DNA of 64,000 nt, from assembly GCA_038046385.1 (NCBI GenBank), contig JBBSWH010000006.1:64001-128000 (forward strand), written 5' to 3'. Below are positions 1 through 64,000 of this stretch, one piece after another. Within the stretch, counting starts at the first letter, position 1, and each line of letters starts with the position of its first letter. Position numbers and translations under genes: made by a program. Source of the stretch: Nanobdellota archaeon (lineage in GTDB: Archaea; Nanobdellota; Nanobdellia; Woesearchaeales; GW2011-AR4). The notes below the pieces were generated by a model. That model did no database searches. It saw only the letters and a program-made list of their open reading frames with translations, and was not told the DNA's origin.

Positions 1-496
1 TTCTGCATTATGGCTAATGATAGCTGTAATTTTGGCTTTCATATCAAACGGATCATTATGGCTGATAATACCCGGCGGCTTTATGGTGCATCATCTTGCC
101 GGCCACAGGCTTGGTTTTTTTAGATATGGTATAAACTATTTTGGGCAGGCAATGGTTGCGCTTGCAGGGCCTTTGTCAAGCCTGATTTTGCTCATATTTT
201 TGAAGATGATTTACGCAGTAGCGCCAAATACGCTTATTGAAAAAGCAATAATGTTCAACGTAATTTACATAATAACCAGCATGCTTCCAATTCCGCCGCT
301 TGACGGCAGCAAGATAATCTTCGGGAGCAGGATGACTTATGCGTTTTTACTTCCGGCAATCATTATTGCCACTATATTGATGATAATCAACATACCCGTA
401 TTCCTTGCACTTGTCTTATCGATGATAATTGGAACAATTTTATGGCTTTGGTATTACATAAGCTTTGAAAGAAAAATCTGGTCAGGACCTAAGTGA
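1..496 (+). CDS. M50 (site-2 protease) family membrane protein, 5' truncated by the window edge
   Basis: Hydrophobic ORF with 'VALAGP' and 'MLPIPPLDG' (NxxPxxxLDG-like) motifs; HExxH would lie upstream of the window. Confidence 0.7.
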   Translation, partial: SALWLMIAVILAFISNGSLWLIIPGGFMVHHLAGHRLGFFRYGINYFGQAMVALAGPLSSLILLIFLKMIYAVAPNTLIEKAIMFNVIYIITSMLPIPPLDGSKIIFGSRMTYAFLLPAIIIATILMIINIPVFLALVLSMIIGTILWLWYYISFERKIWSGPK

Positions 497-825
497 TTGC
501 TATGTCAGACGTACACAGAAGACTTATTGAGTGGTTTGCAGCCGGCTTGATGATTATTGGAGTTCTTATAGCAGTTATTGTGCCAAGCGCGGTTATAAGC
601 TACATCATAATGCTACTTTTCGGGATTTTTACTGGCAGGATTATGGTTAAAATCCATCATAAGGAGCATATGCCGTATATACTAATGCTTGGGGGGTTTG
701 TTATAGGCTATCTTCTTGGCGTTTATTATGGAAGCAGGCTTATTGTGTTGGTATCGTTCATTGTAGGTGTATATATTGGTCATTATTTATACAAAAAAGG
801 GATACTAAAGGATTCTAGCTTCTGA
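493..825 (+). CDS. Small hypothetical membrane protein (about 4 TM segments)
   Basis: 110-aa hydrophobic ORF overlapping the previous stop codon. Confidence 0.7.
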   Translation: MIAMSDVHRRLIEWFAAGLMIIGVLIAVIVPSAVISYIIMLLFGIFTGRIMVKIHHKEHMPYILMLGGFVIGYLLGVYYGSRLIVLVSFIVGVYIGHYLYKKGILKDSSF

Positions 826-864
826 ATGGTTAACCTGTAGGGTGGATTGTTTGTCCTGCAATAC

Positions 865-894
865 CACTGGACATCTCCAGATAACCTATTTAAA
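865..894 (+). promoter_or_regulatory. CACTGGACAT box plus TATA box upstream of hef
   Basis: CACTGGACAT 865-874, 12 nt, TATTTAAA 887-894, 22 nt, ATG 917. Confidence 0.6.
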
Positions 895-916
895 TCCAGA
901 TGTTCTCTTCATCCAT

Positions 917-3139
917 ATGATAAAGAACTTTGAGCCAAGGCTGTATCAGCAGACTATACTGGCAACAGCTGCGGAAAAGAACACGCTTGTAGTACTCCCT
1001 ACAGGCCTTGGAAAGACAAACATATTCCTTATGCTTACTGCACAGAGGCTTAAACAGTATCCTAATTCTAAAGTTCTTTTTATCGGGCCAACAAAACCGT
1101 TGATTGACCAGTACCTTGCTGTTTTCAAGGAGCATTTCCAGATAGATGAAGATGAAATGGCCGTTTTCACAGGAATGGTAAGCCCGGAAAAAAGAGGGGA
1201 ATTATGGAAAAAATCAAAGATTATTTTTTCAACTCCTCAAGGGCTGGAAAACGATATAATAGGCAACAAAATAAATCTTGAAGAAGTTTGCTTGCTTGGT
1301 GTTGATGAAGCGCATAGGGCTGTTGGCGATTATGCTTATGTGTTTGTTGCAAAGCAGTTCATGAAATTATCAAATCATCCAAGGATAATCGCTTTGACTG
1401 CTTCTCCGGGAAGCGACATGGAAAAAATACAAGAGGTATGCAAAAATCTTTTCATAGAAGACATCGAAGTAAGAACTGATGAGGATTCTGACGTAAAGCA
1501 GTATGTGCAAGACATCCAAGTTGACTGGGTAAAGCTTCCGCTGCCTAAGATTTTCATTGACATACAAAAATTTTTGTTGCTTTTCATAAAAGAAAGATTT
1601 GAAAAATTAAAAAGTCTTGGTGTCTTGAAAAAAACCGATGTGAGGTATATCTCAAAATCTGACCTTTTGCAGCTGCAAGGAGAGTTAAGAAGCCGCATTT
1701 CACAGGGCGACAAGGATTTCTCAATGTGGAATGCAATATCAATTGTTGCAGAAATGATGAAAGTTTATCATGCGCTTGAATTGCTTGAAACGCAGGGGAT
1801 AGCTTCGTTGCAAAAATATTTTGAAAAACTGACAGCTGAATCAAGAACTTCATCAACGAAAGCCATCAAGTCAATAATGTCTGATGCGAATTTCAAGTCA
1901 GCTATGATAAAGGCAAGCATTCTGCACGAGGAAAAAGTTGAGCATCCAAAGCTGATTGAGCTGCAGAACATTATCAACAATGAAGTGAAAAAATCAAAGG
2001 ATGTCAAGATAATAGTTTTCAACCAGTACAGGGATAATGCTCTTGACATAACGCATAAACTTAACACAATTGAAAATGTCAAATCCAGAATTTTCGTCGG
2101 ACAGCAAAAGAAGAATGAAACCGGGATGAGCCAGAAAGAGCAAAAGCAGATGCTTGATGATTTCAGAGCAGGATTGTTTAATGTTCTTGTTGCAACTTCA
2201 ATAGGAGAAGAAGGACTCGATATACCAAGAGTTGATCTTGTAATTTTCTTTGAGCCGATACCAAGCGCTATAAGAAGCATCCAGAGGCGCGGAAGAACGG
2301 GAAGGCAGGAGAAAGGAAGAGTCATAATACTTATGTCAGAAGGGACAAGGGATGAAGCTTATCGGTGGGTTGCGCATCACAAGGAAAAAAAGATGCACAG
2401 AAATCTGCTTGAATTAAGGAAAAAACTTAATTTATCGCTGTATGAGAAGAAAAAAGATGTTTCTCTTGCGAAATTTTCAGAAGAGAAAGTGATTATATTT
2501 GCAGACTACAGGGAAAAGGGAAGCGGAGTCATAAAGGAGCTTGCTGAAAGCAATGTAACGCTTAATCTTGAAAGGCTGGAGTATGCTGATTATGTATTGT
2601 CATCAAGATGTGGGGTTGAAATCAAAACCGTTGAAGATTTTGTTGATTCCATAATTGACGGAAGACTTTTGCAGCAAATTAAGAACTTAAAAAATAATTT
2701 TGAGAGGCCTGTTGTATTAATAGAAGGAGAGCAGGACATTTATTCTGTAAGAAACGTGCATCACAATGCAATCCTCGGAATGATGGCCACGATTACTGTT
2801 TCTTATGGAATACCCCTTGTGCAGACAAAGAATTTCAAGGAGACTGCCGGGTTTTTGCACATAATTGCAAAAAGGGAGCAGGATGAAGTAGGAAAAGAAT
2901 TTAGCGTTCATGCAGACCGCAAGCCAGTGTCATTGAAAGAGCAGCAGGAGTATGTTGTAAGCTCACTGCCCGGGATGGGGTTAAACTTAGCTAAACCAAT
3001 GCTAAAGCACTTCAAGACAATAAAGAATATTGTAAATGCTGATTTAAAGGAACTGCAGGAAGTCGAGAAGATTGGGCCGTCAAAGGCGAAGCAGATAAGA
3101 GATGTTTTTGATAGCGAATATAAAGAAAACGACAAGTAA
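917..3139 (+). CDS. hef: Hef / FANCM-like DEAH helicase fused to ERCC4 nuclease and HhH domains
   Basis: PTGLGKT, DEAH, TASPG, QRRGRTGR helicase motifs; ADYRE...EIKTVEDF nuclease motif; C-terminal HhH. Start moved to ATG 917 based on TATA spacing. Confidence 0.93.
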   Translation: MIKNFEPRLYQQTILATAAEKNTLVVLPTGLGKTNIFLMLTAQRLKQYPNSKVLFIGPTKPLIDQYLAVFKEHFQIDEDEMAVFTGMVSPEKRGELWKKSKIIFSTPQGLENDIIGNKINLEEVCLLGVDEAHRAVGDYAYVFVAKQFMKLSNHPRIIALTASPGSDMEKIQEVCKNLFIEDIEVRTDEDSDVKQYVQDIQVDWVKLPLPKIFIDIQKFLLLFIKERFEKLKSLGVLKKTDVRYISKSDLLQLQGELRSRISQGDKDFSMWNAISIVAEMMKVYHALELLETQGIASLQKYFEKLTAESRTSSTKAIKSIMSDANFKSAMIKASILHEEKVEHPKLIELQNIINNEVKKSKDVKIIVFNQYRDNALDITHKLNTIENVKSRIFVGQQKKNETGMSQKEQKQMLDDFRAGLFNVLVATSIGEEGLDIPRVDLVIFFEPIPSAIRSIQRRGRTGRQEKGRVIILMSEGTRDEAYRWVAHHKEKKMHRNLLELRKKLNLSLYEKKKDVSLAKFSEEKVIIFADYREKGSGVIKELAESNVTLNLERLEYADYVLSSRCGVEIKTVEDFVDSIIDGRLLQQIKNLKNNFERPVVLIEGEQDIYSVRNVHHNAILGMMATITVSYGIPLVQTKNFKETAGFLHIIAKREQDEVGKEFSVHADRKPVSLKEQQEYVVSSLPGMGLNLAKPMLKHFKTIKNIVNADLKELQEVEKIGPSKAKQIRDVFDSEYKENDK

Positions 3140-3186
3140 TAGTTGAAAGAGTAATATTTATATTCTAATGGTTTTGTTTTATTAGT

Positions 3187-4062
3187 ATGTTTCGCAAATT
3201 CTTCGCGTGGATTATAAGAACGCTAATGGCCATTATTCTTACTACTCTTATTTTCAGCTCTGTTCTGCCGAGTGTTGAAAAAATTATTCCCAGTGTAATT
3301 GGGAATGTTTTCATTCACGCATCTCCTGCTTCACAGCAAGATGTTGTAAACAAACTGTCAGGAGTATGCAAAGAAGCCGCTGGTGAAAAAGTTCCTGCAA
3401 ATATGGCAAACATAGCAGCAGTGTGCAAAGAATACAATGCCGGCAACATGAAAGGGGAAAAATTGTTTGCAGGTTTTGTTAACGTTATCATGGATACAGA
3501 GTTTAACCTTCCCGATTCACAAATCATCAAGAAATACAACAGTTTGCAGGATAATATAAATTCAAAAAAGCCTTTGCTGTTTGGAGTGCTGATTTTGTTG
3601 TTTGTTTTGCTTTATCTTGTCCTTATGAATTTCCGGCTTTTTATTGCTGCATTGGGGTCAATCTGCTTCAGCATGGGGTGGATGATAATGCTGCCCTATT
3701 TCATCATAGTTATTTATGACAATCTTATAGGAATAGACACTACAGCAATATTCTCTGCCATGATAAACAGCACCGGAATTGAGCCAGGCGCAATTATAAG
3801 CGTAATTTTGCTTGTTTTTATGGGTTTGTACAGCCCTGCGCTTATTTTGGTGGGCGTTATTTTGCTTGGAATCGGGATGACTGGATTTATTTACAGATTT
3901 ACTGCAAGAAAGAAGCAGGCTGCTGAAAAGAAAGATGACAAAAAGGCAAAGGATGAAGATAAGGAAGAAAGCGACAAAGAAACTAAAGAAGAAGAGCCTG
4001 ACGAAGAAGAAGCTGAAGAAGAAAAACCTAATAAAAAGAAATCAAAAAAGAAGAAAAATTAA
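3187..4062 (+). CDS. Hypothetical membrane protein with a charged low-complexity C-terminal tail
   Basis: 291-aa ORF, several TM segments, E/K-rich tail. Confidence 0.7.
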   Translation: MFRKFFAWIIRTLMAIILTTLIFSSVLPSVEKIIPSVIGNVFIHASPASQQDVVNKLSGVCKEAAGEKVPANMANIAAVCKEYNAGNMKGEKLFAGFVNVIMDTEFNLPDSQIIKKYNSLQDNINSKKPLLFGVLILLFVLLYLVLMNFRLFIAALGSICFSMGWMIMLPYFIIVIYDNLIGIDTTAIFSAMINSTGIEPGAIISVILLVFMGLYSPALILVGVILLGIGMTGFIYRFTARKKQAAEKKDDKKAKDEDKEESDKETKEEEPDEEEAEEEKPNKKKSKKKKN

Positions 4063-4901
4063 AATTTCATTGACCTTAATCTCTTAGTTCGTTCTGCAGT
4101 TTGAGGGTGGGTCATAAACAATTTCAAGAAATTGCCGCCCCTGAAAGGATTTGCTATAAACAAATGCGCTGTCGAACTGTTTCCAAAACGCATTGGATTT
4201 ACATCAACATTTTTTTCGATTTTTTCCAGAGCATCTGCAAGATGCTTTCCGTTCCTTACATAAGAAGCTCCTTTTTCGTCTGCAAGATACTCGCGGCTTC
4301 TTGAGATTGCAAGCTGTATAAGAGAAGCAACTATAGGGGTTATTATTGCCAATGCAAGCAATCCGACAATATTTCCTTTTCTGTCATCATCGCGCCCGAA
4401 CATTGCAGACCACATGAACATATTTGCTATGTATGAGATGACTCCTGCAATTGTGCCTGCTACTGTTGAAATTAAAATGTCCCTGTGGTCTATGTGCGCA
4501 AACTCATGCGCTATAACTCCTTTTAATTCATCATCATTTAAAAGTTTTAAAATTCCTTCTGTTGCTGCGACAGCAGCGTGGTTTGGATTACGGCCGGTAG
4601 CGAAGGCGTTTGAAGAATTTGAAGGTATTATGTACACTTTCGGCATTGGCAATTTTGCAAGATGCGATACTTCTTTTACAATCCTGTAAAGCCTTGGCTG
4701 GTCAGACTGCTTTGCTTCCTTTGCCCGGTACATCATAAGGACAATCTTGTCCGAGAACCAGTATGAACCGAGGTTCATAAGCCCTACAAATACCAAAGCA
4801 AAATAAAATCCAGTCTGTCCGAAAAAGCTGCCTATCCATAACAACAATGCTGTCAGCATTGCCAATAGTACGACTGTTTTAAGCTGATTTTGAATTCCCA
4901 T
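4059..4901 (-). CDS. htpX: HtpX M48 zinc metalloprotease
   Basis: NAFATG, HEFAH, SRSREYLAD and THP motifs. Confidence 0.93.
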   Translation of the reverse strand: MGIQNQLKTVVLLAMLTALLLWIGSFFGQTGFYFALVFVGLMNLGSYWFSDKIVLMMYRAKEAKQSDQPRLYRIVKEVSHLAKLPMPKVYIIPSNSSNAFATGRNPNHAAVAATEGILKLLNDDELKGVIAHEFAHIDHRDILISTVAGTIAGVISYIANMFMWSAMFGRDDDRKGNIVGLLALAIITPIVASLIQLAISRSREYLADEKGASYVRNGKHLADALEKIEKNVDVNPMRFGNSSTAHLFIANPFRGGNFLKLFMTHPQTAERTKRLRSMKF

Positions 4902-4962
4902 AGCAATAATGTAGTGTTTTCTTATTTAAAAAGTTTATGAATGATATGGTTAGGTTAAAATT

Positions 4963-5075
4963 AGTTTTGCCATCGTTCGCATGTGTAAATAGGCGTTTAT
5001 TGCCAAAATTCCCATTGCAATTTCCTTTTGGCTAGCTACTTGATTAGAAGATGCTCACATAGTGATGGCAAAACT
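4963..5075. repeat. Dispersed palindromic element, copy 1
   Basis: AGTTTTGCCATC-GTTCGCAT...GCCAAAA-TTCCCATTGCAATTTCC-TTTTGGC...ATGCTCAC-ATAGT-GATGGCAAAACT. Confidence 0.9.
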
Positions 5076-5138
5076 GACATTTTCAACAAGCCTTCTTTGT
5101 CAGCAAACCTTAAAAACAAAATAGTGTTTCTTGAAGTT

Positions 5139-6497
5139 ATGGTTCCGCTCAGTGTTTCGCTTACTCATTATAAAAGAAAGGATATACAGGAAGAGATTGT
5201 GTATAATTCCATTGATAGGGAAATCGCTGCCAAGTTTGGGGAAAGCTTCGGGAAAAGGCCGGACATTCTGAGGAATCCAAGCGACATAATGGAGCTTGCA
5301 AAACAAGGCGTTACTTCTTTTCACGCTTCAGAAGAGCTTTGGAAAAATCCGCTGCAGATTGACACGTCAATGAAGAGGCACGAGCTTGATGCACTTCGTT
5401 CAGGCTGGGATTTGATAATAGACATTGACTGCACTGTTTTTGATTACTCAAAAATTGCAGCTGACCTTGTGATAAAAGCATTGAAATTCCATAAAGTAAA
5501 ATCCATATCGTGCAAGTTTTCAGGCAACAAGGGATTTCATATCGGAGTTCCTTTTGAGGTTTTTCCTGAAAAAGTGAAGAATGAAGACACAAAAAATATG
5601 TTTCCAGAAGCTCCAAAGAAGATTGCGCTGTACATAAAAAGCATGATAATGCCGGAATTCGGGATAAAAATTCTTGCGTTTGAGAAAAATGACATTGGAA
5701 AAGTTCTGGAGAAAACCGGCAAGGCTTCAAGCGAAGTTATTTACATCGAGAACGGGCAGAAAAAATTCAATCCGGAATCTATTTTGCAGATGGATACTTT
5801 GCTTATCTCGTCAAGACACCTTTACAGGATGCCTTATTCTCTGCACGAGAAATCCGGATTGGTGTCAATTCCTTTCAATCCTGAGAAAGTAATGCTGTTC
5901 CAGAAAGAGCTTGCACTTCCGAAGAATGTTAAAATCAGCTCCCACAGGTTTCTTGACAGAAAAAATGTTGAAAAGGATGAGGCAAAAAGGCTGTTTGTAG
6001 AGGCATTTGACTTTCATGTCAAGGAAGAATCGAATGTTGAAACGACAAAGAGAAAAGATTTTGAGGCGCCGGAGAACGCGCTGCCTGAAGAATTGTTTCC
6101 GCCCTGTGTTAAGCTCATACTGAACGGATTAGAAGACGGAAGAAAAAGAGCATTGCTTGTTTTAATCAATTATTTCACTTCAATCGGCTGGGATTATGAC
6201 GCGATTGAGAAAAAGCTTGTGGAATGGAACAAGAAAAACAAAGAGCCTATAAGGGATGTGTATCTGCTTGGGCAGTTAAGGTATCATAAGCAGATGCGAA
6301 AGAAAGTTCTTCCTCCAAACTGCAGCAACGAGATGTACATGCTGAATATGGGAGTTTGCAAGCCTGACAATTTCTGCCCAAAAATAAAGAATCCTGCGCA
6401 GTACAGCACAAGAAAGGCGTGGGGCATCAACCAAAGCGTGAAAAAGCCAAGGGCAAAGATGGTTGCAAAGAAAGACGACAATGCGAAAACTATATAA
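5139..6497 (+). CDS. priSL: Fused archaeal DNA primase (PriS catalytic domain plus PriL Fe-S domain)
   Basis: WDLIIDID, FSGNKGFH, RMPYSLH followed by FPPC...PPNC..C Cys cluster. Start set at ATG 5139 because the longer ORF start lies inside the repeat. Confidence 0.85.
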   Translation: MVPLSVSLTHYKRKDIQEEIVYNSIDREIAAKFGESFGKRPDILRNPSDIMELAKQGVTSFHASEELWKNPLQIDTSMKRHELDALRSGWDLIIDIDCTVFDYSKIAADLVIKALKFHKVKSISCKFSGNKGFHIGVPFEVFPEKVKNEDTKNMFPEAPKKIALYIKSMIMPEFGIKILAFEKNDIGKVLEKTGKASSEVIYIENGQKKFNPESILQMDTLLISSRHLYRMPYSLHEKSGLVSIPFNPEKVMLFQKELALPKNVKISSHRFLDRKNVEKDEAKRLFVEAFDFHVKEESNVETTKRKDFEAPENALPEELFPPCVKLILNGLEDGRKRALLVLINYFTSIGWDYDAIEKKLVEWNKKNKEPIRDVYLLGQLRYHKQMRKKVLPPNCSNEMYMLNMGVCKPDNFCPKIKNPAQYSTRKAWGINQSVKKPRAKMVAKKDDNAKTI

Positions 6498-6541
6498 ACC
6501 AGCAAATTTAGGCTATTCAATATAAAAATTGAGGTGATTAG

Positions 6542-6730
6542 ATGGTTTTCGGTGTTCAGGAAGTTACGCTTGCTATTATCATAGGCACGCTTGCAGCAAT
6601 TGTTTATTCTTTGAGAGTCCTTGTCCTTATGGAAAGAAGGATTGCAAGGATAGAGATGCATGTTGAAAGGGCTGTAGAAAAGGTTATGAAAGAAGAAATG
6701 AAAATCGAGAAAAGACTCGGTAAAAAGTAA
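6542..6730 (+). CDS. Small single-TM protein with a coiled-coil tail
   Basis: GAGGTGA Shine-Dalgarno directly upstream; 62 aa. Confidence 0.75.
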   Translation: MVFGVQEVTLAIIIGTLAAIVYSLRVLVLMERRIARIEMHVERAVEKVMKEEMKIEKRLGKK

Positions 6731-6738
6731 TTCTTTTT

Positions 6739-7146
6739 TTATATTTTTATTTTGTAACTGATTAATTCGTTAAAAGATATTCCCCTAAGCTCTGCTGTTT
6801 TTAATGCAATAACATATCCAGTTTTTGTCTTTTCTATGTCTTCTATTGCTATGAACAGCCATTCTTTTCTATAGAAACGGACTGCAAACCAAGGGCGCGC
6901 ATCAAATATTTCAGAAAATTCTGTCAGTTGGTTTAAATCGTACTGTGATAAATAAATTTTATCAGACTTGCTGGTTTTGCATTCAACTGCAACTCTTCTG
7001 TTGCTTTCTCTGCTGCCTGCCAATAAATCCGGCCCTGGATGATTCATTGAGCCGGAGCCGGCTGATCTTAAGCATGCCCAGCCTGCGTCCCAGAACATGT
7101 GCAATAACTGCCTTTCAGCATTAGAGCCTTTGCTTTTTAATGACAT
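6739..7146 (-). CDS. hjc: Holliday junction resolvase Hjc
   Basis: KGSNAER, RSAGSG, PDLLA, VECK motifs. Confidence 0.9.
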   Translation of the reverse strand: MSLKSKGSNAERQLLHMFWDAGWACLRSAGSGSMNHPGPDLLAGSRESNRRVAVECKTSKSDKIYLSQYDLNQLTEFSEIFDARPWFAVRFYRKEWLFIAIEDIEKTKTGYVIALKTAELRGISFNELISYKIKI

Positions 7147-8036
7147 TATAAATCCAATTTCATCAAGTCATATGCGCATTTTGTATTGTCGAAAACATTT
7201 CGTGCGTCTTCTTCCAGTTCCTGTGTATCTTTGTAGCGTGCGCTGAAATGTGTCAGGATAAGTTTTTTTGTATTGGATTGTGAAGCTAACTGGCCTGCCT
7301 GTTTTGCAGTCATGTGAGAATACTCTTCGCTTTTTTCTGCAAGCTTTGAAGAGTAAGTGGCTTCGCATATCAGAATATCTGCATCTTTTGCTGTCTTGTA
7401 GCAGCCTTCGCACAATAAAGTGTCTGTAACGTAAGCAACAACCTTTCCTTTTTCTGTGTATGAAACATCATCCGGCATGATCTTTTTGCCGTTATGCTCA
7501 ATTGAATGCCCGCTTTGAAGTTTTCCTATTGAAGGACCTTCTTCTAATCCAAGCTTCTTTGCTTTTTTCATGTCAACTTTTCTTTTGTCTTTTTCTACGA
7601 ATTTGAATCCTAAAATTTCTATTCCGTGCTCTAACTGATATGCTTCCAAAACAAAATCTTCGTTTTCGAAGAATTTTCCTTCCCTTACTTCATGCACTTC
7701 AAAATCCAGCTTCTTGTCAAAAATGAATGCTTCGAACATGCTTTCTATTCTTTTCTTTGTGTCCTTTGGACCATAAATGTTTAGCTTTTGATTGTATTCC
7801 AATGAGCTTAAAGTCTGCATTAAACCAGGAAGCCCAAGCACGTGGTCGCCGTGCCAATGCGTTAACAAGATTTTTGTTGTCTTTGTCAAGCTGATTCCTG
7901 CTATTTTGAATTGTCTTTGCGTTCCTTCGCCGCAATCAAACAAAATCCCTTCAGTGCCGTAGCTAAGAAAGACTGCGCTATGATTTCTATCCTTTGTCGG
8001 CACCATGGAAGATGTGCCCAAAAATGTTATTTGCAT
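7146..8036 (-). CDS. rnz: Ribonuclease Z
   Basis: MQITFLGTS, DCGEG, THWHGDH, THFSARY motifs; start at 8036. Confidence 0.93.
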   Translation of the reverse strand: MQITFLGTSSMVPTKDRNHSAVFLSYGTEGILFDCGEGTQRQFKIAGISLTKTTKILLTHWHGDHVLGLPGLMQTLSSLEYNQKLNIYGPKDTKKRIESMFEAFIFDKKLDFEVHEVREGKFFENEDFVLEAYQLEHGIEILGFKFVEKDKRKVDMKKAKKLGLEEGPSIGKLQSGHSIEHNGKKIMPDDVSYTEKGKVVAYVTDTLLCEGCYKTAKDADILICEATYSSKLAEKSEEYSHMTAKQAGQLASQSNTKKLILTHFSARYKDTQELEEDARNVFDNTKCAYDLMKLDL

Positions 8037-8115
8037 AATACGAAGTACGGGAATATGATTTATAAGGGTTTTGGGTTTGACAACCTTTTTAAACAGCCAT
8101 TCATAACTAAAGGCT

Positions 8116-8718
8116 ATGGCAAAAAAGAAGGAAGTGTCAAAAGCAGAGGAGATTCTTCCTAAAAAGGACAAGGTCGAACAGACGCCAATCAAGGAGCCTG
8201 TCAAGGCATTCTTCTCAAACGAGAGAGTACTTACAGAGAACTCTGATAACGCCAAAGAGCTCTATAACCAAAGCAGATACGGAAATCTTCTGGAAGACGG
8301 GCGCGTTCAACTTGCGCTGATTGAATCACTATACCTTGTTGAGAAAAAAAGGCTTTTTGTTTATGACGGCAAAAACAAAGAGATAGGATTTGACGCTCTT
8401 TTGAAGAAATCACAGAAAGTAGAACCAAATTTCTGGGTAAGATATTGCGTTTACAAGGACATAAGAAACAGGGGATACATAATCAAAACTGCTTTGAAGT
8501 TTGGCGCTGATTTCAGGATTTATGACAGAGGAGTTAAACCAGGGGAAGACCATGCAAGGTGGGTTGTTTTTCCGGTGCATGAAGGGTCTACTTTAACATG
8601 GTATGAGTTTGCTGCAAAAAACAGGGTTGCGCATTCAACAAAGAAAAGGCTGCTTTTAGGAATAGTCGATTCTGAGATGGATGTTACGTATTATGAGTGC
8701 AGATGGCTGAGACCTTGA
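8116..8718 (+). CDS. endA: tRNA-splicing endonuclease
   Basis: VYKDIRNRGY, KFGADFRIY, catalytic His, KKRLL motifs. Confidence 0.9.
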   Translation: MAKKKEVSKAEEILPKKDKVEQTPIKEPVKAFFSNERVLTENSDNAKELYNQSRYGNLLEDGRVQLALIESLYLVEKKRLFVYDGKNKEIGFDALLKKSQKVEPNFWVRYCVYKDIRNRGYIIKTALKFGADFRIYDRGVKPGEDHARWVVFPVHEGSTLTWYEFAAKNRVAHSTKKRLLLGIVDSEMDVTYYECRWLRP

Positions 8719-8772
8719 TACCAATTTTATAATTATAATATCTTCATATGCGTATATCAAATTAATTCGCTT

Positions 8773-10476
8773 CTAAAAAATGGATTTTAGCCACGCAATA
8801 ATTCTACCCAATAAAGACTGCTTGGTTTTTTGTACTTCAACACATAGATTGTTTACTAGATGTTTTTTTGCAGAACATGATAGGCAGTTAGGGGAATCAA
8901 TTGCCCCATTTTGGCATGAATCTTGTTTAGTTTTCCCTATAACTTCTTTTTTTATGCATGTATTTGCAACCAATTCATAACCTTCAGAGCAGGACTTACA
9001 ATCTGGAGGGTCAATCGCCCCATTCTGGCAAGTTGTCTTTGAATCTTTATTTCTTTTAGTGTTTTCATCTTTAATAAATCCCAGCATATATGCTTCCAAA
9101 CTGCATAAATGCGGTTTTTTGAAAAATTCTTCCCATTGGGCGGTGTATAAGATGCAGTTTCTCCATTGATAGTATCCTCCAGGCTCTCCAGCATAAGGGT
9201 ATATGTCAAATAATCCAAATGAATGGAGAGTTTCGTGTATCAAAACAGGAGAAAATGCTGTGGGGTCTATTTTATCTGAATACCCCCCCATAAGCACGTA
9301 TTCTCCAAAGTTTATGCCTGCTGAAACTGGAAGCTGGGGAAATTTTTTTGAAAGCGCAAATACAGCTTCCTGATCATTTTGGTCCTTAATAAAATAGTAA
9401 ATAATAGGATATCCCTGCAAACCGCAAGTTGTGGCAATTTTTTTAAATATCTGCTCTACTTCTTCTTTTTCCTTGATATCTTGAAGGTACTCGCTTCTTG
9501 TGTAGCCAGGACATTCTACTACATTCCAATTTAAAGAAAATTTACTTTTGCTTGCCCAAGCGTCTTTTTCATCTTTAAGCCATTGGTTTGCTCTTTCGGC
9601 TTCGGTCTTTAGCTGGTCAATAATTATTTTTCTTTGATTATCATCTATTTGATCTGTTACAAAAAGAGGGACTATAAGAGCATTGTAGGTATCGGATGAT
9701 AATACTTGATTGTCGGGTTTTAGGCATCTATTTTGAAAACATGACCCTTGTTGACAGTCTGAATCCGAAAAACATGATTGATATCCTGTATGAACGCCAA
9801 ATGGATAAAGAATACCATCAATACACTGAAAATTTTTTAAATTGTAAGTTCTTTCTCCGCAGATTGCAGTTGGCCGGGTAGGGTCATAGACTATAATGTT
9901 AAGGGATTTAGCTCCAAACCCCGCTGTTCTGACAAATATCCTGCCAAAATCTGTTTGATAATAATCTGATTTGAATTTAACTGTTGTTTTGACTTCTTCA
10001 TTAGGGTTAAGGTGGATGACTTTGTTTATCTGAACTATTTGTTGGTAGTCATTTGAAAACCCTGTAGGATTATAATCAAATGCTGCATCCATCAGGTTTA
10101 TGTCTACTACATTCTCTGCTTCAGATGTAAAAGAAAGCTCTACTTCGAAATCCGAACTGATTGGAACAGATTTTGGATAATCTGCTTTAATTTTTACAGT
10201 TGGGGTGAAAGAATATACACACTCATGTATGGGGGAGCAGTGAAGTCCGTTCTCGCAATCAGCTTCTGATTTACAGATTTTTGTAAATGACTCAAAAAAT
10301 TCCCCGTCAATGCATGCATGATCCAATGCAGATGTCCGGCAAAATCCGTCACAAACTACACCTTCTCCATTAAAACAAGTCTGCTGGGCAGAGACGCTGA
10401 TGGCGTAACCTAAAAAAAAGACTCCTAATGCCAAAATTAGAATTTTGTTTTTGAATCTTAATTCCAATTTGACCAT
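8773..10476 (-). CDS. Secreted Cys-rich putative zinc metalloprotease
   Basis: Signal peptide, HETLHSFGLFD (HExxHxxGxxD), Cys-rich modules, duplicated CQNGAID(P/S)PxC. Confidence 0.65.
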   Translation of the reverse strand: MVKLELRFKNKILILALGVFFLGYAISVSAQQTCFNGEGVVCDGFCRTSALDHACIDGEFFESFTKICKSEADCENGLHCSPIHECVYSFTPTVKIKADYPKSVPISSDFEVELSFTSEAENVVDINLMDAAFDYNPTGFSNDYQQIVQINKVIHLNPNEEVKTTVKFKSDYYQTDFGRIFVRTAGFGAKSLNIIVYDPTRPTAICGERTYNLKNFQCIDGILYPFGVHTGYQSCFSDSDCQQGSCFQNRCLKPDNQVLSSDTYNALIVPLFVTDQIDDNQRKIIIDQLKTEAERANQWLKDEKDAWASKSKFSLNWNVVECPGYTRSEYLQDIKEKEEVEQIFKKIATTCGLQGYPIIYYFIKDQNDQEAVFALSKKFPQLPVSAGINFGEYVLMGGYSDKIDPTAFSPVLIHETLHSFGLFDIYPYAGEPGGYYQWRNCILYTAQWEEFFKKPHLCSLEAYMLGFIKDENTKRNKDSKTTCQNGAIDPPDCKSCSEGYELVANTCIKKEVIGKTKQDSCQNGAIDSPNCLSCSAKKHLVNNLCVEVQKTKQSLLGRIIAWLKSIF

Positions 10477-10564
10477 AGCGATAAAAATGAAATTGACCTT
10501 ATTTAAACATTACGATTGAATTTGGATAACAAAATATTTAAAACATCCTTCTTTAGTTTGATAT

Positions 10565-11464
10565 ATGGACAACAGGGACAAGATACTTGCTTTTATAGCG
10601 CAGAAGGGGCCTGTTCTGCCTGTGCAGATTGGAAAGGAAATAAGCATGAATATTCTCATGTCTTCTGCCCATTTGGCAGAGCTTACTGACAGCAAAAAGC
10701 TTAAGATTTCTACTTTAAAAATCGGTGGGTCTCCCATGTATTACCTTCCAGGGCAGGAAGCAATGCTTGAAAAGTTTGCAGTCAACCTGAATGAAAAAGA
10801 GAAAAGAGCTTTTGATCTTCTAAGCGAGCAGAAAATACTGAAAGACACTGAACAGACGCCTTTAATGAGAGTTACATTAAGGGAAATCAAGGATTTTGCA
10901 GTTCCAATTTATGTTACATATAATGACAGCAAGGAAATGTTCTGGAAATGGCACACTGCATCAGATGCAGATGTTGAAAAACTGATAAAAACAAAATTAG
11001 ATATTAAGGAAGAGCCAAAAGTAGAGCCAGAAATCCAAAAAGCAGAGGAAAAAAAGACCGTTAAAGAGCCTGATGAAAAAAAGCCAGTAAAGGAAGCTGC
11101 TGAAAAGCAGAAAACATTAAAGCCCCAGAAAGAAAAGAAGCCAAAAAAAGAAAAAAGCAATTTCATGTCAGATGTTTTAAAGTTCTTTGAAAAAAACAGC
11201 ATTGGAGTTTTAAGCACTGATATAATAAAGAAAAATTCCGAGATAGATTTCATGATTGAAATACCAAGCATAATGGGAAATTTGCAGTATTACTGCAAGG
11301 CAAAGGACAAGAAAACAATAACAGAAAACGACTTATCAAACACTTATGTAAAAGCGCAGTTCAAAAAAATGCCAGTCATATTGATTTCTGCAGGCGAGTT
11401 AACTCAAAAAGCGCAGGAAATGCTGAAGAATGAATTAAAAGGATTATCTTTCAAGAAAATCTAG
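10565..11464 (+). CDS. Hypothetical protein with N-terminal wHTH-like region
   Basis: 299-aa ORF in an apparent operon with fen; TATA box upstream. Confidence 0.75.
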   Translation: MDNRDKILAFIAQKGPVLPVQIGKEISMNILMSSAHLAELTDSKKLKISTLKIGGSPMYYLPGQEAMLEKFAVNLNEKEKRAFDLLSEQKILKDTEQTPLMRVTLREIKDFAVPIYVTYNDSKEMFWKWHTASDADVEKLIKTKLDIKEEPKVEPEIQKAEEKKTVKEPDEKKPVKEAAEKQKTLKPQKEKKPKKEKSNFMSDVLKFFEKNSIGVLSTDIIKKNSEIDFMIEIPSIMGNLQYYCKAKDKKTITENDLSNTYVKAQFKKMPVILISAGELTQKAQEMLKNELKGLSFKKI

Positions 11465-11468
11465 GAAA

Positions 11469-12503
11469 ATGGGAGTTGCAATAACAGAATTACTGGTTAT
11501 GAAAGATATTGACATTGCTAGCTTGCGCGGCAAGACTCTTGTTGTTGATGCTCCTATGTGGCTTTATCAGTTTTTAAGTTCGATAAGGCAGCGTGACGGC
11601 TCTTTATTGACAGATTCAAAAGGGCAGGTTACGTCTCATTTAATGGGGATGTTCTCAAGAATTTCCAATCTTATGCAGCAGGACATAAAGATGGCTTTTG
11701 TATTTGACGGAACGCCTCCGATGCTGAAAAGATTAACGCTTGAGAAGAGAAAAGAAATAAAATTAGAGGCGCAGAAGAAATTTGACAGCGCAAAAGAAAG
11801 GGCAGATGAGGAAATGATGAAGAAGTATGCTGCCAGAACATCAAGATTAACCAAGGAAATGATAGAAGAGGCAAAAAAGCTTGTTGACGCTTTTGGGCTT
11901 CCGGTTATTGAAGCTCCGACAGAGGCAGAAGCACAGGCTTCTTTGATAACGCGAAACAATGATGCGTTTGCATTGGCAACAAGCGATGCTGATGCTTTGC
12001 TTTTTGGCTCGCCAAGGATTATAAGGAACCTGAACATGGCCGGCAAGAGGAAAAAAACAAATTCATTGTCGTTTGAAACAATAAGCCCTGACATTATTTC
12101 TCTGCAGGAAAATCTTGAGCATCTTCAGATTAATCAAAATCAATTAATTGCGCTTGCTATGCTGATTGGAACAGATTATAACATTGGTGGGATAAAAGGA
12201 ATTGGGCCAAGGAATGCCATCAAGCTTGTAAAAAAGCACGGAAATGATTTTGAAACATTATTCAATGAGACAAAATGGAATGATTTTTTTGATTTTGAAT
12301 GGAAGGAAGTTTTTGATTTGATAGGAAATATGCCTGTAAACAGAGATTATAAGCTTGAATGGGGCAAAATTGACGAGGACAAAATAAAGAAAGTGCTCAT
12401 GGAGCATGATTTCTCAGAAGAAAGAATCAATATACATCTTGGCGAGCTGATAAAAAGCACAAAAAGCAAGGCGCAGAAAGGGCTTGGAGAGTTTTTTGGA
12501 TGA
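11469..12503 (+). CDS. fen: Flap endonuclease 1
   Basis: MGV start, LYQFLSSIR, FVFDG, EAEAQ, GTDYN, C-terminal PIP box QKGLGEFF. Confidence 0.95.
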   Translation: MGVAITELLVMKDIDIASLRGKTLVVDAPMWLYQFLSSIRQRDGSLLTDSKGQVTSHLMGMFSRISNLMQQDIKMAFVFDGTPPMLKRLTLEKRKEIKLEAQKKFDSAKERADEEMMKKYAARTSRLTKEMIEEAKKLVDAFGLPVIEAPTEAEAQASLITRNNDAFALATSDADALLFGSPRIIRNLNMAGKRKKTNSLSFETISPDIISLQENLEHLQINQNQLIALAMLIGTDYNIGGIKGIGPRNAIKLVKKHGNDFETLFNETKWNDFFDFEWKEVFDLIGNMPVNRDYKLEWGKIDEDKIKKVLMEHDFSEERINIHLGELIKSTKSKAQKGLGEFFG

Positions 12504-13333
12504 AAAAAAACCTAAAGTACTATCTTAAAGATAAATTAAGCAAAAAGGAGCTTGCTCTAATGCCGACTTCGTTTGATGTTGTCGGAGATATCATGATTTT
12601 TGCGGAGTTTCCTAAAGAATTGGTGAAAAAGGAGAAAGTTATTGGGCAGGCTATTCTTGAAAACTACCATCAGATAAAAACAATCCTAAAGAAAACTAAA
12701 AAGTATTCTGGAAAGTACAGGACACCAACACTAAAAGTGATAGCGGGAGAAAAAAGGAAAGAAACAATATGCAAAGAGAACAATGTTCTTATAAAGCTTG
12801 ATGTCGAGAAAATATACTTCTCTCCAAGAATGTCAAACGAAAGGACAAGGATTGCAAAGCTTGTCAAGCCAAATGAATCGGTATTGGTGATGTTCTCGGG
12901 CTCTGGCGTGTATCCACTAGTTATTGCAAAAAATTCAAAGTGCAAAGAAGCTTATGGTGTTGAGGTCAATCCGACAGGGCATAAATATGCATTAGAGAAT
13001 GCAAAAAAGAACAAGCTCGAAAGTAAAGTGATGCTTTTCAAAGGCGATGTAATGAAAATAGTGCCAAAACTGAAGAAAAAATTTGACAGAATACTGATGC
13101 CATTGCCGAAGGGAGCTGAAAAATATCTTGAAATTGCGCTGAAGCACGCAAAAAAGAATGCTACAATACACTTCTATGATTTTTTAAATGAAAATGAAGC
13201 ATTTAAAGCAGAAGAGAAGATAAAGAACGCATGCAATAAAGCAAGGAGAAAATGCAGAATTCTTAATGTTGTGAAATGCGGCCAGTATTCCCCTGGGTTT
13301 TATCGATTTTGCATCGATTTTTTTGTTATCTGA
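12500..13333 (+). CDS. Trm5/Tyw2-family SAM-dependent tRNA modification enzyme
   Basis: FDVVGDI, YFSPR, MFSGSG, DRILMPLP, IHFYDF motifs. Confidence 0.85.
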   Translation: MKKNLKYYLKDKLSKKELALMPTSFDVVGDIMIFAEFPKELVKKEKVIGQAILENYHQIKTILKKTKKYSGKYRTPTLKVIAGEKRKETICKENNVLIKLDVEKIYFSPRMSNERTRIAKLVKPNESVLVMFSGSGVYPLVIAKNSKCKEAYGVEVNPTGHKYALENAKKNKLESKVMLFKGDVMKIVPKLKKKFDRILMPLPKGAEKYLEIALKHAKKNATIHFYDFLNENEAFKAEEKIKNACNKARRKCRILNVVKCGQYSPGFYRFCIDFFVI

Positions 13334-13608
13334 TTTTTTGGAAGTTTTGTTCCTGCGCTTCTTTTAAGCACTTTTTATTTTTATCAGATTTTTTCCCAGG
13401 GACACTGGTCTTAATTGTCTATTTTATCTATTGACTTTATTTTTTTATATATTTTATATAATCTGTAGGTATTTATCTATTTTTGTTGCCTGGTTTTGTT
13501 TTTACTTGTCTTTAAAGTCCTCCATCGGCCCGATTTCAATTACCGATATTGTTATTTCTTTTTTATTTATCATAGCACTTATAATGATATAAGGATTATA
13601 TAAACTAG

Positions 13609-13631
13609 TGTGGTGATTGAATAACACCACA
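13609..13631. promoter_or_regulatory. Inverted repeat next to the TATA box of the TrmB gene (candidate operator)
   Basis: TGTGGTG-N9-CACCACA just upstream of TTTATAAG. Confidence 0.4.
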
Positions 13632-13664
13632 AAATTTATAAGCTTGCAAATAAATGATTATTTC

Positions 13665-14399
13665 GTGATAACGAGACTGTTTAATTCCGTCGGCATGACT
13701 CAGAACGAGTCAAAAGTCTACATGACACTTTTGGATCTCGGGTCTGCACAGGCAGGGCAAATAACGGAAAAATCGGGCATTCATAGAAGAAATGTGTACG
13801 ATGCAATATCAAGGCTGATGGAGAAGGGGCTTGCAAGCTTCGTGACTGTGAATAATAACAAAACCTTCAGCCCAGTGCATCCCAAGAGGTTTTTCGAGTT
13901 AATTGAAGAAAAGAAGCTTGATTTAGAAATTCTAAGAAATGATTTTAGCAAGGTAATGCCAGAGCTTGAATTAAAGGAAAAGCTGCAGCATAGGCATGAT
14001 GTCAGGTTTTTCAAAGGGATAGAGGGATTAAAAAGCGTTTATGAGAATATAATTAATACAAGCAAGAGCTATGTAGGGATAGGGCTAGGGCAGCATCTTG
14101 AAAAAATTATGAGCCACTATTTCACGCATTTTGTTGAAAGAAGGCAGAAAATGGGAATCAAAATCAAAATAATTTATTCTGAAGACTCCAGAGGAAAGAT
14201 AAAAAAGACGCCATTGAGCGAGCTTCGATACATGCCGCAGGAATACAGCTCAAGAACAGCATTGAGGATTTATGGAGATAAGGTTGCAACACTTCTTCTT
14301 GAAAAGGGAGAGCCGCAGGCGATTGTAATAAAAAATAACCACATAGCGAACGGCTACAGGAAATACTTTGAGTTTATGTGGAAAGCGGCTTCAAAATAA
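13665..14399 (+). CDS. TrmB-family transcriptional regulator
   Basis: GMTQNESKVY...IHRRNVYDAISRLMEKGL HTH plus effector domain; probable GTG start at 13665. Confidence 0.85.
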   Translation: MITRLFNSVGMTQNESKVYMTLLDLGSAQAGQITEKSGIHRRNVYDAISRLMEKGLASFVTVNNNKTFSPVHPKRFFELIEEKKLDLEILRNDFSKVMPELELKEKLQHRHDVRFFKGIEGLKSVYENIINTSKSYVGIGLGQHLEKIMSHYFTHFVERRQKMGIKIKIIYSEDSRGKIKKTPLSELRYMPQEYSSRTALRIYGDKVATLLLEKGEPQAIVIKNNHIANGYRKYFEFMWKAASK

Positions 14400-14535
14400 C
14401 TCAATTCTGCAATAAGAAAGGTGTACGCTCAGCAGTTACTTCCGCATATCATTGCTTGCGCTCAAAGGGTGTTCACTCAGTCATCGCGTACACAACAGCA
14501 ATAAAGAAGTTTAGCTTTTAAATCTGTCTATGACA

Positions 14536-14694
14536 TTTTGCCATCGTTCGCATTGAATGTATTAGATAATTACAAAAATTCCCATTGCATAGAGAAAATC
14601 CATAGGATTTTCTAAATTCAAGAATGTCCCATTCTTGAATATTTCCTTTTTGTTAGCTGTCGTATTAGAAAATGCTCACAATTTGATGGCAAAA
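14536..14694. repeat. Dispersed palindromic element, copy 2 (with 51-bp double-hairpin insert at 14590-14640)
   Basis: TTTTGCCATCGTTCGCAT...ATGCTCAC-AATTT-GATGGCAAAA. Confidence 0.9.
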
Positions 14695-14698
14695 CTGG

Positions 14699-15853
14699 TT
14701 ATCCAAAGAAATTAATGAAATCATTGCCTTCTTCTTTTTCTTCCTGCTTGACTTTTTCGATTGCCTTGAAGAAATCCTCTTTTGTCACAAAAAATTTGTC
14801 CTTCCTTATTGCAAAATACCCTGCTTCTGTGCAAACTGCTTTTATTTCAGCACCGCTGAAGTTTTCCATTTTTGCAATCAATGCTTCAAAATTCATTGCC
14901 TTGTCAAAGGTCATGTTCTTTGTGTGGATTTTGAATATGTCAAGCCTTGCTTCCTTGTTCGGAGTAGGTATATGAATTAATCTGTCTAGCCTTCCTGGCC
15001 TTATTATTGCAGGGTCAAGTATATCTTTCCTGTTTGTTGCTCCTATGATTTTGACATTGTCCAACGGCTTGAATCCGTCAAGCTCTGCAAGCAGCTGCAT
15101 GAAAGTCCTGTTGACTTCACGTTCGCCTGATGTGCCGACTTCTATTCTTTTTGATGCCAATGAATCAAGCTCATCTATGAAAACTATTGCAGGCGCCCTT
15201 CTTCTTGCAAATTCAAAGATTTCCTTCACAAGTTTCGCTCCTTCTCCGATAAACTTTTGAACGAGTTCAGATCCGACAACTTCTATGAATGTTGAATTTG
15301 TTTCGTGCGCAACTGCTTTTGCAAGAAGTGTTTTTCCTGTTCCAGGCTCTCCGTAAAGCAAGATGCCTTTTGGAGGAGTTATCCCTATTTTTTTGAACAG
15401 CTCCGGTTTTTTTAACGGAAGTTCTACAACTTCCTTTATCTCGTTTATCTGCTTGTCCAATCCGCCTATTTCTTTCCAAGATATTGTTGGCTTTTCAACA
15501 ATAACATATTTTTCTATGTTGAACTTTTTTGTCATCGGTATTTTTCTGATGACTGTTAAGTTCTTTTGCTCTACAAGAACTGTATCTCCTGGCTTTAATT
15601 TATCACAGTCATTTGAAATGTTGACAAAGAACTGGTTGCCGTTCGGAATTTTTATGATGGCGGTTTTTTCAAAAACCTCGCGCATTTCGCAAACCATTAA
15701 TGGAGAAGCTTTGAAACGTTCAATCTCTTCTTTCTGCCTGCCGATTGTTTCCTTCAGAATCCTGTTTTCTTCTTCATGCGGATTTGATGAGGTAGAATAA
15801 GAATACATTATGCTGTCAATTATGTTCTTTGGCTTTGCTTCCTTTGCTGGCAT
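14699..15853 (-). CDS. pan: Proteasome-activating nucleotidase (AAA+)
   Basis: Coiled coil and OB domain, GEPGTGKT, FIDELD, second region of homology RPGRLDR. Confidence 0.92.
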   Translation of the reverse strand: MPAKEAKPKNIIDSIMYSYSTSSNPHEEENRILKETIGRQKEEIERFKASPLMVCEMREVFEKTAIIKIPNGNQFFVNISNDCDKLKPGDTVLVEQKNLTVIRKIPMTKKFNIEKYVIVEKPTISWKEIGGLDKQINEIKEVVELPLKKPELFKKIGITPPKGILLYGEPGTGKTLLAKAVAHETNSTFIEVVGSELVQKFIGEGAKLVKEIFEFARRRAPAIVFIDELDSLASKRIEVGTSGEREVNRTFMQLLAELDGFKPLDNVKIIGATNRKDILDPAIIRPGRLDRLIHIPTPNKEARLDIFKIHTKNMTFDKAMNFEALIAKMENFSGAEIKAVCTEAGYFAIRKDKFFVTKEDFFKAIEKVKQEEKEEGNDFINFFG

Positions 15854-15886
15854 TTTATTGAAGTATGATTAAATGGTATAAAAAGC

Positions 15887-17743
15887 TTATGCGACAAACT
15901 CCCCGTTTTTCAGTATCCAGTGCTTTGCGCCTTTTTTGCTTATTCCATAAACATCCAGCTTTTGCCTTGGTGCGTTAAAAACAATATCCATGTGGTATTC
16001 TGTTGATCTATCGGGTTCGTAGCCGGATCCAAGGGCTATGTGCATCATCCTTGCAATTTTCTCGTTGACAATAAGATAATCGCATAATTTTGCTTTTGGA
16101 TTGGTGTTGATTGCAAATTCCCCAATCCTTTCAAAATTTCTTTTCTTCATATCTATTATTTCCTTCGGCAGGCTTTTGTTTTTTTCTGACATTAGCAGCA
16201 TGTCCATTGATTCTTTTTTTCTTTTATTGATTTTCTGCAGAATATCCTTTGGTCCTGCAATTATCTTGTAGGAATCGCCGTAGCATTCTGTTATAATCGG
16301 ATTTTTTTCATCTAATTGGTAGCTTTGGTCGACGTGAACAACAACATCCCCCACAAATATGCCCTTTATGTATTCCGGCGTTACAAAGGCCTCTCCTCCG
16401 GGAATGTTACCCATGCATCCTGCCACTATCCCTGTCATTTTAAGGTATTCCTTGTTGATTTTTTCCCTAACATCTGTATCTGAACGCCTTACCCACCTTC
16501 TTGTGCCATCTGGCTTAACAAGGCCGACTTCAAGGTTTGTAACATATTTTTCTTTTGACTTTCCTTCAACATAGATAACATCACACTTGTCCATTATATC
16601 CTTTATTTTCTGGTTTCTTGCGCGTATGTCTGACCAGTCAACGAGATTTGTTTCAATGAAAATATCTATAGGAATTGTTTCTGTAAAAGCAACTCTTGCC
16701 ATGGGCTTTCTGTCATCATATTTTGTCTGCGGATAAAAGTCAAGCTTGTAAATCATCTGCCCCGGCGTATTCCAGCGCGTCTTTTTGTTTTTTGAAGGGT
16801 ATCCAATAAGTTCGCCGAACATGTGCTTTCCTGCATATCCTTTTGAGCTTACAGAAAATGAAAGGTCTATTGGCTTGAATCTCTTAAGATTTAACAATGA
16901 GGACAATTTATTGAATTTTTTGAAAACGGCCTCATCAACGTCCTTGCACAATTCGCATCCCAATAAAGTCGCTCTTAACTCTGAAACCCTTTCAGGCTGC
17001 TCAAGCATTGATTTCCTTCCTGTTGATGCGCTTAATGTTGGATTTGCATTTTCTTTTGCGGCCTGTGCCATTGCCCAGATTATGGAATATGCGTCAAGAT
17101 AATCCTCAAGCGGATGACCGATCATGCTTTCTGTAGGTATTAATGGGAAACCGATTCCTGCACGCTCACCTTTTTTTAATGCATAGACATCTCTCCACAA
17201 AATTCTGCTTGTTTCCATCAGCTCTTTCATTCTGTATTCTTTGAACCATTTTGTGCTGAAATTGAGGTTAAAATTACCTGTAAATTTTCCGTTCTTTGCC
17301 TCAAGAATAAAATCCGGCTTTTTGAATATTTTTTTGAAATCACCTTTTGCTTTTTTGTCAACTTCATTTATGAAATCAAGCAAAGATGATGTTTTGGTGT
17401 TTTTTTCTCCTTTTACTGCTTTATCGAAAATTTGCCAGACATCTTTTAATGCTTCCAATGCTTCTGAGCTATGCGAAGAAGCTTGTTGAGCTTTGCCACT
17501 CGAAGTGGAATTGTTCAGCTTTGCTGAACTTATGCTCAATTTTGCTTCTGGTTTTTTTCCCATGCCGATGCAACTGACATCATTTTTTAGCTCGTGCATT
17601 GCCATTGACAGCGGCGCTAGGGAGTAGAATGCTTCCTTGTCTGACAAATCAAAAAGTATCAAAAAATCTTTGTTTTTTGTTCCTTTAAGCTGCTTTTTGT
17701 AATTGACTACTGCAGAATCAAACTCTTTTTTGTCGTATTTCAT
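15887..17743 (-). CDS. M29-like (thermophilic metallo-) aminopeptidase carrying an in-frame 28-aa insertion
   Basis: NIPGGEAF, GEFAINTNP, EK..MHIALG, HMD motifs. Confidence 0.75.
   Translation of the reverse strand: MKYDKKEFDSAVVNYKKQLKGTKNKDFLILFDLSDKEAFYSLAPLSMAMHELKNDVSCIGMGKKPEAKLSISSAKLNNSTSSGKAQQASSHSSEALEALKDVWQIFDKAVKGEKNTKTSSLLDFINEVDKKAKGDFKKIFKKPDFILEAKNGKFTGNFNLNFSTKWFKEYRMKELMETSRILWRDVYALKKGERAGIGFPLIPTESMIGHPLEDYLDAYSIIWAMAQAAKENANPTLSASTGRKSMLEQPERVSELRATLLGCELCKDVDEAVFKKFNKLSSLLNLKRFKPIDLSFSVSSKGYAGKHMFGELIGYPSKNKKTRWNTPGQMIYKLDFYPQTKYDDRKPMARVAFTETIPIDIFIETNLVDWSDIRARNQKIKDIMDKCDVIYVEGKSKEKYVTNLEVGLVKPDGTRRWVRRSDTDVREKINKEYLKMTGIVAGCMGNIPGGEAFVTPEYIKGIFVGDVVVHVDQSYQLDEKNPIITECYGDSYKIIAGPKDILQKINKRKKESMDMLLMSEKNKSLPKEIIDMKKRNFERIGEFAINTNPKAKLCDYLIVNEKIARMMHIALGSGYEPDRSTEYHMDIVFNAPRQKLDVYGISKKGAKHWILKNGEFVA
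17459..17550. mobile_element. Palindromic 84-bp in-frame insertion flanked by an 8-bp direct repeat
   Basis: TGCTTCTG at 17459-17466 and 17543-17550; multiple internal hairpins. Confidence 0.65.
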
Positions 17744-17756
17744 AGAAATTATGTAA

Positions 17757-18821
17757 TCATATTATTAATAAATCTTTTGATGTCCTTGTCAGTGGTATTG
17801 GCTTGTTCTTGAAAAGGATTGTATCTTCTATTCTTATGCCAAATTTGCCTGGAAAGTAAACGCCCGGCTCTATTGTGAAGACTATATTATTTCTTATCGT
17901 GCCTTTTGACATCAGTGTAAGGTTTGGCATTTCGTGTATCTCTATGCCAACACCGTGCCCAAGGCCGTGCGTGAAATATTCTTTGTATTTTCCCAGCTCT
18001 TTTACAACATAATCATAAAGCTCTGAGCATTTTTTGTTTTCTGTTGCAAGCTTAATTGATTCTTTCTGTATTTTCAGCAAAAGATTATAGATTTCTTTTT
18101 CTTTTTGAGACGGTTTTCCTATATATATCGTTCTTGTTATGTCAGAGCAGTAGCCTTTGTACTTAACGCCAAAATCTATGACGCAAAATCCTTTTTTTAT
18201 TTTTACATTTGATGACTCGTAATGCGGCATGCTGCCGTTGCTTCCTGAGCCAACGATTGGAGGAAAAGATAGTTCAAGTCCAATCTTTTTTGTTTCGTAT
18301 TCCAGAAATGCAGCAACTTCTGATTCTGTCCTGAATGATTTGAAGTTTTTTATTGTCTTTTGCAGAATCTTGTCTGCATATTGGCATGATTTTTTCAGGA
18401 TTTTTATTTCGTTGTCTGTTTTTATCTCTCTTAGCCTTACACAGTTTAATCCTATATCCTGTGTTTTTGCCTTTTTGAACTGCTTTTTGAATGCTTTGTA
18501 GGAATTCAATGTAAAATTGTTTTTGTCAATCGCTATATTTTTTGATTTTATTCTTTTTTCCTTCAGTTTTTCGCTGACAGACTCAAAAAACCGTTTCTTG
18601 TTCATTGAATAGGTGTTTTTGAATGTTTTTTTGGAGCGCTGCAGTTCCATTGCAGGCGCAAGAAGGAATGGTGGCTTGTTTTTTGGCACTACAAATACGC
18701 CGATTCCCTTGTAGCCGCAGAAATACTGCAAGTTTGGATTAATTCTTGAGTCAGAATTATAGAACAATGCAAAGTCTATGTTCTTTTTTTGAAGAATTCT
18801 TTGAAACTCTTTTATTTTCAT
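17757..18821 (-). CDS. Xaa-Pro aminopeptidase (M24B)
   Basis: PH, IDFG...SDITRT, HGLGHGVGIEIHE, TIEPG, GIRIED motifs. Confidence 0.92.
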   Translation of the reverse strand: MKIKEFQRILQKKNIDFALFYNSDSRINPNLQYFCGYKGIGVFVVPKNKPPFLLAPAMELQRSKKTFKNTYSMNKKRFFESVSEKLKEKRIKSKNIAIDKNNFTLNSYKAFKKQFKKAKTQDIGLNCVRLREIKTDNEIKILKKSCQYADKILQKTIKNFKSFRTESEVAAFLEYETKKIGLELSFPPIVGSGSNGSMPHYESSNVKIKKGFCVIDFGVKYKGYCSDITRTIYIGKPSQKEKEIYNLLLKIQKESIKLATENKKCSELYDYVVKELGKYKEYFTHGLGHGVGIEIHEMPNLTLMSKGTIRNNIVFTIEPGVYFPGKFGIRIEDTILFKNKPIPLTRTSKDLLII

Positions 18822-18863
18822 ATATTTGAAAACGTTTATATACATAAAAACCTTTCCTCTCCT

Positions 18864-20072
18864 ATGGAGAAACACATTCTAAAGAACGGCATAACGCTTA
18901 TTTTTGACAAAAAAGACACTGATTCTGCGGCTGTCGAGATTATGTTTAAAATCGGCTCAAACGATGAAAATCTGAAAGTTGCCGGGATATCTCATTTTCT
19001 TGAGCACATGCTGTTTGAAGGCACTAAGAACAGGAAAGACAGCAGAGAGATAGCAAATGAGATTGAGAAGCATGGCGGGGATTTCAATGCATATACGACT
19101 GGGGACCGCACGGCGTTTTTTATCAAGATAATCAACAAAAAGTTCGATGTTGCGCTTGATATTTTGTCTGATATGGTAAAAAACCCTGTTTTTGATGCAA
19201 AGATAATGGAAAAGGAGAAGCTTGTTGTGCTGAAAGAGATAAACATGGTCACAGACGATTCTCGTCTTCATCAATGGATTTTGTTTGAGAAGGCTTTGTT
19301 TGAAAAGCATCCTGCCCGCAATCCAACCTATGGATCTGCAAAAACAGTAAAAGCGCTTACAAGGAAGGGTGTTTTTGATTACTATAGCAAGCATTATGTA
19401 ACAAACAACATGATAATTTCTGTTACAGGAAATGTTAATGATGTAAAAAACAAAGTTGAAAAATATTTTGGGGATATGAAACCAAAAAGCACCCCTAAAA
19501 GAGAGAATGTTATTGAGCCTGTACAGACAAAGCAAAAGAAAATCATTCTAAAGAAAAAAACCCTGAATTCTTACATGGTTTTAGGGTACAAAACAGTTCC
19601 CAAAATGCATTCTGATGGGTGTGTTTTTGATGTAATCGCTGGGATACTTGGACGCGGACAAAGCGGATGGATGTTTGACGAAATAAGAAACAAGAGAGGT
19701 TTGGCATATCAAGTGGGCATTAACAACGAACAGGAGAATACTCATGGATTTTTTGCGGTTTATACCAATTTAGACAAGAAAAATATACCAAAGGCAAAAG
19801 AGCTCATAATGCAGCAATTTGAAAGGCTTCAGAGCGTTACTGAAAATGATATTGATGAAGCAAAGAGTTACATAGAAGGAAGCCACGTGCTGCAGCTCGA
19901 GGACAATTCGCATCACGCTGATTATTTGGCATTCTGGGAAACCATAAAAGACGCAAATCTTGCTTCAACCTATATGAAAAATGTAAACAAAGTAAGCATT
20001 TCTGATGTCAAAAGAGTTGCAAAGAAATACTTTACGGAGAATTATACTGTTTCTGTTATAGAGCAGGAATGA
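18864..20072 (+). CDS. M16 (pitrilysin) family zinc peptidase
   Basis: HFLEHMLF inverted HxxEH, NAYT, IRNKRGLAY motifs. Confidence 0.92.
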   Translation: MEKHILKNGITLIFDKKDTDSAAVEIMFKIGSNDENLKVAGISHFLEHMLFEGTKNRKDSREIANEIEKHGGDFNAYTTGDRTAFFIKIINKKFDVALDILSDMVKNPVFDAKIMEKEKLVVLKEINMVTDDSRLHQWILFEKALFEKHPARNPTYGSAKTVKALTRKGVFDYYSKHYVTNNMIISVTGNVNDVKNKVEKYFGDMKPKSTPKRENVIEPVQTKQKKIILKKKTLNSYMVLGYKTVPKMHSDGCVFDVIAGILGRGQSGWMFDEIRNKRGLAYQVGINNEQENTHGFFAVYTNLDKKNIPKAKELIMQQFERLQSVTENDIDEAKSYIEGSHVLQLEDNSHHADYLAFWETIKDANLASTYMKNVNKVSISDVKRVAKKYFTENYTVSVIEQE

Positions 20073-21146
20073 TTATCTCGTCACTTCGAACTTTCTTATT
20101 GTGTCCCTTAAATGGCTTAATTTATGATCTTTTTCGAATGCTTCCCTAACTGGTTTTATCATTTCATTTAAAGCAGATGCAACTGAATTCTTCAAATCCA
20201 TCGGATGTATTTTTCCTTCGCTGTATAATTCTTCTAATTTTGCGTAGTTTTCTATTATTAGGTCACCGCCAAACTTTTCAGGCCTTTTTATTTCCATCAC
20301 AGGGTGTTTTTCAAAGATTATGTATTTTGAATAGTCCATCATCGGGTTTTCTTCAATGATTTTTGCAGGGCAGTAAGCTTTGCTGATTTTTCTCTTGATG
20401 TCCTCTTCAGAATCATTCATGAAAATTGCAGTGTCTGGCTTTGATTTTGACATTTTCAAGTCAATGACACGGTCAACCCCCTTTTCTTTTGGAGGCTCTC
20501 CAAGGCCCATCAGCATGTGATGTGATACAATAACTGGCTTCCAGAATCCTAAAGATGGCCCGATTTCTCTTGCAAGAACATTTACTTTTCTCTGGTCCAT
20601 TCCCAACTGAGTTATGTCTGCTTTCAAATGAAAAATGTCAGCGCACTGCATGCACGGATATAGAATTTGAGATGCCTGCTGGACATCGGCTTCTTTACGC
20701 CCCATTATCTGGCCAGTTCTGATGATTCTGTTGACAGTAGAATTTCTTGAGACCTGCATTACCTTCTTCCAGTATTCTGCGTCTTCGACAAAATCATTTG
20801 CCCAGACAAATTCAACATTCTTTAAGTCCATCCCGCAGTGCTTCCATACTTCAATAAGGTATTTTCCAACTGTCTGGATTTTTTCCAGATCGCCTCCCAT
20901 TTTATTGTTTGCCCATGCGTGCCAGTCTGCGACAAGCATCTTGAACTTGATGCCTGTTTTGGTCATCTTGTTGATGTTGATTGACCTTAAGATGCCTTGT
21001 GCAATATGAATGTCGGTTCCGGACGGTTCAAAGCCGTCATAGGCAATTGGATTTGGGTTTGTTTCTAGAAGCAGCTTTAGCTCTTTTTCTGTTATTATTT
21101 CCTCTCCAACCTGCTTTATCAGGGATAGTTTGCTTTCTATGTCCAT
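20073..21146 (-). CDS. tyrS: Tyrosyl-tRNA synthetase (archaeal type)
   Basis: YDGFEPSG, HIAQ, YPCMQCAD, GMDQRK, KMSKS motifs. Confidence 0.95.
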   Translation of the reverse strand: MDIESKLSLIKQVGEEIITEKELKLLLETNPNPIAYDGFEPSGTDIHIAQGILRSININKMTKTGIKFKMLVADWHAWANNKMGGDLEKIQTVGKYLIEVWKHCGMDLKNVEFVWANDFVEDAEYWKKVMQVSRNSTVNRIIRTGQIMGRKEADVQQASQILYPCMQCADIFHLKADITQLGMDQRKVNVLAREIGPSLGFWKPVIVSHHMLMGLGEPPKEKGVDRVIDLKMSKSKPDTAIFMNDSEEDIKRKISKAYCPAKIIEENPMMDYSKYIIFEKHPVMEIKRPEKFGGDLIIENYAKLEELYSEGKIHPMDLKNSVASALNEMIKPVREAFEKDHKLSHLRDTIRKFEVTR

Positions 21147-21289
21147 GTCAATAATTTTTAGAATATACTATTTAAAGGTTATTGTAAACATCCTAGAATT
21201 TTTTTAGGGGAGGGAATTTGCTTGCTGAACTTTACAGGTTTCTGACAGCCCTCCACCCACCCTATAATGAGTTGGCTTATGGTTCTGGC

Positions 21290-21544
21290 TTATTGCTGCA
21301 TGCTGGTTGATTTCTTCAGCATAACCTGTGATGCAATTCCAACAGAAACTCCGAGAACTTCAAGCGAGAAGAATACTAGCATGCTGAAAGGCAAGTTTTC
21401 CATGTATGCTGCAAAGGTTGAAGGGTCTGAAACGACATTGCCGGTTGGCATTAACCCAATGTGCATTCCATTAGAGCCGTAAATTGGCAATAACATATAG
21501 ACAAAGAATGCTGCCAATGCGCCAAGGATAGCTCCTTCTTTCAT
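21290..21544 (-). CDS. Small membrane protein
   Basis: 84 aa, two hydrophobic segments, TGNVV motif; TATA-like TTTAAA upstream. Confidence 0.6.
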   Translation of the reverse strand: MKEGAILGALAAFFVYMLLPIYGSNGMHIGLMPTGNVVSDPSTFAAYMENLPFSMLVFFSLEVLGVSVGIASQVMLKKSTSMQQ

Positions 21545-21584
21545 AAGTTCATTATTGAATAACTAGGATTTAAAGGTTGTGGTG

Positions 21585-21614
21585 CACTGGACATCCCCGC
21601 ACAAGATTTATAAA
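21585..21614 (+). promoter_or_regulatory. CACTGGACAT box plus TATA box upstream of the cas4-like gene
   Basis: CACTGGACAT 21585-21594, 12 nt, TTTATAAA 21607-21614, 22 nt, ATG 21637. Confidence 0.6.
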
Positions 21615-21636
21615 CCAAAATCATGCTTCTTAGCTG

Positions 21637-22497
21637 ATGAAAATCTCTGTTACTTTGCTTTCTTCTTACCTGTACTGCTCCAGGAAGCTGTTTCTTGAGA
21701 AAGTGCTGAAGCTGGCAGAGCCGCCAAAGGAATCTTTGGTGATGGGCTCGATACGGCACGAAATATATGACAATATCAACAAAAATGAAGAGCAGATTGT
21801 AATAAATATTGAAGAAAAAGTGCCGTTGGAAGAATTAAATGTCATTTACAGGCAAAAGTTCCTTGAATTCTTGAGAAAAGCTGTGCTGAACAACAAAAAA
21901 AGACTGGAAGATGTAAAACTCAATATGCTGGACGCATACAAAAAATCTTATCCGTATGTTATCGAGGAATCACAATTAAGAGCATTGAATATTTTCAATT
22001 TTATTGAAGAGCATAATATTTTTGGAAAAGAGCTGTGGGAAAAATTAACTCCAAAAATAATCTCTGAGTTAAGAATTGAATCGGATGAACTGAAACTAAA
22101 AGGAATTGTTGACCAGATTCATGTTTATGAGAATGAATATGTGCCATTTGAATTGAAGACAGGAAGCATGCCGCAAAGCGGAGTGTGGCCGTCGCACAGG
22201 ATACAGATTGCAGCATATTCAATGCTTTTGCAGGAGCATTTCAACAAGCCAGTGAAGGAAGGATTTGTTTATTACCTTGACTCAAAAGAAAAAAGGCATG
22301 TTGCAATGAACCCTTTCATGAGAGATGAAGTAAAAAAGATTGTTAATGATGTTATTTCTTTGCTTGAAAACAATAATATTCCAGATTTCTGCGACAACAA
22401 GAACAAATGCATTAAATGCGGGTTAAAGGAAACGTGCTACAATGAGGAAGAAGTCAATAATTTGATTAAAGTGAAGGTACCAAGCCAAAATACGTAA
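21637..22497 (+). CDS. Solo Cas4/Dna2-like PD-(D/E)xK exonuclease with Fe-S Cys motif
   Basis: N-terminal YCSR, GIVD, ELKTG, QIAAY, C-terminal CxxCxxxxxC; no other cas genes nearby. Confidence 0.85.
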   Translation: MKISVTLLSSYLYCSRKLFLEKVLKLAEPPKESLVMGSIRHEIYDNINKNEEQIVINIEEKVPLEELNVIYRQKFLEFLRKAVLNNKKRLEDVKLNMLDAYKKSYPYVIEESQLRALNIFNFIEEHNIFGKELWEKLTPKIISELRIESDELKLKGIVDQIHVYENEYVPFELKTGSMPQSGVWPSHRIQIAAYSMLLQEHFNKPVKEGFVYYLDSKEKRHVAMNPFMRDEVKKIVNDVISLLENNNIPDFCDNKNKCIKCGLKETCYNEEEVNNLIKVKVPSQNT

Positions 22498-22552
22498 GAT
22501 TTAAATATAACTTGATGTACAATCATTGAGTAATAACTAAAGAGGGATAAAA

Positions 22553-22816
22553 ATGGCTGACGATGAAAAAAAGTTCTCAAAACAACTGATTGGAAAGACT
22601 GTGGTAAGTAAGACAGGAAAAAGATTTGGAGAAGTAGGAGATATCATATTCGAAACAAGATCTGGCGAGTTAATTCACATGGTGCTTAACAACCCGACTT
22701 CATACACAGAGAAGCTTGAGCTTGAAAAAGACAAGGAAGGCCACATTCTTATACCATTCAGCGCAGTAATCGCAGTTGGCGATTTCATGGTTGTGGCTGA
22801 AGAAGACATTATCTAA
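22553..22816 (+). CDS. PRC-barrel domain protein (CdpB-like)
   Basis: LIGKTVVSKTGKRFGEVGDI...IPFSAVIAVGDFMVV pattern. Confidence 0.85.
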   Translation: MADDEKKFSKQLIGKTVVSKTGKRFGEVGDIIFETRSGELIHMVLNNPTSYTEKLELEKDKEGHILIPFSAVIAVGDFMVVAEEDII

Positions 22817-22863
22817 AGGTTTTTAAACATCTATTCGTTCTTTAAACCCATTCAGGTGGCTTT

Positions 22864-23829
22864 ATGCAATTTGAGAATGCTTTGTGGACAGAGAAGTACC
22901 GACCTAGTGATTTTTCTGATATTAAAGGCCAAAAGGACATAGTTAAGAGAGTAAAAGCTTTTGTTGAGCAAAAGAACTTGCCGCATCTTCTTTTTACAGG
23001 TCCTGCAGGGGTTGGAAAAACCAGCTTATCGCTTGTAATAGCAAAGAAGCTCTTCAAGGATGGCTGGAGGCAAAATTTCCTTGAATTGAATGCTAGTGAT
23101 GAAAGAGGGATTGATGTTGTAAGAAACAAGGTCAAGGATTTTGCAAGAACAAGGGCAATTGGAGATGTTCCATTCAAAATCATCTATCTTGATGAATGCG
23201 ACGCTTTGACAAGAGAAGCGCAGCAGGCATTAAGGAGAACAATGGAAAATTACACTCAAAACTGCAGATTTATTCTGTCTGCAAATTATTCTTCAAAGAT
23301 TATAGAGCCAATTCAGAGCAGGTGCGTTGTATTCCGCTTTAAGCCATTAGACAAGAAAGAGATAATTGAGATAATAGACAAGATAGCGCATGACGAGAAG
23401 ATAAAGATTGATGAAAAGGCAAAAGAAGCCCTATATGAGATTTCTGAAGGGGACTGCAGGAAACTGGAAAATATTTTGCAGAGCTGCGCTGCAATAGCCG
23501 ACCATATCACAGAAGAATTGATACATTCAATGGCTTCCATGGCAAAGCCAAAGGAAATAAGAGAAGTTCTTCAGATGGCTTTGAATAACAGGTTTATCGA
23601 TGCAAGAAACAAGTTATTGGAGATAATGCTTGCCTATGGGCTTGCAGGAATTGACGTCATAAAGCAGATACAAAAAGAAATTCTTGAGTTAGACACCGAT
23701 AACAAGACGAAGATGCTTCTTATGGAGAAATGCGGTGAAATAGAATTCAGAATGACAGAAGGGTCTGATGAGTATGTTCAGCTGGAAGCTTTATTGAGCC
23801 AGTTTGCCTTGGCCGGAAGCAATAAATAA
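22864..23829 (+). CDS. rfcS: Replication factor C small subunit
   Basis: WTEKYRP, GPAGVGKT, LELNASDERG, DECD, SRC motifs; no intein. Confidence 0.95.
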   Translation: MQFENALWTEKYRPSDFSDIKGQKDIVKRVKAFVEQKNLPHLLFTGPAGVGKTSLSLVIAKKLFKDGWRQNFLELNASDERGIDVVRNKVKDFARTRAIGDVPFKIIYLDECDALTREAQQALRRTMENYTQNCRFILSANYSSKIIEPIQSRCVVFRFKPLDKKEIIEIIDKIAHDEKIKIDEKAKEALYEISEGDCRKLENILQSCAAIADHITEELIHSMASMAKPKEIREVLQMALNNRFIDARNKLLEIMLAYGLAGIDVIKQIQKEILELDTDNKTKMLLMEKCGEIEFRMTEGSDEYVQLEALLSQFALAGSNK

Positions 23830-23892
23830 ATATTCGTATTAATATTATAAAATTAATTCTTGAAAAGATTGTATGTATATTTTCAGAAATAA

Positions 23893-24912
23893 TTAACCCA
23901 CTGTCTGGGCAAGGTGCTTTACAAGGATTTTTGTTTCCTTGCTGTCAAGAACATTGTACATCAATTTTACGCCTGCGACCTTTTCCAAATCAACTCTATC
24001 GCTTACTAAATCTGCTGTGCATGTGATTGTTCTTCTTCCATTTACAAGTGTTACAACGCCTTTCCAATCATTGTTAAGACCCCCGCATTTAAGGTTTGAG
24101 AATACCGGGTCAATAGGAACTTCTGTTATCTCTATTCCAACTTTGTTTTCAACTTCCCTTCTTGCTCTTGGATCGCGAGGGCATGCTGAATCAAAGCCGC
24201 TTGATGGCCTTCTCTCGTCCTGGCTCCAGAAAATGTCAACATTTCCGCTTAATACAATATCAAAACTGAATGAAACGCGGTCTTTTCCGACAACGGATTC
24301 CCTGAAATTAAGCACCTGAACCGGGGCTGATGAGCTGTATGAAACCCTTGACTGCGTTGGCCTGCAGAGGCCGCTGTCCCTTATGTTAATCATGTCCTTT
24401 AGAATGCATAGTTTTGTGTTTGACTGTGTCTCATAATAATAGCATGCGTCTGCCCTGAAAGTAAACTCTGTGTTGCCAGGAAACTGTGATGGAACAAAAT
24501 TATCATCGTCTTTTGGAAATGATACAAAAGTTGTTGTTCCTTCTATTATATTGCCTTCTGCATCCCTCTTTTTCGAATCAAGAATGTCGTCTGGCTGTGC
24601 ATCCCTTAAGGATTCAAAATCTTTTCCAAAATCAGAAGGATCAAATCCAACAAGATTGACGCGCATGTCGTTGCTGTCAATTGCATATTCTCCTTCATTT
24701 TTCAAGCTGACGATTGCGTTGAATGCAAATGACTGGTCGTCTGTGACTTCCGGAGGAGGAGAGTCTTTCTCAAAATTCATTGATACTCCGGCTGTGCCGC
24801 CTATAAAAGGTGTTCTTGGAGCGCTTCCTGCAGCTGCTCCTGATTGCTTGCACGATGACAAAACCAGGACTGAGATTATCAGCAAAGCGAGAATAAGGTA
24901 CTTTCTGTTCAT
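23893..24912 (-). CDS. Putative lipoprotein, paralog 3 of the cluster domain
   Basis: Lipobox-like LSSC; ACYYYET...SAPV...C...Y pattern shared with neighbours. Confidence 0.75.
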   Translation of the reverse strand: MNRKYLILALLIISVLVLSSCKQSGAAAGSAPRTPFIGGTAGVSMNFEKDSPPPEVTDDQSFAFNAIVSLKNEGEYAIDSNDMRVNLVGFDPSDFGKDFESLRDAQPDDILDSKKRDAEGNIIEGTTTFVSFPKDDDNFVPSQFPGNTEFTFRADACYYYETQSNTKLCILKDMINIRDSGLCRPTQSRVSYSSSAPVQVLNFRESVVGKDRVSFSFDIVLSGNVDIFWSQDERRPSSGFDSACPRDPRARREVENKVGIEITEVPIDPVFSNLKCGGLNNDWKGVVTLVNGRRTITCTADLVSDRVDLEKVAGVKLMYNVLDSKETKILVKHLAQTVG

Positions 24913-24965
24913 GCTGCCTCTTTTCATAGATGTTTTATTTTAATGTTGATATATAAAGCTTTCTG

Positions 24966-26015
24966 TTAGCTTGTTGATTCGAGCTTCACAAGCAAAGGAC
25001 GTTCGTCAATTGTCCTGTAGCCGTATGAGAGTCTTATCAGTAATGGGCTTGTGTAAGATGAAACTTTGTTGCTGTAGGAAGAATCTGACAATTCACATAT
25101 TACATATCCCTCGCCGTTTATCATCCTTATCAAGCCGCTTGAAGATTTTACGTTGTTGCTGCCTGCAGGCTCTCCTGTGAACGGGCCGCAGTCCAACGGG
25201 GTGTTGGCTAGCATTACAGAGTCCAATCTTACTTTATCAATATCTTCTCTGTCAAGTTTTTCCGTTCCTATTGGATTGCATTTTTCCAGTGATTTTGTAT
25301 CATCATTGGAATCTATCTTTAGAACATCTCCTTTTCCAAGGTTTCTTATTGTGATTTTAAACTGGGTTTTTCTGGCAAATGCCTGCTCCTCAATTGAAAC
25401 AACTGCAACTGGCGCTCCTTGGCTGGATAATGAAGTATCATGCACTTCACACACTTTTCTTTCGCCTGTTGTCGAGTAAGGGTTTGGATCGATGCAAACT
25501 GATGGGCCGGCAACGGTCTCGTAATAATAGCATGCTGTTGCCCTCAAGGTAGGCTCGTATCTTTCTACATTAAGGTTTGCGCTTTTTACAGTGCCAATAA
25601 AACTTAGAATGTCCTGTCCACCATTTGGATTGATGGTGCTTTTTCCTTCGACAGCCATCTTTGTCAAGTCACCATAATATGCAGATGCTGATGACTCTTT
25701 TGGCTTGATTTCTATTATGTTAGTATCGTATCCGCTTAAGTATACTTTTCCAAACTTCATGCTCCCATCTTCTGGCTGCGGATATGCTCCTTTGTTAAAG
25801 ACTTGAAGAACTATTGGAAAAGTATTTATTGTATCATCTCCTGTTTTCTCCACGTGTATGTCTATTGGCGGGTTGTTTGCAAGGAAATATGCATTAATTG
25901 CATCGGTTCCTGTCCTTATTTCTTCTAGGGATTTCTTAACATCTTTCTTGCCGCTGCATCCAGAAATAACAATTAATGCAATAAACAATGCCAGAACAAT
26001 GCTATTTAGCTTCAT
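24966..26015 (-). CDS. Putative lipoprotein, paralog 2
   Basis: Lipobox-like ISGC; ACYYYET..CIDP, QGAPV, YTSPLLIRLSYGY. Confidence 0.78.
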   Translation of the reverse strand: MKLNSIVLALFIALIVISGCSGKKDVKKSLEEIRTGTDAINAYFLANNPPIDIHVEKTGDDTINTFPIVLQVFNKGAYPQPEDGSMKFGKVYLSGYDTNIIEIKPKESSASAYYGDLTKMAVEGKSTINPNGGQDILSFIGTVKSANLNVERYEPTLRATACYYYETVAGPSVCIDPNPYSTTGERKVCEVHDTSLSSQGAPVAVVSIEEQAFARKTQFKITIRNLGKGDVLKIDSNDDTKSLEKCNPIGTEKLDREDIDKVRLDSVMLANTPLDCGPFTGEPAGSNNVKSSSGLIRMINGEGYVICELSDSSYSNKVSSYTSPLLIRLSYGYRTIDERPLLVKLESTS

Positions 26016-26091
26016 GCAGGATGTTTTCCATGTTTTTGTATATAAAGTTTGTTAATTCTGTTGTATTTTACAAAAGATTTTTGATTTGTGC

Positions 26092-26196
26092 GGTTAGTAT
26101 CGGGCTCAGGCTATCTGTAAGTTTAGAATACATGACATGTCGTAAATCGAAGATTTACGATTACCCAGAAAATGCCTTCGCATATTGATGCTAACC
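26092..26196. repeat. Divergent member of the palindromic element family
   Basis: GGTTAGTATC/GATGCTAACC outer stem, GC-TC-AGGC/GCCT-TC-GC, 5-nt bulge ATATT, internal hairpins. Confidence 0.6.
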
Positions 26197-26200
26197 TTGT

Positions 26201-27238
26201 TCAATGCCTTAAAGGCTTCTGCAGCAAGAAGTTTGCAGTAACAGTTTGTATATATCCGTAATCCACTTCTATCCTCAATGGTGAAGTGTAAGCATCCAGG
26301 TTTCTTGGGACTGGCTGTGTGAATGTGCATCTTATGAAATCTTTGTTATCTCTAAATCTTAAGAACCCTTCAAGCTCATTTTGCGCAACTTCTTTTTCAG
26401 GACATTCTCCGTTTTTGTTTGGGCAGCACTGTAGCTGGACTTCTCCGTTTTTGCCGGAAGCGAATGCTTTTACAGAACCGACATTCCAGATGTTATCCTT
26501 TTGCATGTTTGTTGCTGCATTATCTGTTTTATCACAAACATTCTTATATTTTATTTTGTCAACGGGAATTCCGTTTGCTTTATTTTCTATGTAGATTAAA
26601 AACTGCGGCCTTATATTTTGGTTGTCAACTTCAGGAACCATAACCGGCTCTATTTTTGTTATTGCAATCGGAGCGCCTTGTCCTCCGGATAATGAAATGT
26701 CTTTTACTGCGCAGATTTTTTTGCCGGGCCTTAACCCGACAACATCGGGGTCTATGCACATTGTTGCGCTTAAAGTTGTCTTGTAAGGATAGCATAATGT
26801 TGCCGTTAACAATGAATTTTTTGATTCGCTCTGCTCTTCTAAATTTCCTGTTTTTGCTGTTGATGTGATTACAACTTCGTCACCGGCCTGATTAAAATTT
26901 GTTTTTCCAGCTATGCTGAATGCTACCTGGTTTTCGCTGGCCTGATATATTCCGTTGCTATCATCAAATGTTATTGATGGGATGTAATCTTTCTCAAATC
27001 CGATTGCTATTCTTCCTTCATTGTTCTGTATGTCATATGTGCCTGAATTCCTTATTTTTAGCCCGATAGGAAAAGCACTTTTTTCAAATACTTTTGCAGG
27101 AGGTGCGTTTGGAAGAAATTCTGCTATTAATCCAGAAGTTCCTGTGTAGACATTAACGGTCTTGCTTGTTGTGGATGTTCCGCAGGCTGCAAGCAAGAAT
27201 ACTAAAATAAAAATCAAAGCGAAATTTTTTTGTTTCAT
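26201..27238 (-). CDS. Putative lipoprotein, paralog 1
   Basis: Lipobox LAAC; LCYPYKT..CIDP, QGAPI, YTSPLRIEVDYGY. Confidence 0.78.
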   Translation of the reverse strand: MKQKNFALIFILVFLLAACGTSTTSKTVNVYTGTSGLIAEFLPNAPPAKVFEKSAFPIGLKIRNSGTYDIQNNEGRIAIGFEKDYIPSITFDDSNGIYQASENQVAFSIAGKTNFNQAGDEVVITSTAKTGNLEEQSESKNSLLTATLCYPYKTTLSATMCIDPDVVGLRPGKKICAVKDISLSGGQGAPIAITKIEPVMVPEVDNQNIRPQFLIYIENKANGIPVDKIKYKNVCDKTDNAATNMQKDNIWNVGSVKAFASGKNGEVQLQCCPNKNGECPEKEVAQNELEGFLRFRDNKDFIRCTFTQPVPRNLDAYTSPLRIEVDYGYIQTVTANFLLQKPLRH

Positions 27239-30200
27239 TTAATATCCCTGACCAGGTGGTGCGGTGCTTGTCTTGTGTCCTGACAATCCTATTCGCGCCC
27301 AGTCAAAATTTGGAGATGGGTCCCATTTTCCTTCTGTAGATGCCTGGAAATGTCCGAGAACATGCTCGTTGTCTATTTTAATTGATGAACGTCTGCTTGC
27401 AATGTCATTAATCAGGCTGCTTATTGAAGCGTATTGGGCATCTGTGAACTGCATATCTTTGGTTCCTAAATTTACTATTTCTATTCCGATAGATCTTGAA
27501 TTCCAATCTTCTGCGTGCCATGCATTTAGGCTTTCGTCAACAATATAGTATATTGCCCCATCCCTATCAATAATGTAATGAACCGACAATCCTCTGGTTT
27601 TCAGTGTGTTAAATGTTGTTTGTGCTGCGCTGTCTGCCGTGTGGTGCAGAATTATTCTATCTACTGCAACACTTAATCTTTGGCCTGAATTCAACTGCCC
27701 AAAATAAATATCAGAAACCGGAATGCCTGGAGTTGTTATTGATGCAGATACTTCTTTTGTGGAATCTGGAGGTGAATAAACTGATCCTGAACTAGCTGCC
27801 TGTTTATTTAATGCGTCATATGTTTTTAGAACATCTTCAACATAGTTATTATTCCCGGTTGCACCCCACCCGTTATATGCCCTTAAAGCTGCCTGCCAGC
27901 CTCCGTAGTATCTGCTTGTTGAGGTTCCTCCTGTAAATTCATATTCGCATTTGCTGTTTGTGCATCTTCCCATGCACTGTCGCGATGCGCAATAGTTTCT
28001 TGAGTGGAAAGGATGCTCACAATCTAATCCAGAACTACAGGCGCCCTGATTGAATAAGTTATATTTTGATTTTAATACTTTTATTCCACAATCGACATTA
28101 GATTCTGGATTTGTATTGAAATCATCTTTGCAGTTGGTTCCCTTTGCCGTGCCTCCTAGTATTTGCATAAGTCCGTAGGATGCATCATTTAGTTTTGGCT
28201 CTTGTCTTATTGCGTCCGGCTTCCATGATGACTCTTTTTCAATTATTGCTTTTGTTAATAGATAAGATACATCATTCTCCTGAGCCAAACGGTTTACCAT
28301 TGGGCTGTATTTTACTTCGTTTGCATTCTTAGAGTTAATGTATATGTTTGTTCTTACTGCTGTTTTTGTAACTGCAACTCCTGGCTCTGCTGCTGCTTCT
28401 GGAGTTGTCGGGGTTCCTTCATAAGACGGCAAAGTAGTGTCTGCTTTTTTTGAAGGATTTAGCTCGACAACAACATTAAATGTCTTGTCAAGATAGTAAT
28501 CGTATCTTGCTTTTATCCTGAAATATCTTGTTGTTATAGGAGTATTATCTAGAACTTTAGGGTCTATATCTAGTCTGCATCTGAATGTCTTGAATCTGTC
28601 AAAGTCTTTGTAATTTGTATCGTTTTTTATTAAACTTGTATCAAGCTGGTATCCGGTATAATCTTGACCGTTATCTGTGGTTTTTGTTTCTTCGTTCTTG
28701 AAAAGGGATTTGCACTCTTTCTGGCATTTTGCAAGGGATGATTCACAGTCCTTGCAGTCTGAACTGTCCTTAGCATTTTCTCTGCAAGATGCCTGCTGAC
28801 ACGGAAGCCCTACATTATTATCACAAGAGTCTGCGCAATTTTTATCAGTAAATGGCTTGAATTTAACAGGACCGCAATCGGAATTGCTGCCGTCTTCTGT
28901 CATTAGCTTGTCGTCTGTTGTAGCAACTTCAACTCCTTTTGGCAAAAGCAGTATCAATTCCCTTATTTGTTTTATTTTTCCTTCCCATTCTCCGACTGCC
29001 TTGCCGTCCTTATCTGTTATCTTGTTTCTGTTTTCAAGAGCTATTCCAAAGCTTGGCTTAAAGTCTTCTGCATCAGTGACGGTCAAAAGATAGCTTGAGT
29101 CTGTCTGCGGCATGTCGGTTGCTATTTTAACCGGTCCGTTGGTGTATATTGCAACCGGAGTTTTGTCTGTTATTCCAAATTCCTTGAGCGGATTAAGATT
29201 TTCCCTTATCATTGACCTATATCGGTCTTTGTCCATGAAGTAAACCTTTTGATATGCGTTTGTCTCAAAATTATATTGTGCATTGAGAGTTATTTTGCTG
29301 GTGCCTATTGGAAGGTTTGTGCCACGGCCTTGGCTAAATGTGCATTCAACATCTTTTTCCTCTGATGTGTAAACTGTAAACGGAAGGCTTGGGTAAAGTG
29401 TGTCGAGAGGCCCTGTCAATATTCTGTTGCTGCCCTCCCATCTTGCACAAATAAATTTAACATTTGCTGGATCACTTAAAGTTCTTGATTTTATCGTGCC
29501 CCATATCGTGACTGGCTCGTTGTCATAGAACTTCGGCTGTGCGACCCTTATACGATCAAAATAAACTCCAAGAGGTTCGTATTGGTTATTTTCCACATTG
29601 CCAAAGAATTGGTCGGAATAGCCGCCGGTGGCTGTGGATATCCCTACATTTATAGAAGTCTTAATCTGGGAAAAAATAGTATCGAAGAATGCTGCCATAT
29701 CAGGACGGCCTGTTTTTGGAGTGTAATCAAGAGTAGCTCCTCCATCACTGCCTTGATAGCTCCAAGCCTGCAAACTTAGTATTAGGATTAGTGTTACTAT
29801 AAAGATAAATGTTGTCAGGGCGTAAGCACTTTCTGTTTTTGCATAACAGTACCAAACTACAAAGATTACTAAAATAGGGATGAATTTTGTCCAGAGGTAA
29901 CTTGTGCTGTACAACCACCCGTATCCAAAAAAGTCTACTACCAGCAGCAGCATTATCAGTATGTAAGTGAATTCTTTGCTTTCCCTTTTTTGTATATAAG
30001 AAAAACCAAATGCCAGTATGAATATCATATGAACCCATGCCCTAAAATTATGCATCCATCCGTCATTGACCCAAAAAAAAGAGAAGAAGAAAATCAGAAC
30101 TAATCGAGTAAAAAATGTAGGTATTTGTGCGCCTGCTTTTTTGTCAAATCTGTATGCCAGGTAAGCAATTCCGATAAAAATGAGTGCTATCAGTATTATA

Positions 30201-30976
30201 ACAATTACACGAAGCAATCCGCCCGGTATGTTAATCGATAGATGGGCGCTAAACATATCAGGAAAATATTTTGATATGAGCTGGTTGCTTATCAGTATAA
30301 TAGCAAAACCAAGAAGAAAACTAATATGGTCTTTGTTTATTATGTCAAAAATCATGTTTATGTAAAAAAGTGCGAAAACAAATCCGGAAGTGAATATTGC
30401 CCACCATCTTAAATCCCATATTCCGTTTATCAAAGGTATTTCAAATCCTGCCCACGGCGGCCCAAGGGCATTTTGAAGGCTATTTCCTATTACAGGTATC
30501 CATTCCACAGGAAACATATCAAAAAACCATATCAGAAGCGCAACTGAGACAACTATTTTAGTTGAGTCGTTTGTTTTTAATCCTGTAACCAAACCATAAC
30601 TGATGAAAATGAGAAATACCGCAAATGTTATGATAAACATAGCCAATTTCATAAAGTTCCAGTACCAAGATGAAAAAATAAGAAGAACAATTGCAATTAT
30701 TATCAAAGATACAGTATGACTGCTTGATTTAAGCTCTATGGTCGGAATATTAATATTGAAAAGTCCAGAACCTTTTCCCCTTGCTTCTTTCGGCTCGTCG
30801 GATGAATCCTCTTCTGTATCTTTATTTCTTAATTGATTTTTTTTCTTTTCTATTCTTGCCTCTCTCTCATCATCTTTGATTCTTTGTCTTGCTTCTTCTT
30901 CTAAAAGAGCATCTTCTCTAGTTTCTTCTGTATCATCAACCCTATTTCTTCCCCTTATCCTATCAATTATTCCCAT
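27239..30976 (-). CDS. Large polytopic membrane protein with cluster domain, SLT lytic transglycosylase and amidase_2 domains
   Basis: About 10 TM segments; AIIEKESS, YGLMQI, AYNG (SLT); IILHHTA, SVHYIIDRDG, AWHA, NSRSIGIE, VLGH, KWDP (amidase_2). Confidence 0.85.
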   Translation of the reverse strand: MGIIDRIRGRNRVDDTEETREDALLEEEARQRIKDDEREARIEKKKNQLRNKDTEEDSSDEPKEARGKGSGLFNINIPTIELKSSSHTVSLIIIAIVLLIFSSWYWNFMKLAMFIITFAVFLIFISYGLVTGLKTNDSTKIVVSVALLIWFFDMFPVEWIPVIGNSLQNALGPPWAGFEIPLINGIWDLRWWAIFTSGFVFALFYINMIFDIINKDHISFLLGFAIILISNQLISKYFPDMFSAHLSINIPGGLLRVIVIILIALIFIGIAYLAYRFDKKAGAQIPTFFTRLVLIFFFSFFWVNDGWMHNFRAWVHMIFILAFGFSYIQKRESKEFTYILIMLLLVVDFFGYGWLYSTSYLWTKFIPILVIFVVWYCYAKTESAYALTTFIFIVTLILILSLQAWSYQGSDGGATLDYTPKTGRPDMAAFFDTIFSQIKTSINVGISTATGGYSDQFFGNVENNQYEPLGVYFDRIRVAQPKFYDNEPVTIWGTIKSRTLSDPANVKFICARWEGSNRILTGPLDTLYPSLPFTVYTSEEKDVECTFSQGRGTNLPIGTSKITLNAQYNFETNAYQKVYFMDKDRYRSMIRENLNPLKEFGITDKTPVAIYTNGPVKIATDMPQTDSSYLLTVTDAEDFKPSFGIALENRNKITDKDGKAVGEWEGKIKQIRELILLLPKGVEVATTDDKLMTEDGSNSDCGPVKFKPFTDKNCADSCDNNVGLPCQQASCRENAKDSSDCKDCESSLAKCQKECKSLFKNEETKTTDNGQDYTGYQLDTSLIKNDTNYKDFDRFKTFRCRLDIDPKVLDNTPITTRYFRIKARYDYYLDKTFNVVVELNPSKKADTTLPSYEGTPTTPEAAAEPGVAVTKTAVRTNIYINSKNANEVKYSPMVNRLAQENDVSYLLTKAIIEKESSWKPDAIRQEPKLNDASYGLMQILGGTAKGTNCKDDFNTNPESNVDCGIKVLKSKYNLFNQGACSSGLDCEHPFHSRNYCASRQCMGRCTNSKCEYEFTGGTSTSRYYGGWQAALRAYNGWGATGNNNYVEDVLKTYDALNKQAASSGSVYSPPDSTKEVSASITTPGIPVSDIYFGQLNSGQRLSVAVDRIILHHTADSAAQTTFNTLKTRGLSVHYIIDRDGAIYYIVDESLNAWHAEDWNSRSIGIEIVNLGTKDMQFTDAQYASISSLINDIASRRSSIKIDNEHVLGHFQASTEGKWDPSPNFDWARIGLSGHKTSTAPPGQGY

Positions 30977-31047
30977 TGTATTTTGAATATAGCACTATAG
31001 AATTCTCCTTATGTCACCTCTTCTTTTTAAGCAATTCGCTTTTATGG

Positions 31048-31198
31048 GCTATGTAGAAAATCTCGCCTTGCTCGGCTGCCATCGTTCGCATGTTATTGTT
31101 TAGCTAAATGGCAAAAATTCCCACTGGAACTTCCTTTTTGCCTGATGTTAAATTTTATGATGCTCACGATTTGATGGCAGCTTCATTTTCTACATAGC
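31048..31198. repeat. Dispersed palindromic element, copy 3 (core 31075-31181) with an extra 14-bp outer inverted repeat
   Basis: GCTATGTAGAAAAT...GCTGCCATCGTTCGCAT...ATGCTCAC-GATTT-GATGGCAGC...ATTTTCTACATAGC. Confidence 0.9.
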
Positions 31199-31218
31199 TG
31201 AAAGCAATAAATATGAAA

Positions 31219-32382
31219 TTACTGGACTTCTACCCTTAACTGCGCCACTTCAACATCCTCAAGCGGCTCAAGGGTTATGTAGTTGTTGCCAGATGTTAAT
31301 CTGTTTGCAATGCTCTTTGAAAAGGTTCCCTTTGATGTTTCAACTGTCTCAAGCTTGCCGTTTATATCCATCTTAAGCCTTTTCTGATCCTGCGAGTTGG
31401 TAAATTTCATGGAAACAAGAACGTCTGTGCCGTCCTTTATTTCATTATATAGTTCTGGGCTTACATCAAAGAAATATGTCTTTGCCTTTGTATCCTTAAA
31501 CTCCAATGATGCGCTTATCTGCTCAACGCTGTAACTTCCCTTGTTGGTCTTGAATATTATGTTGTTGGAGCCTTCATTAAGCAAGGATTTTGGAACACTT
31601 TGCTTATATGGCCTGTCGCAGACCGGGACTGATGAAAATAATTTCTTGTCATTTACGAATATGTCCAATAATCCCAATTCATTTATGGAGCTGCAGTATG
31701 GAGTGAACTTCAAAGTTACTTTATCCAGGCTTGCAAATTCTGATTCCGTTATCTCAAACACGTTATTTGACTCTTGCTTTGTCCTATCAGTAATATCGCC
31801 GATAATTCTTACATTCTCAAATCCATATTCGTTTGTTGTCCAAAATTTTAATCCGACTGAAGATACGCTGAATTCGAGCGTGTTTGTTTTTGACAAAAGT
31901 CCTTTGTCGAGCTTGACTGGCTCTGTTATTGAGTTTGTTATTTCATTCTCAAAAATTATCTGATCGTTTAGCTTTACTGTAAGGACTCCCTGTTTTTTCT
32001 TTGCTGTAAATGCCAAAACAACATTATCTGTGTTTTCTGGATCTGTAATTTCAAAATCCATTGTATAAACCTTTGTGTCAAAAAGGCCGTTTCTTACTAT
32101 AAATGGGTTGAATTTTTTGATTTCAACGGCGTTAGTTGTCTCAATGAGGAAGATATCAGGTATTTTCTTGTCGTTCTCAAGATTTCCTTGCGTGTTTAAT
32201 GTTCCTGGAACAACATCAAGCAATAATTTTGACTGCTGAGCTGCGTTTTGCTGGTCTGTCTCCCCTGAAAGCAGCTTTTCCTTGTCTGCTGTTGGAAGAA
32301 ACACGATATAAAGAATAATCAGCCCAGAAACGATAGATACCAGAAGAGCGGCATTTATTCCTCCTTGGGCTTTCTTGTACAT
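31219..32382 (-). CDS. Secreted protein with a class III (pilin-like) signal peptide and three repeated beta-rich domains
   Basis: MYKKAQ followed by a hydrophobic helix; repeated L.I..N...(L)..G.N.(I/L).F pattern. Confidence 0.7.
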   Translation of the reverse strand: MYKKAQGGINAALLVSIVSGLIILYIVFLPTADKEKLLSGETDQQNAAQQSKLLLDVVPGTLNTQGNLENDKKIPDIFLIETTNAVEIKKFNPFIVRNGLFDTKVYTMDFEITDPENTDNVVLAFTAKKKQGVLTVKLNDQIIFENEITNSITEPVKLDKGLLSKTNTLEFSVSSVGLKFWTTNEYGFENVRIIGDITDRTKQESNNVFEITESEFASLDKVTLKFTPYCSSINELGLLDIFVNDKKLFSSVPVCDRPYKQSVPKSLLNEGSNNIIFKTNKGSYSVEQISASLEFKDTKAKTYFFDVSPELYNEIKDGTDVLVSMKFTNSQDQKRLKMDINGKLETVETSKGTFSKSIANRLTSGNNYITLEPLEDVEVAQLRVEVQ

Positions 32383-32472
32383 GATTTGGCCTTTTTTAAA
32401 TATGGAACTGTATTAACTGATGTGTTGTAAATTACATAAATATATTTAAAGCTTTGCATTATTGATTAATAT

Positions 32473-33537
32473 ATGAAATTAATTCATTCTGATATGAAGA
32501 AAGGGGAAGTTAAGGTGCTTGCGCAGAACGCCGATGATTTATGGTATCTTAATGCCATAATTGAGCCTAATGATATTGTAAACGGACGAACTTTCAGAAA
32601 AATCAAGATTGGGTCTGCAGAAGAGCGTGCGAAAGAGGCTGTGAAAAGGGCTGTTTTTCTTGGGATAAGGGTTGAAAAGGTTGAATTTGGAAGAAGTTCC
32701 AATATACTGAGGGTTTCCGGAGTAATAAATGCAGCGCCTGAAGATATTCCATTAGGAGAGCACCATACATTCAATGTTGAGGATAATACGACTATTACTA
32801 TAACAAAGGGAAAATGGTTGAAATACCAGTTAGACAAAATAAAGGAAGCTTGTTCTGAAACAAAATCATCTATCCTTATTTGCGTGCATGACAGGGAAGA
32901 GGTTTATTTTGCGCTGCTGAAGAAATACGGATATGAGGTTATTGCGCATCTGCAGGGCGATGTAAAGAAAAAAAGGGAAGAAAGCGGGAAGAAAGAAAAT
33001 TTCTACGGGAAAATAATAAATTCTCTGAAAGAATATGAAGAGCGCTATAAAATTGAAAGGATTATTGTTGCGTCTCCTTCTTTCTGGAAAGAGGATCTGA
33101 TGAAGGAAGTTGATGACGAAAATTTAAGGAAAAAAATACTTCTTGCAACGTGCTCTTCTGCTACGAAAAACGGCATTGAAGAGGTCATCAAAAGGCCGGA
33201 AGTGAAAGAAGCTTTGAAGCTTGAAAGAGCAGCCAAAGAAATGAATAAAGTTGAAGAATTGTTTGTAGAAGTTTCAAAAAATAATCTTGCAGCTTATGGG
33301 ATAATGGAAGTTCAGAAGGCTTCTGACATGAGAGCGATAAAGGATTTGCTTGTTACTGATTCTTTTATACAAAAGCAAAGAGACGAAAATAAATATACAA
33401 TTGTCGAGAACATAATGAAAACAACAGAAAACTCAAAAGGAGACATAATAATAGTAAGCTCCGAGCATGATGGCGGGAATAAGCTTGATGGATTAGGGGG
33501 GATTGGCGCGATATTAAGGTTTAAGTTATCTTATTAA
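32473..33537 (+). CDS. pelA: Pelota (aDom34) ribosome rescue factor
   Basis: DDLWYL, LRVSGVI, HHTFNV, LDGLGGIGAILRF motifs. Confidence 0.93.
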   Translation: MKLIHSDMKKGEVKVLAQNADDLWYLNAIIEPNDIVNGRTFRKIKIGSAEERAKEAVKRAVFLGIRVEKVEFGRSSNILRVSGVINAAPEDIPLGEHHTFNVEDNTTITITKGKWLKYQLDKIKEACSETKSSILICVHDREEVYFALLKKYGYEVIAHLQGDVKKKREESGKKENFYGKIINSLKEYEERYKIERIIVASPSFWKEDLMKEVDDENLRKKILLATCSSATKNGIEEVIKRPEVKEALKLERAAKEMNKVEELFVEVSKNNLAAYGIMEVQKASDMRAIKDLLVTDSFIQKQRDENKYTIVENIMKTTENSKGDIIIVSSEHDGGNKLDGLGGIGAILRFKLSY

Positions 33538-33548
33538 ACATGAATCTT

Positions 33549-33660
33549 AACTTTGCCATCGTTCGCATTATATCTGCTAAATTAAGGCGAGAATTCCCAT
33601 TGCAATTTCCTTCTCGCCATATTCTGTTCTAGAAAATGCTCACATAGTGATGGCAAAGTT
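33549..33660. repeat. Dispersed palindromic element, copy 4
   Basis: AACTTTGCCATCGTTCGCAT...GGCGAGAA-TTCCCATTGCAATTTCC-TTCTCGCC...ATGCTCAC-ATAGT-GATGGCAAAGTT. Confidence 0.9.
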
Positions 33661-33727
33661 GCTCATTGAATCGAAAGTTATAAAAACCAAGTGCTGAATA
33701 TTACATAAAAAAAGAGGTGTATGTATC

Positions 33728-35683
33728 ATGGAAGAATCATTTATTACTTCAATTCTCTCTGAAAAAAGAGTATTCAACCCAAGCCAGGATTTTGTTTCGT
33801 CTGCAAGGATAAGGAGCATGGATGATTACAATACAATTTACAAGAAATCTGTTGAAAATCCTACTGAGTTCTGGGCGGAAAAGGCAAATGAGCTTGACTG
33901 GTTCAAGAAATGGAATAATGTATTAAGAAATGATCAGGGTTTTTTCAAATGGTTTGAGGGCGGCTTTATTAATGTGGCTTACAACTGCCTAGACAGAAAT
34001 GTCTATGCAGGCAAAAAGAACAAAGTTGCATTTATCTGGGAAGCAGAGTCAGGAGAGACAAAAATTTACACTTATGGGCAGCTGCTGAAAGAAGTCTGCA
34101 GGTTTGCAAATGTTCTGAAGAAAAAAGGAGTAACGAAAGGAAATGTCGTGGAGATTTATCTTCCTATGATACCTGAATTGCCTATTGCAATGCTTGCATG
34201 CGCAAGGATTGGGGCAGTACATTCAATTGTTTTTGCAGGGTTTTCATCTGATGCCTTGAAGGACAGAATACAGGATTCAAAAGCGGATTTGCTTGTAACA
34301 GCAGACGGAAGCTTCAGGAACGGAAAAGTTTTCCCGCTGAAAGACAATGCTGACAATGCATTGAAAGACTGCCCTTCAATAAAAAATGTTGTTGTTGTCA
34401 AGAGAACTGGCAATAATGTTAATATGCAGCAAAGCCGTGATTTCTGGTGGCATGACTTGATGAAAGAAAAAGATATTAGCAACTGGTGTGACTGCGAAAG
34501 TATGCATTCAGAAGATTCTTTGTTTATTCTTTATACATCCGGAACAACCGGAAAGCCAAAAGGAGTCTTGCATACGACAGCAGGCTATCTTCTTTATGTA
34601 AATCAAACCTTCAAATATATTTTTGACATAAAAGACAATGATGTTTATTTCTGCACAGCAGACATTGGATGGATTACAGGACATTCTTATATTGTATACG
34701 GGCCGTTGTCAAACGGCGCAACTGGTGTGATGTTTGAAGGATCACCAACGTTCCCGCAGCCAGACAGATTGTGGAGAATTGTTGAAAAATACGGAGTCAC
34801 TGTGTTTTACACTGCTCCGACTGCAATAAGGGCATTGGCAAAAGAAGGCGACCAGTGGCCTAATGGATGCGACTTAAGCTCATTGAGATTATTGGGAAGT
34901 GTAGGGGAGCCGATTAATCCGGAAGCCTGGGTTTGGTACCATAACATAATCGGAAAAACAAAGTGCCCTATAGTGGATACTTACTGGCAGACTGAGACCG
35001 GAGGAATTATTGTAAGCCCGTTGCCTGGTGCGACGCCTGCAAAGCCAGGCTCTGCGACTAAGCCATTTTTCGGAATTGTTCCGGAAATTTTAAGGGAAGA
35101 CGGAACAAAAGCAAATATCAATGAAGGCGGAAACCTTGTCATAGTTCATCCATGGCCTGGAATGCTAAGGACAGTATGGGGCAATCCGGAAAAATACAAG
35201 CACACTTATTTTGAGCAGTTCGGAGTATACCTTACAGGAGACACTGCCAAGATTGATGAGGACGGATACTTATGGGTTATGGGCAGGAGTGATGATGTAA
35301 TTAAAGTTGCTGGCCACAGAATTGGAAGCGCAGAAGTTGAATCATCTTTAGTCAGCCACCCTTCTGTAGCAGAGGCTGCTGTTGTTCCTTTCCCGCATGA
35401 GATAAAAGGGTGGGCGCTTTATGCGTTTGTCACGCTGAAGAAAGGCGTCGACAAAAATGAACAGCTAAAAGAAATCCTAAAGAAACACGTTTCTGATAAA
35501 GTCGGCCCTATTGCAAAGCCTGACAAAATACAATTTGCAGACGATTTGCCTAAAACAAGAAGTGGCAAGATAATGCGACGCATCTTGAAAGTGATAGCAG
35601 AGGGGGGAACAGACTACGGCAACATAACAACGCTTGTAGACCCCGGTGTTGTAAAAACCCTAGCTGACACTAGGATTAGATAG
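33728..35683 (+). CDS. acs: AMP-forming acetyl-CoA synthetase
   Basis: [39 protein letters not shown] motifs. Confidence 0.95.
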
Positions 35684-35863
35684 TCCTTACGAGTGATTTT
35701 CCGTAACCTTTAAATACTAGTATAGATTATTCTGTAATAACTAGGCAGTTATGATAATCAATTACTATTCGGTAATGAAATTACCACTAACTGATGGGAA
35801 ATAACAACATTTTAATATGAGTGTTTTTATCCCCTTATAATAATAAAAAGGGGGTGTATTGAT

Positions 35864-36679
35864 ATGATAGTTAAAGAAGAATTTTTAAGCAGGTTAAGGA
35901 GAAATTTTGCCTTGAACCTTTACGAGGTTAAGATATGGACAGCTCTATTAAGCAGAGGCGTGTCAACAGCAGGCGAGCTTTCGGACATTGCAAATGTCCC
36001 AAGATCAAGAAGCTATGATGTTCTAGAGTCATTGGAAAAGAAGGGTTTCGTTGTTATGAAGCTTGGAAAGCCAATAAAATACATTGCAGTTCCTCCAAAG
36101 GAAGTTGTTGAAAGAGTAAAGAAAAACGTTGAGGCGCATGCCAAAGACGAATTGAAGAAACTTTCTGATTTGAAAAACACAGATGTTATTGAAGAGCTAA
36201 GCACCTTGCACACGCAGGGTGTTGAGCTTGTTGAACCGTCTGATTTATCTGGTTCATTAAGGGGGAGGCATAACTTGTACAACCACCTTGAGCTTACAAT
36301 AAGAAACGCAGAAGAAAGCGTAACTTTGATGACAACAACCCAGGGATTCATAAGAAAGGTTGAAGGATTTTTGCCAACTTTTGAAAAGCTGAAGAAAAGG
36401 GGAGTAAGAGTAAGAATTGCTGCTCCGATAACAAAAGAGGCAATGCCTGCAATGAAAGAGCTTCAGGGAATTGCTGAAGTAAGGAACACTGATACAAAGG
36501 CAAGGTTCTGCATTGTTGACGGCAAAGAAATCATATTTATGGTTCTTGACGACAATGAAGTTCACCCGACATATGATGTTGGAATCTGGGTCAACACGCC
36601 ATTCTTCGCAAGCGCTATGGAAGATTTGTTTGAATTGGCTTGGAAGAACATGAAGGTTACAGCAGAAACAAAGAAATAA
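35864..36679 (+). CDS. TrmB-family transcriptional regulator
   Basis: LNLYEVKIW...VPRSRSYDVLESLEKKGF HTH. Confidence 0.88.
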   Translation: MIVKEEFLSRLRRNFALNLYEVKIWTALLSRGVSTAGELSDIANVPRSRSYDVLESLEKKGFVVMKLGKPIKYIAVPPKEVVERVKKNVEAHAKDELKKLSDLKNTDVIEELSTLHTQGVELVEPSDLSGSLRGRHNLYNHLELTIRNAEESVTLMTTTQGFIRKVEGFLPTFEKLKKRGVRVRIAAPITKEAMPAMKELQGIAEVRNTDTKARFCIVDGKEIIFMVLDDNEVHPTYDVGIWVNTPFFASAMEDLFELAWKNMKVTAETKK

Positions 36680-36779
36680 ATTATTTTATTTTTCTTTTTT
36701 TATTTAATTTTTATTATTTAGATTAAATATAGTTATACCAATGCAAAACTATAAAAAAGGCCATAATTTACTTTAAACG

Positions 36780-37619
36780 ATGAAACCTCAAGAGTTGCTT
36801 GCACTTAAACAAAAGGCAAAAAACCTTAGAAAAGATATTATTGATATTATATACAAGGCGCAATCCGGTCACCCTGGAGGATCATTAAGCGAGATAGATA
36901 TGCTTGTTGCTCTTTATTTTTATAAGATGAATGTTAATTCTTCGAAACCTCACTGGGAAGACAGGGACAGATTTATTTTAAGCAAAGGCCACGCGAGCCC
37001 TGGATTATATGCTGTTCTTGCCGAGAAAGGGTATTTTCCAAAATCAGAGCTTGATGGATTCAGGAAAACTGGTCGTATGCTGCAGGGGCATCCTGAATTA
37101 AATACTCCTGGAGTGGATTTTGCCGGCGGCTCGCTTGGGCAGGGTATATGCTTTGCTTTGGGTGTTGCACTTGCATGCAGGTTAGACAAAAGAAAAAATA
37201 AAATTTATGCTATGATTGGTGATGGGGAAGCACAAGAAGGATCAGTGTGGGAAGCCACAATGGCTGCTGCATTCCACAAAGCGGACAATTTAATTGTGAT
37301 ATTGGATAAAAATCAGGTCCAGGAAACCGGAAAAACAAAGGAAGTGATGGACTTGGGAAATGTTGCTGCAAAATGGAAATCGTTTGGATGGAATGTTATC
37401 GAGATAAACGGGCATGATGTGGCGCAATGCGTTTCTGCACTTGATAAGGCTTCTAAATCAAAAGGAAAGCCGACAATGATTGTTTCAAATACAATAAAAG
37501 GCAAAGGAGTTTCATTCATGGAACTGAATCATAAGTTTCACGGCAAAGCTCCGAATGAAGAAGAATACAAGAAAGCGATTTCAGAGATTGAAAAAATTAA
37601 TGTTAATAAGTTTAAATAA
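36780..37619 (+). CDS. Transketolase, N-terminal subunit
   Basis: SGHPGGSLS, LSKGHA, GDGEAQEG TPP-binding motif. Confidence 0.92.
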   Translation: MKPQELLALKQKAKNLRKDIIDIIYKAQSGHPGGSLSEIDMLVALYFYKMNVNSSKPHWEDRDRFILSKGHASPGLYAVLAEKGYFPKSELDGFRKTGRMLQGHPELNTPGVDFAGGSLGQGICFALGVALACRLDKRKNKIYAMIGDGEAQEGSVWEATMAAAFHKADNLIVILDKNQVQETGKTKEVMDLGNVAAKWKSFGWNVIEINGHDVAQCVSALDKASKSKGKPTMIVSNTIKGKGVSFMELNHKFHGKAPNEEEYKKAISEIEKINVNKFK

Positions 37620-37623
37620 ATTG

Positions 37624-37672
37624 GCGAGCTGGTCGGATGCCAGCGAGCGTAAATATTGTGAGCGTAGCGAAC
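37624..37672. repeat. Pair of short hairpins with tandem G.A mismatches
   Basis: GC-GA-GCTGG...CCAGC-GA-GC and GT-GA-GC-GTA-GC-GA-AC. Confidence 0.6.
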
Positions 37673-37743
37673 GGAAAAATAAAATTACAAAAACAATAAC
37701 GAAACTCAATAATAAAAAATAATTTAAAAATAACCTAATAAAA

Positions 37744-38685
37744 ATGGAAACTCAAAAAATAGCAACAAGGGAAGGATACGGAAAAGCGCTGCTTGAGCTT
37801 GGAAAGATAAACAAAAACGTTGTTGTTGTAGATGCTGACCTTGGCGATTCAACCAAGGCAGAATTGTTCGGCAAGCAGTTTCCTGACAGATATTTTATGA
37901 TGGGAATTGCAGAGCAAAACATGGTTGGAGTCTCTGCCGGATTTTCTGTATCGGGTAAGATACCTTATGCAAGCACTTTTGCTGTTTTCAGTGAAAGGGC
38001 TTTTGAATTCACGCGCAATATTGTATCAAGAAACAAATTAAATGTTAAACTAGCTGGTTCACATGCCGGCATCACAACAGGCGAAGACGGAAAAAGCGCG
38101 CAGGCAATTGAAGATATTGCAGTCTATAGATCATTGCCTAACATGGTTGTTTTACAGCCATGCGATGCTGTTGAAGCGGAGAAAATGGTTTTTGCGCTGG
38201 TTGATTATAACGGGCCATCTTATATGAGATTGCAGAGAACAAGCGTTCCTGTGATACATTCTGCTAATTATAAATTTGAAATGGGCAAGGGCGAGGTTTT
38301 AAGAGAAGGAAAAGATGCTGTGATATTCGCAACAGGCACGATGGTGCATGAATCCTTAAAAGCAGCTGACATTTTGAAGAATGAAAATGTTTCAGTGTAT
38401 GTTGTTAACATTCACACAATAAAGCCGTTAGATGAAACTCTTGTTTTGAATCTTGCAAAGAAAACTGGGTTTGTTGTAACAGCAGAAGACCATAGCATTA
38501 TTGGAGGATTGGGAAGCGCTGTTGCCGAAGTTTTATCTGAAAATTATCCTTGTATGATGAAAAGAATCGGAATGAAAGATAGGTATGGAGAGTCCGGAAA
38601 TCCTACAGAGCTGTACAAGAAGTACGGGCTTGATGCTGCTTCTATTGCAAAAGAAGTTTTGAAGAGTGTCAGGAAGAAGAGATAG
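37744..38685 (+). CDS. Transketolase, C-terminal subunit
   Basis: DADL, GIAEQNM, GEDG, EDHSIIGGLGSAV motifs. Confidence 0.92.
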   Translation: METQKIATREGYGKALLELGKINKNVVVVDADLGDSTKAELFGKQFPDRYFMMGIAEQNMVGVSAGFSVSGKIPYASTFAVFSERAFEFTRNIVSRNKLNVKLAGSHAGITTGEDGKSAQAIEDIAVYRSLPNMVVLQPCDAVEAEKMVFALVDYNGPSYMRLQRTSVPVIHSANYKFEMGKGEVLREGKDAVIFATGTMVHESLKAADILKNENVSVYVVNIHTIKPLDETLVLNLAKKTGFVVTAEDHSIIGGLGSAVAEVLSENYPCMMKRIGMKDRYGESGNPTELYKKYGLDAASIAKEVLKSVRKKR

Positions 38686-38704
38686 GATTTGAATATTAAC
38701 GATA

Positions 38705-39535
38705 ATGCGACTTGATCTTTATCTTGCCAAAAACCGGAAATTGGTAAATGATTCTCTTAAAAAGTATCTGCCTGAATGCAGCCCTTATTCAAAAAAAGTC
38801 TGCGATGCAGTGCATTACAGCGTTTTTACAGGAGGAAAAAGGATAAGGCCGATTTTGGCAATTGCCGGGGCTGAATCTGTTGGAGGGACTGTAAGAGAAG
38901 TTATTCCTCTGGCATGCGCAATTGAATTTATACATGCATATTCCCTGATTCATGATGACCTTCCGTGCATGGATGATGATGACTACAGGAGGGGAAAATT
39001 GACATGCCACAAAAAGTTCAATGAAGCAATTGCGGTTTTGGCAGGGGATGCATTATTGACAAGGGCATTTCAGATTTTAATCAATGAGCTAAAACGAAAA
39101 AATGCTGCTTATTCGATAAAAATTCTTGCTAACGCTGTTGGCACTGGCGGGCTGATTGGCGGGCAGACTGCAGACATAGAAAACAAAAAAATATCTGCTG
39201 GATTGCTTAATTACATACACTCAAACAAAACTTCTGCTTTGATAAAGGCTTCTGTTGTTTCTGGAGCAGTATGGCACGGGGCAAGCAAAGAACAGATTAA
39301 AAGATTAACAGGGTATGGCCATAAAATAGGCATGGCTTTCCAGATAATGGACGATATTGATGATTATAATAATGAGAAATCAAAAGTCACTTATCCTAAC
39401 CTATATGGATTGAAAAAATCCGAAAAAATTGCAAGAAATCTTGTTGCAGAATCCAAAAAAGAACTTGATATGTTTGGCAAAAACGCAGAAGCTCTAAGGA
39501 TGATAGCAGATTATATTACCAAAAGAAAGAATTGA
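38705..39535 (+). CDS. Short-chain polyprenyl diphosphate synthase (IspA-like)
   Basis: GGKRIRP, HDDLPCMDDDDYRRG, GQTAD, KT, FQIMDD motifs. Confidence 0.9.
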   Translation: MRLDLYLAKNRKLVNDSLKKYLPECSPYSKKVCDAVHYSVFTGGKRIRPILAIAGAESVGGTVREVIPLACAIEFIHAYSLIHDDLPCMDDDDYRRGKLTCHKKFNEAIAVLAGDALLTRAFQILINELKRKNAAYSIKILANAVGTGGLIGGQTADIENKKISAGLLNYIHSNKTSALIKASVVSGAVWHGASKEQIKRLTGYGHKIGMAFQIMDDIDDYNNEKSKVTYPNLYGLKKSEKIARNLVAESKKELDMFGKNAEALRMIADYITKRKN

Positions 39536-39603
39536 TATTTATCTTATTTTAATCTAAATTTAATAACTAAACCTTTTTATAAGCTCTTGAATAGCTTTAT
39601 AGT

Positions 39604-40752
39604 ATGGCACAGGCAGAGAAGAAGGATTTCAACGTCAAGGACTTTAAGTCAAGAGAAAGCGCTTATGACAAGAGAGTAAAGGAACTTGAGGATGAGATAT
39701 CCGGCACCAAGTACAATAAGAAGACCCAGGGCCATATTGGGCTTGTAAAAGCAAAGTTAGCGAAAATAAAGGAAGACCAGCAGAAAAAAGTATCTTCAAA
39801 ATCCGGAGGGATGGGCTTTAGCGTCAGAAGGTCAGGAGATGCAACGGTCATAATGGTCGGTTTTCCGTCAGTTGGAAAATCAACTCTCCTAAATTCCATA
39901 ACAAACGCGAATTCTGAAGTTGCAGCTTATGCATTTACAACTTTAACATGCATTCCCGGCCTGATGGAGTACAACCACTCAAAAATACAGGTTTTGGACG
40001 TTCCCGGCATTGTGGAAGGCGCTGCAACAGGCAGAGGAAGGGGAAAAGAAGTTTTGGCGTGCGCACAAAGTGCAGATCTTGTTTTAATCATTGTGGATGT
40101 TTTCTTTCCTGAGCATCTTGAAGTGGTTCAAAAAGAGATTTATGACACCGGAATAAGATTAAACCAAAAGCCGCCTCAGATAAGGATATCGAAAAAATCA
40201 AGGGGAGGGATTGATTTGGGTGCAACTGTGCGATTAACAAAGATGAGCGACGAAACTATCAAGGGAATACTGAAAGAATTCAGGATGGACAACTCAAGCA
40301 TTGTGCTAAGAGAGGATGTGACAGATGACCAATTAATAGACGCAATTGAAGGCAACAAAAGGTATATTCCAGGGATTACCATCCTAAACAAGATGGATAT
40401 GGTTGATGAAAAGGAGCTTGAAAGGGTAAAGGCAATTGTAAAGCCGGATATCTGCATATCTGCAGAGAAAAAACTCAACACAGAAGAACTTAAGGATCTT
40501 ATTTTCAAAAAACTGGAATTCATGAGGGTTTTCTGCAAGGAAGCCGGCAAGAGGGCGGATACGGATGTCCCTGTAATAATGAGGCAGGGCAACACAATGA
40601 GGGATATGTGCATGAAGCTGCACAAGGATTTTGTTTCCAGGTTCAAGTTTGCAAGAATATGGGGGAAATCCGCAAAATTCCCGGGAATGATTGTACGAAA
40701 GCTTGACCATGTGCTGCTGGATAATGATGTTGTTGAGATACATTTGAGGTAG
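39604..40752 (+). CDS. DRG/Rbg1-family OBG GTPase with TGS domain
   Basis: GFPSVGKS, YAFTT, DVPG, NKMD motifs. Confidence 0.92.
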   Translation: MAQAEKKDFNVKDFKSRESAYDKRVKELEDEISGTKYNKKTQGHIGLVKAKLAKIKEDQQKKVSSKSGGMGFSVRRSGDATVIMVGFPSVGKSTLLNSITNANSEVAAYAFTTLTCIPGLMEYNHSKIQVLDVPGIVEGAATGRGRGKEVLACAQSADLVLIIVDVFFPEHLEVVQKEIYDTGIRLNQKPPQIRISKKSRGGIDLGATVRLTKMSDETIKGILKEFRMDNSSIVLREDVTDDQLIDAIEGNKRYIPGITILNKMDMVDEKELERVKAIVKPDICISAEKKLNTEELKDLIFKKLEFMRVFCKEAGKRADTDVPVIMRQGNTMRDMCMKLHKDFVSRFKFARIWGKSAKFPGMIVRKLDHVLLDNDVVEIHLR

Positions 40753-40787
40753 CAATGTTTATATATTGATAATTTTCAGGTATTTTT

Positions 40788-41498
40788 ATGACAGATGTTT
40801 TAGATATGGATACTGTTTTGACTTATGCTAGATTTCTTAAAGGTCTTGAAGAAAAAACAATGCAGGTTTTAAGGATTAAAAACCAGATTGATGAAAAAAT
40901 GATCCAAATAGTTGATAAGCTGAAAGACGACCTTACAAATGCCAATTTGATTGCCTCTCTGGAAGATTTAAGAAGAAGGGAAGAACGTGTTAAAAACTAC
41001 ATCAAAAATGGATTGTATACTATAGAAGGAGACATCATGCCAAAATTAGAAGCAGCCAAAAAGGAGATTCCTGATATAGAAAAGCTAAAATTTGTCATAA
41101 ATTTTTTCATGAAAGAGCTGGCCAAAGCCACTTTAAGGCTTAGGAAAGAAAAGCATTTTATTGAAGATCCTTCTGAAAAAAACTTTAAGAAATTTGTTAA
41201 AGCTTATCATAAGGAATTAAGCTTGGGCAGCAGGCTGCTGAATGAGATTGCTGGCCTTCGTTTTGAAAGCATCAGTGACAGGGATATAAAGATGGTTGTG
41301 TATGCTGGCATCGGCAGCATGGGTCTTAACGGAATTTTGCAGCAATTGGAAAAGGGGCACATAGACCCTCTTAATGGTTTTTTGGCTATGGTAAGTGCTA
41401 TGGTATTTACAATGGTCAGCCTTTATCTTTTAAATTCAAACAAAAGAGAAGACTATATTGGAAAATTAAAAAGAAGGTATGGGTTTTCTTTTTTCTAG
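40788..41498 (+). CDS. Hypothetical helical protein with C-terminal hydrophobic segments
   Basis: 236-aa ORF with TATA box upstream. Confidence 0.65.
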   Translation: MTDVLDMDTVLTYARFLKGLEEKTMQVLRIKNQIDEKMIQIVDKLKDDLTNANLIASLEDLRRREERVKNYIKNGLYTIEGDIMPKLEAAKKEIPDIEKLKFVINFFMKELAKATLRLRKEKHFIEDPSEKNFKKFVKAYHKELSLGSRLLNEIAGLRFESISDRDIKMVVYAGIGSMGLNGILQQLEKGHIDPLNGFLAMVSAMVFTMVSLYLLNSNKREDYIGKLKRRYGFSFF

Positions 41499-41542
41499 CA
41501 CAACACACAAGCTTTAAATATAACTTTATGTTTCCTTATTTA

Positions 41543-41638
41543 ATGAAAAGAGTTGAAAATTTTATGGCAGAGGTCGGATTTGCTTTCTACAGGCTGTTTT
41601 CATCTTTCAAGTTTTTCTTGATTTTTTTTAAGCATTAA
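41543..41638 (+). CDS. Candidate Phe-rich leader peptide (31 aa)
   Basis: MKRVENFMAEVGFAFYRLFSSFKFFLIFFKH with 9 Phe; TTTAAATA 22 nt upstream; below the ORF-track length cutoff. Confidence 0.5.
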   Translation: MKRVENFMAEVGFAFYRLFSSFKFFLIFFKH

Positions 41639-41689
41639 ACTGCATTTTCATGCTGTTTTCATTGAATTTAACTAGGGTGACTTTACAAA

Positions 41690-42187
41690 ATGAATGTTGT
41701 GCTGACGGGATTTATAGGAACTGGAAAAACCACAATTGCAAGGCTTCTTGCTCAAAAGACAGGCAAGAGCCTGGTTTCAACAGAGGAAGAAATATCCAAA
41801 AAGGCTAAGATGAGCCCTGGAAAATTCATAGAAAAGAACGGAATTAACAGATTCTATGACCTTGAGGCTGATGTTGTTGAGATAATATGCGAATTTGATG
41901 ACTGTATTTTTGACGCTGACTACAGAATTCTTATGAAAAATGAGAATGTAATAAGCTTCAAGAAAACATCTGTAATAATCATGCTGACAGCCGACATAAA
42001 AGATGTTCAGGAGAGAATGAAAAAAAAAGCGTCTTCTTGGACTAAAAAAAGCACCAATGAGCTTGAAGCGTCTATTAAAGAATATGAATCCAGATGCGGA
42101 AAAATTGCTGACTACATAATAGACAGCTCAAGAATGTCACCTGAAGATGCGTGCGACTTGATTGCGCATTATGTGCAGAATGAATAA
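41690..42187 (+). CDS. Shikimate kinase-like P-loop kinase (divergent)
   Basis: MNVVLTGFIGTGKTT; AroK-like length; GGG motif not conserved. Confidence 0.75.
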   Translation: MNVVLTGFIGTGKTTIARLLAQKTGKSLVSTEEEISKKAKMSPGKFIEKNGINRFYDLEADVVEIICEFDDCIFDADYRILMKNENVISFKKTSVIIMLTADIKDVQERMKKKASSWTKKSTNELEASIKEYESRCGKIADYIIDSSRMSPEDACDLIAHYVQNE

Positions 42188-42198
42188 GGCGACTTGAT

Positions 42199-43719
42199 AT
42201 GGACATAAAAAAACTTTCTGAAAGCCTGAATCCGTCTGAAAGAAAAGTCCTCAAGGTTTTGGACAGTTTTCAGTCAATCTCTGAAATAATGAAAGTCACT
42301 GGGCTAAAAGATGTAGAAGTTGTAAGATCACTGCAGTGGCTGCAAAACAAGCATGCTGTAAAAATTGAAGAAACGCAGAAAGAGGCCGTTGTTCTTGATG
42401 AAAATGGAATAAAGTACGCAAAATACGGATTGCCGGAGAGGATTTTTCTTGAAGCGCTCGACAAGCCGCTTACGCTTGAAGAGCTTGGCAAAAAATCAGG
42501 CTTGAGCAGCGAAGAGGTTGCAATTTCTTTAGGAGTTTTAAAGTCAAAAAATGCAGTTGAAATAAAAAAAACTGTGTCAATCGTTGTTTCCATAACAGAG
42601 CACGGAAAGCATATGCTGAAAAAAGGATTCCTGGAAGAAAATTTTCTGAAGGGAACATTTCCGAAGGAAGTTTCAGCACTTTCAGAAGAAGAAAAATTTT
42701 CTGTTGAAAATCTTAGAAAGAGAAAAAGGATAATAACGGTGCAGGCCTCCAAGGTTTTGACTGCAACATTAACTGAAACAGGGAAAAAACTGCTCAAGGA
42801 GAAGCTTGACGAAGAGCTTATTGAGAAAATAACTCCTGCAATGATAAAATCAAAATTATTCATAGGTAAAAAATTCAGGAGATATGATGTAAAAGTCAAT
42901 GTTCCTTCAATATTCGGGGGAAGGAAGCAGCATTACAAGAGGTTTCTTGATGAAGTCCGTGAAAAATTCGTTGCTCTTGGATTTGAGGAGCTTTCAGGGC
43001 CTATTGTAGAAAGCGATTTCTGGGATATGGATGCGCTGTTCATGCCGCAGTTCCATTCTGCAAGAGACATTCATCAGGGATATTACATAAAAGACCCGAA
43101 ATACGCAAAGGATTTGCCGGAAGACAAGGTAAAAAATGTAAAAGCTGCACATGAAAACGGCTTCGGAACAGGGTCAAAAGGATGGAGATACGATTTTGAT
43201 GTCAAAAGAACGCACAGGCATATTTTAAGAACGCATGACACTTCAATATCGGCAAGAATGCTGGCATCAAATAATCTTAAGATACCCTGCAAGCATTTCC
43301 AGATAGCAAGATGCTTCAGGTATGATGTTGTTGATGCAACTCATTTGCCTGATTTCAACCAGGTTGGCGGGATAATTGCAGAAGAGAACATAAATTTCGG
43401 GCACTTAAAATCATTATTGAGGCTTTTTGCAAAAGAATTTGCAGGAACTGAAGAAATAAGAATAAAACCAAGCTACTTTCCATTCACAGAGCCTAGCGCA
43501 GAACTGCAGGCAAAGCATCCTGAATTAGGATGGATAGAATTAGCCGGATCTGGCATTTTCAGGCCGGAACTTGTAAAGGCACTTACAGGAAAAGACACTC
43601 CAGTCATAGCCTGGGGAGTCGGGCTTGACAGATTAGCGATGTTCAAGCTTGGAATAAAGGACATAAGGCAGCTGTTTTCTCATGACCTTGAATTTTTGAG
43701 AAATGCGAGGGTGATATAA
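42199..43719 (+). CDS. pheS: Phenylalanyl-tRNA synthetase alpha subunit
   Basis: PQFHSARD, LRTH, YFPFTEPS, GIFRPE, GLDRLAM motifs. Confidence 0.95.
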   Translation: MDIKKLSESLNPSERKVLKVLDSFQSISEIMKVTGLKDVEVVRSLQWLQNKHAVKIEETQKEAVVLDENGIKYAKYGLPERIFLEALDKPLTLEELGKKSGLSSEEVAISLGVLKSKNAVEIKKTVSIVVSITEHGKHMLKKGFLEENFLKGTFPKEVSALSEEEKFSVENLRKRKRIITVQASKVLTATLTETGKKLLKEKLDEELIEKITPAMIKSKLFIGKKFRRYDVKVNVPSIFGGRKQHYKRFLDEVREKFVALGFEELSGPIVESDFWDMDALFMPQFHSARDIHQGYYIKDPKYAKDLPEDKVKNVKAAHENGFGTGSKGWRYDFDVKRTHRHILRTHDTSISARMLASNNLKIPCKHFQIARCFRYDVVDATHLPDFNQVGGIIAEENINFGHLKSLLRLFAKEFAGTEEIRIKPSYFPFTEPSAELQAKHPELGWIELAGSGIFRPELVKALTGKDTPVIAWGVGLDRLAMFKLGIKDIRQLFSHDLEFLRNARVI

Positions 43720-45395
43720 TGCCGGCAATATTATTTTCATTAAATGATCTGCAGCATCTTGTAGGCAAGAAGCTGGATATTGAGGAACTAAAGCAACTTG
43801 CGCATTATGCAAAAGCAGATATTGAACATTATGATGAAGAAGCTGATGAAATTAAGATAGAATTTGGAGATACAAATCTGCCATATTTATGGTCTGTCGA
43901 GGGGTTTGCAAGATTTTTAAAGGGAATTCTTGGAATATCAAAGGGAATTCCAAAAATAAAAATTGAAAAGGGGCCGTATAAGGTTATTGTTGACAAAAAC
44001 GTGATGGAATGCAGGCCGTATATATCCTGCTTTGCCGCAAAGGGCAGCAAAATAAATGACTATCTTTTGAAGCAACTGGTTCAGCTGCAGGAGAAATTCT
44101 GCGAAGGCTATGGGAGAAGAAGGCAGAAAGTTTCTATTGGATTGTATTCTTATGACAAGATAACTTTTCCGGTGAATTACAAATGTGTCTCGCCAAAAAC
44201 AGAATTTATTCCGCTTGAATTCAAGTCAAAGATGAATCTTAAGGAGATTCTTACGGAACATCCAAAAGGGAAAGAATATGCCTATGTCCTTAACAAGCTT
44301 GAAGAATATCCTGTCCTCATAGACGATAAAAATGAGATATTAAGCTTTGTCCCTATAATAAATTCAAATTTCACCGGCAAGCTTGAGATTGGAGATGAAA
44401 ATCTTTTTTTTGAAGCCACGGGAACTGATGAAGAATCCGTAAACCTTGCTGCAAATATTTTTGCATATTCACTTCATGAGCGCGGGTTTAGTATTTATTC
44501 TGCAGAGATAAAATATCCTGACAGAAAAATTGTTTCCCCTGCGCTAGAATGCGACGAGATAAAAATAAAAAATGGAGATATAAATAATATTTTCGGGATG
44601 GAGATAAAAGAAAAAGAAGTAAAGCATCTGCTTGAAAAAGCGTCTTATGAATTTGAAAACTGGAACGTAAAAATACCTTCTTACAGAAAAGACATTCTTC
44701 ACGCACGAGATGTTATTGAAGATATAGGGATAATGTACGGATTTGACAAAATAGAAGACAAGCCCCTTGAAACATTTACTGTCGGAAAATCACTTGCAAT
44801 AAATGAGTTTATCGTAAAGATAAGAGAAATTCTTGCAGGAATCGGATGTCAGGAAATATTGAGCCCTATGCTTACAAACAAGGAATTTCTTTACAAGAAA
44901 ATGAACATTTCTGATTTTGGAACAATAGAAATAGAGGAATACATGTCAGAAACTTATTCTGTTATCAGAAGCTGGGTGCTGCCAAATATGATGGAAGTAT
45001 TGTCAAAGAACAAGCATGTTGAATACCCGCAAAGAGTTTTTGAAGAAGGAATTGTAAACAGAAAAAAGAATGATACAATTGAAGAAAATTATTCTGCCGC
45101 AGTTGCTGTTTCGCATGAAGACGCAAATTACACTAATGTAAGGCAGGCGCTTGATTACATTGGAAGATTAATTGGAATAGAGTTTGACTATGCAGAAGAA
45201 TCACATATGTCTTTTATTGAAGGAAGGTGCGCGATTGCAAAGGCAAGAGGAAGGAATATTGCAATTCTTGGAGAAATAAATCCCGCTGTGCTTGAAAACT
45301 GGAATCTCGAGATGCCTGTTGCTGCGATGGAAATCAATTTAACAGAATTGTTTGATGTTGTGAACAGCAAACATAATGGAAAAGCTGCAAAATAA
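43719..45395 (+). CDS. pheT: Phenylalanyl-tRNA synthetase beta subunit
   Basis: RPY, QEK, PIINS, PSYRKDILHARDVIED motifs. Confidence 0.93.
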   Translation: MPAILFSLNDLQHLVGKKLDIEELKQLAHYAKADIEHYDEEADEIKIEFGDTNLPYLWSVEGFARFLKGILGISKGIPKIKIEKGPYKVIVDKNVMECRPYISCFAAKGSKINDYLLKQLVQLQEKFCEGYGRRRQKVSIGLYSYDKITFPVNYKCVSPKTEFIPLEFKSKMNLKEILTEHPKGKEYAYVLNKLEEYPVLIDDKNEILSFVPIINSNFTGKLEIGDENLFFEATGTDEESVNLAANIFAYSLHERGFSIYSAEIKYPDRKIVSPALECDEIKIKNGDINNIFGMEIKEKEVKHLLEKASYEFENWNVKIPSYRKDILHARDVIEDIGIMYGFDKIEDKPLETFTVGKSLAINEFIVKIREILAGIGCQEILSPMLTNKEFLYKKMNISDFGTIEIEEYMSETYSVIRSWVLPNMMEVLSKNKHVEYPQRVFEEGIVNRKKNDTIEENYSAAVAVSHEDANYTNVRQALDYIGRLIGIEFDYAEESHMSFIEGRCAIAKARGRNIAILGEINPAVLENWNLEMPVAAMEINLTELFDVVNSKHNGKAAK

Positions 45396-45492
45396 AACAC
45401 TGCTCAATAAAATAAAATTCATTAACTAAGAAATTTAATTAAAAAAATAAAAAAGAAATTAAAATAATAAGATAATAAAGCAAGAAAAGATT

Positions 45493-46029
45493 TTATTCTT
45501 TCTTAACAGATTTTTTTGCAGCAGGCTTCTTCTCCTTTGGCTTTTCTTCCTTTGCTGCTTCCTTGTGCTCGTGAGCGTGGTCATGCCCTTCATGTTTATG
45601 GTCGTGCGGGTGATCATGCGCATGCTCCATTTTCGGCTCGGCTGCTGCTGCTTTTGCTTCAAGGCTTGCTTCTGCCTTTTTCTTTGGCTTAAAGACATTT
45701 CTTAGTTTTTTCTTCTCTTCCTTCTGAACCTTCAATTGGTCAGGGGTCTTTCTTTTTTTCTTTGGCTTTTCTGTTTTTGGCTTTGGTTTTGTCTGCAAAA
45801 CTTCTATTCCTACTTCCTTCAATGCCTTTGCGACTTCAGAATGGGATGCGTTCTTTGCTATCTTGACTGATTGATTGATAGGCTCAAGGTGCATTATGTT
45901 GCACTTTCTCCTTCTTGTCTCTCCGTCAAGCAATACGAACTTGTGATCCAGAATGTCAACTATTACTGCTTTCTTTCCTGCGTCTCTTCCTGCTGTCTTA
46001 ACAACCAATCTTCCTATTTCCAATGCCAT
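45493..46029 (-). CDS. rpl14e: 50S ribosomal protein L14e with long K-rich and His-rich tail
   Basis: IGRLVVKTAGRDAGKKAVIVD...RRKCNIMHLEP. Confidence 0.9.
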   Translation of the reverse strand: MALEIGRLVVKTAGRDAGKKAVIVDILDHKFVLLDGETRRRKCNIMHLEPINQSVKIAKNASHSEVAKALKEVGIEVLQTKPKPKTEKPKKKRKTPDQLKVQKEEKKKLRNVFKPKKKAEASLEAKAAAAEPKMEHAHDHPHDHKHEGHDHAHEHKEAAKEEKPKEKKPAAKKSVKKE

Positions 46030-46165
46030 TTTTATCCTCCAGTCACTTTTGATGAAAAGGTAAGAAAAAGCTATTGCCTTTCAAACCACTTCATTCGGGA
46101 TGATGTCACCATTCATCCAAGTGATTTCAATTTATTTTTTTGATAATAGTGATTAATGAATATGT

Positions 46166-46432
46166 TTATGGTATTACACTGTCAACTATTTTCTTTCTCA
46201 TGCATCTGCTGCATAGTACGCCGCCAAAAGGCCTTTGAGGGCGCTTTTTGGTCTTTGCAAGGTTCTTCATCTTATATGGCAAGACTCTTGGAACTGCCTT
46301 TAATACATCACCGCAACCTGAGCAGATTGCTGCTTTAGGCTTCTTTTTACTAAAATGTATGACTGTTCTTCCGCCTGGAAGTCTCCTTGACACTTTCCTT
46401 AGGCTTGTTGACCTTAATCTTGGTGCTGGCAT
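46166..46432 (-). CDS. rpl34e: 50S ribosomal protein L34e
   Basis: LPGGR, CSGC, RPFGGVLCSRC motifs. Confidence 0.93.
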   Translation of the reverse strand: MPAPRLRSTSLRKVSRRLPGGRTVIHFSKKKPKAAICSGCGDVLKAVPRVLPYKMKNLAKTKKRPQRPFGGVLCSRCMRKKIVDSVIP

Positions 46433-46504
46433 AGATATTGGAATAAGTTCTTGATTTATAAAGGTTATTACTGCACTAGTTGGATTATAAAGTTAGATTC
46501 TGTT

Positions 46505-46672
46505 AAGTTTTACCATCGTTCGCATGTAATGTGGGTTTATATTGCAAAAATTCCCACTGGAACGCTAAAAAATCATAGATTTTTGGCGCACCAAAAACGC
46601 AATGCGTTTTTTAGTGCTTCCTTTTTGCTGAATGTTTAATTAAAAGATGCTCACATCTTGATGGCAAAACTT
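46505..46672. repeat. Dispersed palindromic element, copy 5 (with 54-bp double-hairpin insert at 46563-46616)
   Basis: AAGTTTTACCATCGTTCGCAT...ATGCTCAC-ATCTT-GATGGCAAAACTT. Confidence 0.9.
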
Positions 46673-46738
46673 ATATTATCAACAACTCCCCTTTATATCA
46701 TAATCTTTAAATATACCCGTACTAAGTTGAACTCTGTA

Positions 46739-47215
46739 ATGTTAAGTGAAAAAAGAGGAGTTTCTCCATTAATAGCTACCATTCTTTTGATAGCTTTTGC
46801 AGTAGCCTTAGGCTCTGTAGTCATGAATTGGGGATTGAATCTGCAGATTGGGCAGCCAAATGATCCCTGCAGAGAAACAGAGATAAAAATAAGGGAAATA
46901 GACAGCGGACAAGTCTGCTACGGCGGGTTTGGATCGAGCAGCTACATAAATTTTATACTTGACAATTCCGGCTCTTCTGATGTAACAGGGCTTGCAATAT
47001 GGATTGTTGGCGACAGGGGAACAAGCCTTGTGGAGCTTGACGGGATCAGCATAAAAACAGGCTCGCTGTATGAAAGGCGCGACAGGGACATAAAATACGA
47101 TCTTGGAACTTATGGCAACATAAAAGAGGTCCAGTTTATACCAAAAATAGCCGGATCAAGCATATGCCCAAAGAAAGCAATAAAAGGAACAAAAATAAGA
47201 ATATGCTCTCAGTGA
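46739..47215 (+). CDS. Archaeal type IV pilin-like protein
   Basis: KRG/VSPLIATILLIAFAVAL class III signal peptide. Confidence 0.85.
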   Translation: MLSEKRGVSPLIATILLIAFAVALGSVVMNWGLNLQIGQPNDPCRETEIKIREIDSGQVCYGGFGSSSYINFILDNSGSSDVTGLAIWIVGDRGTSLVELDGISIKTGSLYERRDRDIKYDLGTYGNIKEVQFIPKIAGSSICPKKAIKGTKIRICSQ

Positions 47216-47229
47216 AATTAGAATAAAAA

Positions 47230-47979
47230 TCAGTAAACTTTCAAAACCTTTCTTAGAATCATTGTGAATATTATTGACGACCAGATGTAAACTCCAAGCC
47301 ATCCGAACCAGTCCTTGTACCCTATTGGAAGTATTGTTCTTTTCGTGTATGACAGCTGGATTGTTTTTATTGCACCGTCTGTCTTCTTTGTTTGCGGGAG
47401 ATATTTTCCGCTGTCGGTTATCAGAACATCTCTCTGCTGTTTTTCCTCGTTATAAATCACATCTACTGTATGCGTGCCTTCACTTCCCTTGAGTTTCCAG
47501 GATACAATTGAATTTTCTATTTTCTGCGTCTTGTTGCCGGATACAATAAGTTCTTTTGGAACTTCTATCATAACATTTCCTGCTGCATTTTTATCCAGCA
47601 TTGCTGTCAAAGTAAATTCCTGATTTGGATGGATGCTATCGAATGCAAAAACGTGGCTCATCCAGCCGAATATTATGAATATCGGGATTATTGTAATAAG
47701 TGTTGGTTTAAAGGAATGACTCATGTATTTCATGTTGGATTCCATTGCCTTTTTCTGGACTTCCATTGCCCTTGCAGGATTGCTTCTTAATTCCTTTATC
47801 TGCTTCTGGTAGTCTTTCATCTCTTCCTTGAGCTTTTTCATGAGCTCCTGGTTTGTCATGTATTTTGTGACAATAATGATTAGCACAGAAACAAAAAGCG
47901 AGATTAAAGTCACTGCCAATGCAGGATTTAATTTTAGAATGGGAGCAAATACTATGTTAAGAAAATCGTAATAAGCCAT
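47230..47979 (-). CDS. DUF106 / EMC3-TMCO1 (Oxa1 superfamily) membrane protein
   Basis: TM, coiled coil, FKP...TM, C-terminal GWLGVYI; downstream of secY. Confidence 0.85.
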   Translation of the reverse strand: MAYYDFLNIVFAPILKLNPALAVTLISLFVSVLIIIVTKYMTNQELMKKLKEEMKDYQKQIKELRSNPARAMEVQKKAMESNMKYMSHSFKPTLITIIPIFIIFGWMSHVFAFDSIHPNQEFTLTAMLDKNAAGNVMIEVPKELIVSGNKTQKIENSIVSWKLKGSEGTHTVDVIYNEEKQQRDVLITDSGKYLPQTKKTDGAIKTIQLSYTKRTILPIGYKDWFGWLGVYIWSSIIFTMILRKVLKVY

Positions 47980-47983
47980 ACTT

Positions 47984-49399
47984 TTACCCACCCATAAATT
48001 TACGCATCATGGGGTTCATATCCATCATGTGCTGCTTTGCAATGTCCTCATAAAGCCTGTAGACTATCATTACTGTAAGCAATATTCCTGTTCCGCTTCC
48101 CAATGCGCCTGTAAGATCTGCAAATGACGCAAGGAATCCGACTGTTATGGCGCCCATTATTGTCAACGGCCATATGTACCTGTTCAATAATCTTTCAAGA
48201 ACTCTTTCATCTTTTCTAAATCCAGGAATTTGAAGCCCTGATGATATCATCTGCCTTGCCTGTGATTTTGCATCCATGCCTGCTGTCTGGACCCAGAAGA
48301 GGCTGAACATTACGCTCCCCAAAATGAAGAATAAGACATATACGAGAGCCTGAAGGTATGCTGTTGCCCCGATAAAAATAGTGTGCTGCTGGATGATATT
48401 TGTAATGACTGGGGTGCCCTGAAGCCAATAAACCAATCCTGAAACCGGCTGGCCTGATGATGCTGAAAAAGTTCCCAGCCATGCATGGCCTGTATTCTGC
48501 AATAATCTTCCCCAAAGCTGGAAATTTGCAATGAGCGCTGCAACAAGTATGACCGGAATATTGGATGTATAAACAAAAGACAACGGCCATCTTATTCCAT
48601 GGCCTCTGACCATTCCGAATGACAATGGTATCTCAACCTTCATAGATTGTGCATAGACTGCTATTGCAAAAACAAGAACTGTAAAGAAGATTGCAGACAG
48701 CATTATCATTGCAGTTGTTACGTCGCCTGCAATAAGGCTCTGGAAGAAAGCAGGCACTGCGCCTGATGAGTATGTTGCCCCCTCAACGCCGCCAGGGCCT
48801 GGAAGCCAGTTAAATGCCCTTATGAAAATGCTCTTGCTGACGCCTGCGGCTATAAACAGCGAAATGCCGGAGCCGAAGCCCCACTTGCTTGTGACTTCAT
48901 CCAAAAACATAATCAAAAGACCGCCGAGGAAAAGCTGGAATATCAAAAGAAGCTGAAGCTGAAAATAAAACGAAGTTCCAAGATATTGCTCTGCCGGAGC
49001 CAATCCTCCCATGAATACGTAGATTGCGCTCTCAAAAACTATGAAGAACAAAGAAAGGAATTTTTGCGTTCCCTGAAATGATCTTTTTCCGTCAGGTGTT
49101 TGAAGGTCAAATTTTATGATGCCGGATCCGTTAAGAAGCTGAAGCACGATTGATGATGTAACAATAGGGCCTATTCCTAATGAAATAATTGATCCAAACT
49201 CTGCTCCAAGTATGATAGACAGTGTTTCGAATCTTTGGAGCGCATTTATGCCAAGGCCGAACAAAGGCAACAGACCAAGAGTGAAGAATATAATAAGCGT
49301 TACAAGGGTCCACTTCAGCTTTTCCCTGAATGAAAGAGTCTTTTGTGTTGGCCCTTCAACTTCGGGAAGATTTGAGATTATTGTTTGCCAGAGCGACAT
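47984..49399 (-). CDS. secY: Preprotein translocase SecY
   Basis: LGIGPIV, KWGFGSGISLFI, YTSNIP, IPGFR, GTGILL motifs. Confidence 0.96.
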   Translation of the reverse strand: MSLWQTIISNLPEVEGPTQKTLSFREKLKWTLVTLIIFFTLGLLPLFGLGINALQRFETLSIILGAEFGSIISLGIGPIVTSSIVLQLLNGSGIIKFDLQTPDGKRSFQGTQKFLSLFFIVFESAIYVFMGGLAPAEQYLGTSFYFQLQLLLIFQLFLGGLLIMFLDEVTSKWGFGSGISLFIAAGVSKSIFIRAFNWLPGPGGVEGATYSSGAVPAFFQSLIAGDVTTAMIMLSAIFFTVLVFAIAVYAQSMKVEIPLSFGMVRGHGIRWPLSFVYTSNIPVILVAALIANFQLWGRLLQNTGHAWLGTFSASSGQPVSGLVYWLQGTPVITNIIQQHTIFIGATAYLQALVYVLFFILGSVMFSLFWVQTAGMDAKSQARQMISSGLQIPGFRKDERVLERLLNRYIWPLTIMGAITVGFLASFADLTGALGSGTGILLTVMIVYRLYEDIAKQHMMDMNPMMRKFMGG

Positions 49400-49449
49400 T
49401 TTGATAAAAAAGAATTGATATTTTTTAAATCTATTGGAAAATTACAATA

Positions 49450-49896
49450 TTACTTTGCTATTGTAACTTCGCCGCCTGCTTTGCTCACTTTTTCTATTGC
49501 GGATTTTGATGCATAAGGTGTGTTTATCTTGAATTTCATTGAAACTCTGCCTGATGCGAGCAGTTTATTGTAACCAAGGCTTTTAAGGTCAACAACATAA
49601 AAACCATTCTCATTTTTTATTGACTTTGCTTCAAGGTATTTGTTGATATGAATTTCAATGTATCCGATGTTTACAGAGTTTATGTCGGGTGTTCTTGACT
49701 TGCTTATGAAGCCGTGCTTTCCAAAGTAATTCGCGTCTGCCCATACGCTTGGCTTCTTTGAATCAGCCCTTTTTCCGGAGCCTGCCATTCCTGCGCCGCC
49801 CTGATGGCCTTTTCCCCTGTGCTTCTTCTTTGAGCCCCATCCGTGCGTCGAGTGGCCTCGCTGCCTTACGTTCTTGCTTCTTTTGTTGATTGTCAT
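49450..49896 (-). CDS. rpl15: Ribosomal protein uL15
   Basis: RGHSTHGWG...GGAGMAG; operon position. Confidence 0.93.
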   Translation of the reverse strand: MTINKRSKNVRQRGHSTHGWGSKKKHRGKGHQGGAGMAGSGKRADSKKPSVWADANYFGKHGFISKSRTPDINSVNIGYIEIHINKYLEAKSIKNENGFYVVDLKSLGYNKLLASGRVSMKFKINTPYASKSAIEKVSKAGGEVTIAK

Positions 49897-49897
49897 T

Positions 49898-50362
49898 TTA
49901 CAGCATCCTCTTGATTAATTTGTTTACTTCGGCTCCCCTGTATCCAATGGCGCCGCCGTTTGTGTATGTATGCTTGATTCCTTTTTTCTCAAATCCGCCT
50001 TTTGGCGGGCTTAATCTGAAAAATTTCTTTATCTTTTTTCCGTTGATTGTGACAAAATCGTTGCTTGGGATAAGCCCTTTTGCATCCTGCTCATCTCCCT
50101 TGAATTCTTCTCCTTTCTTTTGGACAAGCAGATTATAAGTTTCCTCGTCAATTTCTCCCCAGGTTATGTAGTCTTTTGCTTTTCTTATCATACCCTCATA
50201 AGTTGGGTTGTTTGGGAAAACGTAGCAGTAGTTTTTTCTGTAAAGCCTTAATTGTGTAAGTGTTTTTGCTATGTCAGAATGTATCTGTGTTATTCCCCTT
50301 ACTCTTATTGCTGCCAATCTTGTTGTGTTTGGCTCAATCTGTTTTTTTTGTTCTCTTACCAT
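49898..50362 (-). CDS. rpl30: Ribosomal protein uL30
   Basis: AAIRVRG, YITWGE, FRLSPPKGG motifs. Confidence 0.93.
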   Translation of the reverse strand: MVREQKKQIEPNTTRLAAIRVRGITQIHSDIAKTLTQLRLYRKNYCYVFPNNPTYEGMIRKAKDYITWGEIDEETYNLLVQKKGEEFKGDEQDAKGLIPSNDFVTINGKKIKKFFRLSPPKGGFEKKGIKHTYTNGGAIGYRGAEVNKLIKRML

Positions 50363-50363
50363 T

Positions 50364-51263
50364 TTACATCCTTGCCTTTATTGCGCCTTCTATAATCTTT
50401 AGTTCGGCTGCTTTTTTATCATCGAGCTTGAATTCTGTCAGCTTCTGCAGTGCCTGAAAGCATGCGAAAAGCACGTTTAGCTTGCTTCTTGTCTGGCCTT
50501 CTGCTTTTGACCATACATCCTTTATGCCTGCAAGCTTCAGTATTTTCTGGCATTCCTTTTCTGCTTTTAATCCTGTTCCTTTAGGAGCAGGAAGCAAAAA
50601 GATTTCACATGACCCTACTTTGCCTGTTACTTTGAAAGGCACTGTATGCGGGTCGCCGCATCCGCAGCCCCAGTCTCCGCATCCTCTCTTGATTTTTATG
50701 ATATTCATCTTTGCCTGCCTTATTGCTTTTTCCCTTGCAGGAACTGTTTCCTTTGATTTTCCGTAACCTATTCCGACATATCCGTCGCTGTTTCCGACAA
50801 CTGCAAAGGTTGAGAATTTAGGCTTATTCCCTTCCTGAGTTTTCTTCTGCGTCTGCTTAAAAATTCTTTTTGAACCGCCGCCGAATTTACCCTTTGACTG
50901 GCCGACCATCAGCAAATCTGTTGATAGGTTTGGAAGAAGTGCATCGACAATTTCAGGCTCAAGTATCTTAATTCTTTTATCCAGTACGTAGTCTATGCTC
51001 TTTATCTCGCCGCTCTTTACCTTTATTCCCAAAGACGTCTTTGGCTTCCATGTATCTTTTTCAAAAGCGTCTTTCTTTTTTATTTCATCAACTATTTCTT
51101 CTTCAAGCTCCTTGACTTCGCCCATTTCTGTTGCAAGCCCTTCTTTTGGAACTTCTATGATTGGCTCTTCTTCTGTTGCTGCAGCTACTGCTGCTTCCTG
51201 TTTTTCAGCTGCTTCGTTTAAAACTGCTGCTTCTGCGTTTTCTTCCTTTTTCTTTTTAGTCAT
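50364..51263 (-). CDS. rps5: Ribosomal protein uS5 with acidic N-terminal extension
   Basis: WKPKTSLG, VGIGYGK, RGCGDW, PAPKGTG motifs. Confidence 0.93.
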   Translation of the reverse strand: MTKKKKEENAEAAVLNEAAEKQEAAVAAATEEEPIIEVPKEGLATEMGEVKELEEEIVDEIKKKDAFEKDTWKPKTSLGIKVKSGEIKSIDYVLDKRIKILEPEIVDALLPNLSTDLLMVGQSKGKFGGGSKRIFKQTQKKTQEGNKPKFSTFAVVGNSDGYVGIGYGKSKETVPAREKAIRQAKMNIIKIKRGCGDWGCGCGDPHTVPFKVTGKVGSCEIFLLPAPKGTGLKAEKECQKILKLAGIKDVWSKAEGQTRSKLNVLFACFQALQKLTEFKLDDKKAAELKIIEGAIKARM

Positions 51264-51832
51264 TTGATTTTTACCTTTATTTCGTTGAAATGCGAAACCA
51301 GATTTTCCGGCTGCAGTCCTTTTTTTAGATATACTGAAAAGTATTTTTCGTATTTTGCCTTGTCTGCTTTCATTGCTGATGCAAACTTTGCAATATGATC
51401 TCCTGATAGCCTGTCTTTTGAAGGCAAAATCTCTTTGTCGGCAGGTATTGAAAGACCTGAATCGAGTGCGCCTGCAAGAGTTGCATAGATTCTTGATCCC
51501 TTGACAGAATTGTTAAACCCTATGTCAAGGATTGCTTCCTTTATTCCCTTTGCCTGCGCCTGCTTGCCTGCCATAAATCCAACAAGGTATGCGCTTGGTA
51601 TGTTTCCGTTGTCTGCTTTCCATCCAAGCTTTGCCAATGCTTTTGAATTAACTGTCAGCAAAATTTTATCGCCTTTTGGGCTGTACTCTATCAATGAAAC
51701 GTGAAGGTTGCTAAGTGATTTTCTGACTACGAACCTTGGCCTGTCTGAAAGAAGCGTCTTTATTCTTTTCTTGTAATGCGTCCTTCCCTGCCTTTTTCTC
51801 CTGTAAGGGATGTTCTTTATTGAGTCTTTCAT
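51260..51832 (-). CDS. rpl18: Ribosomal protein uL18
   Basis: RRKRQGRTHYKKR, NIPSAYLVG motifs. Confidence 0.93.
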   Translation of the reverse strand: MKDSIKNIPYRRKRQGRTHYKKRIKTLLSDRPRFVVRKSLSNLHVSLIEYSPKGDKILLTVNSKALAKLGWKADNGNIPSAYLVGFMAGKQAQAKGIKEAILDIGFNNSVKGSRIYATLAGALDSGLSIPADKEILPSKDRLSGDHIAKFASAMKADKAKYEKYFSVYLKKGLQPENLVSHFNEIKVKIK

Positions 51833-52275
51833 TTTTTAATCAATCCCCTTTCCTGAATATAAAGCTTCAAGTGGCCGATGCTTCTGAAAAATCCGCCCTT
51901 GCTTTTCATATAAAGCTCGTGATAAACTGTTGTTGAAATCATTGATTTGTCCCTTAAATTCTTGATGTGTCCCCTTTGAAGCCTTATTTTGTTCATCCAT
52001 GCTCTTTTTGACGGGGTTCGTGCTGTCTTTTTTCCTTTTCTTGAACCAACACCTTTTCTTTTTCCCTTGCTCTTCTGCTTTGCATTGATTCTTGCCCAGT
52101 ATTTTGATGTGTTAAGCAGCCTTCTTGTTGAAATTGCTCCGCTGTTGATAAGTATCCTTATGTCTGTCTTGGTTATTGCTTCCTTTATTTCGGTAAGCTT
52201 TTCCGGATCAAACTGTATCCTGTTGATTCCGCATTTCAATATTCCCGCTGCCAGTCTTCTTTGAACCCTTAACAT
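51829..52275 (-). CDS. rpl19e: Ribosomal protein eL19
   Basis: QRRLAA, GSRKG, YMKSKGGFF motifs. Confidence 0.93.
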   Translation of the reverse strand: MLRVQRRLAAGILKCGINRIQFDPEKLTEIKEAITKTDIRILINSGAISTRRLLNTSKYWARINAKQKSKGKRKGVGSRKGKKTARTPSKRAWMNKIRLQRGHIKNLRDKSMISTTVYHELYMKSKGGFFRSIGHLKLYIQERGLIKK

Positions 52276-52276
52276 T

Positions 52277-52888
52277 TTATTCCTTCTTTGTCAAAACCCT
52301 TTTCTTTTCTTCTTTTTCGAGCTTTTTCTTTTCCTCTGCTGTGTCTGCTGATTGTGATTCTGTTTTCGGCTCTTCTTTCTTTGTCTCTTCTGCCTTTGCC
52401 TCTGTTTTTTCTTCAGCTTTTTTTGATTTTGATTCTTTTTTTGCGTCTCTCTTCGATGATCTTTGTTTTCTTGAAGCTACATTCTCCTCTATCTTCTTTA
52501 TCTTGTCATCTGAATTGAAGTTAAGGACTGTTAATCCAAGCTCCTTTGCCTTTTTTAATATTTCAAGCTTCCTTCTCATTCCTAAATTGCCTGAAACTAT
52601 TATTCCTTCTGACACTTTGTTGATTTTCCCAAGCTCTTTTTCTGTTGCAACGTGAACCATCTTCATTCCTGAATGATGCAGTCCTTTTACTGCAACAGGC
52701 GACTTGTATCCTGGTGACGGCATTTTTCTTCTGCCTTTGAAAGCGTGCCTTATTTTTGAATGGACTCCTTTAGGTTTTCTCCACTTGTCCTGATTCTGGA
52801 TTCTCATTCTTCTGTGATCGTCCTGCCTAATAAAGTGCGGCTTTCTTTCTTTCATCTCTTTTCTTATTTGAAGTAATTCCTTGCTCAT
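52277..52888 (-). CDS. rpl32e: Ribosomal protein eL32 with charged C-terminal tail
   Basis: KPHFIRQ, WRKPKG, GLHHSG motifs. Confidence 0.92.
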   Translation of the reverse strand: MSKELLQIRKEMKERKPHFIRQDDHRRMRIQNQDKWRKPKGVHSKIRHAFKGRRKMPSPGYKSPVAVKGLHHSGMKMVHVATEKELGKINKVSEGIIVSGNLGMRRKLEILKKAKELGLTVLNFNSDDKIKKIEENVASRKQRSSKRDAKKESKSKKAEEKTEAKAEETKKEEPKTESQSADTAEEKKKLEKEEKKRVLTKKE

Positions 52889-53457
52889 TTTTGCTCCTCG
52901 CCGTCTTTGTTGATTATGTAAATTCCGTCCTGAAATACTCTTGTGTCAAAACCAGGCCTTCTTGTAAGCTGCTCAATGTCTGCGCTTATCTGTCCTGCAA
53001 TCTCCTTGTCTGGGCTTGTTATGTTAATGTGATCCCCATCTAATTTAACTTCTGCGCCTGCTTTGATTATCATTGATCTTGGAACTTTTTCTCCAAGAAA
53101 GTTTTTGACAACAAACTTGTTGCCTGATATTGATACGTTCATTGGAAAGTGGCCAGAGCATATTTTCAGCACATATACGTGCGCGTTCTGGCTTCCCCTT
53201 ACCATGTTTTTTACGTGCGCAACCAAAGATCCTATCATCTTCTTTGACCTTTTTGTTGTTTTATTTGCTTCGAATGTTATCTTGTTTGATTCGTGCTTGA
53301 TTACGACATGGTGGAATTTCATCTCCCTTTTTACTTCTCCTTTAGGCCCTTTTACTGTGATTGTTTTTCCTGTTACTGACATTGTGACTCCTGACGGCAT
53401 CTCAACATGCTTAATCAGCTTCTCTTTCCTCAAATCCCTGGTTTGTCGCATGTTCAT
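52885..53457 (-). CDS. rpl6: Ribosomal protein uL6
   Basis: VKGPKG, HFPM, NFLGEK, DTRVFQDGIY motifs. Confidence 0.93.
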   Translation of the reverse strand: MNMRQTRDLRKEKLIKHVEMPSGVTMSVTGKTITVKGPKGEVKREMKFHHVVIKHESNKITFEANKTTKRSKKMIGSLVAHVKNMVRGSQNAHVYVLKICSGHFPMNVSISGNKFVVKNFLGEKVPRSMIIKAGAEVKLDGDHINITSPDKEIAGQISADIEQLTRRPGFDTRVFQDGIYIINKDGEEQK

Positions 53458-53462
53458 TTTAG

Positions 53463-53852
53463 TTAGTAGCAATATGCCAGCAATTTTCCGCCTATTTTCT
53501 TTGCCTTTGCATCATAATGGGTTGTGATTCCTTTTGGAGTTGAAACAAATATTATTCCAAGGTCCTTTGCCGGCAAGTATCTTCTTTCGAATTTTTCAAA
53601 CTCTTCTTTCTTGACGCTGTATCTTGGCTTGATGACTCCGCATTTGTTGATGCTTCCTGTAAGTGTGATGTTGATATAATTCCCTCTGCTGTCAACGGTT
53701 TCTTTGAAATCACCGATGTATCCGTTGTCCTTCATTACCTGAAGGATTTCCTTGATTACCTTTGAAACCGGCTTTATCATGCACTCTGATTTGCCTATTG
53801 CTTCGTTGTTTACAATCAGTGACATGACATTTGCTAATGGATCGTTGAGCAT
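53463..53852 (-). CDS. rps8: Ribosomal protein uS8
   Basis: DPLAN, INKCGVIKPR, STPKG, GGKLLAY motifs. Confidence 0.95.
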   Translation of the reverse strand: MLNDPLANVMSLIVNNEAIGKSECMIKPVSKVIKEILQVMKDNGYIGDFKETVDSRGNYINITLTGSINKCGVIKPRYSVKKEEFEKFERRYLPAKDLGIIFVSTPKGITTHYDAKAKKIGGKLLAYCY

Positions 53853-53861
53853 TTTTCCTCC

Positions 53862-54092
53862 TTAGTTGAATTTCTTGAATCCTATGCTTACTGCAACTTC
53901 CCTAAAGCAGCTTCTGCAAAGCATAAGTCCATATTTTTTTATCATTCCGCCAGGTCGTCCGCAGCGCCGGCATTTTTTTGTTGATCGTCCGAATTTTCTT
54001 GGTTTTGGGGAGTTGTGTTTTATGTATTTCTGCATCTTTGCAGGCTTTGACCTTAATTGCTTGAACACCTTCCTGTAATCACTGTATGTCAT
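53862..54092 (-). CDS. rps14: Ribosomal protein uS14
   Basis: CRRCG...LCRSCFRE zinc motif. Confidence 0.93.
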
Positions 54093-54604
54093 TATTGCTC
54101 CTCCATATTGATCTTGTAGTTGCTAGACATGAACTTGATTGCATCTTCTTTTGTTATCCTGTGTTTCATTGGTATCTTTCTTGTCAAAAGTTTTCTTTTC
54201 TTTATCCTGAATCCCGGCCTTTCAAGGGTTATGCAAACCTGCAGCCCCATTATTCCTATTTTTGGATCGTATTTTACGCCTGGTATTTCGATGTATTCTG
54301 GAATTCCAAATGCGATGTTTCCGTTCTCGTCAAACTGCCTGTTTGTAAGCTTGTTGTCCACAGCTTCAAGCAGTCTTGGAAGCATTTGCGTTGCTCTTGT
54401 TTTTCTTAATGTAAGCTTGCATCCTATTGCCAGTCCCGGCCTTAGGCCCCATTCCTGGATTCTTTTCTTTGTGATTGTCTTGACAGGAGTTGCGCTTCCT
54501 ATATATTTCAAAAGCACAAGCCCTTTTTCCAGCCTTGACTGGTCTTTGCCTGCACCTATGTTTAAGGTAACTTTCTCTATCCTTATGTTTCTCATCTGGC
54601 TCAT
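54092..54604 (-). CDS. rpl5: Ribosomal protein uL5
   Basis: [24 protein letters not shown] motifs. Confidence 0.95.
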
Positions 54605-55290
54605 TTTTTATCGAGTGCTATTAACGGCTTGTCTTCTCCTATCACGAATGCATATTCTTTCAAAGTCTCAACAAGCTCTCCGTTATGGTCTTTGTATATG
54701 ATTTTGTTTCCTGCTATGTCTTCTATCTTTCCTGTTTCTCCGACGTGCTTCCCGCTTGTCAGGAAAATCGTTGCTTTCTTCTGAAGCTTTAGGTGCTTGC
54801 TTATCTTCTGGTCAGGCAATGAAAGCATAACAGAATCTCCTACCTTGTAGTCGTTCTTTTCTGCAAGCTTGTTTTTTCCGTCGTAAAAGTTAAGCTGAAC
54901 TTTTCCTTTCACCATTGCCTTGCCGATTATCTTGGCAGGCTTCATTGATGATTCTTCTTTTGAAGTTTCGATTGTGTCAATTTTTCCTTTTTTGTTAAGT
55001 ATAAGTCTGAAGTGCTTTCCGTTTGAAAACTCAACTGTGTCAAAAATCCCGACCGGGAATCTGAAATCTTTTCTTACTGTTCCGTCAACCTTTACGCTGT
55101 TTGCATTCAGTATTTTTTTTACCTCTCTTGTTGTTGCAGCGTAATTGAAAACTTCCTTTACTAGTGTGCCAAGAGCAAGGCTTATGTCTGAACTGTGTGG
55201 CCCTGGAGCTGGCTTTGTTACGAACTTGTTTTTTTTCCTGTTTATGTGCCATGTCTTTGGCGTTGCCATTCTTTTCAAGTGTGATACCAT
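54601..55290 (-). CDS. rps4e: Ribosomal protein eS4
   Basis: HLKR..P.W, PGPH, FPVGIFD motifs. Confidence 0.93.
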   Translation of the reverse strand: MVSHLKRMATPKTWHINRKKNKFVTKPAPGPHSSDISLALGTLVKEVFNYAATTREVKKILNANSVKVDGTVRKDFRFPVGIFDTVEFSNGKHFRLILNKKGKIDTIETSKEESSMKPAKIIGKAMVKGKVQLNFYDGKNKLAEKNDYKVGDSVMLSLPDQKISKHLKLQKKATIFLTSGKHVGETGKIEDIAGNKIIYKDHNGELVETLKEYAFVIGEDKPLIALDKK

Positions 55291-55291
55291 T

Positions 55292-55669
55292 TTATTTTCT
55301 CTCCAAGATTTTTTGTCTTTGCTTATCGTCCATGTTTAACTCTGTTATCATCAAATTTGACGGATTCAGCGCGATTTTCTTTTTTGATCCGTCTCTTTTT
55401 GTTATTTCAACGCCTGCAACAAATATTTTCTGGTCTTTCAGTCTTACGGATTCTACTTTTCCCTCTGTTTTTCTGAATGACCCTATCATGATTTTTACCT
55501 TGTCCCCTTTTCTTATTGAGATGCTTCTTTTCTTGTACTTTAATTTGAGATCTTTTGATAAATGAGCATGCGTTAATTTCTGCTTTACGTGAAGCGGAGC
55601 CTTTGCCCTGTACTTCCTCTGTTTCCTTATTTTACTGCTTGACTTCCATGACGGTACGTATGCTTTCAT
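55292..55669 (-). CDS. rpl24: Ribosomal protein uL24
   Basis: KQRK, APLH, GDKVKIMIG motifs. Confidence 0.93.
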   Translation of the reverse strand: MKAYVPSWKSSSKIRKQRKYRAKAPLHVKQKLTHAHLSKDLKLKYKKRSISIRKGDKVKIMIGSFRKTEGKVESVRLKDQKIFVAGVEITKRDGSKKKIALNPSNLMITELNMDDKQRQKILERK

Positions 55670-55670
55670 T

Positions 55671-56072
55671 TTAGACCACAATGCTCGCTATTTTTGATAT
55701 TCCAGGCCATCTCTCACATGCTTCTTTTGCGATAGCTCCCTTGAAGATTGTTCCTTTTGGATTTCCTTTGTCATCTTTTACTACAACTGCTGCGTTGTCT
55801 TCAAATTTTATTCTCATTCCGTCTGATCTTCTGAATTCTTTTTTTTGCCTGACAATTACTGCATAAACAACTGTCTTTCTCATATCCGGACGGCCTCTGA
55901 CAACAGATGCCTGCACCAAATCGCCGACACCTGCGCTTGCTATCCTTCCCTTTACTGTTTTTAATCCAACTACTGTGAATATCTTCAGGATTTTTGCTCC
56001 TGAATTATCGCAAGTGTCGACTTTGCAGTAAACCGGAAGTGCTCTTGTAACGCGTGATTTTAATGCCTGCAT
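55671..56072 (-). CDS. rpl14: Ribosomal protein uL14
   Basis: DNSGAK, FEDNAAV, PKGT motifs. Confidence 0.95.
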   Translation of the reverse strand: MQALKSRVTRALPVYCKVDTCDNSGAKILKIFTVVGLKTVKGRIASAGVGDLVQASVVRGRPDMRKTVVYAVIVRQKKEFRRSDGMRIKFEDNAAVVVKDDKGNPKGTIFKGAIAKEACERWPGISKIASIVV

Positions 56073-56073
56073 T

Positions 56074-56511
56074 TTATTTCTTCTCCTCTTCTGCTGCTGC
56101 TGGTGCCAGTGTTTTTTCCTTTACAGGAACTTTTGAAGATTCCCTTGCGCTCATCTTTTCAATGAATCCTTTCTCTGCGCCAAGCTTCTGTATGATTGTA
56201 AAGTTTTTTGTCTTGCTCAAAGGCCTGCATTCTGCAATTAATACAACATCCCCTTCCTTTGCGCCGATGCATTCTGGGCTGTGAACTTTCAATCTTGTCC
56301 TTCTTTTCTCGTATCTCTCGTACTTTTTTATGAAATATAAACGCTCAAATTCTATTGTTGCTGTCTTGCTCATCTTTGATGATAGGACTGTGCCTGTAAA
56401 CTGGCGCCCCCTGACGTTCAATGTGCCGTGGAACGGGCAGTTGATGTCCGTGCATGTTTGTTTTGGTGCAGGTACATTGATTCCGATGTTTTTTTGTTTT
56501 GTTTTTGCCAT
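56074..56511 (-). CDS. rps17: Ribosomal protein uS17
   Basis: CPFHG, KYERYEKR, ECRPLSKTK motifs. Confidence 0.95.
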   Translation of the reverse strand: MAKTKQKNIGINVPAPKQTCTDINCPFHGTLNVRGRQFTGTVLSSKMSKTATIEFERLYFIKKYERYEKRRTRLKVHSPECIGAKEGDVVLIAECRPLSKTKNFTIIQKLGAEKGFIEKMSARESSKVPVKEKTLAPAAAEEEKK

Positions 56512-56520
56512 TTTAGTTTT

Positions 56521-56829
56521 TTATTTGAACTCTATGCTTGATGGGCTAAACCCATATTCAATCAATATTTTTTTTGTCCTTTGCTTGTGCTCTCCCTGCA
56601 GCTCTACTTTGCCTTTTTTTGCTGTTCCGCCGCATGCGAGCGATGATTTCAATCTTTTTGCGAGATCTTTGAGGTCAATTTCCTTTTCATCGATTCCCTC
56701 GACGATTGTGTAATTTTTGTTGAATTTTTTCCTCTCGATATAAACCAAAATCTTCTGGCTTTCTTTGGCTATTGTTTCACAAACACATAGCTCTTTCACC
56801 AAACCGCAAATCTGGCATATTTCGCTCAT
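56521..56829 (-). CDS. Translation initiation factor aIF1 (SUI1)
   Basis: CGL..ELCVC, LACGGT, ELQGEH motifs. Confidence 0.93.
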   Translation of the reverse strand: MSEICQICGLVKELCVCETIAKESQKILVYIERKKFNKNYTIVEGIDEKEIDLKDLAKRLKSSLACGGTAKKGKVELQGEHKQRTKKILIEYGFSPSSIEFK

Positions 56830-57059
56830 TCCTTTTTGCTTCCTCCTTCGAGTTGTGCATTAAATTCTTTCATTTCTTTTTCTTTTCTGATTGTGTGTAT
56901 CTGTGCAATTATTTTCTTGATTTCCTTTACTCTTGAAGGATTCTTCGGGATTGTGCCTATGGCTATCTGCGAATTTACTTTCATTAAATCCTTTTTCAGA
57001 TCGAGAAGCTTTGCTTCAACGGCCTGATCATTCAGCGTCCTTAGTTCCTTTATCTTCAT
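56826..57059 (-). CDS. rpl29: Ribosomal protein uL29
   Basis: KELR, NPSRVKEIKKIIAQIHT. Confidence 0.9.
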   Translation of the reverse strand: MKIKELRTLNDQAVEAKLLDLKKDLMKVNSQIAIGTIPKNPSRVKEIKKIIAQIHTIRKEKEMKEFNAQLEGGSKKE

Positions 57060-57774
57060 CTTTCTTCTTTCTCTTTCTAGGCTTCTTTGCCTCTTTTACT
57101 TCTTTTTTTGCTTCTTCTTTCTTTTCTTCTGTCTTTAATTGTGATTCTGCCTTTGCTTTTTCATTTTCCAAAACAGATTCTTCTGTTCTCATTTCGATTG
57201 CGTCAGGAAGCTGGATATCAGGCGGCATTATGCTGACTTTTACTCCGACAACTCCTGTTTTTAGCTGCGCCTGCATGTCTGCTTTTCCAACCTTTAATGC
57301 GATGTCGCCGCATTTCTTCAGGTATCCCTGGTAAAATCTCCATGTTTTCGCGCGCGAGCTTGGTATTTTTCCGCTTATTGTGATTTCTATTCCGAGTGCT
57401 CCTGCCCTCAATACTTCTGTCATTATCTTGTGCGCAATTGCCTTAAATTTCTGGGCTCCAAATTTTTCAAGCGCATCAACTATTTTTTCTGTTATGATAT
57501 GTGCATCCAGGCTTGGATTTTCAACTTCACTTATTTCTATCTGAGGATTTTCAAGGTCAAATTTCTTTTTTAACGTCTTTGTCAGTTGTTTTATGTTCTG
57601 CCCTTTTCTTCCTACAATCAGTCCAGGCCTTGAAGCTGAGATTACTATCTTTTCTCCAAGAGGAGTCTTGACCATCCTTGTATGCGAGTGTCCTACGTTT
57701 TCCAAACTCTGAGTTATGTACTCTTCAATCTGGAATTCCTTTATTTTTTGAGCAACGAATTTTCTTTCAATCAT
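57028..57774 (-). CDS. rps3: Ribosomal protein uS3
   Basis: KTPLG, RPGLIVGRKG, GVKVSIMPP motifs. Confidence 0.95.
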   Translation of the reverse strand: MIERKFVAQKIKEFQIEEYITQSLENVGHSHTRMVKTPLGEKIVISASRPGLIVGRKGQNIKQLTKTLKKKFDLENPQIEISEVENPSLDAHIITEKIVDALEKFGAQKFKAIAHKIMTEVLRAGALGIEITISGKIPSSRAKTWRFYQGYLKKCGDIALKVGKADMQAQLKTGVVGVKVSIMPPDIQLPDAIEMRTEESVLENEKAKAESQLKTEEKKEEAKKEVKEAKKPRKRKKKDEDKGTKDAE

Positions 57775-58229
57775 TTCTTTTTTTCCTCTTTCTTTTCCTT
57801 TGTTTCTTCAAGCACGATTTCGATGTTTGTTCTTTTCATTACTCTTCTTGATTTTCTTCCGAAATGCATTGAACGTCCGCCTTTGTTTGAAGTTGCGTGA
57901 ACTACAACCAAGTTGGATGTATTCAATCCCTTGAACTGTGCGTTTGCCTCTGCTGCTTCTACAATCTGCAGTATGAATTTTGATGCCTTGGCAGGATATC
58001 TTCCAGGGCCTATCCCCGGCTTGTGACCAAGATCCCAGTTGTATCTGTTGAAAGGTATTGCGACTTTTTCTGCCATTGCGCCTTCAAGTATTTTCTTTAC
58101 AGCTGCAATTTTCCTGTTTTTTATGTGGGCGCATATTTCGACGCTCTGCTTGAATGATATCGGAAGCAAAGCTCCGTAAGCTCTTGACATATTTTCAGGT
58201 TTGTAATCCTTGAAGCTGTATGACGTCAT
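57771..58229 (-). CDS. rpl22: Ribosomal protein uL22
   Basis: ISFKQSVEIC, GRYPAKA, NAQFKGL motifs. Confidence 0.93.
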   Translation of the reverse strand: MTSYSFKDYKPENMSRAYGALLPISFKQSVEICAHIKNRKIAAVKKILEGAMAEKVAIPFNRYNWDLGHKPGIGPGRYPAKASKFILQIVEAAEANAQFKGLNTSNLVVVHATSNKGGRSMHFGRKSRRVMKRTNIEIVLEETKEKKEEKKK

Positions 58230-58231
58230 TT

Positions 58232-58615
58232 TTATTTCACCGACAAGCTTGCTGATGACCTTGTAGCTCCGATACCGGGCGCGCTGTGGCCAACTTTCTT
58301 TCTTGTCATTGCAAATTCTCCTAAAGTGTGGCCTATCATTTCTTCCAGTATCATAACTGGCAAAAATTCTTTTCCCTGGTGAACTTTGATTGTCATGCCG
58401 ACCATTTCAGGAAGGATTATCATATCCCTGCAGTGGGTTTCTATGTTCTTTTCATTGGCTTTTACTTTTTTCAAAAATATTTTCTGCTGCTCTGTAAATC
58501 CTCTTTTCAAAGTTCTTCTCTGTCTTGAAGTCAGCAATTGCGCTACTTCGTTGATTGAAAGCTTCTTCAGCTCTTCCATTGTCTTTCCCTTGAATGTAAA
58601 TTCTTTTTTTGCCAT
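58232..58615 (-). CDS. rps19: Ribosomal protein uS19
   Basis: [10 protein letters not shown] start at 58615; [19 protein letters not shown] motifs. Confidence 0.95.
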
Positions 58616-58667
58616 AACGGTTTCGTCCGTTAACACCGACTTCAAGTGCAATCTTTGATTGCACGGA
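58616..58667 (-). promoter_or_regulatory. Double-hairpin leader element directly before the rps19 start
   Basis: 45/52 nt identical to 59416-59467. Confidence 0.7.
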
Positions 58668-58694
58668 TCAATGCTAACTTTTTATTTTCTTTGT

Positions 58695-59414
58695 TTACCT
58701 TTTCTTCCTTCCTGTTCTCTTAGGAGCTATTTTTCCTACTTTCCTTCCAGGAGGCGAGTTTCTTGCTGATTGTGTAGGGATTCCTTTTGCGTGTGATGAA
58801 CGCCCTCCGAATGGATGTGATAATGCGTTCATTGATGTTCCTGACACTTTAGGCCATAATTTGTTCTTTGCCAACATCTTGAAATAATGAGTTCCTGCTT
58901 TTAGGTATGGTTTTTCTGTTCTTCCGGAGCCTGCTACGATTCCAATAACTGCTTTGCAGTCTGGCCTGAACAATTTTCTTTTGTGCGACGGCAATTCTAT
59001 TAAAATTCCATCTTCATTCTTTGTGACTATCTTTGCAGACCCTCCGCCGGATCTTACAAATTTTCCACCGTCTCCGGGGCTTGATTCTATGTTATAAATT
59101 GAAGTTCCTTCCGGGATGTTTTTTAATGGTAAAATGTTTCCTGATTTTAATTCTGGGTTTTGACCCATCTCTATTTTGTCACCAACTCTTATTCCTTCCG
59201 GAGCTTGCAATAATCCTGACTGGCCTGTTTCATATTTTAATGACATTAAAGGAGCGTTGTGGCCCGGGCTTGTGATTAAGTCCAAGACTTCTGCCTTCAT
59301 GGTCTTTCCTTCTGTTTCTCTGAAATGAGAAGCTCTTCCTGCATACTTGAAGCTAGGCGCGGTCCATCTAGGCCCACCCTTTCCCCTCTTCTGCTGAATT
59401 AAGTTCTTTCCCAT
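58695..59414 (-). CDS. rpl2: Ribosomal protein uL2
   Basis: MGK..QQKRGKG, PGDGGK, HPFGG, PPGRKVG motifs. Confidence 0.96.
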   Translation of the reverse strand: MGKNLIQQKRGKGGPRWTAPSFKYAGRASHFRETEGKTMKAEVLDLITSPGHNAPLMSLKYETGQSGLLQAPEGIRVGDKIEMGQNPELKSGNILPLKNIPEGTSIYNIESSPGDGGKFVRSGGGSAKIVTKNEDGILIELPSHKRKLFRPDCKAVIGIVAGSGRTEKPYLKAGTHYFKMLAKNKLWPKVSGTSMNALSHPFGGRSSHAKGIPTQSARNSPPGRKVGKIAPKRTGRKKR

Positions 59415-59415
59415 T

Positions 59416-59467
59416 AACGGTTTCGCCCCTTAACGACGACTTCAAGTGCAATCCCGGATTGCACGGA
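59416..59467 (-). promoter_or_regulatory. Double-hairpin leader element directly before the rpl2 start
   Basis: 45/52 nt identical to 58616-58667. Confidence 0.7.
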
Positions 59468-59487
59468 AAAAATATCGCCTGTTATCA

Positions 59488-59787
59488 TTATATTAGCCCC
59501 ATTTGTGTTGCTATGTCAATTGCAGGGTTTGATGCTGCGAATTTTATGTAAGCTCTTTTTTGTCCGCTTGATGTAATAAAGCTGTTTACACTTTTTACTT
59601 TGACCTTGAACATTTCTTCTATTGCCTGCTTTATTTCTGTTTTTGTTGACTTTCTGTCAACAACAAAAACTAATTTATTTTCTGATTCCATCAATCTTAT
59701 TGACTTCTCTGTTGAGAGGGGATATTTGACTATATGATACGGGTCGATTTTCACATTTGCCTTTATCGGATGCACTCTTTGTATCAT
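59488..59787 (-). CDS. rpl23: Ribosomal protein uL23
   Basis: PLSTEK, NKLVFVV, KRAYI motifs. Confidence 0.93.
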   Translation of the reverse strand: MIQRVHPIKANVKIDPYHIVKYPLSTEKSIRLMESENKLVFVVDRKSTKTEIKQAIEEMFKVKVKSVNSFITSSGQKRAYIKFAASNPAIDIATQMGLI

Positions 59788-59788
59788 T

Positions 59789-60595
59789 TTAGGTGAATGA
59801 TTTTTCTTTTTTCATGTATTCGATTGCGTCTTTTGTCCACAAAGTCAATCTTCCTGCTTTTCCGCCAGGTGCCAATAGCTCTGCGTTGATGTCTTTAACC
59901 CTAACAATATCTATTCCTGGAATGTTTGAAAGTGATTTCATCAAATTGTCTGTGTTTACAGCGACTACAAGGATTCCTTTCTTTTTCTTGTATTTTCTGT
60001 CTCTTGCCTTTCCTTTTCCTACTCTGACTTTCTTTTCGCTTGAACGCTCTAATTCTTCTGTGAATCCTAATTTCTGCAGAATTTCTTCTGCTTCTGCTGT
60101 CTTTGTTACTGATTCAAATTTTGAATCGATTATGAACGGAAAGTTATTTGGAACGTTGTGTCCTCTGTTCGTCACAACCTCTTTTAACATTGTTGCTGAA
60201 ATTGCGCTTCTGATTGCTTTTCTTCTTTCTTTTTCGTTAATCTTCTTTCCCCAGATCTTTGAAGTTTTTGGAGGATGAGCTCTTCTTCCGCCCACAGTTC
60301 CAGGTGCAAATGCGCCGACCCAGTTAAGCCTTGTTCCTCTTCTGGTCATTATTTTTCTTGGAACTCTTGAAATTCCTATTCCGTATGATCCTCTGTAGTT
60401 CTTTCTTCTTCTGGATAATTTTGCAGACGATCTTTTTCCTGCAGTATCATGAGCTGCGTAAGGCTGCCTTTTATGTGATTGGATTGCAAGAACTGCCCTT
60501 AAGATTATTTCATCCCTTACTTCTTCATTAAATTGTGATGGTAATTCTATATCGCCGACTTTTACATTTGCTGTGTCTAGTATTGAAACTTTCAT
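59789..60595 (-). CDS. rpl4: Ribosomal protein uL4
   Basis: GISRVPR, GGRRAHPP, LLAPGG..GRLT motifs. Confidence 0.95.
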   Translation of the reverse strand: MKVSILDTANVKVGDIELPSQFNEEVRDEIILRAVLAIQSHKRQPYAAHDTAGKRSSAKLSRRRKNYRGSYGIGISRVPRKIMTRRGTRLNWVGAFAPGTVGGRRAHPPKTSKIWGKKINEKERRKAIRSAISATMLKEVVTNRGHNVPNNFPFIIDSKFESVTKTAEAEEILQKLGFTEELERSSEKKVRVGKGKARDRKYKKKKGILVVAVNTDNLMKSLSNIPGIDIVRVKDINAELLAPGGKAGRLTLWTKDAIEYMKKEKSFT

Positions 60596-60596
60596 T

Positions 60597-61556
60597 TTAT
60601 CGGCCCTGCTTTGATTCGAGGCTTGTGTATGCAATTGTCGGTGCATCGAGTGATATCTTTTTCTGCCTCATTGGATCTGTTAAAGTGATTAATCTGTTGT
60701 CTGCGCCTGCGATTGAGCCTTTGACAAGAATATACTGTGATTTTACAAGACCATATCCGATGAATCCGCCCTTGACGTTTATTTCTTCAGGCTTTGTTCC
60801 TATTTTTACAAGCCATTTGTTGTATTCTGTTCTTAAGTGGTTGCCCATTTTTCCTGCATGAGCTGTTCTCCACATTATGTGGCCCTGCCCTCTCCATGCT
60901 CCCAATGATCCTGGATTTCTTCTGGATTTTTCGGATTTGTGATGCCTTAAAGTGACTCCAAATCTTCGCATTGCTCCCTGGAATCCTTTTCCTCTTGTGA
61001 CTGCGTGAATGTCTGTTAACTGCCCTTCCTTGAATACTTCATTTACTCTGATTTCTTTTCCCAACTTTTCTTTTGCGAATATTAGTTGCTGCTCTTTTGT
61101 TCCGCCTATAGCTATCTCAATTGTTTCCGGCTTCTTTTTTCCCAAGCCAGAAAGTTTTGGCTGTGTGTAGCATGATAATCTTATAGAATCAAAATCACTT
61201 GCTTCTTTTCCTTTCTTCTTTGAAGCCAGAATTTTTCTTTCCATTTCTTTGTCAACAGACTCTGCTAAAACATGAGAAACAATTTGTTTATTTTTATAGA
61301 AAACGATTGAAGCGACTTTGATTGGGGGAACTTCGATGACTGTGACCGGACAGAAAATATCTGCCCCTTTTGTTAAAGATGTTTGCCGGTTGTCGGTAAT
61401 CAGAAGATGAGTCATGCCAACCTTATAGCCTGCGAAACCTAAAGGTTTTGCTTCTTTGCTTTTTGTCCAGTTTCTTATTCTTGCGTGCCTGTTCCTAGCT
61501 ATAGATCTAGGGTGAAACTGCATGCTTCCTGCTCTTGGCTGTCTTGTTCTTGGCAT
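60597..61556 (-). CDS. rpl3: Ribosomal protein uL3
   Basis: PRAGS, GYKVGMTH, GKGFQG, RTEYNK motifs. Confidence 0.95.
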   Translation of the reverse strand: MPRTRQPRAGSMQFHPRSIARNRHARIRNWTKSKEAKPLGFAGYKVGMTHLLITDNRQTSLTKGADIFCPVTVIEVPPIKVASIVFYKNKQIVSHVLAESVDKEMERKILASKKKGKEASDFDSIRLSCYTQPKLSGLGKKKPETIEIAIGGTKEQQLIFAKEKLGKEIRVNEVFKEGQLTDIHAVTRGKGFQGAMRRFGVTLRHHKSEKSRRNPGSLGAWRGQGHIMWRTAHAGKMGNHLRTEYNKWLVKIGTKPEEINVKGGFIGYGLVKSQYILVKGSIAGADNRLITLTDPMRQKKISLDAPTIAYTSLESKQGR

Positions 61557-61858
61557 TGTGTTTGAGACAGATTGGTCTGTCTATTGCGCTTATGTGTGTA
61601 AAAAAGCCTTTTGGTGGCCGCTTTTTGTAGAATCCAGTCATTAAAACTGTACTGAAAAAGCAGTCTTTTCAGGCTCGTTTATGGTTTGTGTTTAAACAAC
61701 ACAAAGTCTTTCCTAGGAAAGAAGTTCGGTTTATAAAGGTATCGTTGACCTTTTGAGAGGTCAACGGACCTTTATATTTGAAAATCTATGATTTTCTTCA
61801 TATAAAGGTTTTGGATAGATTACTTAGGTGTTTTGCTAGTATATACTATAATAATATA

Positions 61859-61920
61859 GGCTGTCGTCGCTTCGCTCCTCGTCGGACACCCCGTAAGGGA
61901 CAACCCCCGTCCGACCAGCC
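61859..61920. repeat. GC-rich branched palindrome with a GCGAAGC mini-hairpin on the minus strand
   Basis: GGCTG/CAGCC, GTCGGAC/GTCCGAC, CCC-GTAA-GGG; minus strand G-GA-GC-GAA-GC-GA-C. Confidence 0.6.
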
Positions 61921-61935
61921 ATTACGGACGCTGAC

Positions 61936-61965
61936 CACTGGACATCTTCGCATGAAATATATAAA
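61936..61965 (+). promoter_or_regulatory. CACTGGACAT box plus TATA box
   Basis: Motif 61936-61945, 12 nt, TATATAAA 61958-61965, ATG 61989. Confidence 0.6.
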
Positions 61966-61988
61966 GGGATTCTTACATCAGGAAACAG

Positions 61989-62285
61989 ATGATTGTCAAA
62001 AAGAGTGACTACATAAAGTATAGCCATATAATGGTAAAGAAGCTATACAAATCTACATGTTTTGGAAAAGGATCCATGTACGAGGATAATGTGATCTCAG
62101 GACTGCCTGACGCCAAGATAGCAAAACAAGTCCTTAACGCTTTGGTGAAGCAGGAGATATGCGTCCGCAAGAAAAAGGAGCATGGCTGGAAATATTATCT
62201 CAACATGGACAGGCTAGACAAGATAAAAGAAATTGCAAAAGAAACGAGCATAAACACTATACTGATGCTCATATTAGGTATATGA
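61989..62285 (+). CDS. Small hypothetical protein, module gene A (wHTH-like)
   Basis: Paralog of 63098-63418 (shared CFGKGS and KKKEHGWKYYLNMDRLDKIKEI). Confidence 0.75.
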   Translation: MIVKKSDYIKYSHIMVKKLYKSTCFGKGSMYEDNVISGLPDAKIAKQVLNALVKQEICVRKKKEHGWKYYLNMDRLDKIKEIAKETSINTILMLILGI

Positions 62286-62327
62286 AAATATCCCTTATGG
62301 TATAAATAGAAAACCTTATATAATACA

Positions 62328-62705
62328 ATGGAATACACAGAAGATATGGAAAGATCAGTATTTTTGGAAAAGGAAGGAGATACTCCAAAGAATAGGTTAC
62401 TGGATTTTTTTGTTGTTTACTCCGATTTTGACTATTCTTTGAAAGATATAGCCAAACTTTCCAAAGTTAGTTACCCTTACATCAAGACGCACAAGAAAGG
62501 CCTTCTCAAGAACAAATGGATAGTCTTGACAAGAAATGTAGGGAAGGCGCAGATGTACAAATTAAATTTGAAAAGCAAGGTCGTGAAGAAATTCATAGAG
62601 TACTACTGGGCTGTTGTTGACGAAGCTGTGGAAGAGGAGCTTGGGATTAAGAACAAACATAGAAGTTATGCACCTCAGGTTGCTGTTTCTGCTAAGAATT
62701 TGTAG
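62328..62705 (+). CDS. Winged-helix DNA-binding protein, module gene B
   Basis: DYSLKDIAK...TRNVGKAQMYKLN; paralog of 63510-63869. Confidence 0.8.
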   Translation: MEYTEDMERSVFLEKEGDTPKNRLLDFFVVYSDFDYSLKDIAKLSKVSYPYIKTHKKGLLKNKWIVLTRNVGKAQMYKLNLKSKVVKKFIEYYWAVVDEAVEEELGIKNKHRSYAPQVAVSAKNL

Positions 62706-62712
62706 ATTATAC

Positions 62713-62742
62713 CACTGGACATGCTCGCGTGAAATATTTAAA
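62713..62742 (+). promoter_or_regulatory. CACTGGACAT box plus TATA box
   Basis: Motif 62713-62722, 12 nt, TATTTAAA 62735-62742, ATG 62765. Confidence 0.6.
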
Positions 62743-62764
62743 GGGTATTTACAATTCTATTAAG

Positions 62765-63097
62765 ATGAAAAGCAAAAAATTTATATATCAAAGATATATA
62801 TCAGTGATATATCTCTGTTGTTGATGTGGTTGAAGCTCTTACAAACAGTTCTATTCCAAGAAGGTACTGGTCAGATTTAAAATCACAGCTTAAAGAGCAG
62901 GGTTTTGAGTTGTACGAAAAAATTGTACAACTGAAATTGCCGGCAGAAGATGGAAAATTCTATGAAACAGATTGCGCTAATACAGAATCAATGTTCAGAA
63001 TTGTTCAGTCTATCCCATCCAAGAAAGCAGAGCCTTTCAAGCTATGGCTGGCGCAAGTAGGATATGAAAGAGTGCAGGAGATAGAAAACTTCTTAGA
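62765..63097 (+). pseudogene. BRO-N domain (antirepressor-like) gene remnant
   Basis: SVVDVVEALT...RYWSDLK...QLKLPAEDGK...QSIPSKKAEPFKLWLA...ERVQEIEN; out of frame with ATG 62765 and cut at the 3' end by the convergent ORF. Confidence 0.7.
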
Positions 63098-63418
63098 TTA
63101 TAACAGAAGTAATATTGGAATAATTGAATTATTTCCTTTTTCTTTTAGTATTTCTTTGATTTTATCTAATCTATCCATGTTTAAGTAGTATTTCCATCCG
63201 TGTTCTTTTTTCTTTTTGCCGCAGATGTTTTGTTTTACAAGTGCTTCCAGCACAGTCTCAACTTTGTCCAGATCTTCTTTTGATATTCCTGATTTTAAAA
63301 CATGGATGTAAGCAGAACCTTTTCCAAAACAGTTTTCATCAAAAAGCTTTTTTACTGTTGTTCTGCTTATTCTTATATACTCACTTTTCTTTACCTTGAC
63401 CATTGGAATGGCAATCAC
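63098..63418 (-). CDS. Small hypothetical protein, module gene A' (inverted paralog)
   Basis: High similarity to 61989-62285. Confidence 0.75.
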   Translation of the reverse strand: MIAIPMVKVKKSEYIRISRTTVKKLFDENCFGKGSAYIHVLKSGISKEDLDKVETVLEALVKQNICGKKKKEHGWKYYLNMDRLDKIKEILKEKGNNSIIPILLLL

Positions 63419-63509
63419 GAAATAATATATAAATATGTGGTCTGAATTTAGTCCCTTATGGGTCTAAATAGAAACCTTTAAATATTCATCATAATATACT
63501 ATCTTTACG

Positions 63510-63869
63510 ATGACAAAATCAGTATTTTTACAGGAAGAAGGCGACACGCCTAAAAACAGGATATGGAGTTTTTTAATAATTCATTCGGAATATGATTATT
63601 CAATGAAGGATATTGCACGATACTCAAAAGTAGGGTACACCACACTGAAAGGGATGTGGAAAGAATTCAATGGAAAAAAGATAGTAATTCAGACAAGATC
63701 TGTTGGAAAAGCAAAAATGTACAAACTCAACATGAAAAATCCTGTTGTAAGCAAATTCATAGACTACTATTGGGCTGTGGTTGAGTCTGTAGTTGAGAAA
63801 GGCCTTGATATTAAGGACAATCACTATAGTTCATCTCCAGGTGTGGCTGTTTCTGCTAGGAATGTTTAG
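63510..63869 (+). CDS. Winged-helix DNA-binding protein, module gene B'
   Basis: SVFLQEEGDTPKNR...YYWAVV...VAVSA shared with 62328-62705. Confidence 0.8.
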   Translation: MTKSVFLQEEGDTPKNRIWSFLIIHSEYDYSMKDIARYSKVGYTTLKGMWKEFNGKKIVIQTRSVGKAKMYKLNMKNPVVSKFIDYYWAVVESVVEKGLDIKDNHYSSSPGVAVSARNV

Positions 63870-64000
63870 GATACCACTGGACATTTATTGATGTGGTGTT
63901 TTGTCAAGGGTATGTACAAATTGTACCAATCATTTAGTTATCGACATTTTGTCGACAACTGAAACCGGCAGCTTCTGATGGGTAGAAAACCCTACAAATA

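Follow-up and report, generated by a model that had tools for sequence, protein, structure and literature searches.

Five copies of the element in the window

The window, a stretch of 64,000 nucleotides from the genome of a Nanobdellota archaeon, contains five copies of a short palindromic element. The neighboring genes encode an M48 peptidase, a PAN ATPase, a 1245-residue SLT/amidase protein, acetyl-CoA synthetase and L34e (Table 1). Direct inspection of the sequence found all five copies where the preliminary description had placed them, and the arms, inner stems and boxes quoted there are as written. The elements run past the limits given to them, however, into outer inverted repeats. The general layout also stands, except that the segments of 17-19 nucleotides that had been entered as free sequence are only semi-variable and resemble one another. 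A covariance model, R1, places all five copies in a single orientation. The sequence CCATCGTTCGCAT occurs exactly five times in the window, always on the plus strand; with at most two mismatches there are six matches compared to 0.92 expected, a number reached in none of 100 shuffles.

Table 1. Copies of the element in the window, their parts and the neighboring TATA boxes. Cores are as placed by model R1.
Feature	Position	Strand	Details
Copy 1, whole putative MITE	4948..5092	-	sequence and model R1
Copy 1, outer inverted repeats	4948-4961 and 5079-5092		GGTTAGGTTAAAAT and ATTTTCAACAAGCC; sequence
Copy 1, folded core	4960-5077	-	model R1, 111 bits
TATA box of M48 peptidase gene (4059-4901, -)	4923..4932	-	15 nt (9+6) outside left end of copy 1
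Copy 2, long form, core	14531..14698	-	model R1, 86 bits
Copy 2, apex two-hairpin module	14590-14640		51 nt
Copy 3, whole putative MITE	31047..31198	-	core with 102.6 bits in model R1
Copy 3, outer inverted repeats	31048-31061 and 31185-31198		GCTATGTAGAAAAT / ATTTTCTACATAGC; 14 nt, perfect (14/14)
Copy 3, extra segment	31062-31074		13 nt
Copy 3, core	31071-31186	-	
TATA-like box of 1245-aa SLT/amidase gene (27239-30976, -)	31023..31031	-	15-16 nt outside left end of copy 3
Copy 4, core only	33546..33662	-	model R1, 114.5 bits
TATA box of acetyl-CoA synthetase gene (33728-35683)	33678..33685	+	TTATAAAA; 15 nt past end of copy 4
Copy 5, long form	46476..46689	-	core 46503-46673; model R1, 85.3 bits
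Copy 5, apex two-hairpin module	46563-46616		54 nt
Copy 5, outer repeats	right 46675-46689; left 46476-46488		left repeat decayed
TATA box of L34e gene (46166-46432, -)	46453..46460	-	15 nt outside left end of copy 5
TATA box of gene to the right of copy 5	46706..46715	+	16 nt past right outer repeat

The copies differ in length and in the state of their ends. Copies 2 and 5 are longer because a module of two hairpins, 51-54 nucleotides in size, is present in the apex. The outer repeats of copy 1 match at 10 of 14 positions when aligned by eye (the best 14-nucleotide outer window has 11 of 14, and does not coincide with those repeats), and a target duplication is no longer recognizable in its flanks. 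No right outer repeat can be recognized in copy 2, where the right end of the core directly adjoins the minus-strand PAN ATPase gene (14699-15853) at its stop codon. Copy 4 lacks an IS903-like outer repeat and has a decayed direct repeat (CATGAATC / CATTGAATC) 3 nucleotides outside its arms. Four of the five copies lie 15-16 nucleotides from a TATA box. Copy 5 has such a box on both sides and thus splits two back-to-back promoters.

The genome contains 32 copies in total. The density of about one copy per 10 kb extrapolated from the window was therefore too high, as 32 copies per 1.28 Mb amount to about one per 40 kb. The element, 115-270 bp in length, is too short to contain a transposase gene, and it is present in multiple copies (32 here, 39 in genome G017). 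Its distribution is patchy: 18 of the 36 congeners have it, as does one of 24 genomes of other families, and the copy number per genome ranges from 0 to 39. The spacer between the eRF1 and acetyl-CoA synthetase genes, the site of copy 4, has no element in the orthologous position in G001 and G012, and is equally short in G015, G008 and G007. These element-free spacers are 86-170 nucleotides shorter, and the DNA has diverged too far for an exact empty site to be delineated. In other species, copies of different subtypes adjoin orthologous genes.

The folded core

The predicted fold of the core is rod-like. It consists of a GCCAUC/GAUGGC helix, an A-rich bulge of 5 nucleotides, a further helix in which a tandem G.A mismatch is invariant, two unpaired strands of 17-19 nucleotides, an inner stem rich in A and U, and a conserved apex. 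The covariation that had been proposed on the window copies holds up: double changes occur at 16 of 24 predicted pairs among 17 copies of this genome, and at 20 of 23 pairs in a larger alignment of 100 distinct copies from several genomes. In the latter alignment 98.9% of the stem cells can pair, compared to 76.2% in shuffles, and none of 500 shuffles does as well. Watson-Crick pairing is complete (23 of 23) in 21 of 31 cores of this genome, and at least 21 such pairs are present in 28 of the 31. Positions that are invariant in sequence across terminal-repeat subtypes and genomes include pairs 11, 13 and 14, as well as the columns of the G.A mismatch and the apex. The unpaired strands have retained their length, but not their complementarity.

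The strand on which the core would fold is less clear. On the minus strand the four positions of the tandem mismatch are G,A / G,A, in 98, 98, 99 and 99 of 100 copies respectively, and the A.C mismatch of copy 5 becomes G.U on that strand, both as the preliminary description had it. G.U exceeds A.C on the window minus strand by 31 to 7, counted in alignment cells that are not independent events, 9 of the 31 being at one pair; counted by columns the ratio is 13 to 7. These observations lend some support to the minus-strand fold proposed earlier. Nevertheless, the minimum free energies summed over the copies folded are practically equal, -1143.3 and -1141.3 kcal/mol, and do not separate the strands.

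The fold has been compared with two well known RNA motifs. A kink-turn has a C stem, a 3-nucleotide bulge and a tandem G.A/A.G immediately after the bulge. In the core, as we read it, the bulge has 5 nucleotides, and two pairs, both Watson-Crick (one G-C, the other U-A or C-G), stand between it and the G.A mismatch, so that it is not a kink-turn of the L7Ae type. In box C/D sRNAs the C box is RUGAUGA, the D box is CUGA and the guides have 12 nucleotides; the boxes of the core read GYGAGCAU and AUGCGARC, and its unpaired strands have 17-19 nucleotides. Searches against Rfam gave no matches at the gathering score in the window, and with E values up to 5 at eight loci only mir-4791 (E = 3.5).

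The element might be thought to spread, in its apex, ORB-like sites to which Orc1/Cdc6 binds, since one apex variant, TTCCCACTGGAAC, is similar to the mini-ORB and ORB core of Pyrococcus (TTCCACTGGAAC / TTCCAGTGGAACT; PMC1904270). However, the element contains TTCC-N5-GAA or CAA and no G-string. In the genome's own ORB-like boxes, on either side of an AT-rich stretch that lies upstream of orc1 (C6:135680-135830), TTCC-N4-GAA precedes GGGG or GGG. Furthermore, GGAA is missing from TTCCCATTGCAAT, the apex variant found most often. An origin-binding role of the apex is thus very improbable.

Ends, landing sites and parent insertion sequences

Young copies are bounded by terminal inverted repeats of about 15 nucleotides, which mostly begin with GGC (GGCGTTATTGAAAAGT, GGCTCTGTAGAAAAT, GGCTTTGTGTAAAAAGT and others). 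These repeats form the outer stem of the element and are of the IS903/ISHla2 type. In this genome the outer repeats are complementary at 12 or more of 14 positions in 9 of the 32 copies (the null value is 2.5%), and in relatives many copies have 11-12 of 12. By our reading, all eight pairs of the family type enclose a core. A direct repeat with a score of at least 7 abuts 21 of 98 copies, compared to 0 of 98 in one shifted control and 4 of 98 in the other. This duplication is 8 bp long in ten copies, 9 bp in seven, 10 bp in two and 11 bp in two. Both the terminal repeats and the duplications can also be read directly in the flanks of copies. The 77 copies without a clear duplication count against a MITE, although the boundary finder is conservative, so that the deficit is partly due to the method. 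The earlier suggestion that the element is MITE-like is thus borne out by its terminal inverted repeats, its duplications of 8-11 bp (mostly 8-9), its copy numbers of 0-39 per genome and the existence of autonomous relatives.

It had also been suggested that the element, like a REP or REPIN, moves as folded single-stranded DNA with the help of a transposase of the HUH/Y1 (RAYT) type. Like REPs, the element is a dispersed imperfect palindrome with compensatory changes. Its strand bias and the conservation of unpaired bases would also be in keeping with such a mechanism. The genome does contain one IS200-like Y1 gene (C10:41904-42236; 53.1 bits, and 49.4 bits for NF033573, below the cut-off of 55), and the orientation of copies within contigs is consistent in 28 of 32 cases (p 0.012). 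This consistency is not repeated in G017, where a hand count gave 15 of 20, the random expectation. G017 has no Y1 match in spite of its 39 copies, no copy adjoins the Y1 gene of the present genome, and by our own tally of 36 congeners 12 have both element and Y1 gene, six the element only, eight the Y1 gene only and ten neither. REPs adjoin a RAYT gene and lack the signature of terminal repeats and duplications, neither of which is true here. HUH elements are not known to make target duplications. Because such duplications are present, as are terminal repeats of the IS903 type, transposition by a Y1 enzyme is largely refuted and must be considered extremely improbable.

In young copies about 6 nucleotides separate the duplication from a TATA box downstream of it, which places the duplication on the upstream side of the BRE, at its edge; the element is found there in either orientation. 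With the motif defined as TTTAWATA with at most one mismatch, starting 3-8 nucleotides beyond the duplication, 17 of the 21 duplication-bearing copies have it: eight on one side, eight on the other and one on both. The motif starts exactly 6 nucleotides past the duplication in 14 cases. The chance expectation is about 4% per side. A landing site fixed with respect to the TATA box of archaeal promoters would imply that the transposase reads promoter architecture, and the enzyme itself may recognize either promoter DNA or a promoter bound by TBP and TFB.

Orientation relative to the neighboring promoters is random (8:8), which argues against an RNA that is made from, or acts on, the neighboring gene in one sense. 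This bears on the possibility that the copies are free-standing genes for structured small RNAs on the minus strand, for instance RNAs of a guide-like kind, in which two variable strands would be framed by protein-binding motifs. The strong covariation, the invariant tandem G.A, the excess of G.U on one strand and the two unpaired strands of fixed length would all fit such genes. Nevertheless, inspection of the flanks found no consistent upstream promoter, Rfam gave no match, and neither C/D boxes nor a canonical K-turn could be read in the fold. Terminal repeats, target duplications, a parent insertion sequence and a copy number that varies from 0 to 39 among congeners are also foreign to this explanation. 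The structured non-coding RNA put forward in the preliminary description is therefore very improbable in this form.

Insertion sequences of the IS5 family, about 0.9 kb long and with matching terminal repeat subtypes, are present in four congeners, G020, G012, G034 and G062. The end is GGCGTTGTTGAAAAT in the copies at G020:C61 and G012:C30, and GGCACCGTTCAAAA at G034:C41. At G062:C37 the end GGCTCAGTAGAAAGT is accompanied by the duplication ACACCAACA, which is followed by 6 nucleotides and then TTTATATA. A duplication of 9 bp, the length that IS903 makes, was found in three of these parent elements; two obey the landing rule strictly, and the third fits by eye. They encode a DDE transposase of 272-277 residues that matches NF033579 with 150.5 bits (cut-off 140) and PF01609 (DDE_Tnp_1) with 64.4 bits.

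The parent transposase belongs with those of IS903B and haloarchaeal ISHla2 to the DDE proteins of the IS5 family; these insertion sequences, together with MITEs that derive from IS5-family elements, are among the closest known systems. The ends here (GGCGTTGTTGAAAAT, GGCTTTGTGTAAAAAGT, GGCTCTGTAGAAAAT) mostly begin with GGC and have the same word order as those of IS903B (GGCTTTGTTGAATAAATC) and ISHla2 (left end GGCTCTGTTGAAATCC). By our own count, the G020 end and the IS903B end agree at 14 of 18 positions. The archaeal transposase differs in being shorter and only 30% identical to that of ISHla2 and 24% to that of IS903B (E about 1e-4), and in that insertion is aimed about 6 nucleotides upstream of an archaeal TATA box. 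IS5-type transposases were found in only 8 of 43 congeners. None was found in the present genome, which is 85% complete and has 32 copies of the element, or in G017, and this counts against the interpretation as a MITE. The transposase of such insertion sequences would presumably move the element in trans.

Taken with the landing sites, the ends suggest that the element is most probably a promoter-seeking, non-coding MITE of tiny groundwater archaea with IS903/ISHla2-type ends, which carries the folded core as cargo. The parent elements themselves lack the core: at eight loci with transposase matches, among them the four parent loci, model R1 gave nothing significant, only a single match with an E value of 0.97.

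Fate of the core and related elements

The chances are about even that selection maintains the core, either as a fold of single-stranded RNA or DNA from the window minus strand or as a platform for protein binding, and that it is no mere stuffer. In this genome, cores are intact where terminal repeats and duplications can no longer be recognized. The competing explanation is a MITE whose core is a stuffer without a role, conserved by the recent spread of a few master copies together with co-evolution of the arms or hairpin-templated correction. It is a serious possibility, though we favor it somewhat less. Most of the copies whose ends are intact also show a fresh duplication, interiors are common to the members of a subfamily, the parent insertion sequences move without a core, orientation to promoters is random, and the folding energies of the two strands are the same. 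In addition, the case for selection rests on copies found via their cores, a search biased to intact ones that decayed cores would escape; few remnants were seen. A stuffer does not readily explain, however, that only 9 of 32 repeat pairs are intact compared to 21 of 31 perfect cores, or that some positions, among them pairs 11, 13 and 14, those of the tandem G.A and the apex, are invariant in sequence and not just in pairing. It also leaves aside the G.U excess of 31 to 7 and the unpaired strands, which hold their length without complementarity.

The cargo, a fold whose non-canonical pairs are invariant, seems to persist longer than the transposon ends with which it arrived. If so, mobile DNA has here seeded a conserved structured element before many genes of a very small genome. 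The function of the core could be that of an insulator or terminator set before promoters, which is a weak idea; runs of at least five T on both strands, found in only 57 of 100 copies (background 21.5%), count against it. More broadly, a transposon aiming at the TATA box might deliver a functional single-stranded core to the upstream edge of promoters, where the host would keep it after decay of the ends. The core would then be a mobile, exapted cis-acting module, e.g. an insulator, a terminator or a protein-binding platform, rewiring promoters in genome-reduced DPANN archaea. We consider this scenario rather unlikely as a whole.

MITEs are ordinary, and it is the promoter-fixed landing and the folded cargo that are unusual here; the latter also sets the element apart from its IS5-family parent. 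For organisms beyond the reach of cultivation, landing at the TATA position supplies a natural tool with which BRE/TATA promoters can be studied, and at the same time a natural experiment. The literature searched described neither such landing nor a fold cargo outlasting its ends for archaea; the supplementary MITE lists of PMC11602168 may contain such sequences.

The bacterial TnGBS and ISLre2/ISKra4 elements insert at a fixed, short distance from the promoter. The similarity extends to the position upstream of a promoter element, but those elements have Mutator-like transposases and use sigma-A promoters (PMC3942029), whereas here an IS5-family enzyme would act at archaeal BRE/TATA promoters. 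The structured bacterial MITEs Correia/NEMIS, ERIC, RUP and BOX, reviewed in PMC10969869, are likewise short, non-coding and intergenic, have terminal repeats and duplications, and give transcripts that fold into stable stem-loops. The present element differs in being archaeal, in its invariant non-canonical pairs and fixed unpaired strands, in the branch modules inserted at loops and in its precise promoter-proximal landing. The archaeal MITEs listed in that review are confined to Sulfolobus, Halobacterium, Haloquadratum, Desulfurococcus and 'several other' genomes, and the word 'TATA' does not occur in it. A census published in 2024 does no more than place a Woesearchaeal genome among those with the highest archaeal MITE densities (PMC11602168).

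The repeat copies and their folded core

Five repeat copies, as set out in the preliminary description, are confirmed by inspection of the sequence. The motif CCATCGTTCGCAT has five exact occurrences in the window, all on the plus strand, a count reached by no shuffle. R1, a covariance model of the core, was built from 17 short copies of the source genome (G000) read on the minus strand of the window, and its 5' and 3' sides refer to that strand. The model delimits the five cores listed in the table and finds 32 copies in G000 (1.28 Mb, 19 contigs), every one of which is intergenic, lying between open reading frames. This genome carries the archaeal genes Hef, Hjc, eRF1, L34e and PAN. In Rfam, the window has no match at gathering score and a search with eight copies returned only a chance match to a microRNA (E 3.5).

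Coordinates of the cores, of the insertions within copies and of the parent insertion sequences (bare numbers are window positions; G, genome; C, contig)
Feature	Location	Detail
Copy 1 core	4960-5077	R1
Copy 2 core	14531-14698	R1
Copy 3 core	31071-31186	R1
Copy 4 core	33546-33662	R1
Copy 5 core	46503-46673	R1
Two-hairpin module, 51-54 nt	14590-14640 (copy 2), 46563-46616 (copy 5)	apex loop
~72-nt element	within copy G000:C7:32385-32568	inside 5-nt bulge
Longer insert starting with ~72-nt element	within copy G000:C6:5656-5950	in bulge
Parent IS	G020:C61 and G012:C30	end GGCGTTGTTGAAAAT
Parent IS	G062:C37	end GGCTCAGTAGAAAGT
Parent IS	G034:C41	end GGCACCGTTCAAAA

The architecture proposed for the core and its covariation both hold. 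RNAalifold, given the 17 copies, predicts the same fold, in which 16 of the 24 pairs have changed on both sides. In a larger test with 100 distinct copies from G000 and related genomes, 98.9% of the stem cells are paired, compared to 76.2% after shuffling and 34-51% with the partners slid; the fitting of this alignment to the model works in favour of the structure. Changes on both sides are found in 20 of the 23 pairs, a result equalled by none of 500 shuffles. The tandem G.A mismatch is as invariant as had been claimed: the minus strand reads G,A opposite G,A in 98-99 of the 100 copies, and the surrounding pairs vary while the mismatch stays, for example from GCAU/AUGC to AGCU/AGCU. The strands of 17-19 nt were originally called variable, but they are actually semi-conserved and alike one another, and are not complementary.

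The minus strand has 31 G.U cells compared to 7 A.C cells (13 compared to 7 by columns), a tally of cells, not of events, in which nine of the G.U cells belong to a single pair. Folding energies are equal on both strands and give no separation. A canonical K-turn and a C/D RNA have both been ruled out as the identity of the core.

Outer repeats and the landing site

The flanks pair again outside the limits originally assigned to the copies, as in GGCGTTATTGAAAAGT...ACTTTTCAATAACGCC and GCTATGTAGAAAAT...ATTTTCTACATAGC. Immediately outside these outer repeats are direct repeats, such as AAGCAATA, TCTTCAAC and TGATTCAG in G000 and TTACCGAAC, GCATTAAAA, CCCTCAAAA and GCTCCCCCA in its relatives. 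An abutting direct repeat was detected in 21 of the 98 copies scanned, compared to 0 and 4 when the scan was shifted by 15 or 11 nt. Ten of these duplications measure 8 bp, seven 9 bp and the remaining four 10-11 bp. In 17 of the 21 copies a TTTAWATA-like octamer starts 3-8 nt beyond the duplication, where about 4% per side is expected by chance, and 14 octamer starts are positioned at exactly 6 nt. The promoter is on the 3' side of the model in eight of the 17 copies, on the 5' side in eight and on both sides in one. An apparent pattern, in which 24 of the 32 G000 copies were upstream of a co-oriented gene, was dropped because many copies sit between divergent promoters; it is gone from the clean count of 8:8.

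A TATA box is found 15-16 nt beyond an end of copies 1, 3, 4 and 5, and copy 5 separates two back-to-back promoters. Copy 2 is positioned between convergent gene ends. The PAN ATPase gene ends in a stop codon (14699-14701) that directly adjoins the end of copy 2 at 14698 with no spacer, so that the last PAN codons may be former element or target DNA. The promoter adjoining copy 3 belongs to a 1245-aa protein (27239-30976, minus strand) whose domains are those of an SLT transglycosylase and an N-acetylmuramoyl-L-alanine amidase, a combination of cell-wall hydrolases that is bacterial in kind and is found here in an archaeon.

Copies that share a contig are mostly co-oriented (28 of 32 overall in G000, p 0.012; C1, C5, C6 and C11), and on these four contigs the orientation follows the sign of the local GC skew. 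On the oriC contig six of eight copies agree, and there was no repeat of the pattern in a hand count of the relative G017, so that these figures do not establish a replication-strand bias.

Parent insertion sequences and distribution

Congeners hold an autonomous insertion sequence (IS) of ~0.9 kb, the 272-277-aa transposase of which matches PF01609 and scores 150.5 bits with NF033579 (cut-off 140). The ends of this parent IS equal the end subtypes of the repeat. Three of its four copies have a 9-bp duplication. In two copies a TATA octamer of the kind counted for the repeat is found 6 nt on, and the G020 copy has, by eye, a TATA-like box after 5-6 nt. The transposase is 30% identical to that of the haloarchaeal ISHla2 and 24% identical to that of IS903B. 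The likeness of the ends to IS903 and ISHla2 was checked against the real ends of IS903B (GGCTTTGTTGAATAAATC, from a plasmid record) and ISHla2 (GGCTCTGTTGAAATCC, left end) and holds; a likeness to IS26 (IS6), considered at first, was given up after this comparison. The element is a MITE that is presumably mobilised by an IS5-family transposase, and MITEs of this sort are known. The 'MITE-like' half of the preliminary reading, given the terminal repeats, target duplications and parent IS, was right. R1 had no significant match at eight loci with transposase matches, including the four parent-IS loci (one match had E 0.97), so that only the ends are common to the MITE and the IS.

G000 itself has no match to PF01609, PF13610 (IS6-type) or IS110 transposases, and the best score for a TnpB zinc ribbon is only 19.2 bits, under the cut-off. 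The IS5-type transposase was found in eight of the 43 congeners, the two copy-rich genomes not being among those that have it, an absence that is weak evidence because IS copies often fail to assemble. The HUH/Y1 transposase at first proposed as the engine was not borne out: the sole IS200-like Y1 gene of G000 has no repeat beside it. This gene (G000:C10:41826-42305, 159 aa, with visible HUH and Y motifs) is squeezed between two genes, has no hairpins or repeats on its flanks and may be domesticated or a remnant. The structured RNA, also proposed, is unproven, and the preliminary reading is partly supported overall. A 374-aa PF13610 transposase close to a copy in G006:C3 belongs to a separate element. 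The locus L086 (G003:C173:439-2090) is a different IS of 1.65 kb with a 390-aa DDE_Tnp_1 transposase, ends that begin GGGGGATTGAGGGGGA and a perfect 9-bp duplication, TTTGAAAAA.

R1 detects the MITE in 18 of the 36 congeners sampled, at 1-39 copies, and, among 24 genomes that belong to other families within the order, in one. Copy 4 lies in the eRF1-acs spacer; in five relatives this spacer has no element and its length is less by 86-170 nt. In other species, copies are found beside orthologues of the genes that flank G000 copies, with other subtypes or fresh duplications, which we read as the same promoters having been struck repeatedly in different species. Empty sites were sought at 27001-47000 in contigs from four DNA runs, and no element deletion was seen; all that was obtained were short contigs from strains that are nearly identical, and chimeras that join one copy to another. 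A 15-mer scan of genome contigs gave 120 matches, by chance, in unrelated bacteria. The 24-mer scan gave 27 loci, of which 26 belong to records with Woesearchaeota, Nanoarchaeia or Methanosarcinales in the title and one to a record titled Deltaproteobacteria. R1 gave 25 matches in the 26 loci searched (24 full-length MITE cores and one cut at the locus end), and there was no IS among them. Orphan ends (G003:C120, G017:C20) and half copies (C5:28856, C7:42780) lie beside unrelated genes and are what is left of truncated elements.

Persistence of the core and comparison with origin boxes

At least 12 of 14 positions of the outer repeat pair agree in only 9 of the 32 G000 copies (null 2.5%), and most others are at background. 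All 23 pairs are Watson-Crick in 21 of 31 G000 cores and at least 21 pairs in 28 of 31; few decayed cores were seen among copies that were themselves found via their cores. By reading of the G000 listing, an intact core is present inside every family-type outer-repeat pair. Other small elements are inserted in the unpaired parts of the fold only. One of them represents a second repeat family of ~72 nt, GTC-hairpin-GAGCATGCTC-hairpin-GAC with an AT duplication, of which further G000 copies exist. The two-hairpin apex module occurs in other G000 long forms as well, and its hairpin sequences vary between copies. Taken with the several stem positions of invariant sequence and the excess of G.U, these observations suggest a core that is maintained in its own right, as an apparently selected fold, although finding the copies through their cores favours intact ones.

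Runs of at least five T on both strands occur in 57 of 100 copies, compared to a background of 21.5%; for the terminator idea, considered and set aside, this is an enrichment that not every copy shares. A likeness to integron attC was dropped, as target duplications are present and there are no cassette arrays. At G000:C1:80836-81010 the core is present in a divergent, GC-rich copy that lacks IS903-like ends and has a direct repeat of 14-15 nt (CTTGAGATTGTAGA) on its flanks.

Neither a fixed landing before archaeal TATA boxes nor a conserved non-canonical MITE core was found described in the literature searched. No DPANN element is named in a review of MITEs, nor does the word TATA occur there (PMC10969869), and the main text of a census notes only that MITE density is high in one Woesearchaeal genome (PMC11602168). 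Promoter targeting has bacterial precedents (PMC3942029). The notable points are the promoter targeting, with the target duplication ~6 nt upstream of the TATA box, and the unexplained, apparently selected fold.

The apex resembles the Pyrococcus mini-ORB (PMC1904270). Its identification as an origin box was rejected because the spacing differs from that of the ORB-like boxes of G000 upstream of orc1. In the boxes near orc1, TTCCATAGGAAAT precedes GGGG and TTCCACACGAAAC precedes GGG. An AT-rich stretch between inverted ORB-like boxes at G000:C6:135680-135830, ~7.7 kb past the right end of the window and immediately upstream of orc1/cdc6, of which a single gene was found, is, judging by its sequence, likely a replication origin.

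What the first reader, a model, noticed from the sequence alone, without database searches (positions are those of the whole stretch)
27239..30976. Archaeal membrane protein carrying two peptidoglycan-hydrolase domains (lytic transglycosylase and amidase)
Seen in sequence: a 1245-aa protein with a charged N-terminus, about 10 TM helices, a Cys-containing domain and a P/T/A linker. After the linker come an SLT/GH23-like module with intact motifs (AIIEKESS catalytic Glu near 28232, YGLMQI near 28165, AYNG near 27875) and an amidase_2/PGRP-like module with Zn-ligand residues (LHHT near 27640, VLGH, KWDP; also AWHA and NSRSIGIE). Established: these families cut the glycan backbone and the MurNAc-L-Ala bond of bacterial murein, which archaea do not make. 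Inference: this small-genome, probably symbiotic archaeon displays a membrane-anchored two-enzyme murein cutter, to attach to, penetrate or feed on bacterial cells.
Basis: partly seen in the sequence, partly recalled or inferred. Interest (0 to 1): 0.9.

Follow-up and report, generated by a model that had tools for sequence, protein, structure and literature searches.

The report
Membrane-tethered murein cutter of Woesearchaeota
A small groundwater archaeon carries a large membrane-anchored surface protein ending in two enzymes that cut bacterial cell wall; proteins of this kind are already described for this group, but its anchor, conserved gene neighbourhood and swappable enzyme tip had not been laid out.

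Summary
ORF 27239-30976 (-) encodes 1245 aa. The context is archaeal: a 1.28-Mb genome, 85% complete, with no murein synthesis found. The fusion is not an assembly artefact.

The idea is not new. Large murein-like lytic transglycosylase proteins of Woese- and Pacearchaeota, read as tools against bacteria, are in print (Castelle 2021, Vigneron 2022, Strock 2025).

What I add:
- The enzymes sit on a lineage-specific scaffold of 11 TM helices plus a tandem beta-sandwich ectodomain with no known whole fold.
- The scaffold is single-copy in 60 of 70 genomes of the family.
- It lies in a five-gene operon of fixed order, seen whole in 20 of 44 related loci.
- The C-terminal enzyme is swapped in place among SLT, glucosaminidase, amidase, M23 and phage-tail lysozyme. 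The only substrate these share is murein.
- The amidase matches archaeal pilin-like amidases more closely than any bacterial one.

Most likely this is an outward-facing, contact-range murein cutter. Activity, topology and the bacterial partner remain untested.

The parts
31219..32382 (-). First gene of the operon ('up387', 387 aa): N-terminal hydrophobic anchor followed by a beta-rich region. No family assigned.
   Evidence: ORF. No Pfam or NCBIfam family above cut-off. Found directly upstream of the scaffold gene in related loci, median 58% identity over 33 loci.
27239..30976 (-). The 1245-aa protein P0001 (stop codon at 27239-27241).
30716..30976 (-). Residues 1-87: highly charged N-terminal region, taken to be cytoplasmic.
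   Evidence: 19 K/R and 23 D/E, no hydrophobic segment. BLAST-detectable in 16 of 92 homologues.
29759..30715 (-). Residues 88-406: membrane block of 11 helices. The conserved D153, W307, H316, D348, Y352 and P367 lie in the outer half of helices or in outer loops.
   Evidence: Hydropathy. AlphaFold model, pLDDT 85.9. Conservation mapped on the helices. No PDB or BFVD fold match.
28433..29758 (-). Residues 407-848: conserved ectodomain of two beta-sandwiches and a helical hairpin. It is the most widely shared part of the family.
   Evidence: Model. Shared by 90 of 92 homologues. Foldseek finds only Ig-like adhesin or integrin pieces, TM-score 0.12 or less.
28703..28876 (-). Residues 701-758: Cys-rich helical hairpin inside the ectodomain (C701, C714, C718, C726, C731, C741, C744, C751, C755).
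   Evidence: Cys positions. Helices 624-643 and 651-671 in model numbering. These Cys are invariant or nearly so in A3.
28337..28432 (-). Residues 849-880: P/T/A-rich linker. This is the junction at which the C-terminal enzymes are exchanged between relatives.
   Evidence: Sequence. Similarity between P0011 and P0031 ends at the scaffold's end.
27827..28336 (-). Residues 881-1050: SLT/GH23 lytic transglycosylase module with Glu915-Ser916, GLMQ 935-938 and AYNG 1033-1036, plus a Cys-rich insertion.
   Evidence: Pfam SLT 45.3 bits against a cut-off of 21.3. Motifs. Weak alignment to MltC covers the E-S and GLMQ motifs.
27731..27826 (-). Residues 1051-1082: second linker, S/P/T-rich.
   Evidence: Sequence. 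Bridged by independent contigs.
27242..27730 (-). Residues 1083-1245: Amidase_2 (N-acetylmuramoyl-L-alanine amidase) module, with a His in LHHT 1110-1113, E1166, H1209, K1217 and D1219.
   Evidence: Pfam 97.6 bits. PDB AmpDh2 2.1e-14 and AmpD 2.9e-12. 59% identical to a second amidase in the same genome.
26201..27238 (-). lipoA (345 aa): signal peptide with a lipobox-like Cys. Its start codon directly abuts the stop codon of P0001.
   Evidence: Orthologue directly downstream of the scaffold gene in related loci. Paralogue of lipoB and lipoC (hhalign probability 99.6-100%).
24966..26015 (-). lipoB (349 aa): paralogous lipoprotein-like protein.
23893..24927 (-). lipoC (344 aa): the most conserved paralogue. 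Modelled as a tandem beta-sandwich.
   Evidence: AlphaFold pLDDT 93.3. Foldseek gives only generic Ig-like matches, TM-score 0.2 or less.

Best explanation
P0001 is an envelope protein of a Woesearchaeota-type DPANN archaeon. An 11-helix membrane block holds a disulfide-rich tandem beta-sandwich ectodomain outside the cell. Two flexible linkers carry a GH23 lytic transglycosylase and then an Amidase_2 N-acetylmuramoyl-L-alanine amidase. The enzymes stay tethered to the cell, so they can act only on murein within reach of the archaeal surface. That means the wall of a bacterium in contact, most plausibly one without an outer membrane. One enzyme cuts the glycan strand and the other strips the stem peptide, which would open the wall locally. 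The gene is the second in a vertically inherited five-gene operon (anchor protein, scaffold, three paralogous lipoproteins), which I read as a lineage-specific surface module. Its enzyme tip is exchanged by recombination at the linker, presumably tracking different bacterial walls. Shown here: domain identities, intact catalytic residues, archaeal context, no murein synthesis found, conserved synteny, cassette swapping. Inferred: outward topology, action on bacteria in contact, and the purpose.
For: Enzymes:
- Pfam SLT and Amidase_2 both score above cut-off.
- H, E, H, K and D of the amidase align to AmpDh2 and AmpD.
- E-S, GLMQ and AYNG are present, and Glu915 is shared by 38 of 45 rows of A3.

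Topology:
- 11 helices follow an 87-residue charged N-terminus with no signal peptide.
- 20 of 21 Cys lie in the part predicted to be outside.

The substrate is foreign:
- The 85%-complete genome gave no hit for Transpeptidase, FtsW/RodA or Transgly.
- Its only Mur-ligase hit is FolC, at 371 bits.

Family:
- 90 of 92 homologues share the ectodomain.
- Among the 91 members scanned, Pfam finds SLT in 46, Glucosaminidase in 11, Amidase_2 in 3, Phage_lysozyme2 in 1 and Peptidase_M23 in 1. Murein is the only substrate these families have in common.

Swapping:
- P0011 (SLT) and P0031 (glucosaminidase) are 60% identical over residues 14-858 and 29-847, and unalignable after that.
- Enzyme type shows no phylogenetic signal on the scaffold tree: 12 changes observed, against a shuffled mean of 13.1 and range 11-14.

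Core and vertical inheritance:
- A scaffold match is found in 60 of 70 genomes of the GTDB family, in 17 of 19 high-quality genomes and in 12 of 12 genera, mostly as one copy (the tally includes one unpublished genome, G356).
- 20 of 44 loci hold all five genes in the same order between Pelota/AcsA and RFC/Cas4-like, and no locus shows another order.

Evolutionary rate, in the 14 loci that hold all seven proteins (median identity): RFC 85%, Pelota 68%, lipoC 65%, up387 58%, lipoB 50%, lipoA 40%, scaffold 36%.

Not an artefact. GC content is flat at 0.39 across the gene.
Against: - No activity, localisation or partner data exist.
The GH23 fold therefore rests on the Pfam profile. The best single-sequence PDB match to the SLT part is weak (MltC, E 0.24).
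- No Pfam cell-wall-binding domain is present.
- K/R counts in the short internal loops barely discriminate the two sides. With the model's helix ends the count is 1 in against 2 out. With hydropathy segments it is about 10 in against 5 out. Topology therefore rests mainly on helix parity and the N-terminus.
- Some relatives seem to lack any enzyme. In L041 the next gene starts 29 nt after the scaffold match. Many same-order genomes have 500-790-aa frames that match only the ectodomain. The scaffold therefore has a function that does not need murein hydrolysis.
- A tethered enzyme could not reach the murein of a diderm bacterium without a breach of the outer membrane.
Confidence: 0.7

Rival explanations
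1. Scavenging rather than attack. The tethered enzymes digest murein debris or shed muropeptides at the cell surface, so that sugars and amino acids are released close to the archaeon's transporters.
For: The genome is small and presumably auxotrophic. Tethering keeps products near the cell. One GH3 gene shows weak NagZ-like similarity, 62.8 bits against a cut-off of 207. Published work raises peptidoglycan from dead cells as an amino-acid source for Pacearchaeota (PMC11537232 passages).
Against: No AnmK, although it is needed to use the 1,6-anhydro-MurNAc products of a lytic transglycosylase. No LdcA/Peptidase_S66. The GH3 is far below the NagZ cut-off. A freely secreted enzyme would harvest debris better than a tethered one. 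Fast sequence turnover and cassette swapping fit an interface with living, varying targets. The genome is 85% complete, so absences are provisional.
Confidence: 0.2
2. The five-gene module is primarily an envelope or cell-cell bridge machine in which the 11-TM block does work of its own, as a channel, transporter or membrane-embedded enzyme. On this reading the murein hydrolases are accessories that clear a path, as specialised lytic transglycosylases do for bacterial secretion systems and pili.
For: Conserved polar residues of the membrane block (D153, H316, D348, Y352, W307) all lie in the outer half of helices or in outer loops. Enzyme-less scaffold homologues exist in the same order. The operon is fixed and near-core. 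The scaffold family is large: 781 representative clusters at E of 0.001 or better, 261 at 1e-30 or better.
Against: No ATPase, secretin-like or pilus-assembly gene lies in the operon. The membrane block matches no known fold or family, so any activity is conjecture.
Confidence: 0.15
3. The enzymes remodel a wall polymer of the archaeon itself, either murein-like or pseudomurein-like.
For: Nothing direct. In bacteria, membrane-bound lytic transglycosylases and AmpDh2/AmiD-type amidases are housekeeping autolysins (PDB names).
Against: No Transpeptidase, SEDS or Transgly family hit. The single Mur-ligase-family gene is FolC, and the pseudomurein ligase models score only 22-34 bits against cut-offs of 550-610. 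The alternative cassettes (GH73, M23, phage tail lysozyme) are all murein-specific families.
Confidence: 0.04
4. The fusion is an assembly chimera or bacterial contamination.
For: None found.
Against: The same protein, 1244/1245 identical, lies on a separate 131,816-bp contig, and the exact sequence is held by three sources. Contigs of run X3 (another sample) and run X4 (another study) bridge both the scaffold/SLT and SLT/amidase junctions with no differences, and X7 bridges the first. Flanking genes are archaeal and syntenic. Contamination is estimated at 0.41%.
Confidence: 0.01

Closest known systems
Large murein-like lytic transglycosylase proteins of Woesearchaeota and Pacearchaeota (fam00969 of Castelle et al. 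2021, PMC8204110; AR20 and Lake A MAGs in Vigneron et al. 2022, PMC9723730; ODZ MAGs, PMC10936187)
   Same: Same lineage, same GH23/SLT domain, large and predicted extracellular. The published inference is also the same: binding or degrading bacterial walls, with possible episymbiosis or predation on bacteria (passages read).
   Different: Those papers describe a domain hit on large proteins (up to 3000 aa). In the passages I read they mention no membrane scaffold, no added amidase, no five-gene operon and no swapping of the enzyme. I could not check whether P0001's family is fam00969, because supplements are closed. In one search the SLT-only matches in 2000-3000-aa frames of other families of the class look like a different architecture.
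Modular secreted peptidoglycan hydrolases of archaea (Strock et al. 2025, PMC12352652)
   Same: Archaeal proteins with bacterial-type murein hydrolase domains, prominent in Nanoarchaeota and read as anti-bacterial. Domain shuffling is noted (sections 6 and 14 read).
   Different: Their definition requires a Pfam cell-wall-binding domain, which P0001 lacks. Their set is patchy, plasmid-biased and secreted. This one is chromosomal, syntenic, near-core in its family and membrane-tethered.
AmpDh2 / AmpDh3 / AmiD / AmpD Amidase_2 enzymes of Gram-negative bacteria (PDB 4bj4, 4bxd, 2bh7, 1j3g)
   Same: Same fold family by sequence, with zinc-binding and catalytic residues aligned.
   Different: P0001 scores only 65.6 bits against the AmpD equivalog cut-off of 143. 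Here the amidase is a C-terminal module of an archaeal surface protein. Its nearest relatives are archaeal 330-390-aa amidases at 43-69% identity. The first named bacterial hit listed is at 39%.
Membrane-anchored two-enzyme wall hydrolases of Gram-positive conjugation systems and virion-associated lysins of phage tails (recalled from the literature, not searched here)
   Same: Works alike: two murein-cleaving activities on one tethered polypeptide open a wall locally at a point of contact. One family member (P0015) carries the Phage_lysozyme2 tail-lysozyme domain in the same position.
   Different: No homology of the scaffold to them was found. The producer has no murein of its own. No DNA-transfer or virion genes lie in the operon.
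Polymorphic toxin loci with exchangeable C-terminal domains (recalled)
   Same: A conserved N-terminal delivery part with a variable C-terminal enzymatic tip exchanged at a linker.
   Different: The tips here are wall hydrolases rather than intracellular toxins. No immunity genes are evident, which fits a producer that has no murein.

Membership tests
SLT / GH23 lytic transglycosylase (Pfam PF01464) | Profile score above the curated gathering cut-off | tested here: met
   45.3 bits against 21.3, residues 894-977, profile positions 3-85 of 117. 49.3 bits in the six-frame genome search.
SLT / GH23 lytic transglycosylase (Pfam PF01464) | Catalytic Glu in the E-S motif, plus GLMQ and AYNxG motifs (motif names recalled) | tested here: met
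   E915-S916, G935-L-M-Q938 and A1033-Y-N-G1036. The E-S and GLMQ motifs align to the same motifs of MltC.
SLT / GH23 lytic transglycosylase (Pfam PF01464) | Lysozyme-like alpha-helical fold of the whole module, including the part after the Cys-rich insertion | not tested
The best PDB sequence match is only E 0.24.
Amidase_2 / PGRP N-acetylmuramoyl-L-alanine amidase (Pfam PF01510) | Profile score above cut-off over the full domain | tested here: met
   97.6 bits against 26, profile positions 4-131 of 131.
Amidase_2 / PGRP N-acetylmuramoyl-L-alanine amidase (Pfam PF01510) | Zinc ligands His, His, Asp and catalytic Glu and Lys (the roles are recalled; the alignment was made here) | tested here: met
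   A His in LHHT aligns to the H of AmpDh2's LHYT. SIGIE aligns to SIGIE. H1209, K1217 and D1219 align to AmpD chain residues 154, 162 and 164.
AmpD equivalog (NCBIfam NF008758) | Score above the equivalog cut-off | tested here: not met
   65.6 bits against 143. Same superfamily, but not an AmpD orthologue.
Modular archaeal PGH as defined by Strock et al. 2025 | At least one catalytic and at least one cell-wall-binding Pfam domain | tested here: not met
   Two catalytic domains and no binding domain at E up to 0.1. The definition was read.
DPANN large lytic-transglycosylase protein family (fam00969, Castelle 2021) | Membership of that protein cluster | not testable with these tools
   Family lists are in supplementary tables, which are closed. 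Lineage and SLT domain agree.
Scaffold family defined here (11-TM block plus tandem beta-sandwich ectodomain) | Full-length similarity of residues 88-848, and position in the up387-scaffold-lipoA-lipoB-lipoC operon | tested here: met
   90 of 92 homologues share the ectodomain and 74 of 92 the TM block. Operon order is kept in the related loci. 781 representative clusters at E of 0.001 or better.
Murein or pseudomurein producer (for the self-wall rival) | PBP transpeptidase, SEDS polymerase, glycosyltransferase 51, Mur or pMur ligases | tested here: not met
   No hits. The only Mur-ligase-family gene is FolC. The genome is 85.1% complete.

The most novel reading that the evidence does not exclude
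The five-gene operon may encode a lineage-defining contact organ of Woesearchaeales. In this reading the 11-TM block has its own conserved outward-facing D/H/D site, and together with an anchor protein and three lipoproteins it docks the archaeon on bacteria. An exchangeable murein-cutting tip then opens the wall. This would make bacteria, not archaea, the regular hosts of a whole DPANN family. The type of cassette (GH23, GH73, amidase, M23, tail lysozyme) would be a readable predictor of host wall type.
Probability: 0.15. Interest if true: 0.8.

Novelty: new variant of a known kind. Interest (0 to 1): 0.55.

Why it matters
All cultivated DPANN archaea live on other archaea. Whether the very abundant Woesearchaeota of groundwater depend on bacteria is an open question, argued so far from single domain hits.

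This locus shows that the murein-cutting domain is not a sporadic acquisition. It is the variable tip of a single-copy, syntenic, fast-evolving surface module present in most genomes of the family. That gives concrete handles:
- Catalytically dead enzyme tips or ectodomains could serve as probes to fish for the bacterial partner.
- The cassette types could be tested as predictors of host wall chemistry.
- There is now a defined set of five proteins to look for at contact sites by cryo-ET or proteomics.

The locus also marks a class of archaeal murein hydrolases that the published survey of modular enzymes would miss by design, because they carry no cell-wall-binding domain.

Tried and rejected
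1. My early idea that the ectodomain of P0001 is a paralogue of the three downstream lipoproteins. The MAFFT alignment looked suggestive, but profile-profile comparison gives probabilities of 0.3-3.6%. Rejected at the sequence level. Both are tandem beta-sandwiches in the models, but I could not superpose them.

2. Fold assignment of the scaffold. Foldseek against the PDB and against BFVD returned only generic Ig-like pieces, with TM-score normalised by query length of 0.12 or less. A PDB profile search with A3 hit only low-complexity charged segments of ion channels. The ESM Atlas returned hypothetical archaeal clusters at scores below 0.9. The lipoC fold search gave integrin legs, MSCRAMM adhesins and the AglB C-terminal domain at TM-score 0.2 or less.

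3. Complex prediction on the scaffold ectodomain with lipoA returned 'no answer' (score 0.00). This is not evidence either way.

4. Expression. No RNA holder is listed among the 15 runs, which says nothing about expression.

5. Rfam and tRNA scans of the window found nothing.

7. Literature searches for the specific architecture found only the general reports cited. I found no paper describing the TM scaffold, the operon or the cassette swapping. Supplementary tables that might list this family are closed.

8. A class-wide count with profile A2 (91 of 301 genomes) mixes scaffold hits with SLT-only hits, because the profile includes SLT columns. I therefore do not use it as a prevalence figure for the scaffold.

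9. The tree labels came from the precomputed Pfam column, which left 43 of 91 rows unlabelled. A live scan of 8 unlabelled members shows SLT as best hit in all 8: three at E of 1.6e-4 or better and just above cut-off, five weaker (E 0.0012-0.15) and below it. Most unlabelled tips are therefore probably divergent SLT. The swap count mainly reflects repeated replacement of SLT by glucosaminidase.

10. P0002, the nearest relative, ends inside its SLT domain and may be truncated, so I cannot date the gain of the amidase. More generally, SLT plus Amidase_2 in 1 of 91 members is a lower bound, because many members come from short contigs.

Full report
**The observation**

The minus-strand ORF 27239..30976 is open for 1245 codons from its first ATG. 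Pfam recognises two domains above their curated cut-offs:
- SLT (PF01464) at residues 894-977: E 7.7e-12, 45.3 bits against a cut-off of 21.3.
- Amidase_2 (PF01510) at residues 1104-1222: E 9.6e-28, 97.6 bits against a cut-off of 26.

- EKESS 913-917, with Glu915 at window 28232-28234
- YGLMQI 934-939
- AYNGWG 1033-1038
- LHHT 1110-1113
- AWHA 1152-1155
- SIGIE 1162-1166
- VLGH 1206-1209
- KWDP 1217-1220

Against solved structures, the C-terminal 397 residues match AmpDh2 (4bj4, 2.1e-14), AmpD (1j3g, 2.9e-12), AmiD, AmpDh3 and T7 lysozyme. In those alignments H1209, K1217 and D1219 fall on AmpD chain residues 154, 162 and 164. The histidine of LHHT falls on the H of AmpDh2's LHYT. That these are the zinc ligands and catalytic residues is my recollection of the AmpD literature. 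The alignment itself is a tool result.

The SLT part alone matches a solved structure only weakly (MltC, E 0.24), but that alignment covers the E-S and GLMQ motifs. I did not fold the C-terminal module, so the GH23 fold rests on the profile match.

**Anatomy**

Residues 1-87 are extremely charged (19 K/R, 23 D/E) and have no hydrophobic segment.

Residues 88-406 form 11 long helices in an AlphaFold model built on 91 sequences (mean pLDDT 85.9). My hydropathy scan had found ten above threshold and an eleventh just below it.

Residues 407-848 are two beta-sandwiches with a helical hairpin studded with conserved cysteines. Twenty of the 21 Cys lie after residue 500.

A P/T/A-rich linker, the SLT module with a Cys-rich insertion, a second S/P/T linker and the amidase follow.

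Three things place the ectodomain and both enzymes outside: an odd number of helices, an N-terminus that cannot plausibly be exported, and a disulfide-rich tail. This is an inference. The K/R bias of the short internal loops is weak, at about 10 against 5 with hydropathy segments and 1 against 2 with the model's longer helices.

**Organism and integrity of the locus**

The window is archaeal throughout. It holds Hef, a fused primase, Hjc, FEN1, PAN, RFC small subunit, Pelota, SecY and a ribosomal-protein operon with S4e.

The genome has 1.283 Mb in 19 contigs, is 85.1% complete and has 0.41% contamination. GC content is flat at about 0.39 across the gene.

Three results rule out a chimera:
- The exact protein is held by three sources, and a 1244/1245-identical copy lies on a different 131,816-bp contig.
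- The gene occurs in groundwater metagenome runs of five coded studies.
- Contigs of X3 (a sample not marked as a possible source) and X4 (another study) bridge both the scaffold/SLT linker and the SLT/amidase linker with no differences. X7 (a third study) bridges the first.

**No murein of its own**

Six-frame family searches of the genome found no Transpeptidase, no FtsW/RodA/SpoVE and no Transgly. The only Mur_ligase_M hit is FolC, at 371 bits against a cut-off of 163. Pseudomurein ligase models score 22-34 bits against cut-offs of 550-610. With 85% completeness these absences are provisional.

SLT occurs once in the genome, in this gene. Amidase_2 occurs twice.

**The family**

A search with the whole protein returned 92 other proteins of 684-2179 aa. 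Those with names are called Woesearchaeota, Nanoarchaeota or Nanoarchaeia.
- 90 of the 92 share the ectodomain.
- 74 share the membrane block.
- 52 share a BLAST-detectable SLT region.
- Only 3 share the amidase.

A live Pfam scan of 91 members (the query included, the two non-scaffold hits left out) finds SLT in 46, Glucosaminidase in 11, Amidase_2 in 3, Phage_lysozyme2 in 1, Peptidase_M23 in 1, Lysozyme_like in 2 and fn3 in 3. Eight members without a precomputed domain all have SLT as best hit, three just above the cut-off and five below it.

SLT plus Amidase_2 occurs only in the query. P0004 combines Glucosaminidase with Amidase_2. The only substrate these alternative tips have in common is murein. 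I take this as the strongest sequence-level argument for what the protein acts on.

An exhaustive search with the scaffold alone (residues 88-848) finds 781 representative clusters at E of 0.001 or better and 261 at 1e-30 or better.

**Swapping in place**

On a FastTree tree of the ectodomain (91 rows), the enzyme label needs 12 changes, against a mean of 13.1 (range 11-14) for 200 label shuffles. Enzyme type therefore shows no phylogenetic signal. The labels were incomplete, as noted under Tried and rejected.

P0011 (SLT) and P0031 (glucosaminidase) sit in one well-supported clade. They are 60% identical over residues 14-858 and 29-847, and unalignable after that. The exchange point is the linker.

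The amidase of the query is closest to 330-390-aa archaeal proteins, at 43-69% identity among the best hits. The named ones are from Woesearchaeota. The first named bacterial hit listed is 39% identical. The amidase is also 59% identical to the second amidase of the same genome. It was therefore probably recruited from the lineage's own gene pool rather than directly from a bacterium.

**The operon**

In 44 loci fetched from species-representative genomes, the scaffold gene is preceded by an orthologue of the 387-aa gene at 31219-32382. It is followed by orthologues of the three ORFs at 26201-27238, 24966-26015 and 23893-24927.
- Twenty loci hold all five in this order.
- The rest are mostly cut by contig ends and hold a subset in the same order.
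- In L032 no lipoC was found, and in L044 no up387, although DNA was available.
- No locus shows another order.

Pelota and an acetyl-CoA synthetase flank the block on one side, and RFC and a Cas4-like nuclease on the other.

The three downstream proteins are paralogues of each other (hhalign probability 99.6-100%). They begin with a signal peptide ending in a lipobox-like Cys. lipoC models as a tandem beta-sandwich (pLDDT 93.3).

In the 14 loci that hold all seven proteins, median identity to the window falls in this order: RFC 85%, Pelota 68%, lipoC 65%, up387 58%, lipoB 50%, lipoA 40%, scaffold 36%.

Within the GTDB family of the window, 60 of 70 genomes have a scaffold match. This covers 17 of 19 high-quality genomes and 12 of 12 genera, mostly with one copy, and identity is only 38-47% even within the genus (the tally includes one unpublished genome, G356).

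So this is a vertically inherited, near-core, fast-evolving surface module, not a sporadic acquisition.

**How it most likely works**

I read the protein as an outward-facing, membrane-tethered pair of murein hydrolases with a reach of a few tens of nanometres at most. It can only act on a wall that touches the archaeon.

The lytic transglycosylase would cut MurNAc-GlcNAc bonds. The amidase would remove stem peptides and so undo cross-links. Together they would open a local hole. These are the established chemistries of the two families, not measurements.

Tethering, fast divergence and cassette exchange fit an interface with living, varying bacterial partners better than bulk feeding. The genome also lacks AnmK and LdcA, which argues against use of anhydro-muropeptides. 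Its one GH3 is far below the NagZ cut-off.

A tethered enzyme cannot pass an outer membrane. I therefore infer monoderm or outer-membrane-less targets, but nothing here identifies them.

**What does not fit neatly**

Some relatives appear to lack an enzyme tip. In L041 the next gene starts 29 nt after the scaffold match. Many genomes of the same order have 500-790-aa frames matching only the ectodomain.

The membrane block conserves D153, W307, H316, D348, Y352 and P367, all in the outer half of helices or in outer loops. That is more than an anchor would need.

Neither the block nor the ectodomain matches any solved or viral predicted fold beyond generic Ig-like pieces, nor any Pfam or NCBIfam family. 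The scaffold therefore has a function of its own that I cannot name. A test for binding between the ectodomain and lipoA gave no verdict.

**Comparison with what is known**

The central idea is published.
- Castelle et al. [quoted passage not shown] They propose attachment to bacterial walls (abstract and passages).
- Vigneron et al. 2022 report 'large lytic murein transglycosylase' genes in five Woesearchaeotal MAGs and propose predation on bacteria (passages).
- Further reports are PMC10936187 and PMC11537232.
- Strock et al. 2025 survey archaeal murein hydrolases and show killing of a bacterium by two haloarchaeal enzymes. Their definition requires a cell-wall-binding domain, which this protein lacks. 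Their set is patchy and plasmid-biased, the opposite of this locus (sections 6 and 14).

In four searches I found no description of the 11-TM scaffold, the five-gene operon, the in-place exchange of enzyme tips, or the SLT-plus-amidase combination. Supplementary tables that might list the family are closed.

**Verdict**

It is not new in kind. The protein is a new variant within the known class of DPANN murein-hydrolase surface proteins. The added value is that the class now has a defined scaffold, operon and mode of diversification.

Noticed in passing
Outside the window: G000:C6:167938-168297; L003:781-1950 (+): A second Amidase_2 gene (389 aa) in the same genome, 59% identical to P0001's amidase. 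Its N-terminus reads 'KKG' followed by a hydrophobic stretch, like an archaeal type IV pilin signal (my reading of the sequence, not a prediction tool). The ORFs on both sides (L003:285-803 and 1953-3269) have similar N-termini. Most of the 58 closest stand-alone amidases of 228-663 aa start the same way. This suggests murein amidases displayed on pilin-like stalks.
   Followed up: partly
Genomes of other families of the same class, e.g. G183:C3:46572-46988, G203:C5:22819-23286: SLT-only matches sit inside open frames of 2000-3000 aa. This may be the 'up to 3,000 aa' family of Castelle 2021 and looks like a different architecture from the scaffold described here.
   Followed up: no
L041:491-2104 and L042:4956-6359; same-order genomes: Scaffold homologues with little or no room for a C-terminal enzyme. 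In L041 lipoA starts 29 nt after the scaffold match. Many 500-790-aa frames match only the ectodomain. The scaffold seems older than its murein-cutting tip.
   Followed up: partly
window 29759-30715 (residues 88-406): The conserved residues of the membrane block (D153, W307, H316, D348, Y352, P367, each in at least 80% of 91 rows) all lie in the outer half of helices or in outer loops. This hints at an outward-facing site of unknown function.
   Followed up: partly
window 5028-6497 (+): One 489-aa ORF matches both the DNA primase small subunit (residues 142-284) and the large subunit (313-454), so it appears to be a fused PriS-PriL primase.
   Followed up: no
window 15887-17743 (-) and 8773-10476 (-): Two large ORFs (618 and 567 aa) with no Pfam family at E of 0.001 or better.
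   Followed up: no
window 1-64000: No tRNA, rRNA or any Rfam family at gathering threshold in 64 kb.
   Followed up: no
Loci L006, L008, L014, L015 and others: Many related MAG records are titled 'uncultured Methanosarcinales archaeon', although their gene content and synteny match the Woesearchaeota-titled records (RFC 80-87% identical, same operon). The titles look like default labels rather than taxonomy.
   Followed up: no
L017:9526-12387: RFC appears as two separate tblastn matches about 1.6 kb apart (residues 128-319 at 80% and 1-230 at 57%). This could be a second paralogue or an insertion in the gene.
   Followed up: no
L035:12727-13431 region and L042:8775-10980: Extra or enlarged lipoprotein paralogues in some relatives: a 1028-aa lipoB-like ORF in L035 and two lipoC copies in L035 and L042. 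The lipoprotein set expands in some lineages.
   Followed up: no
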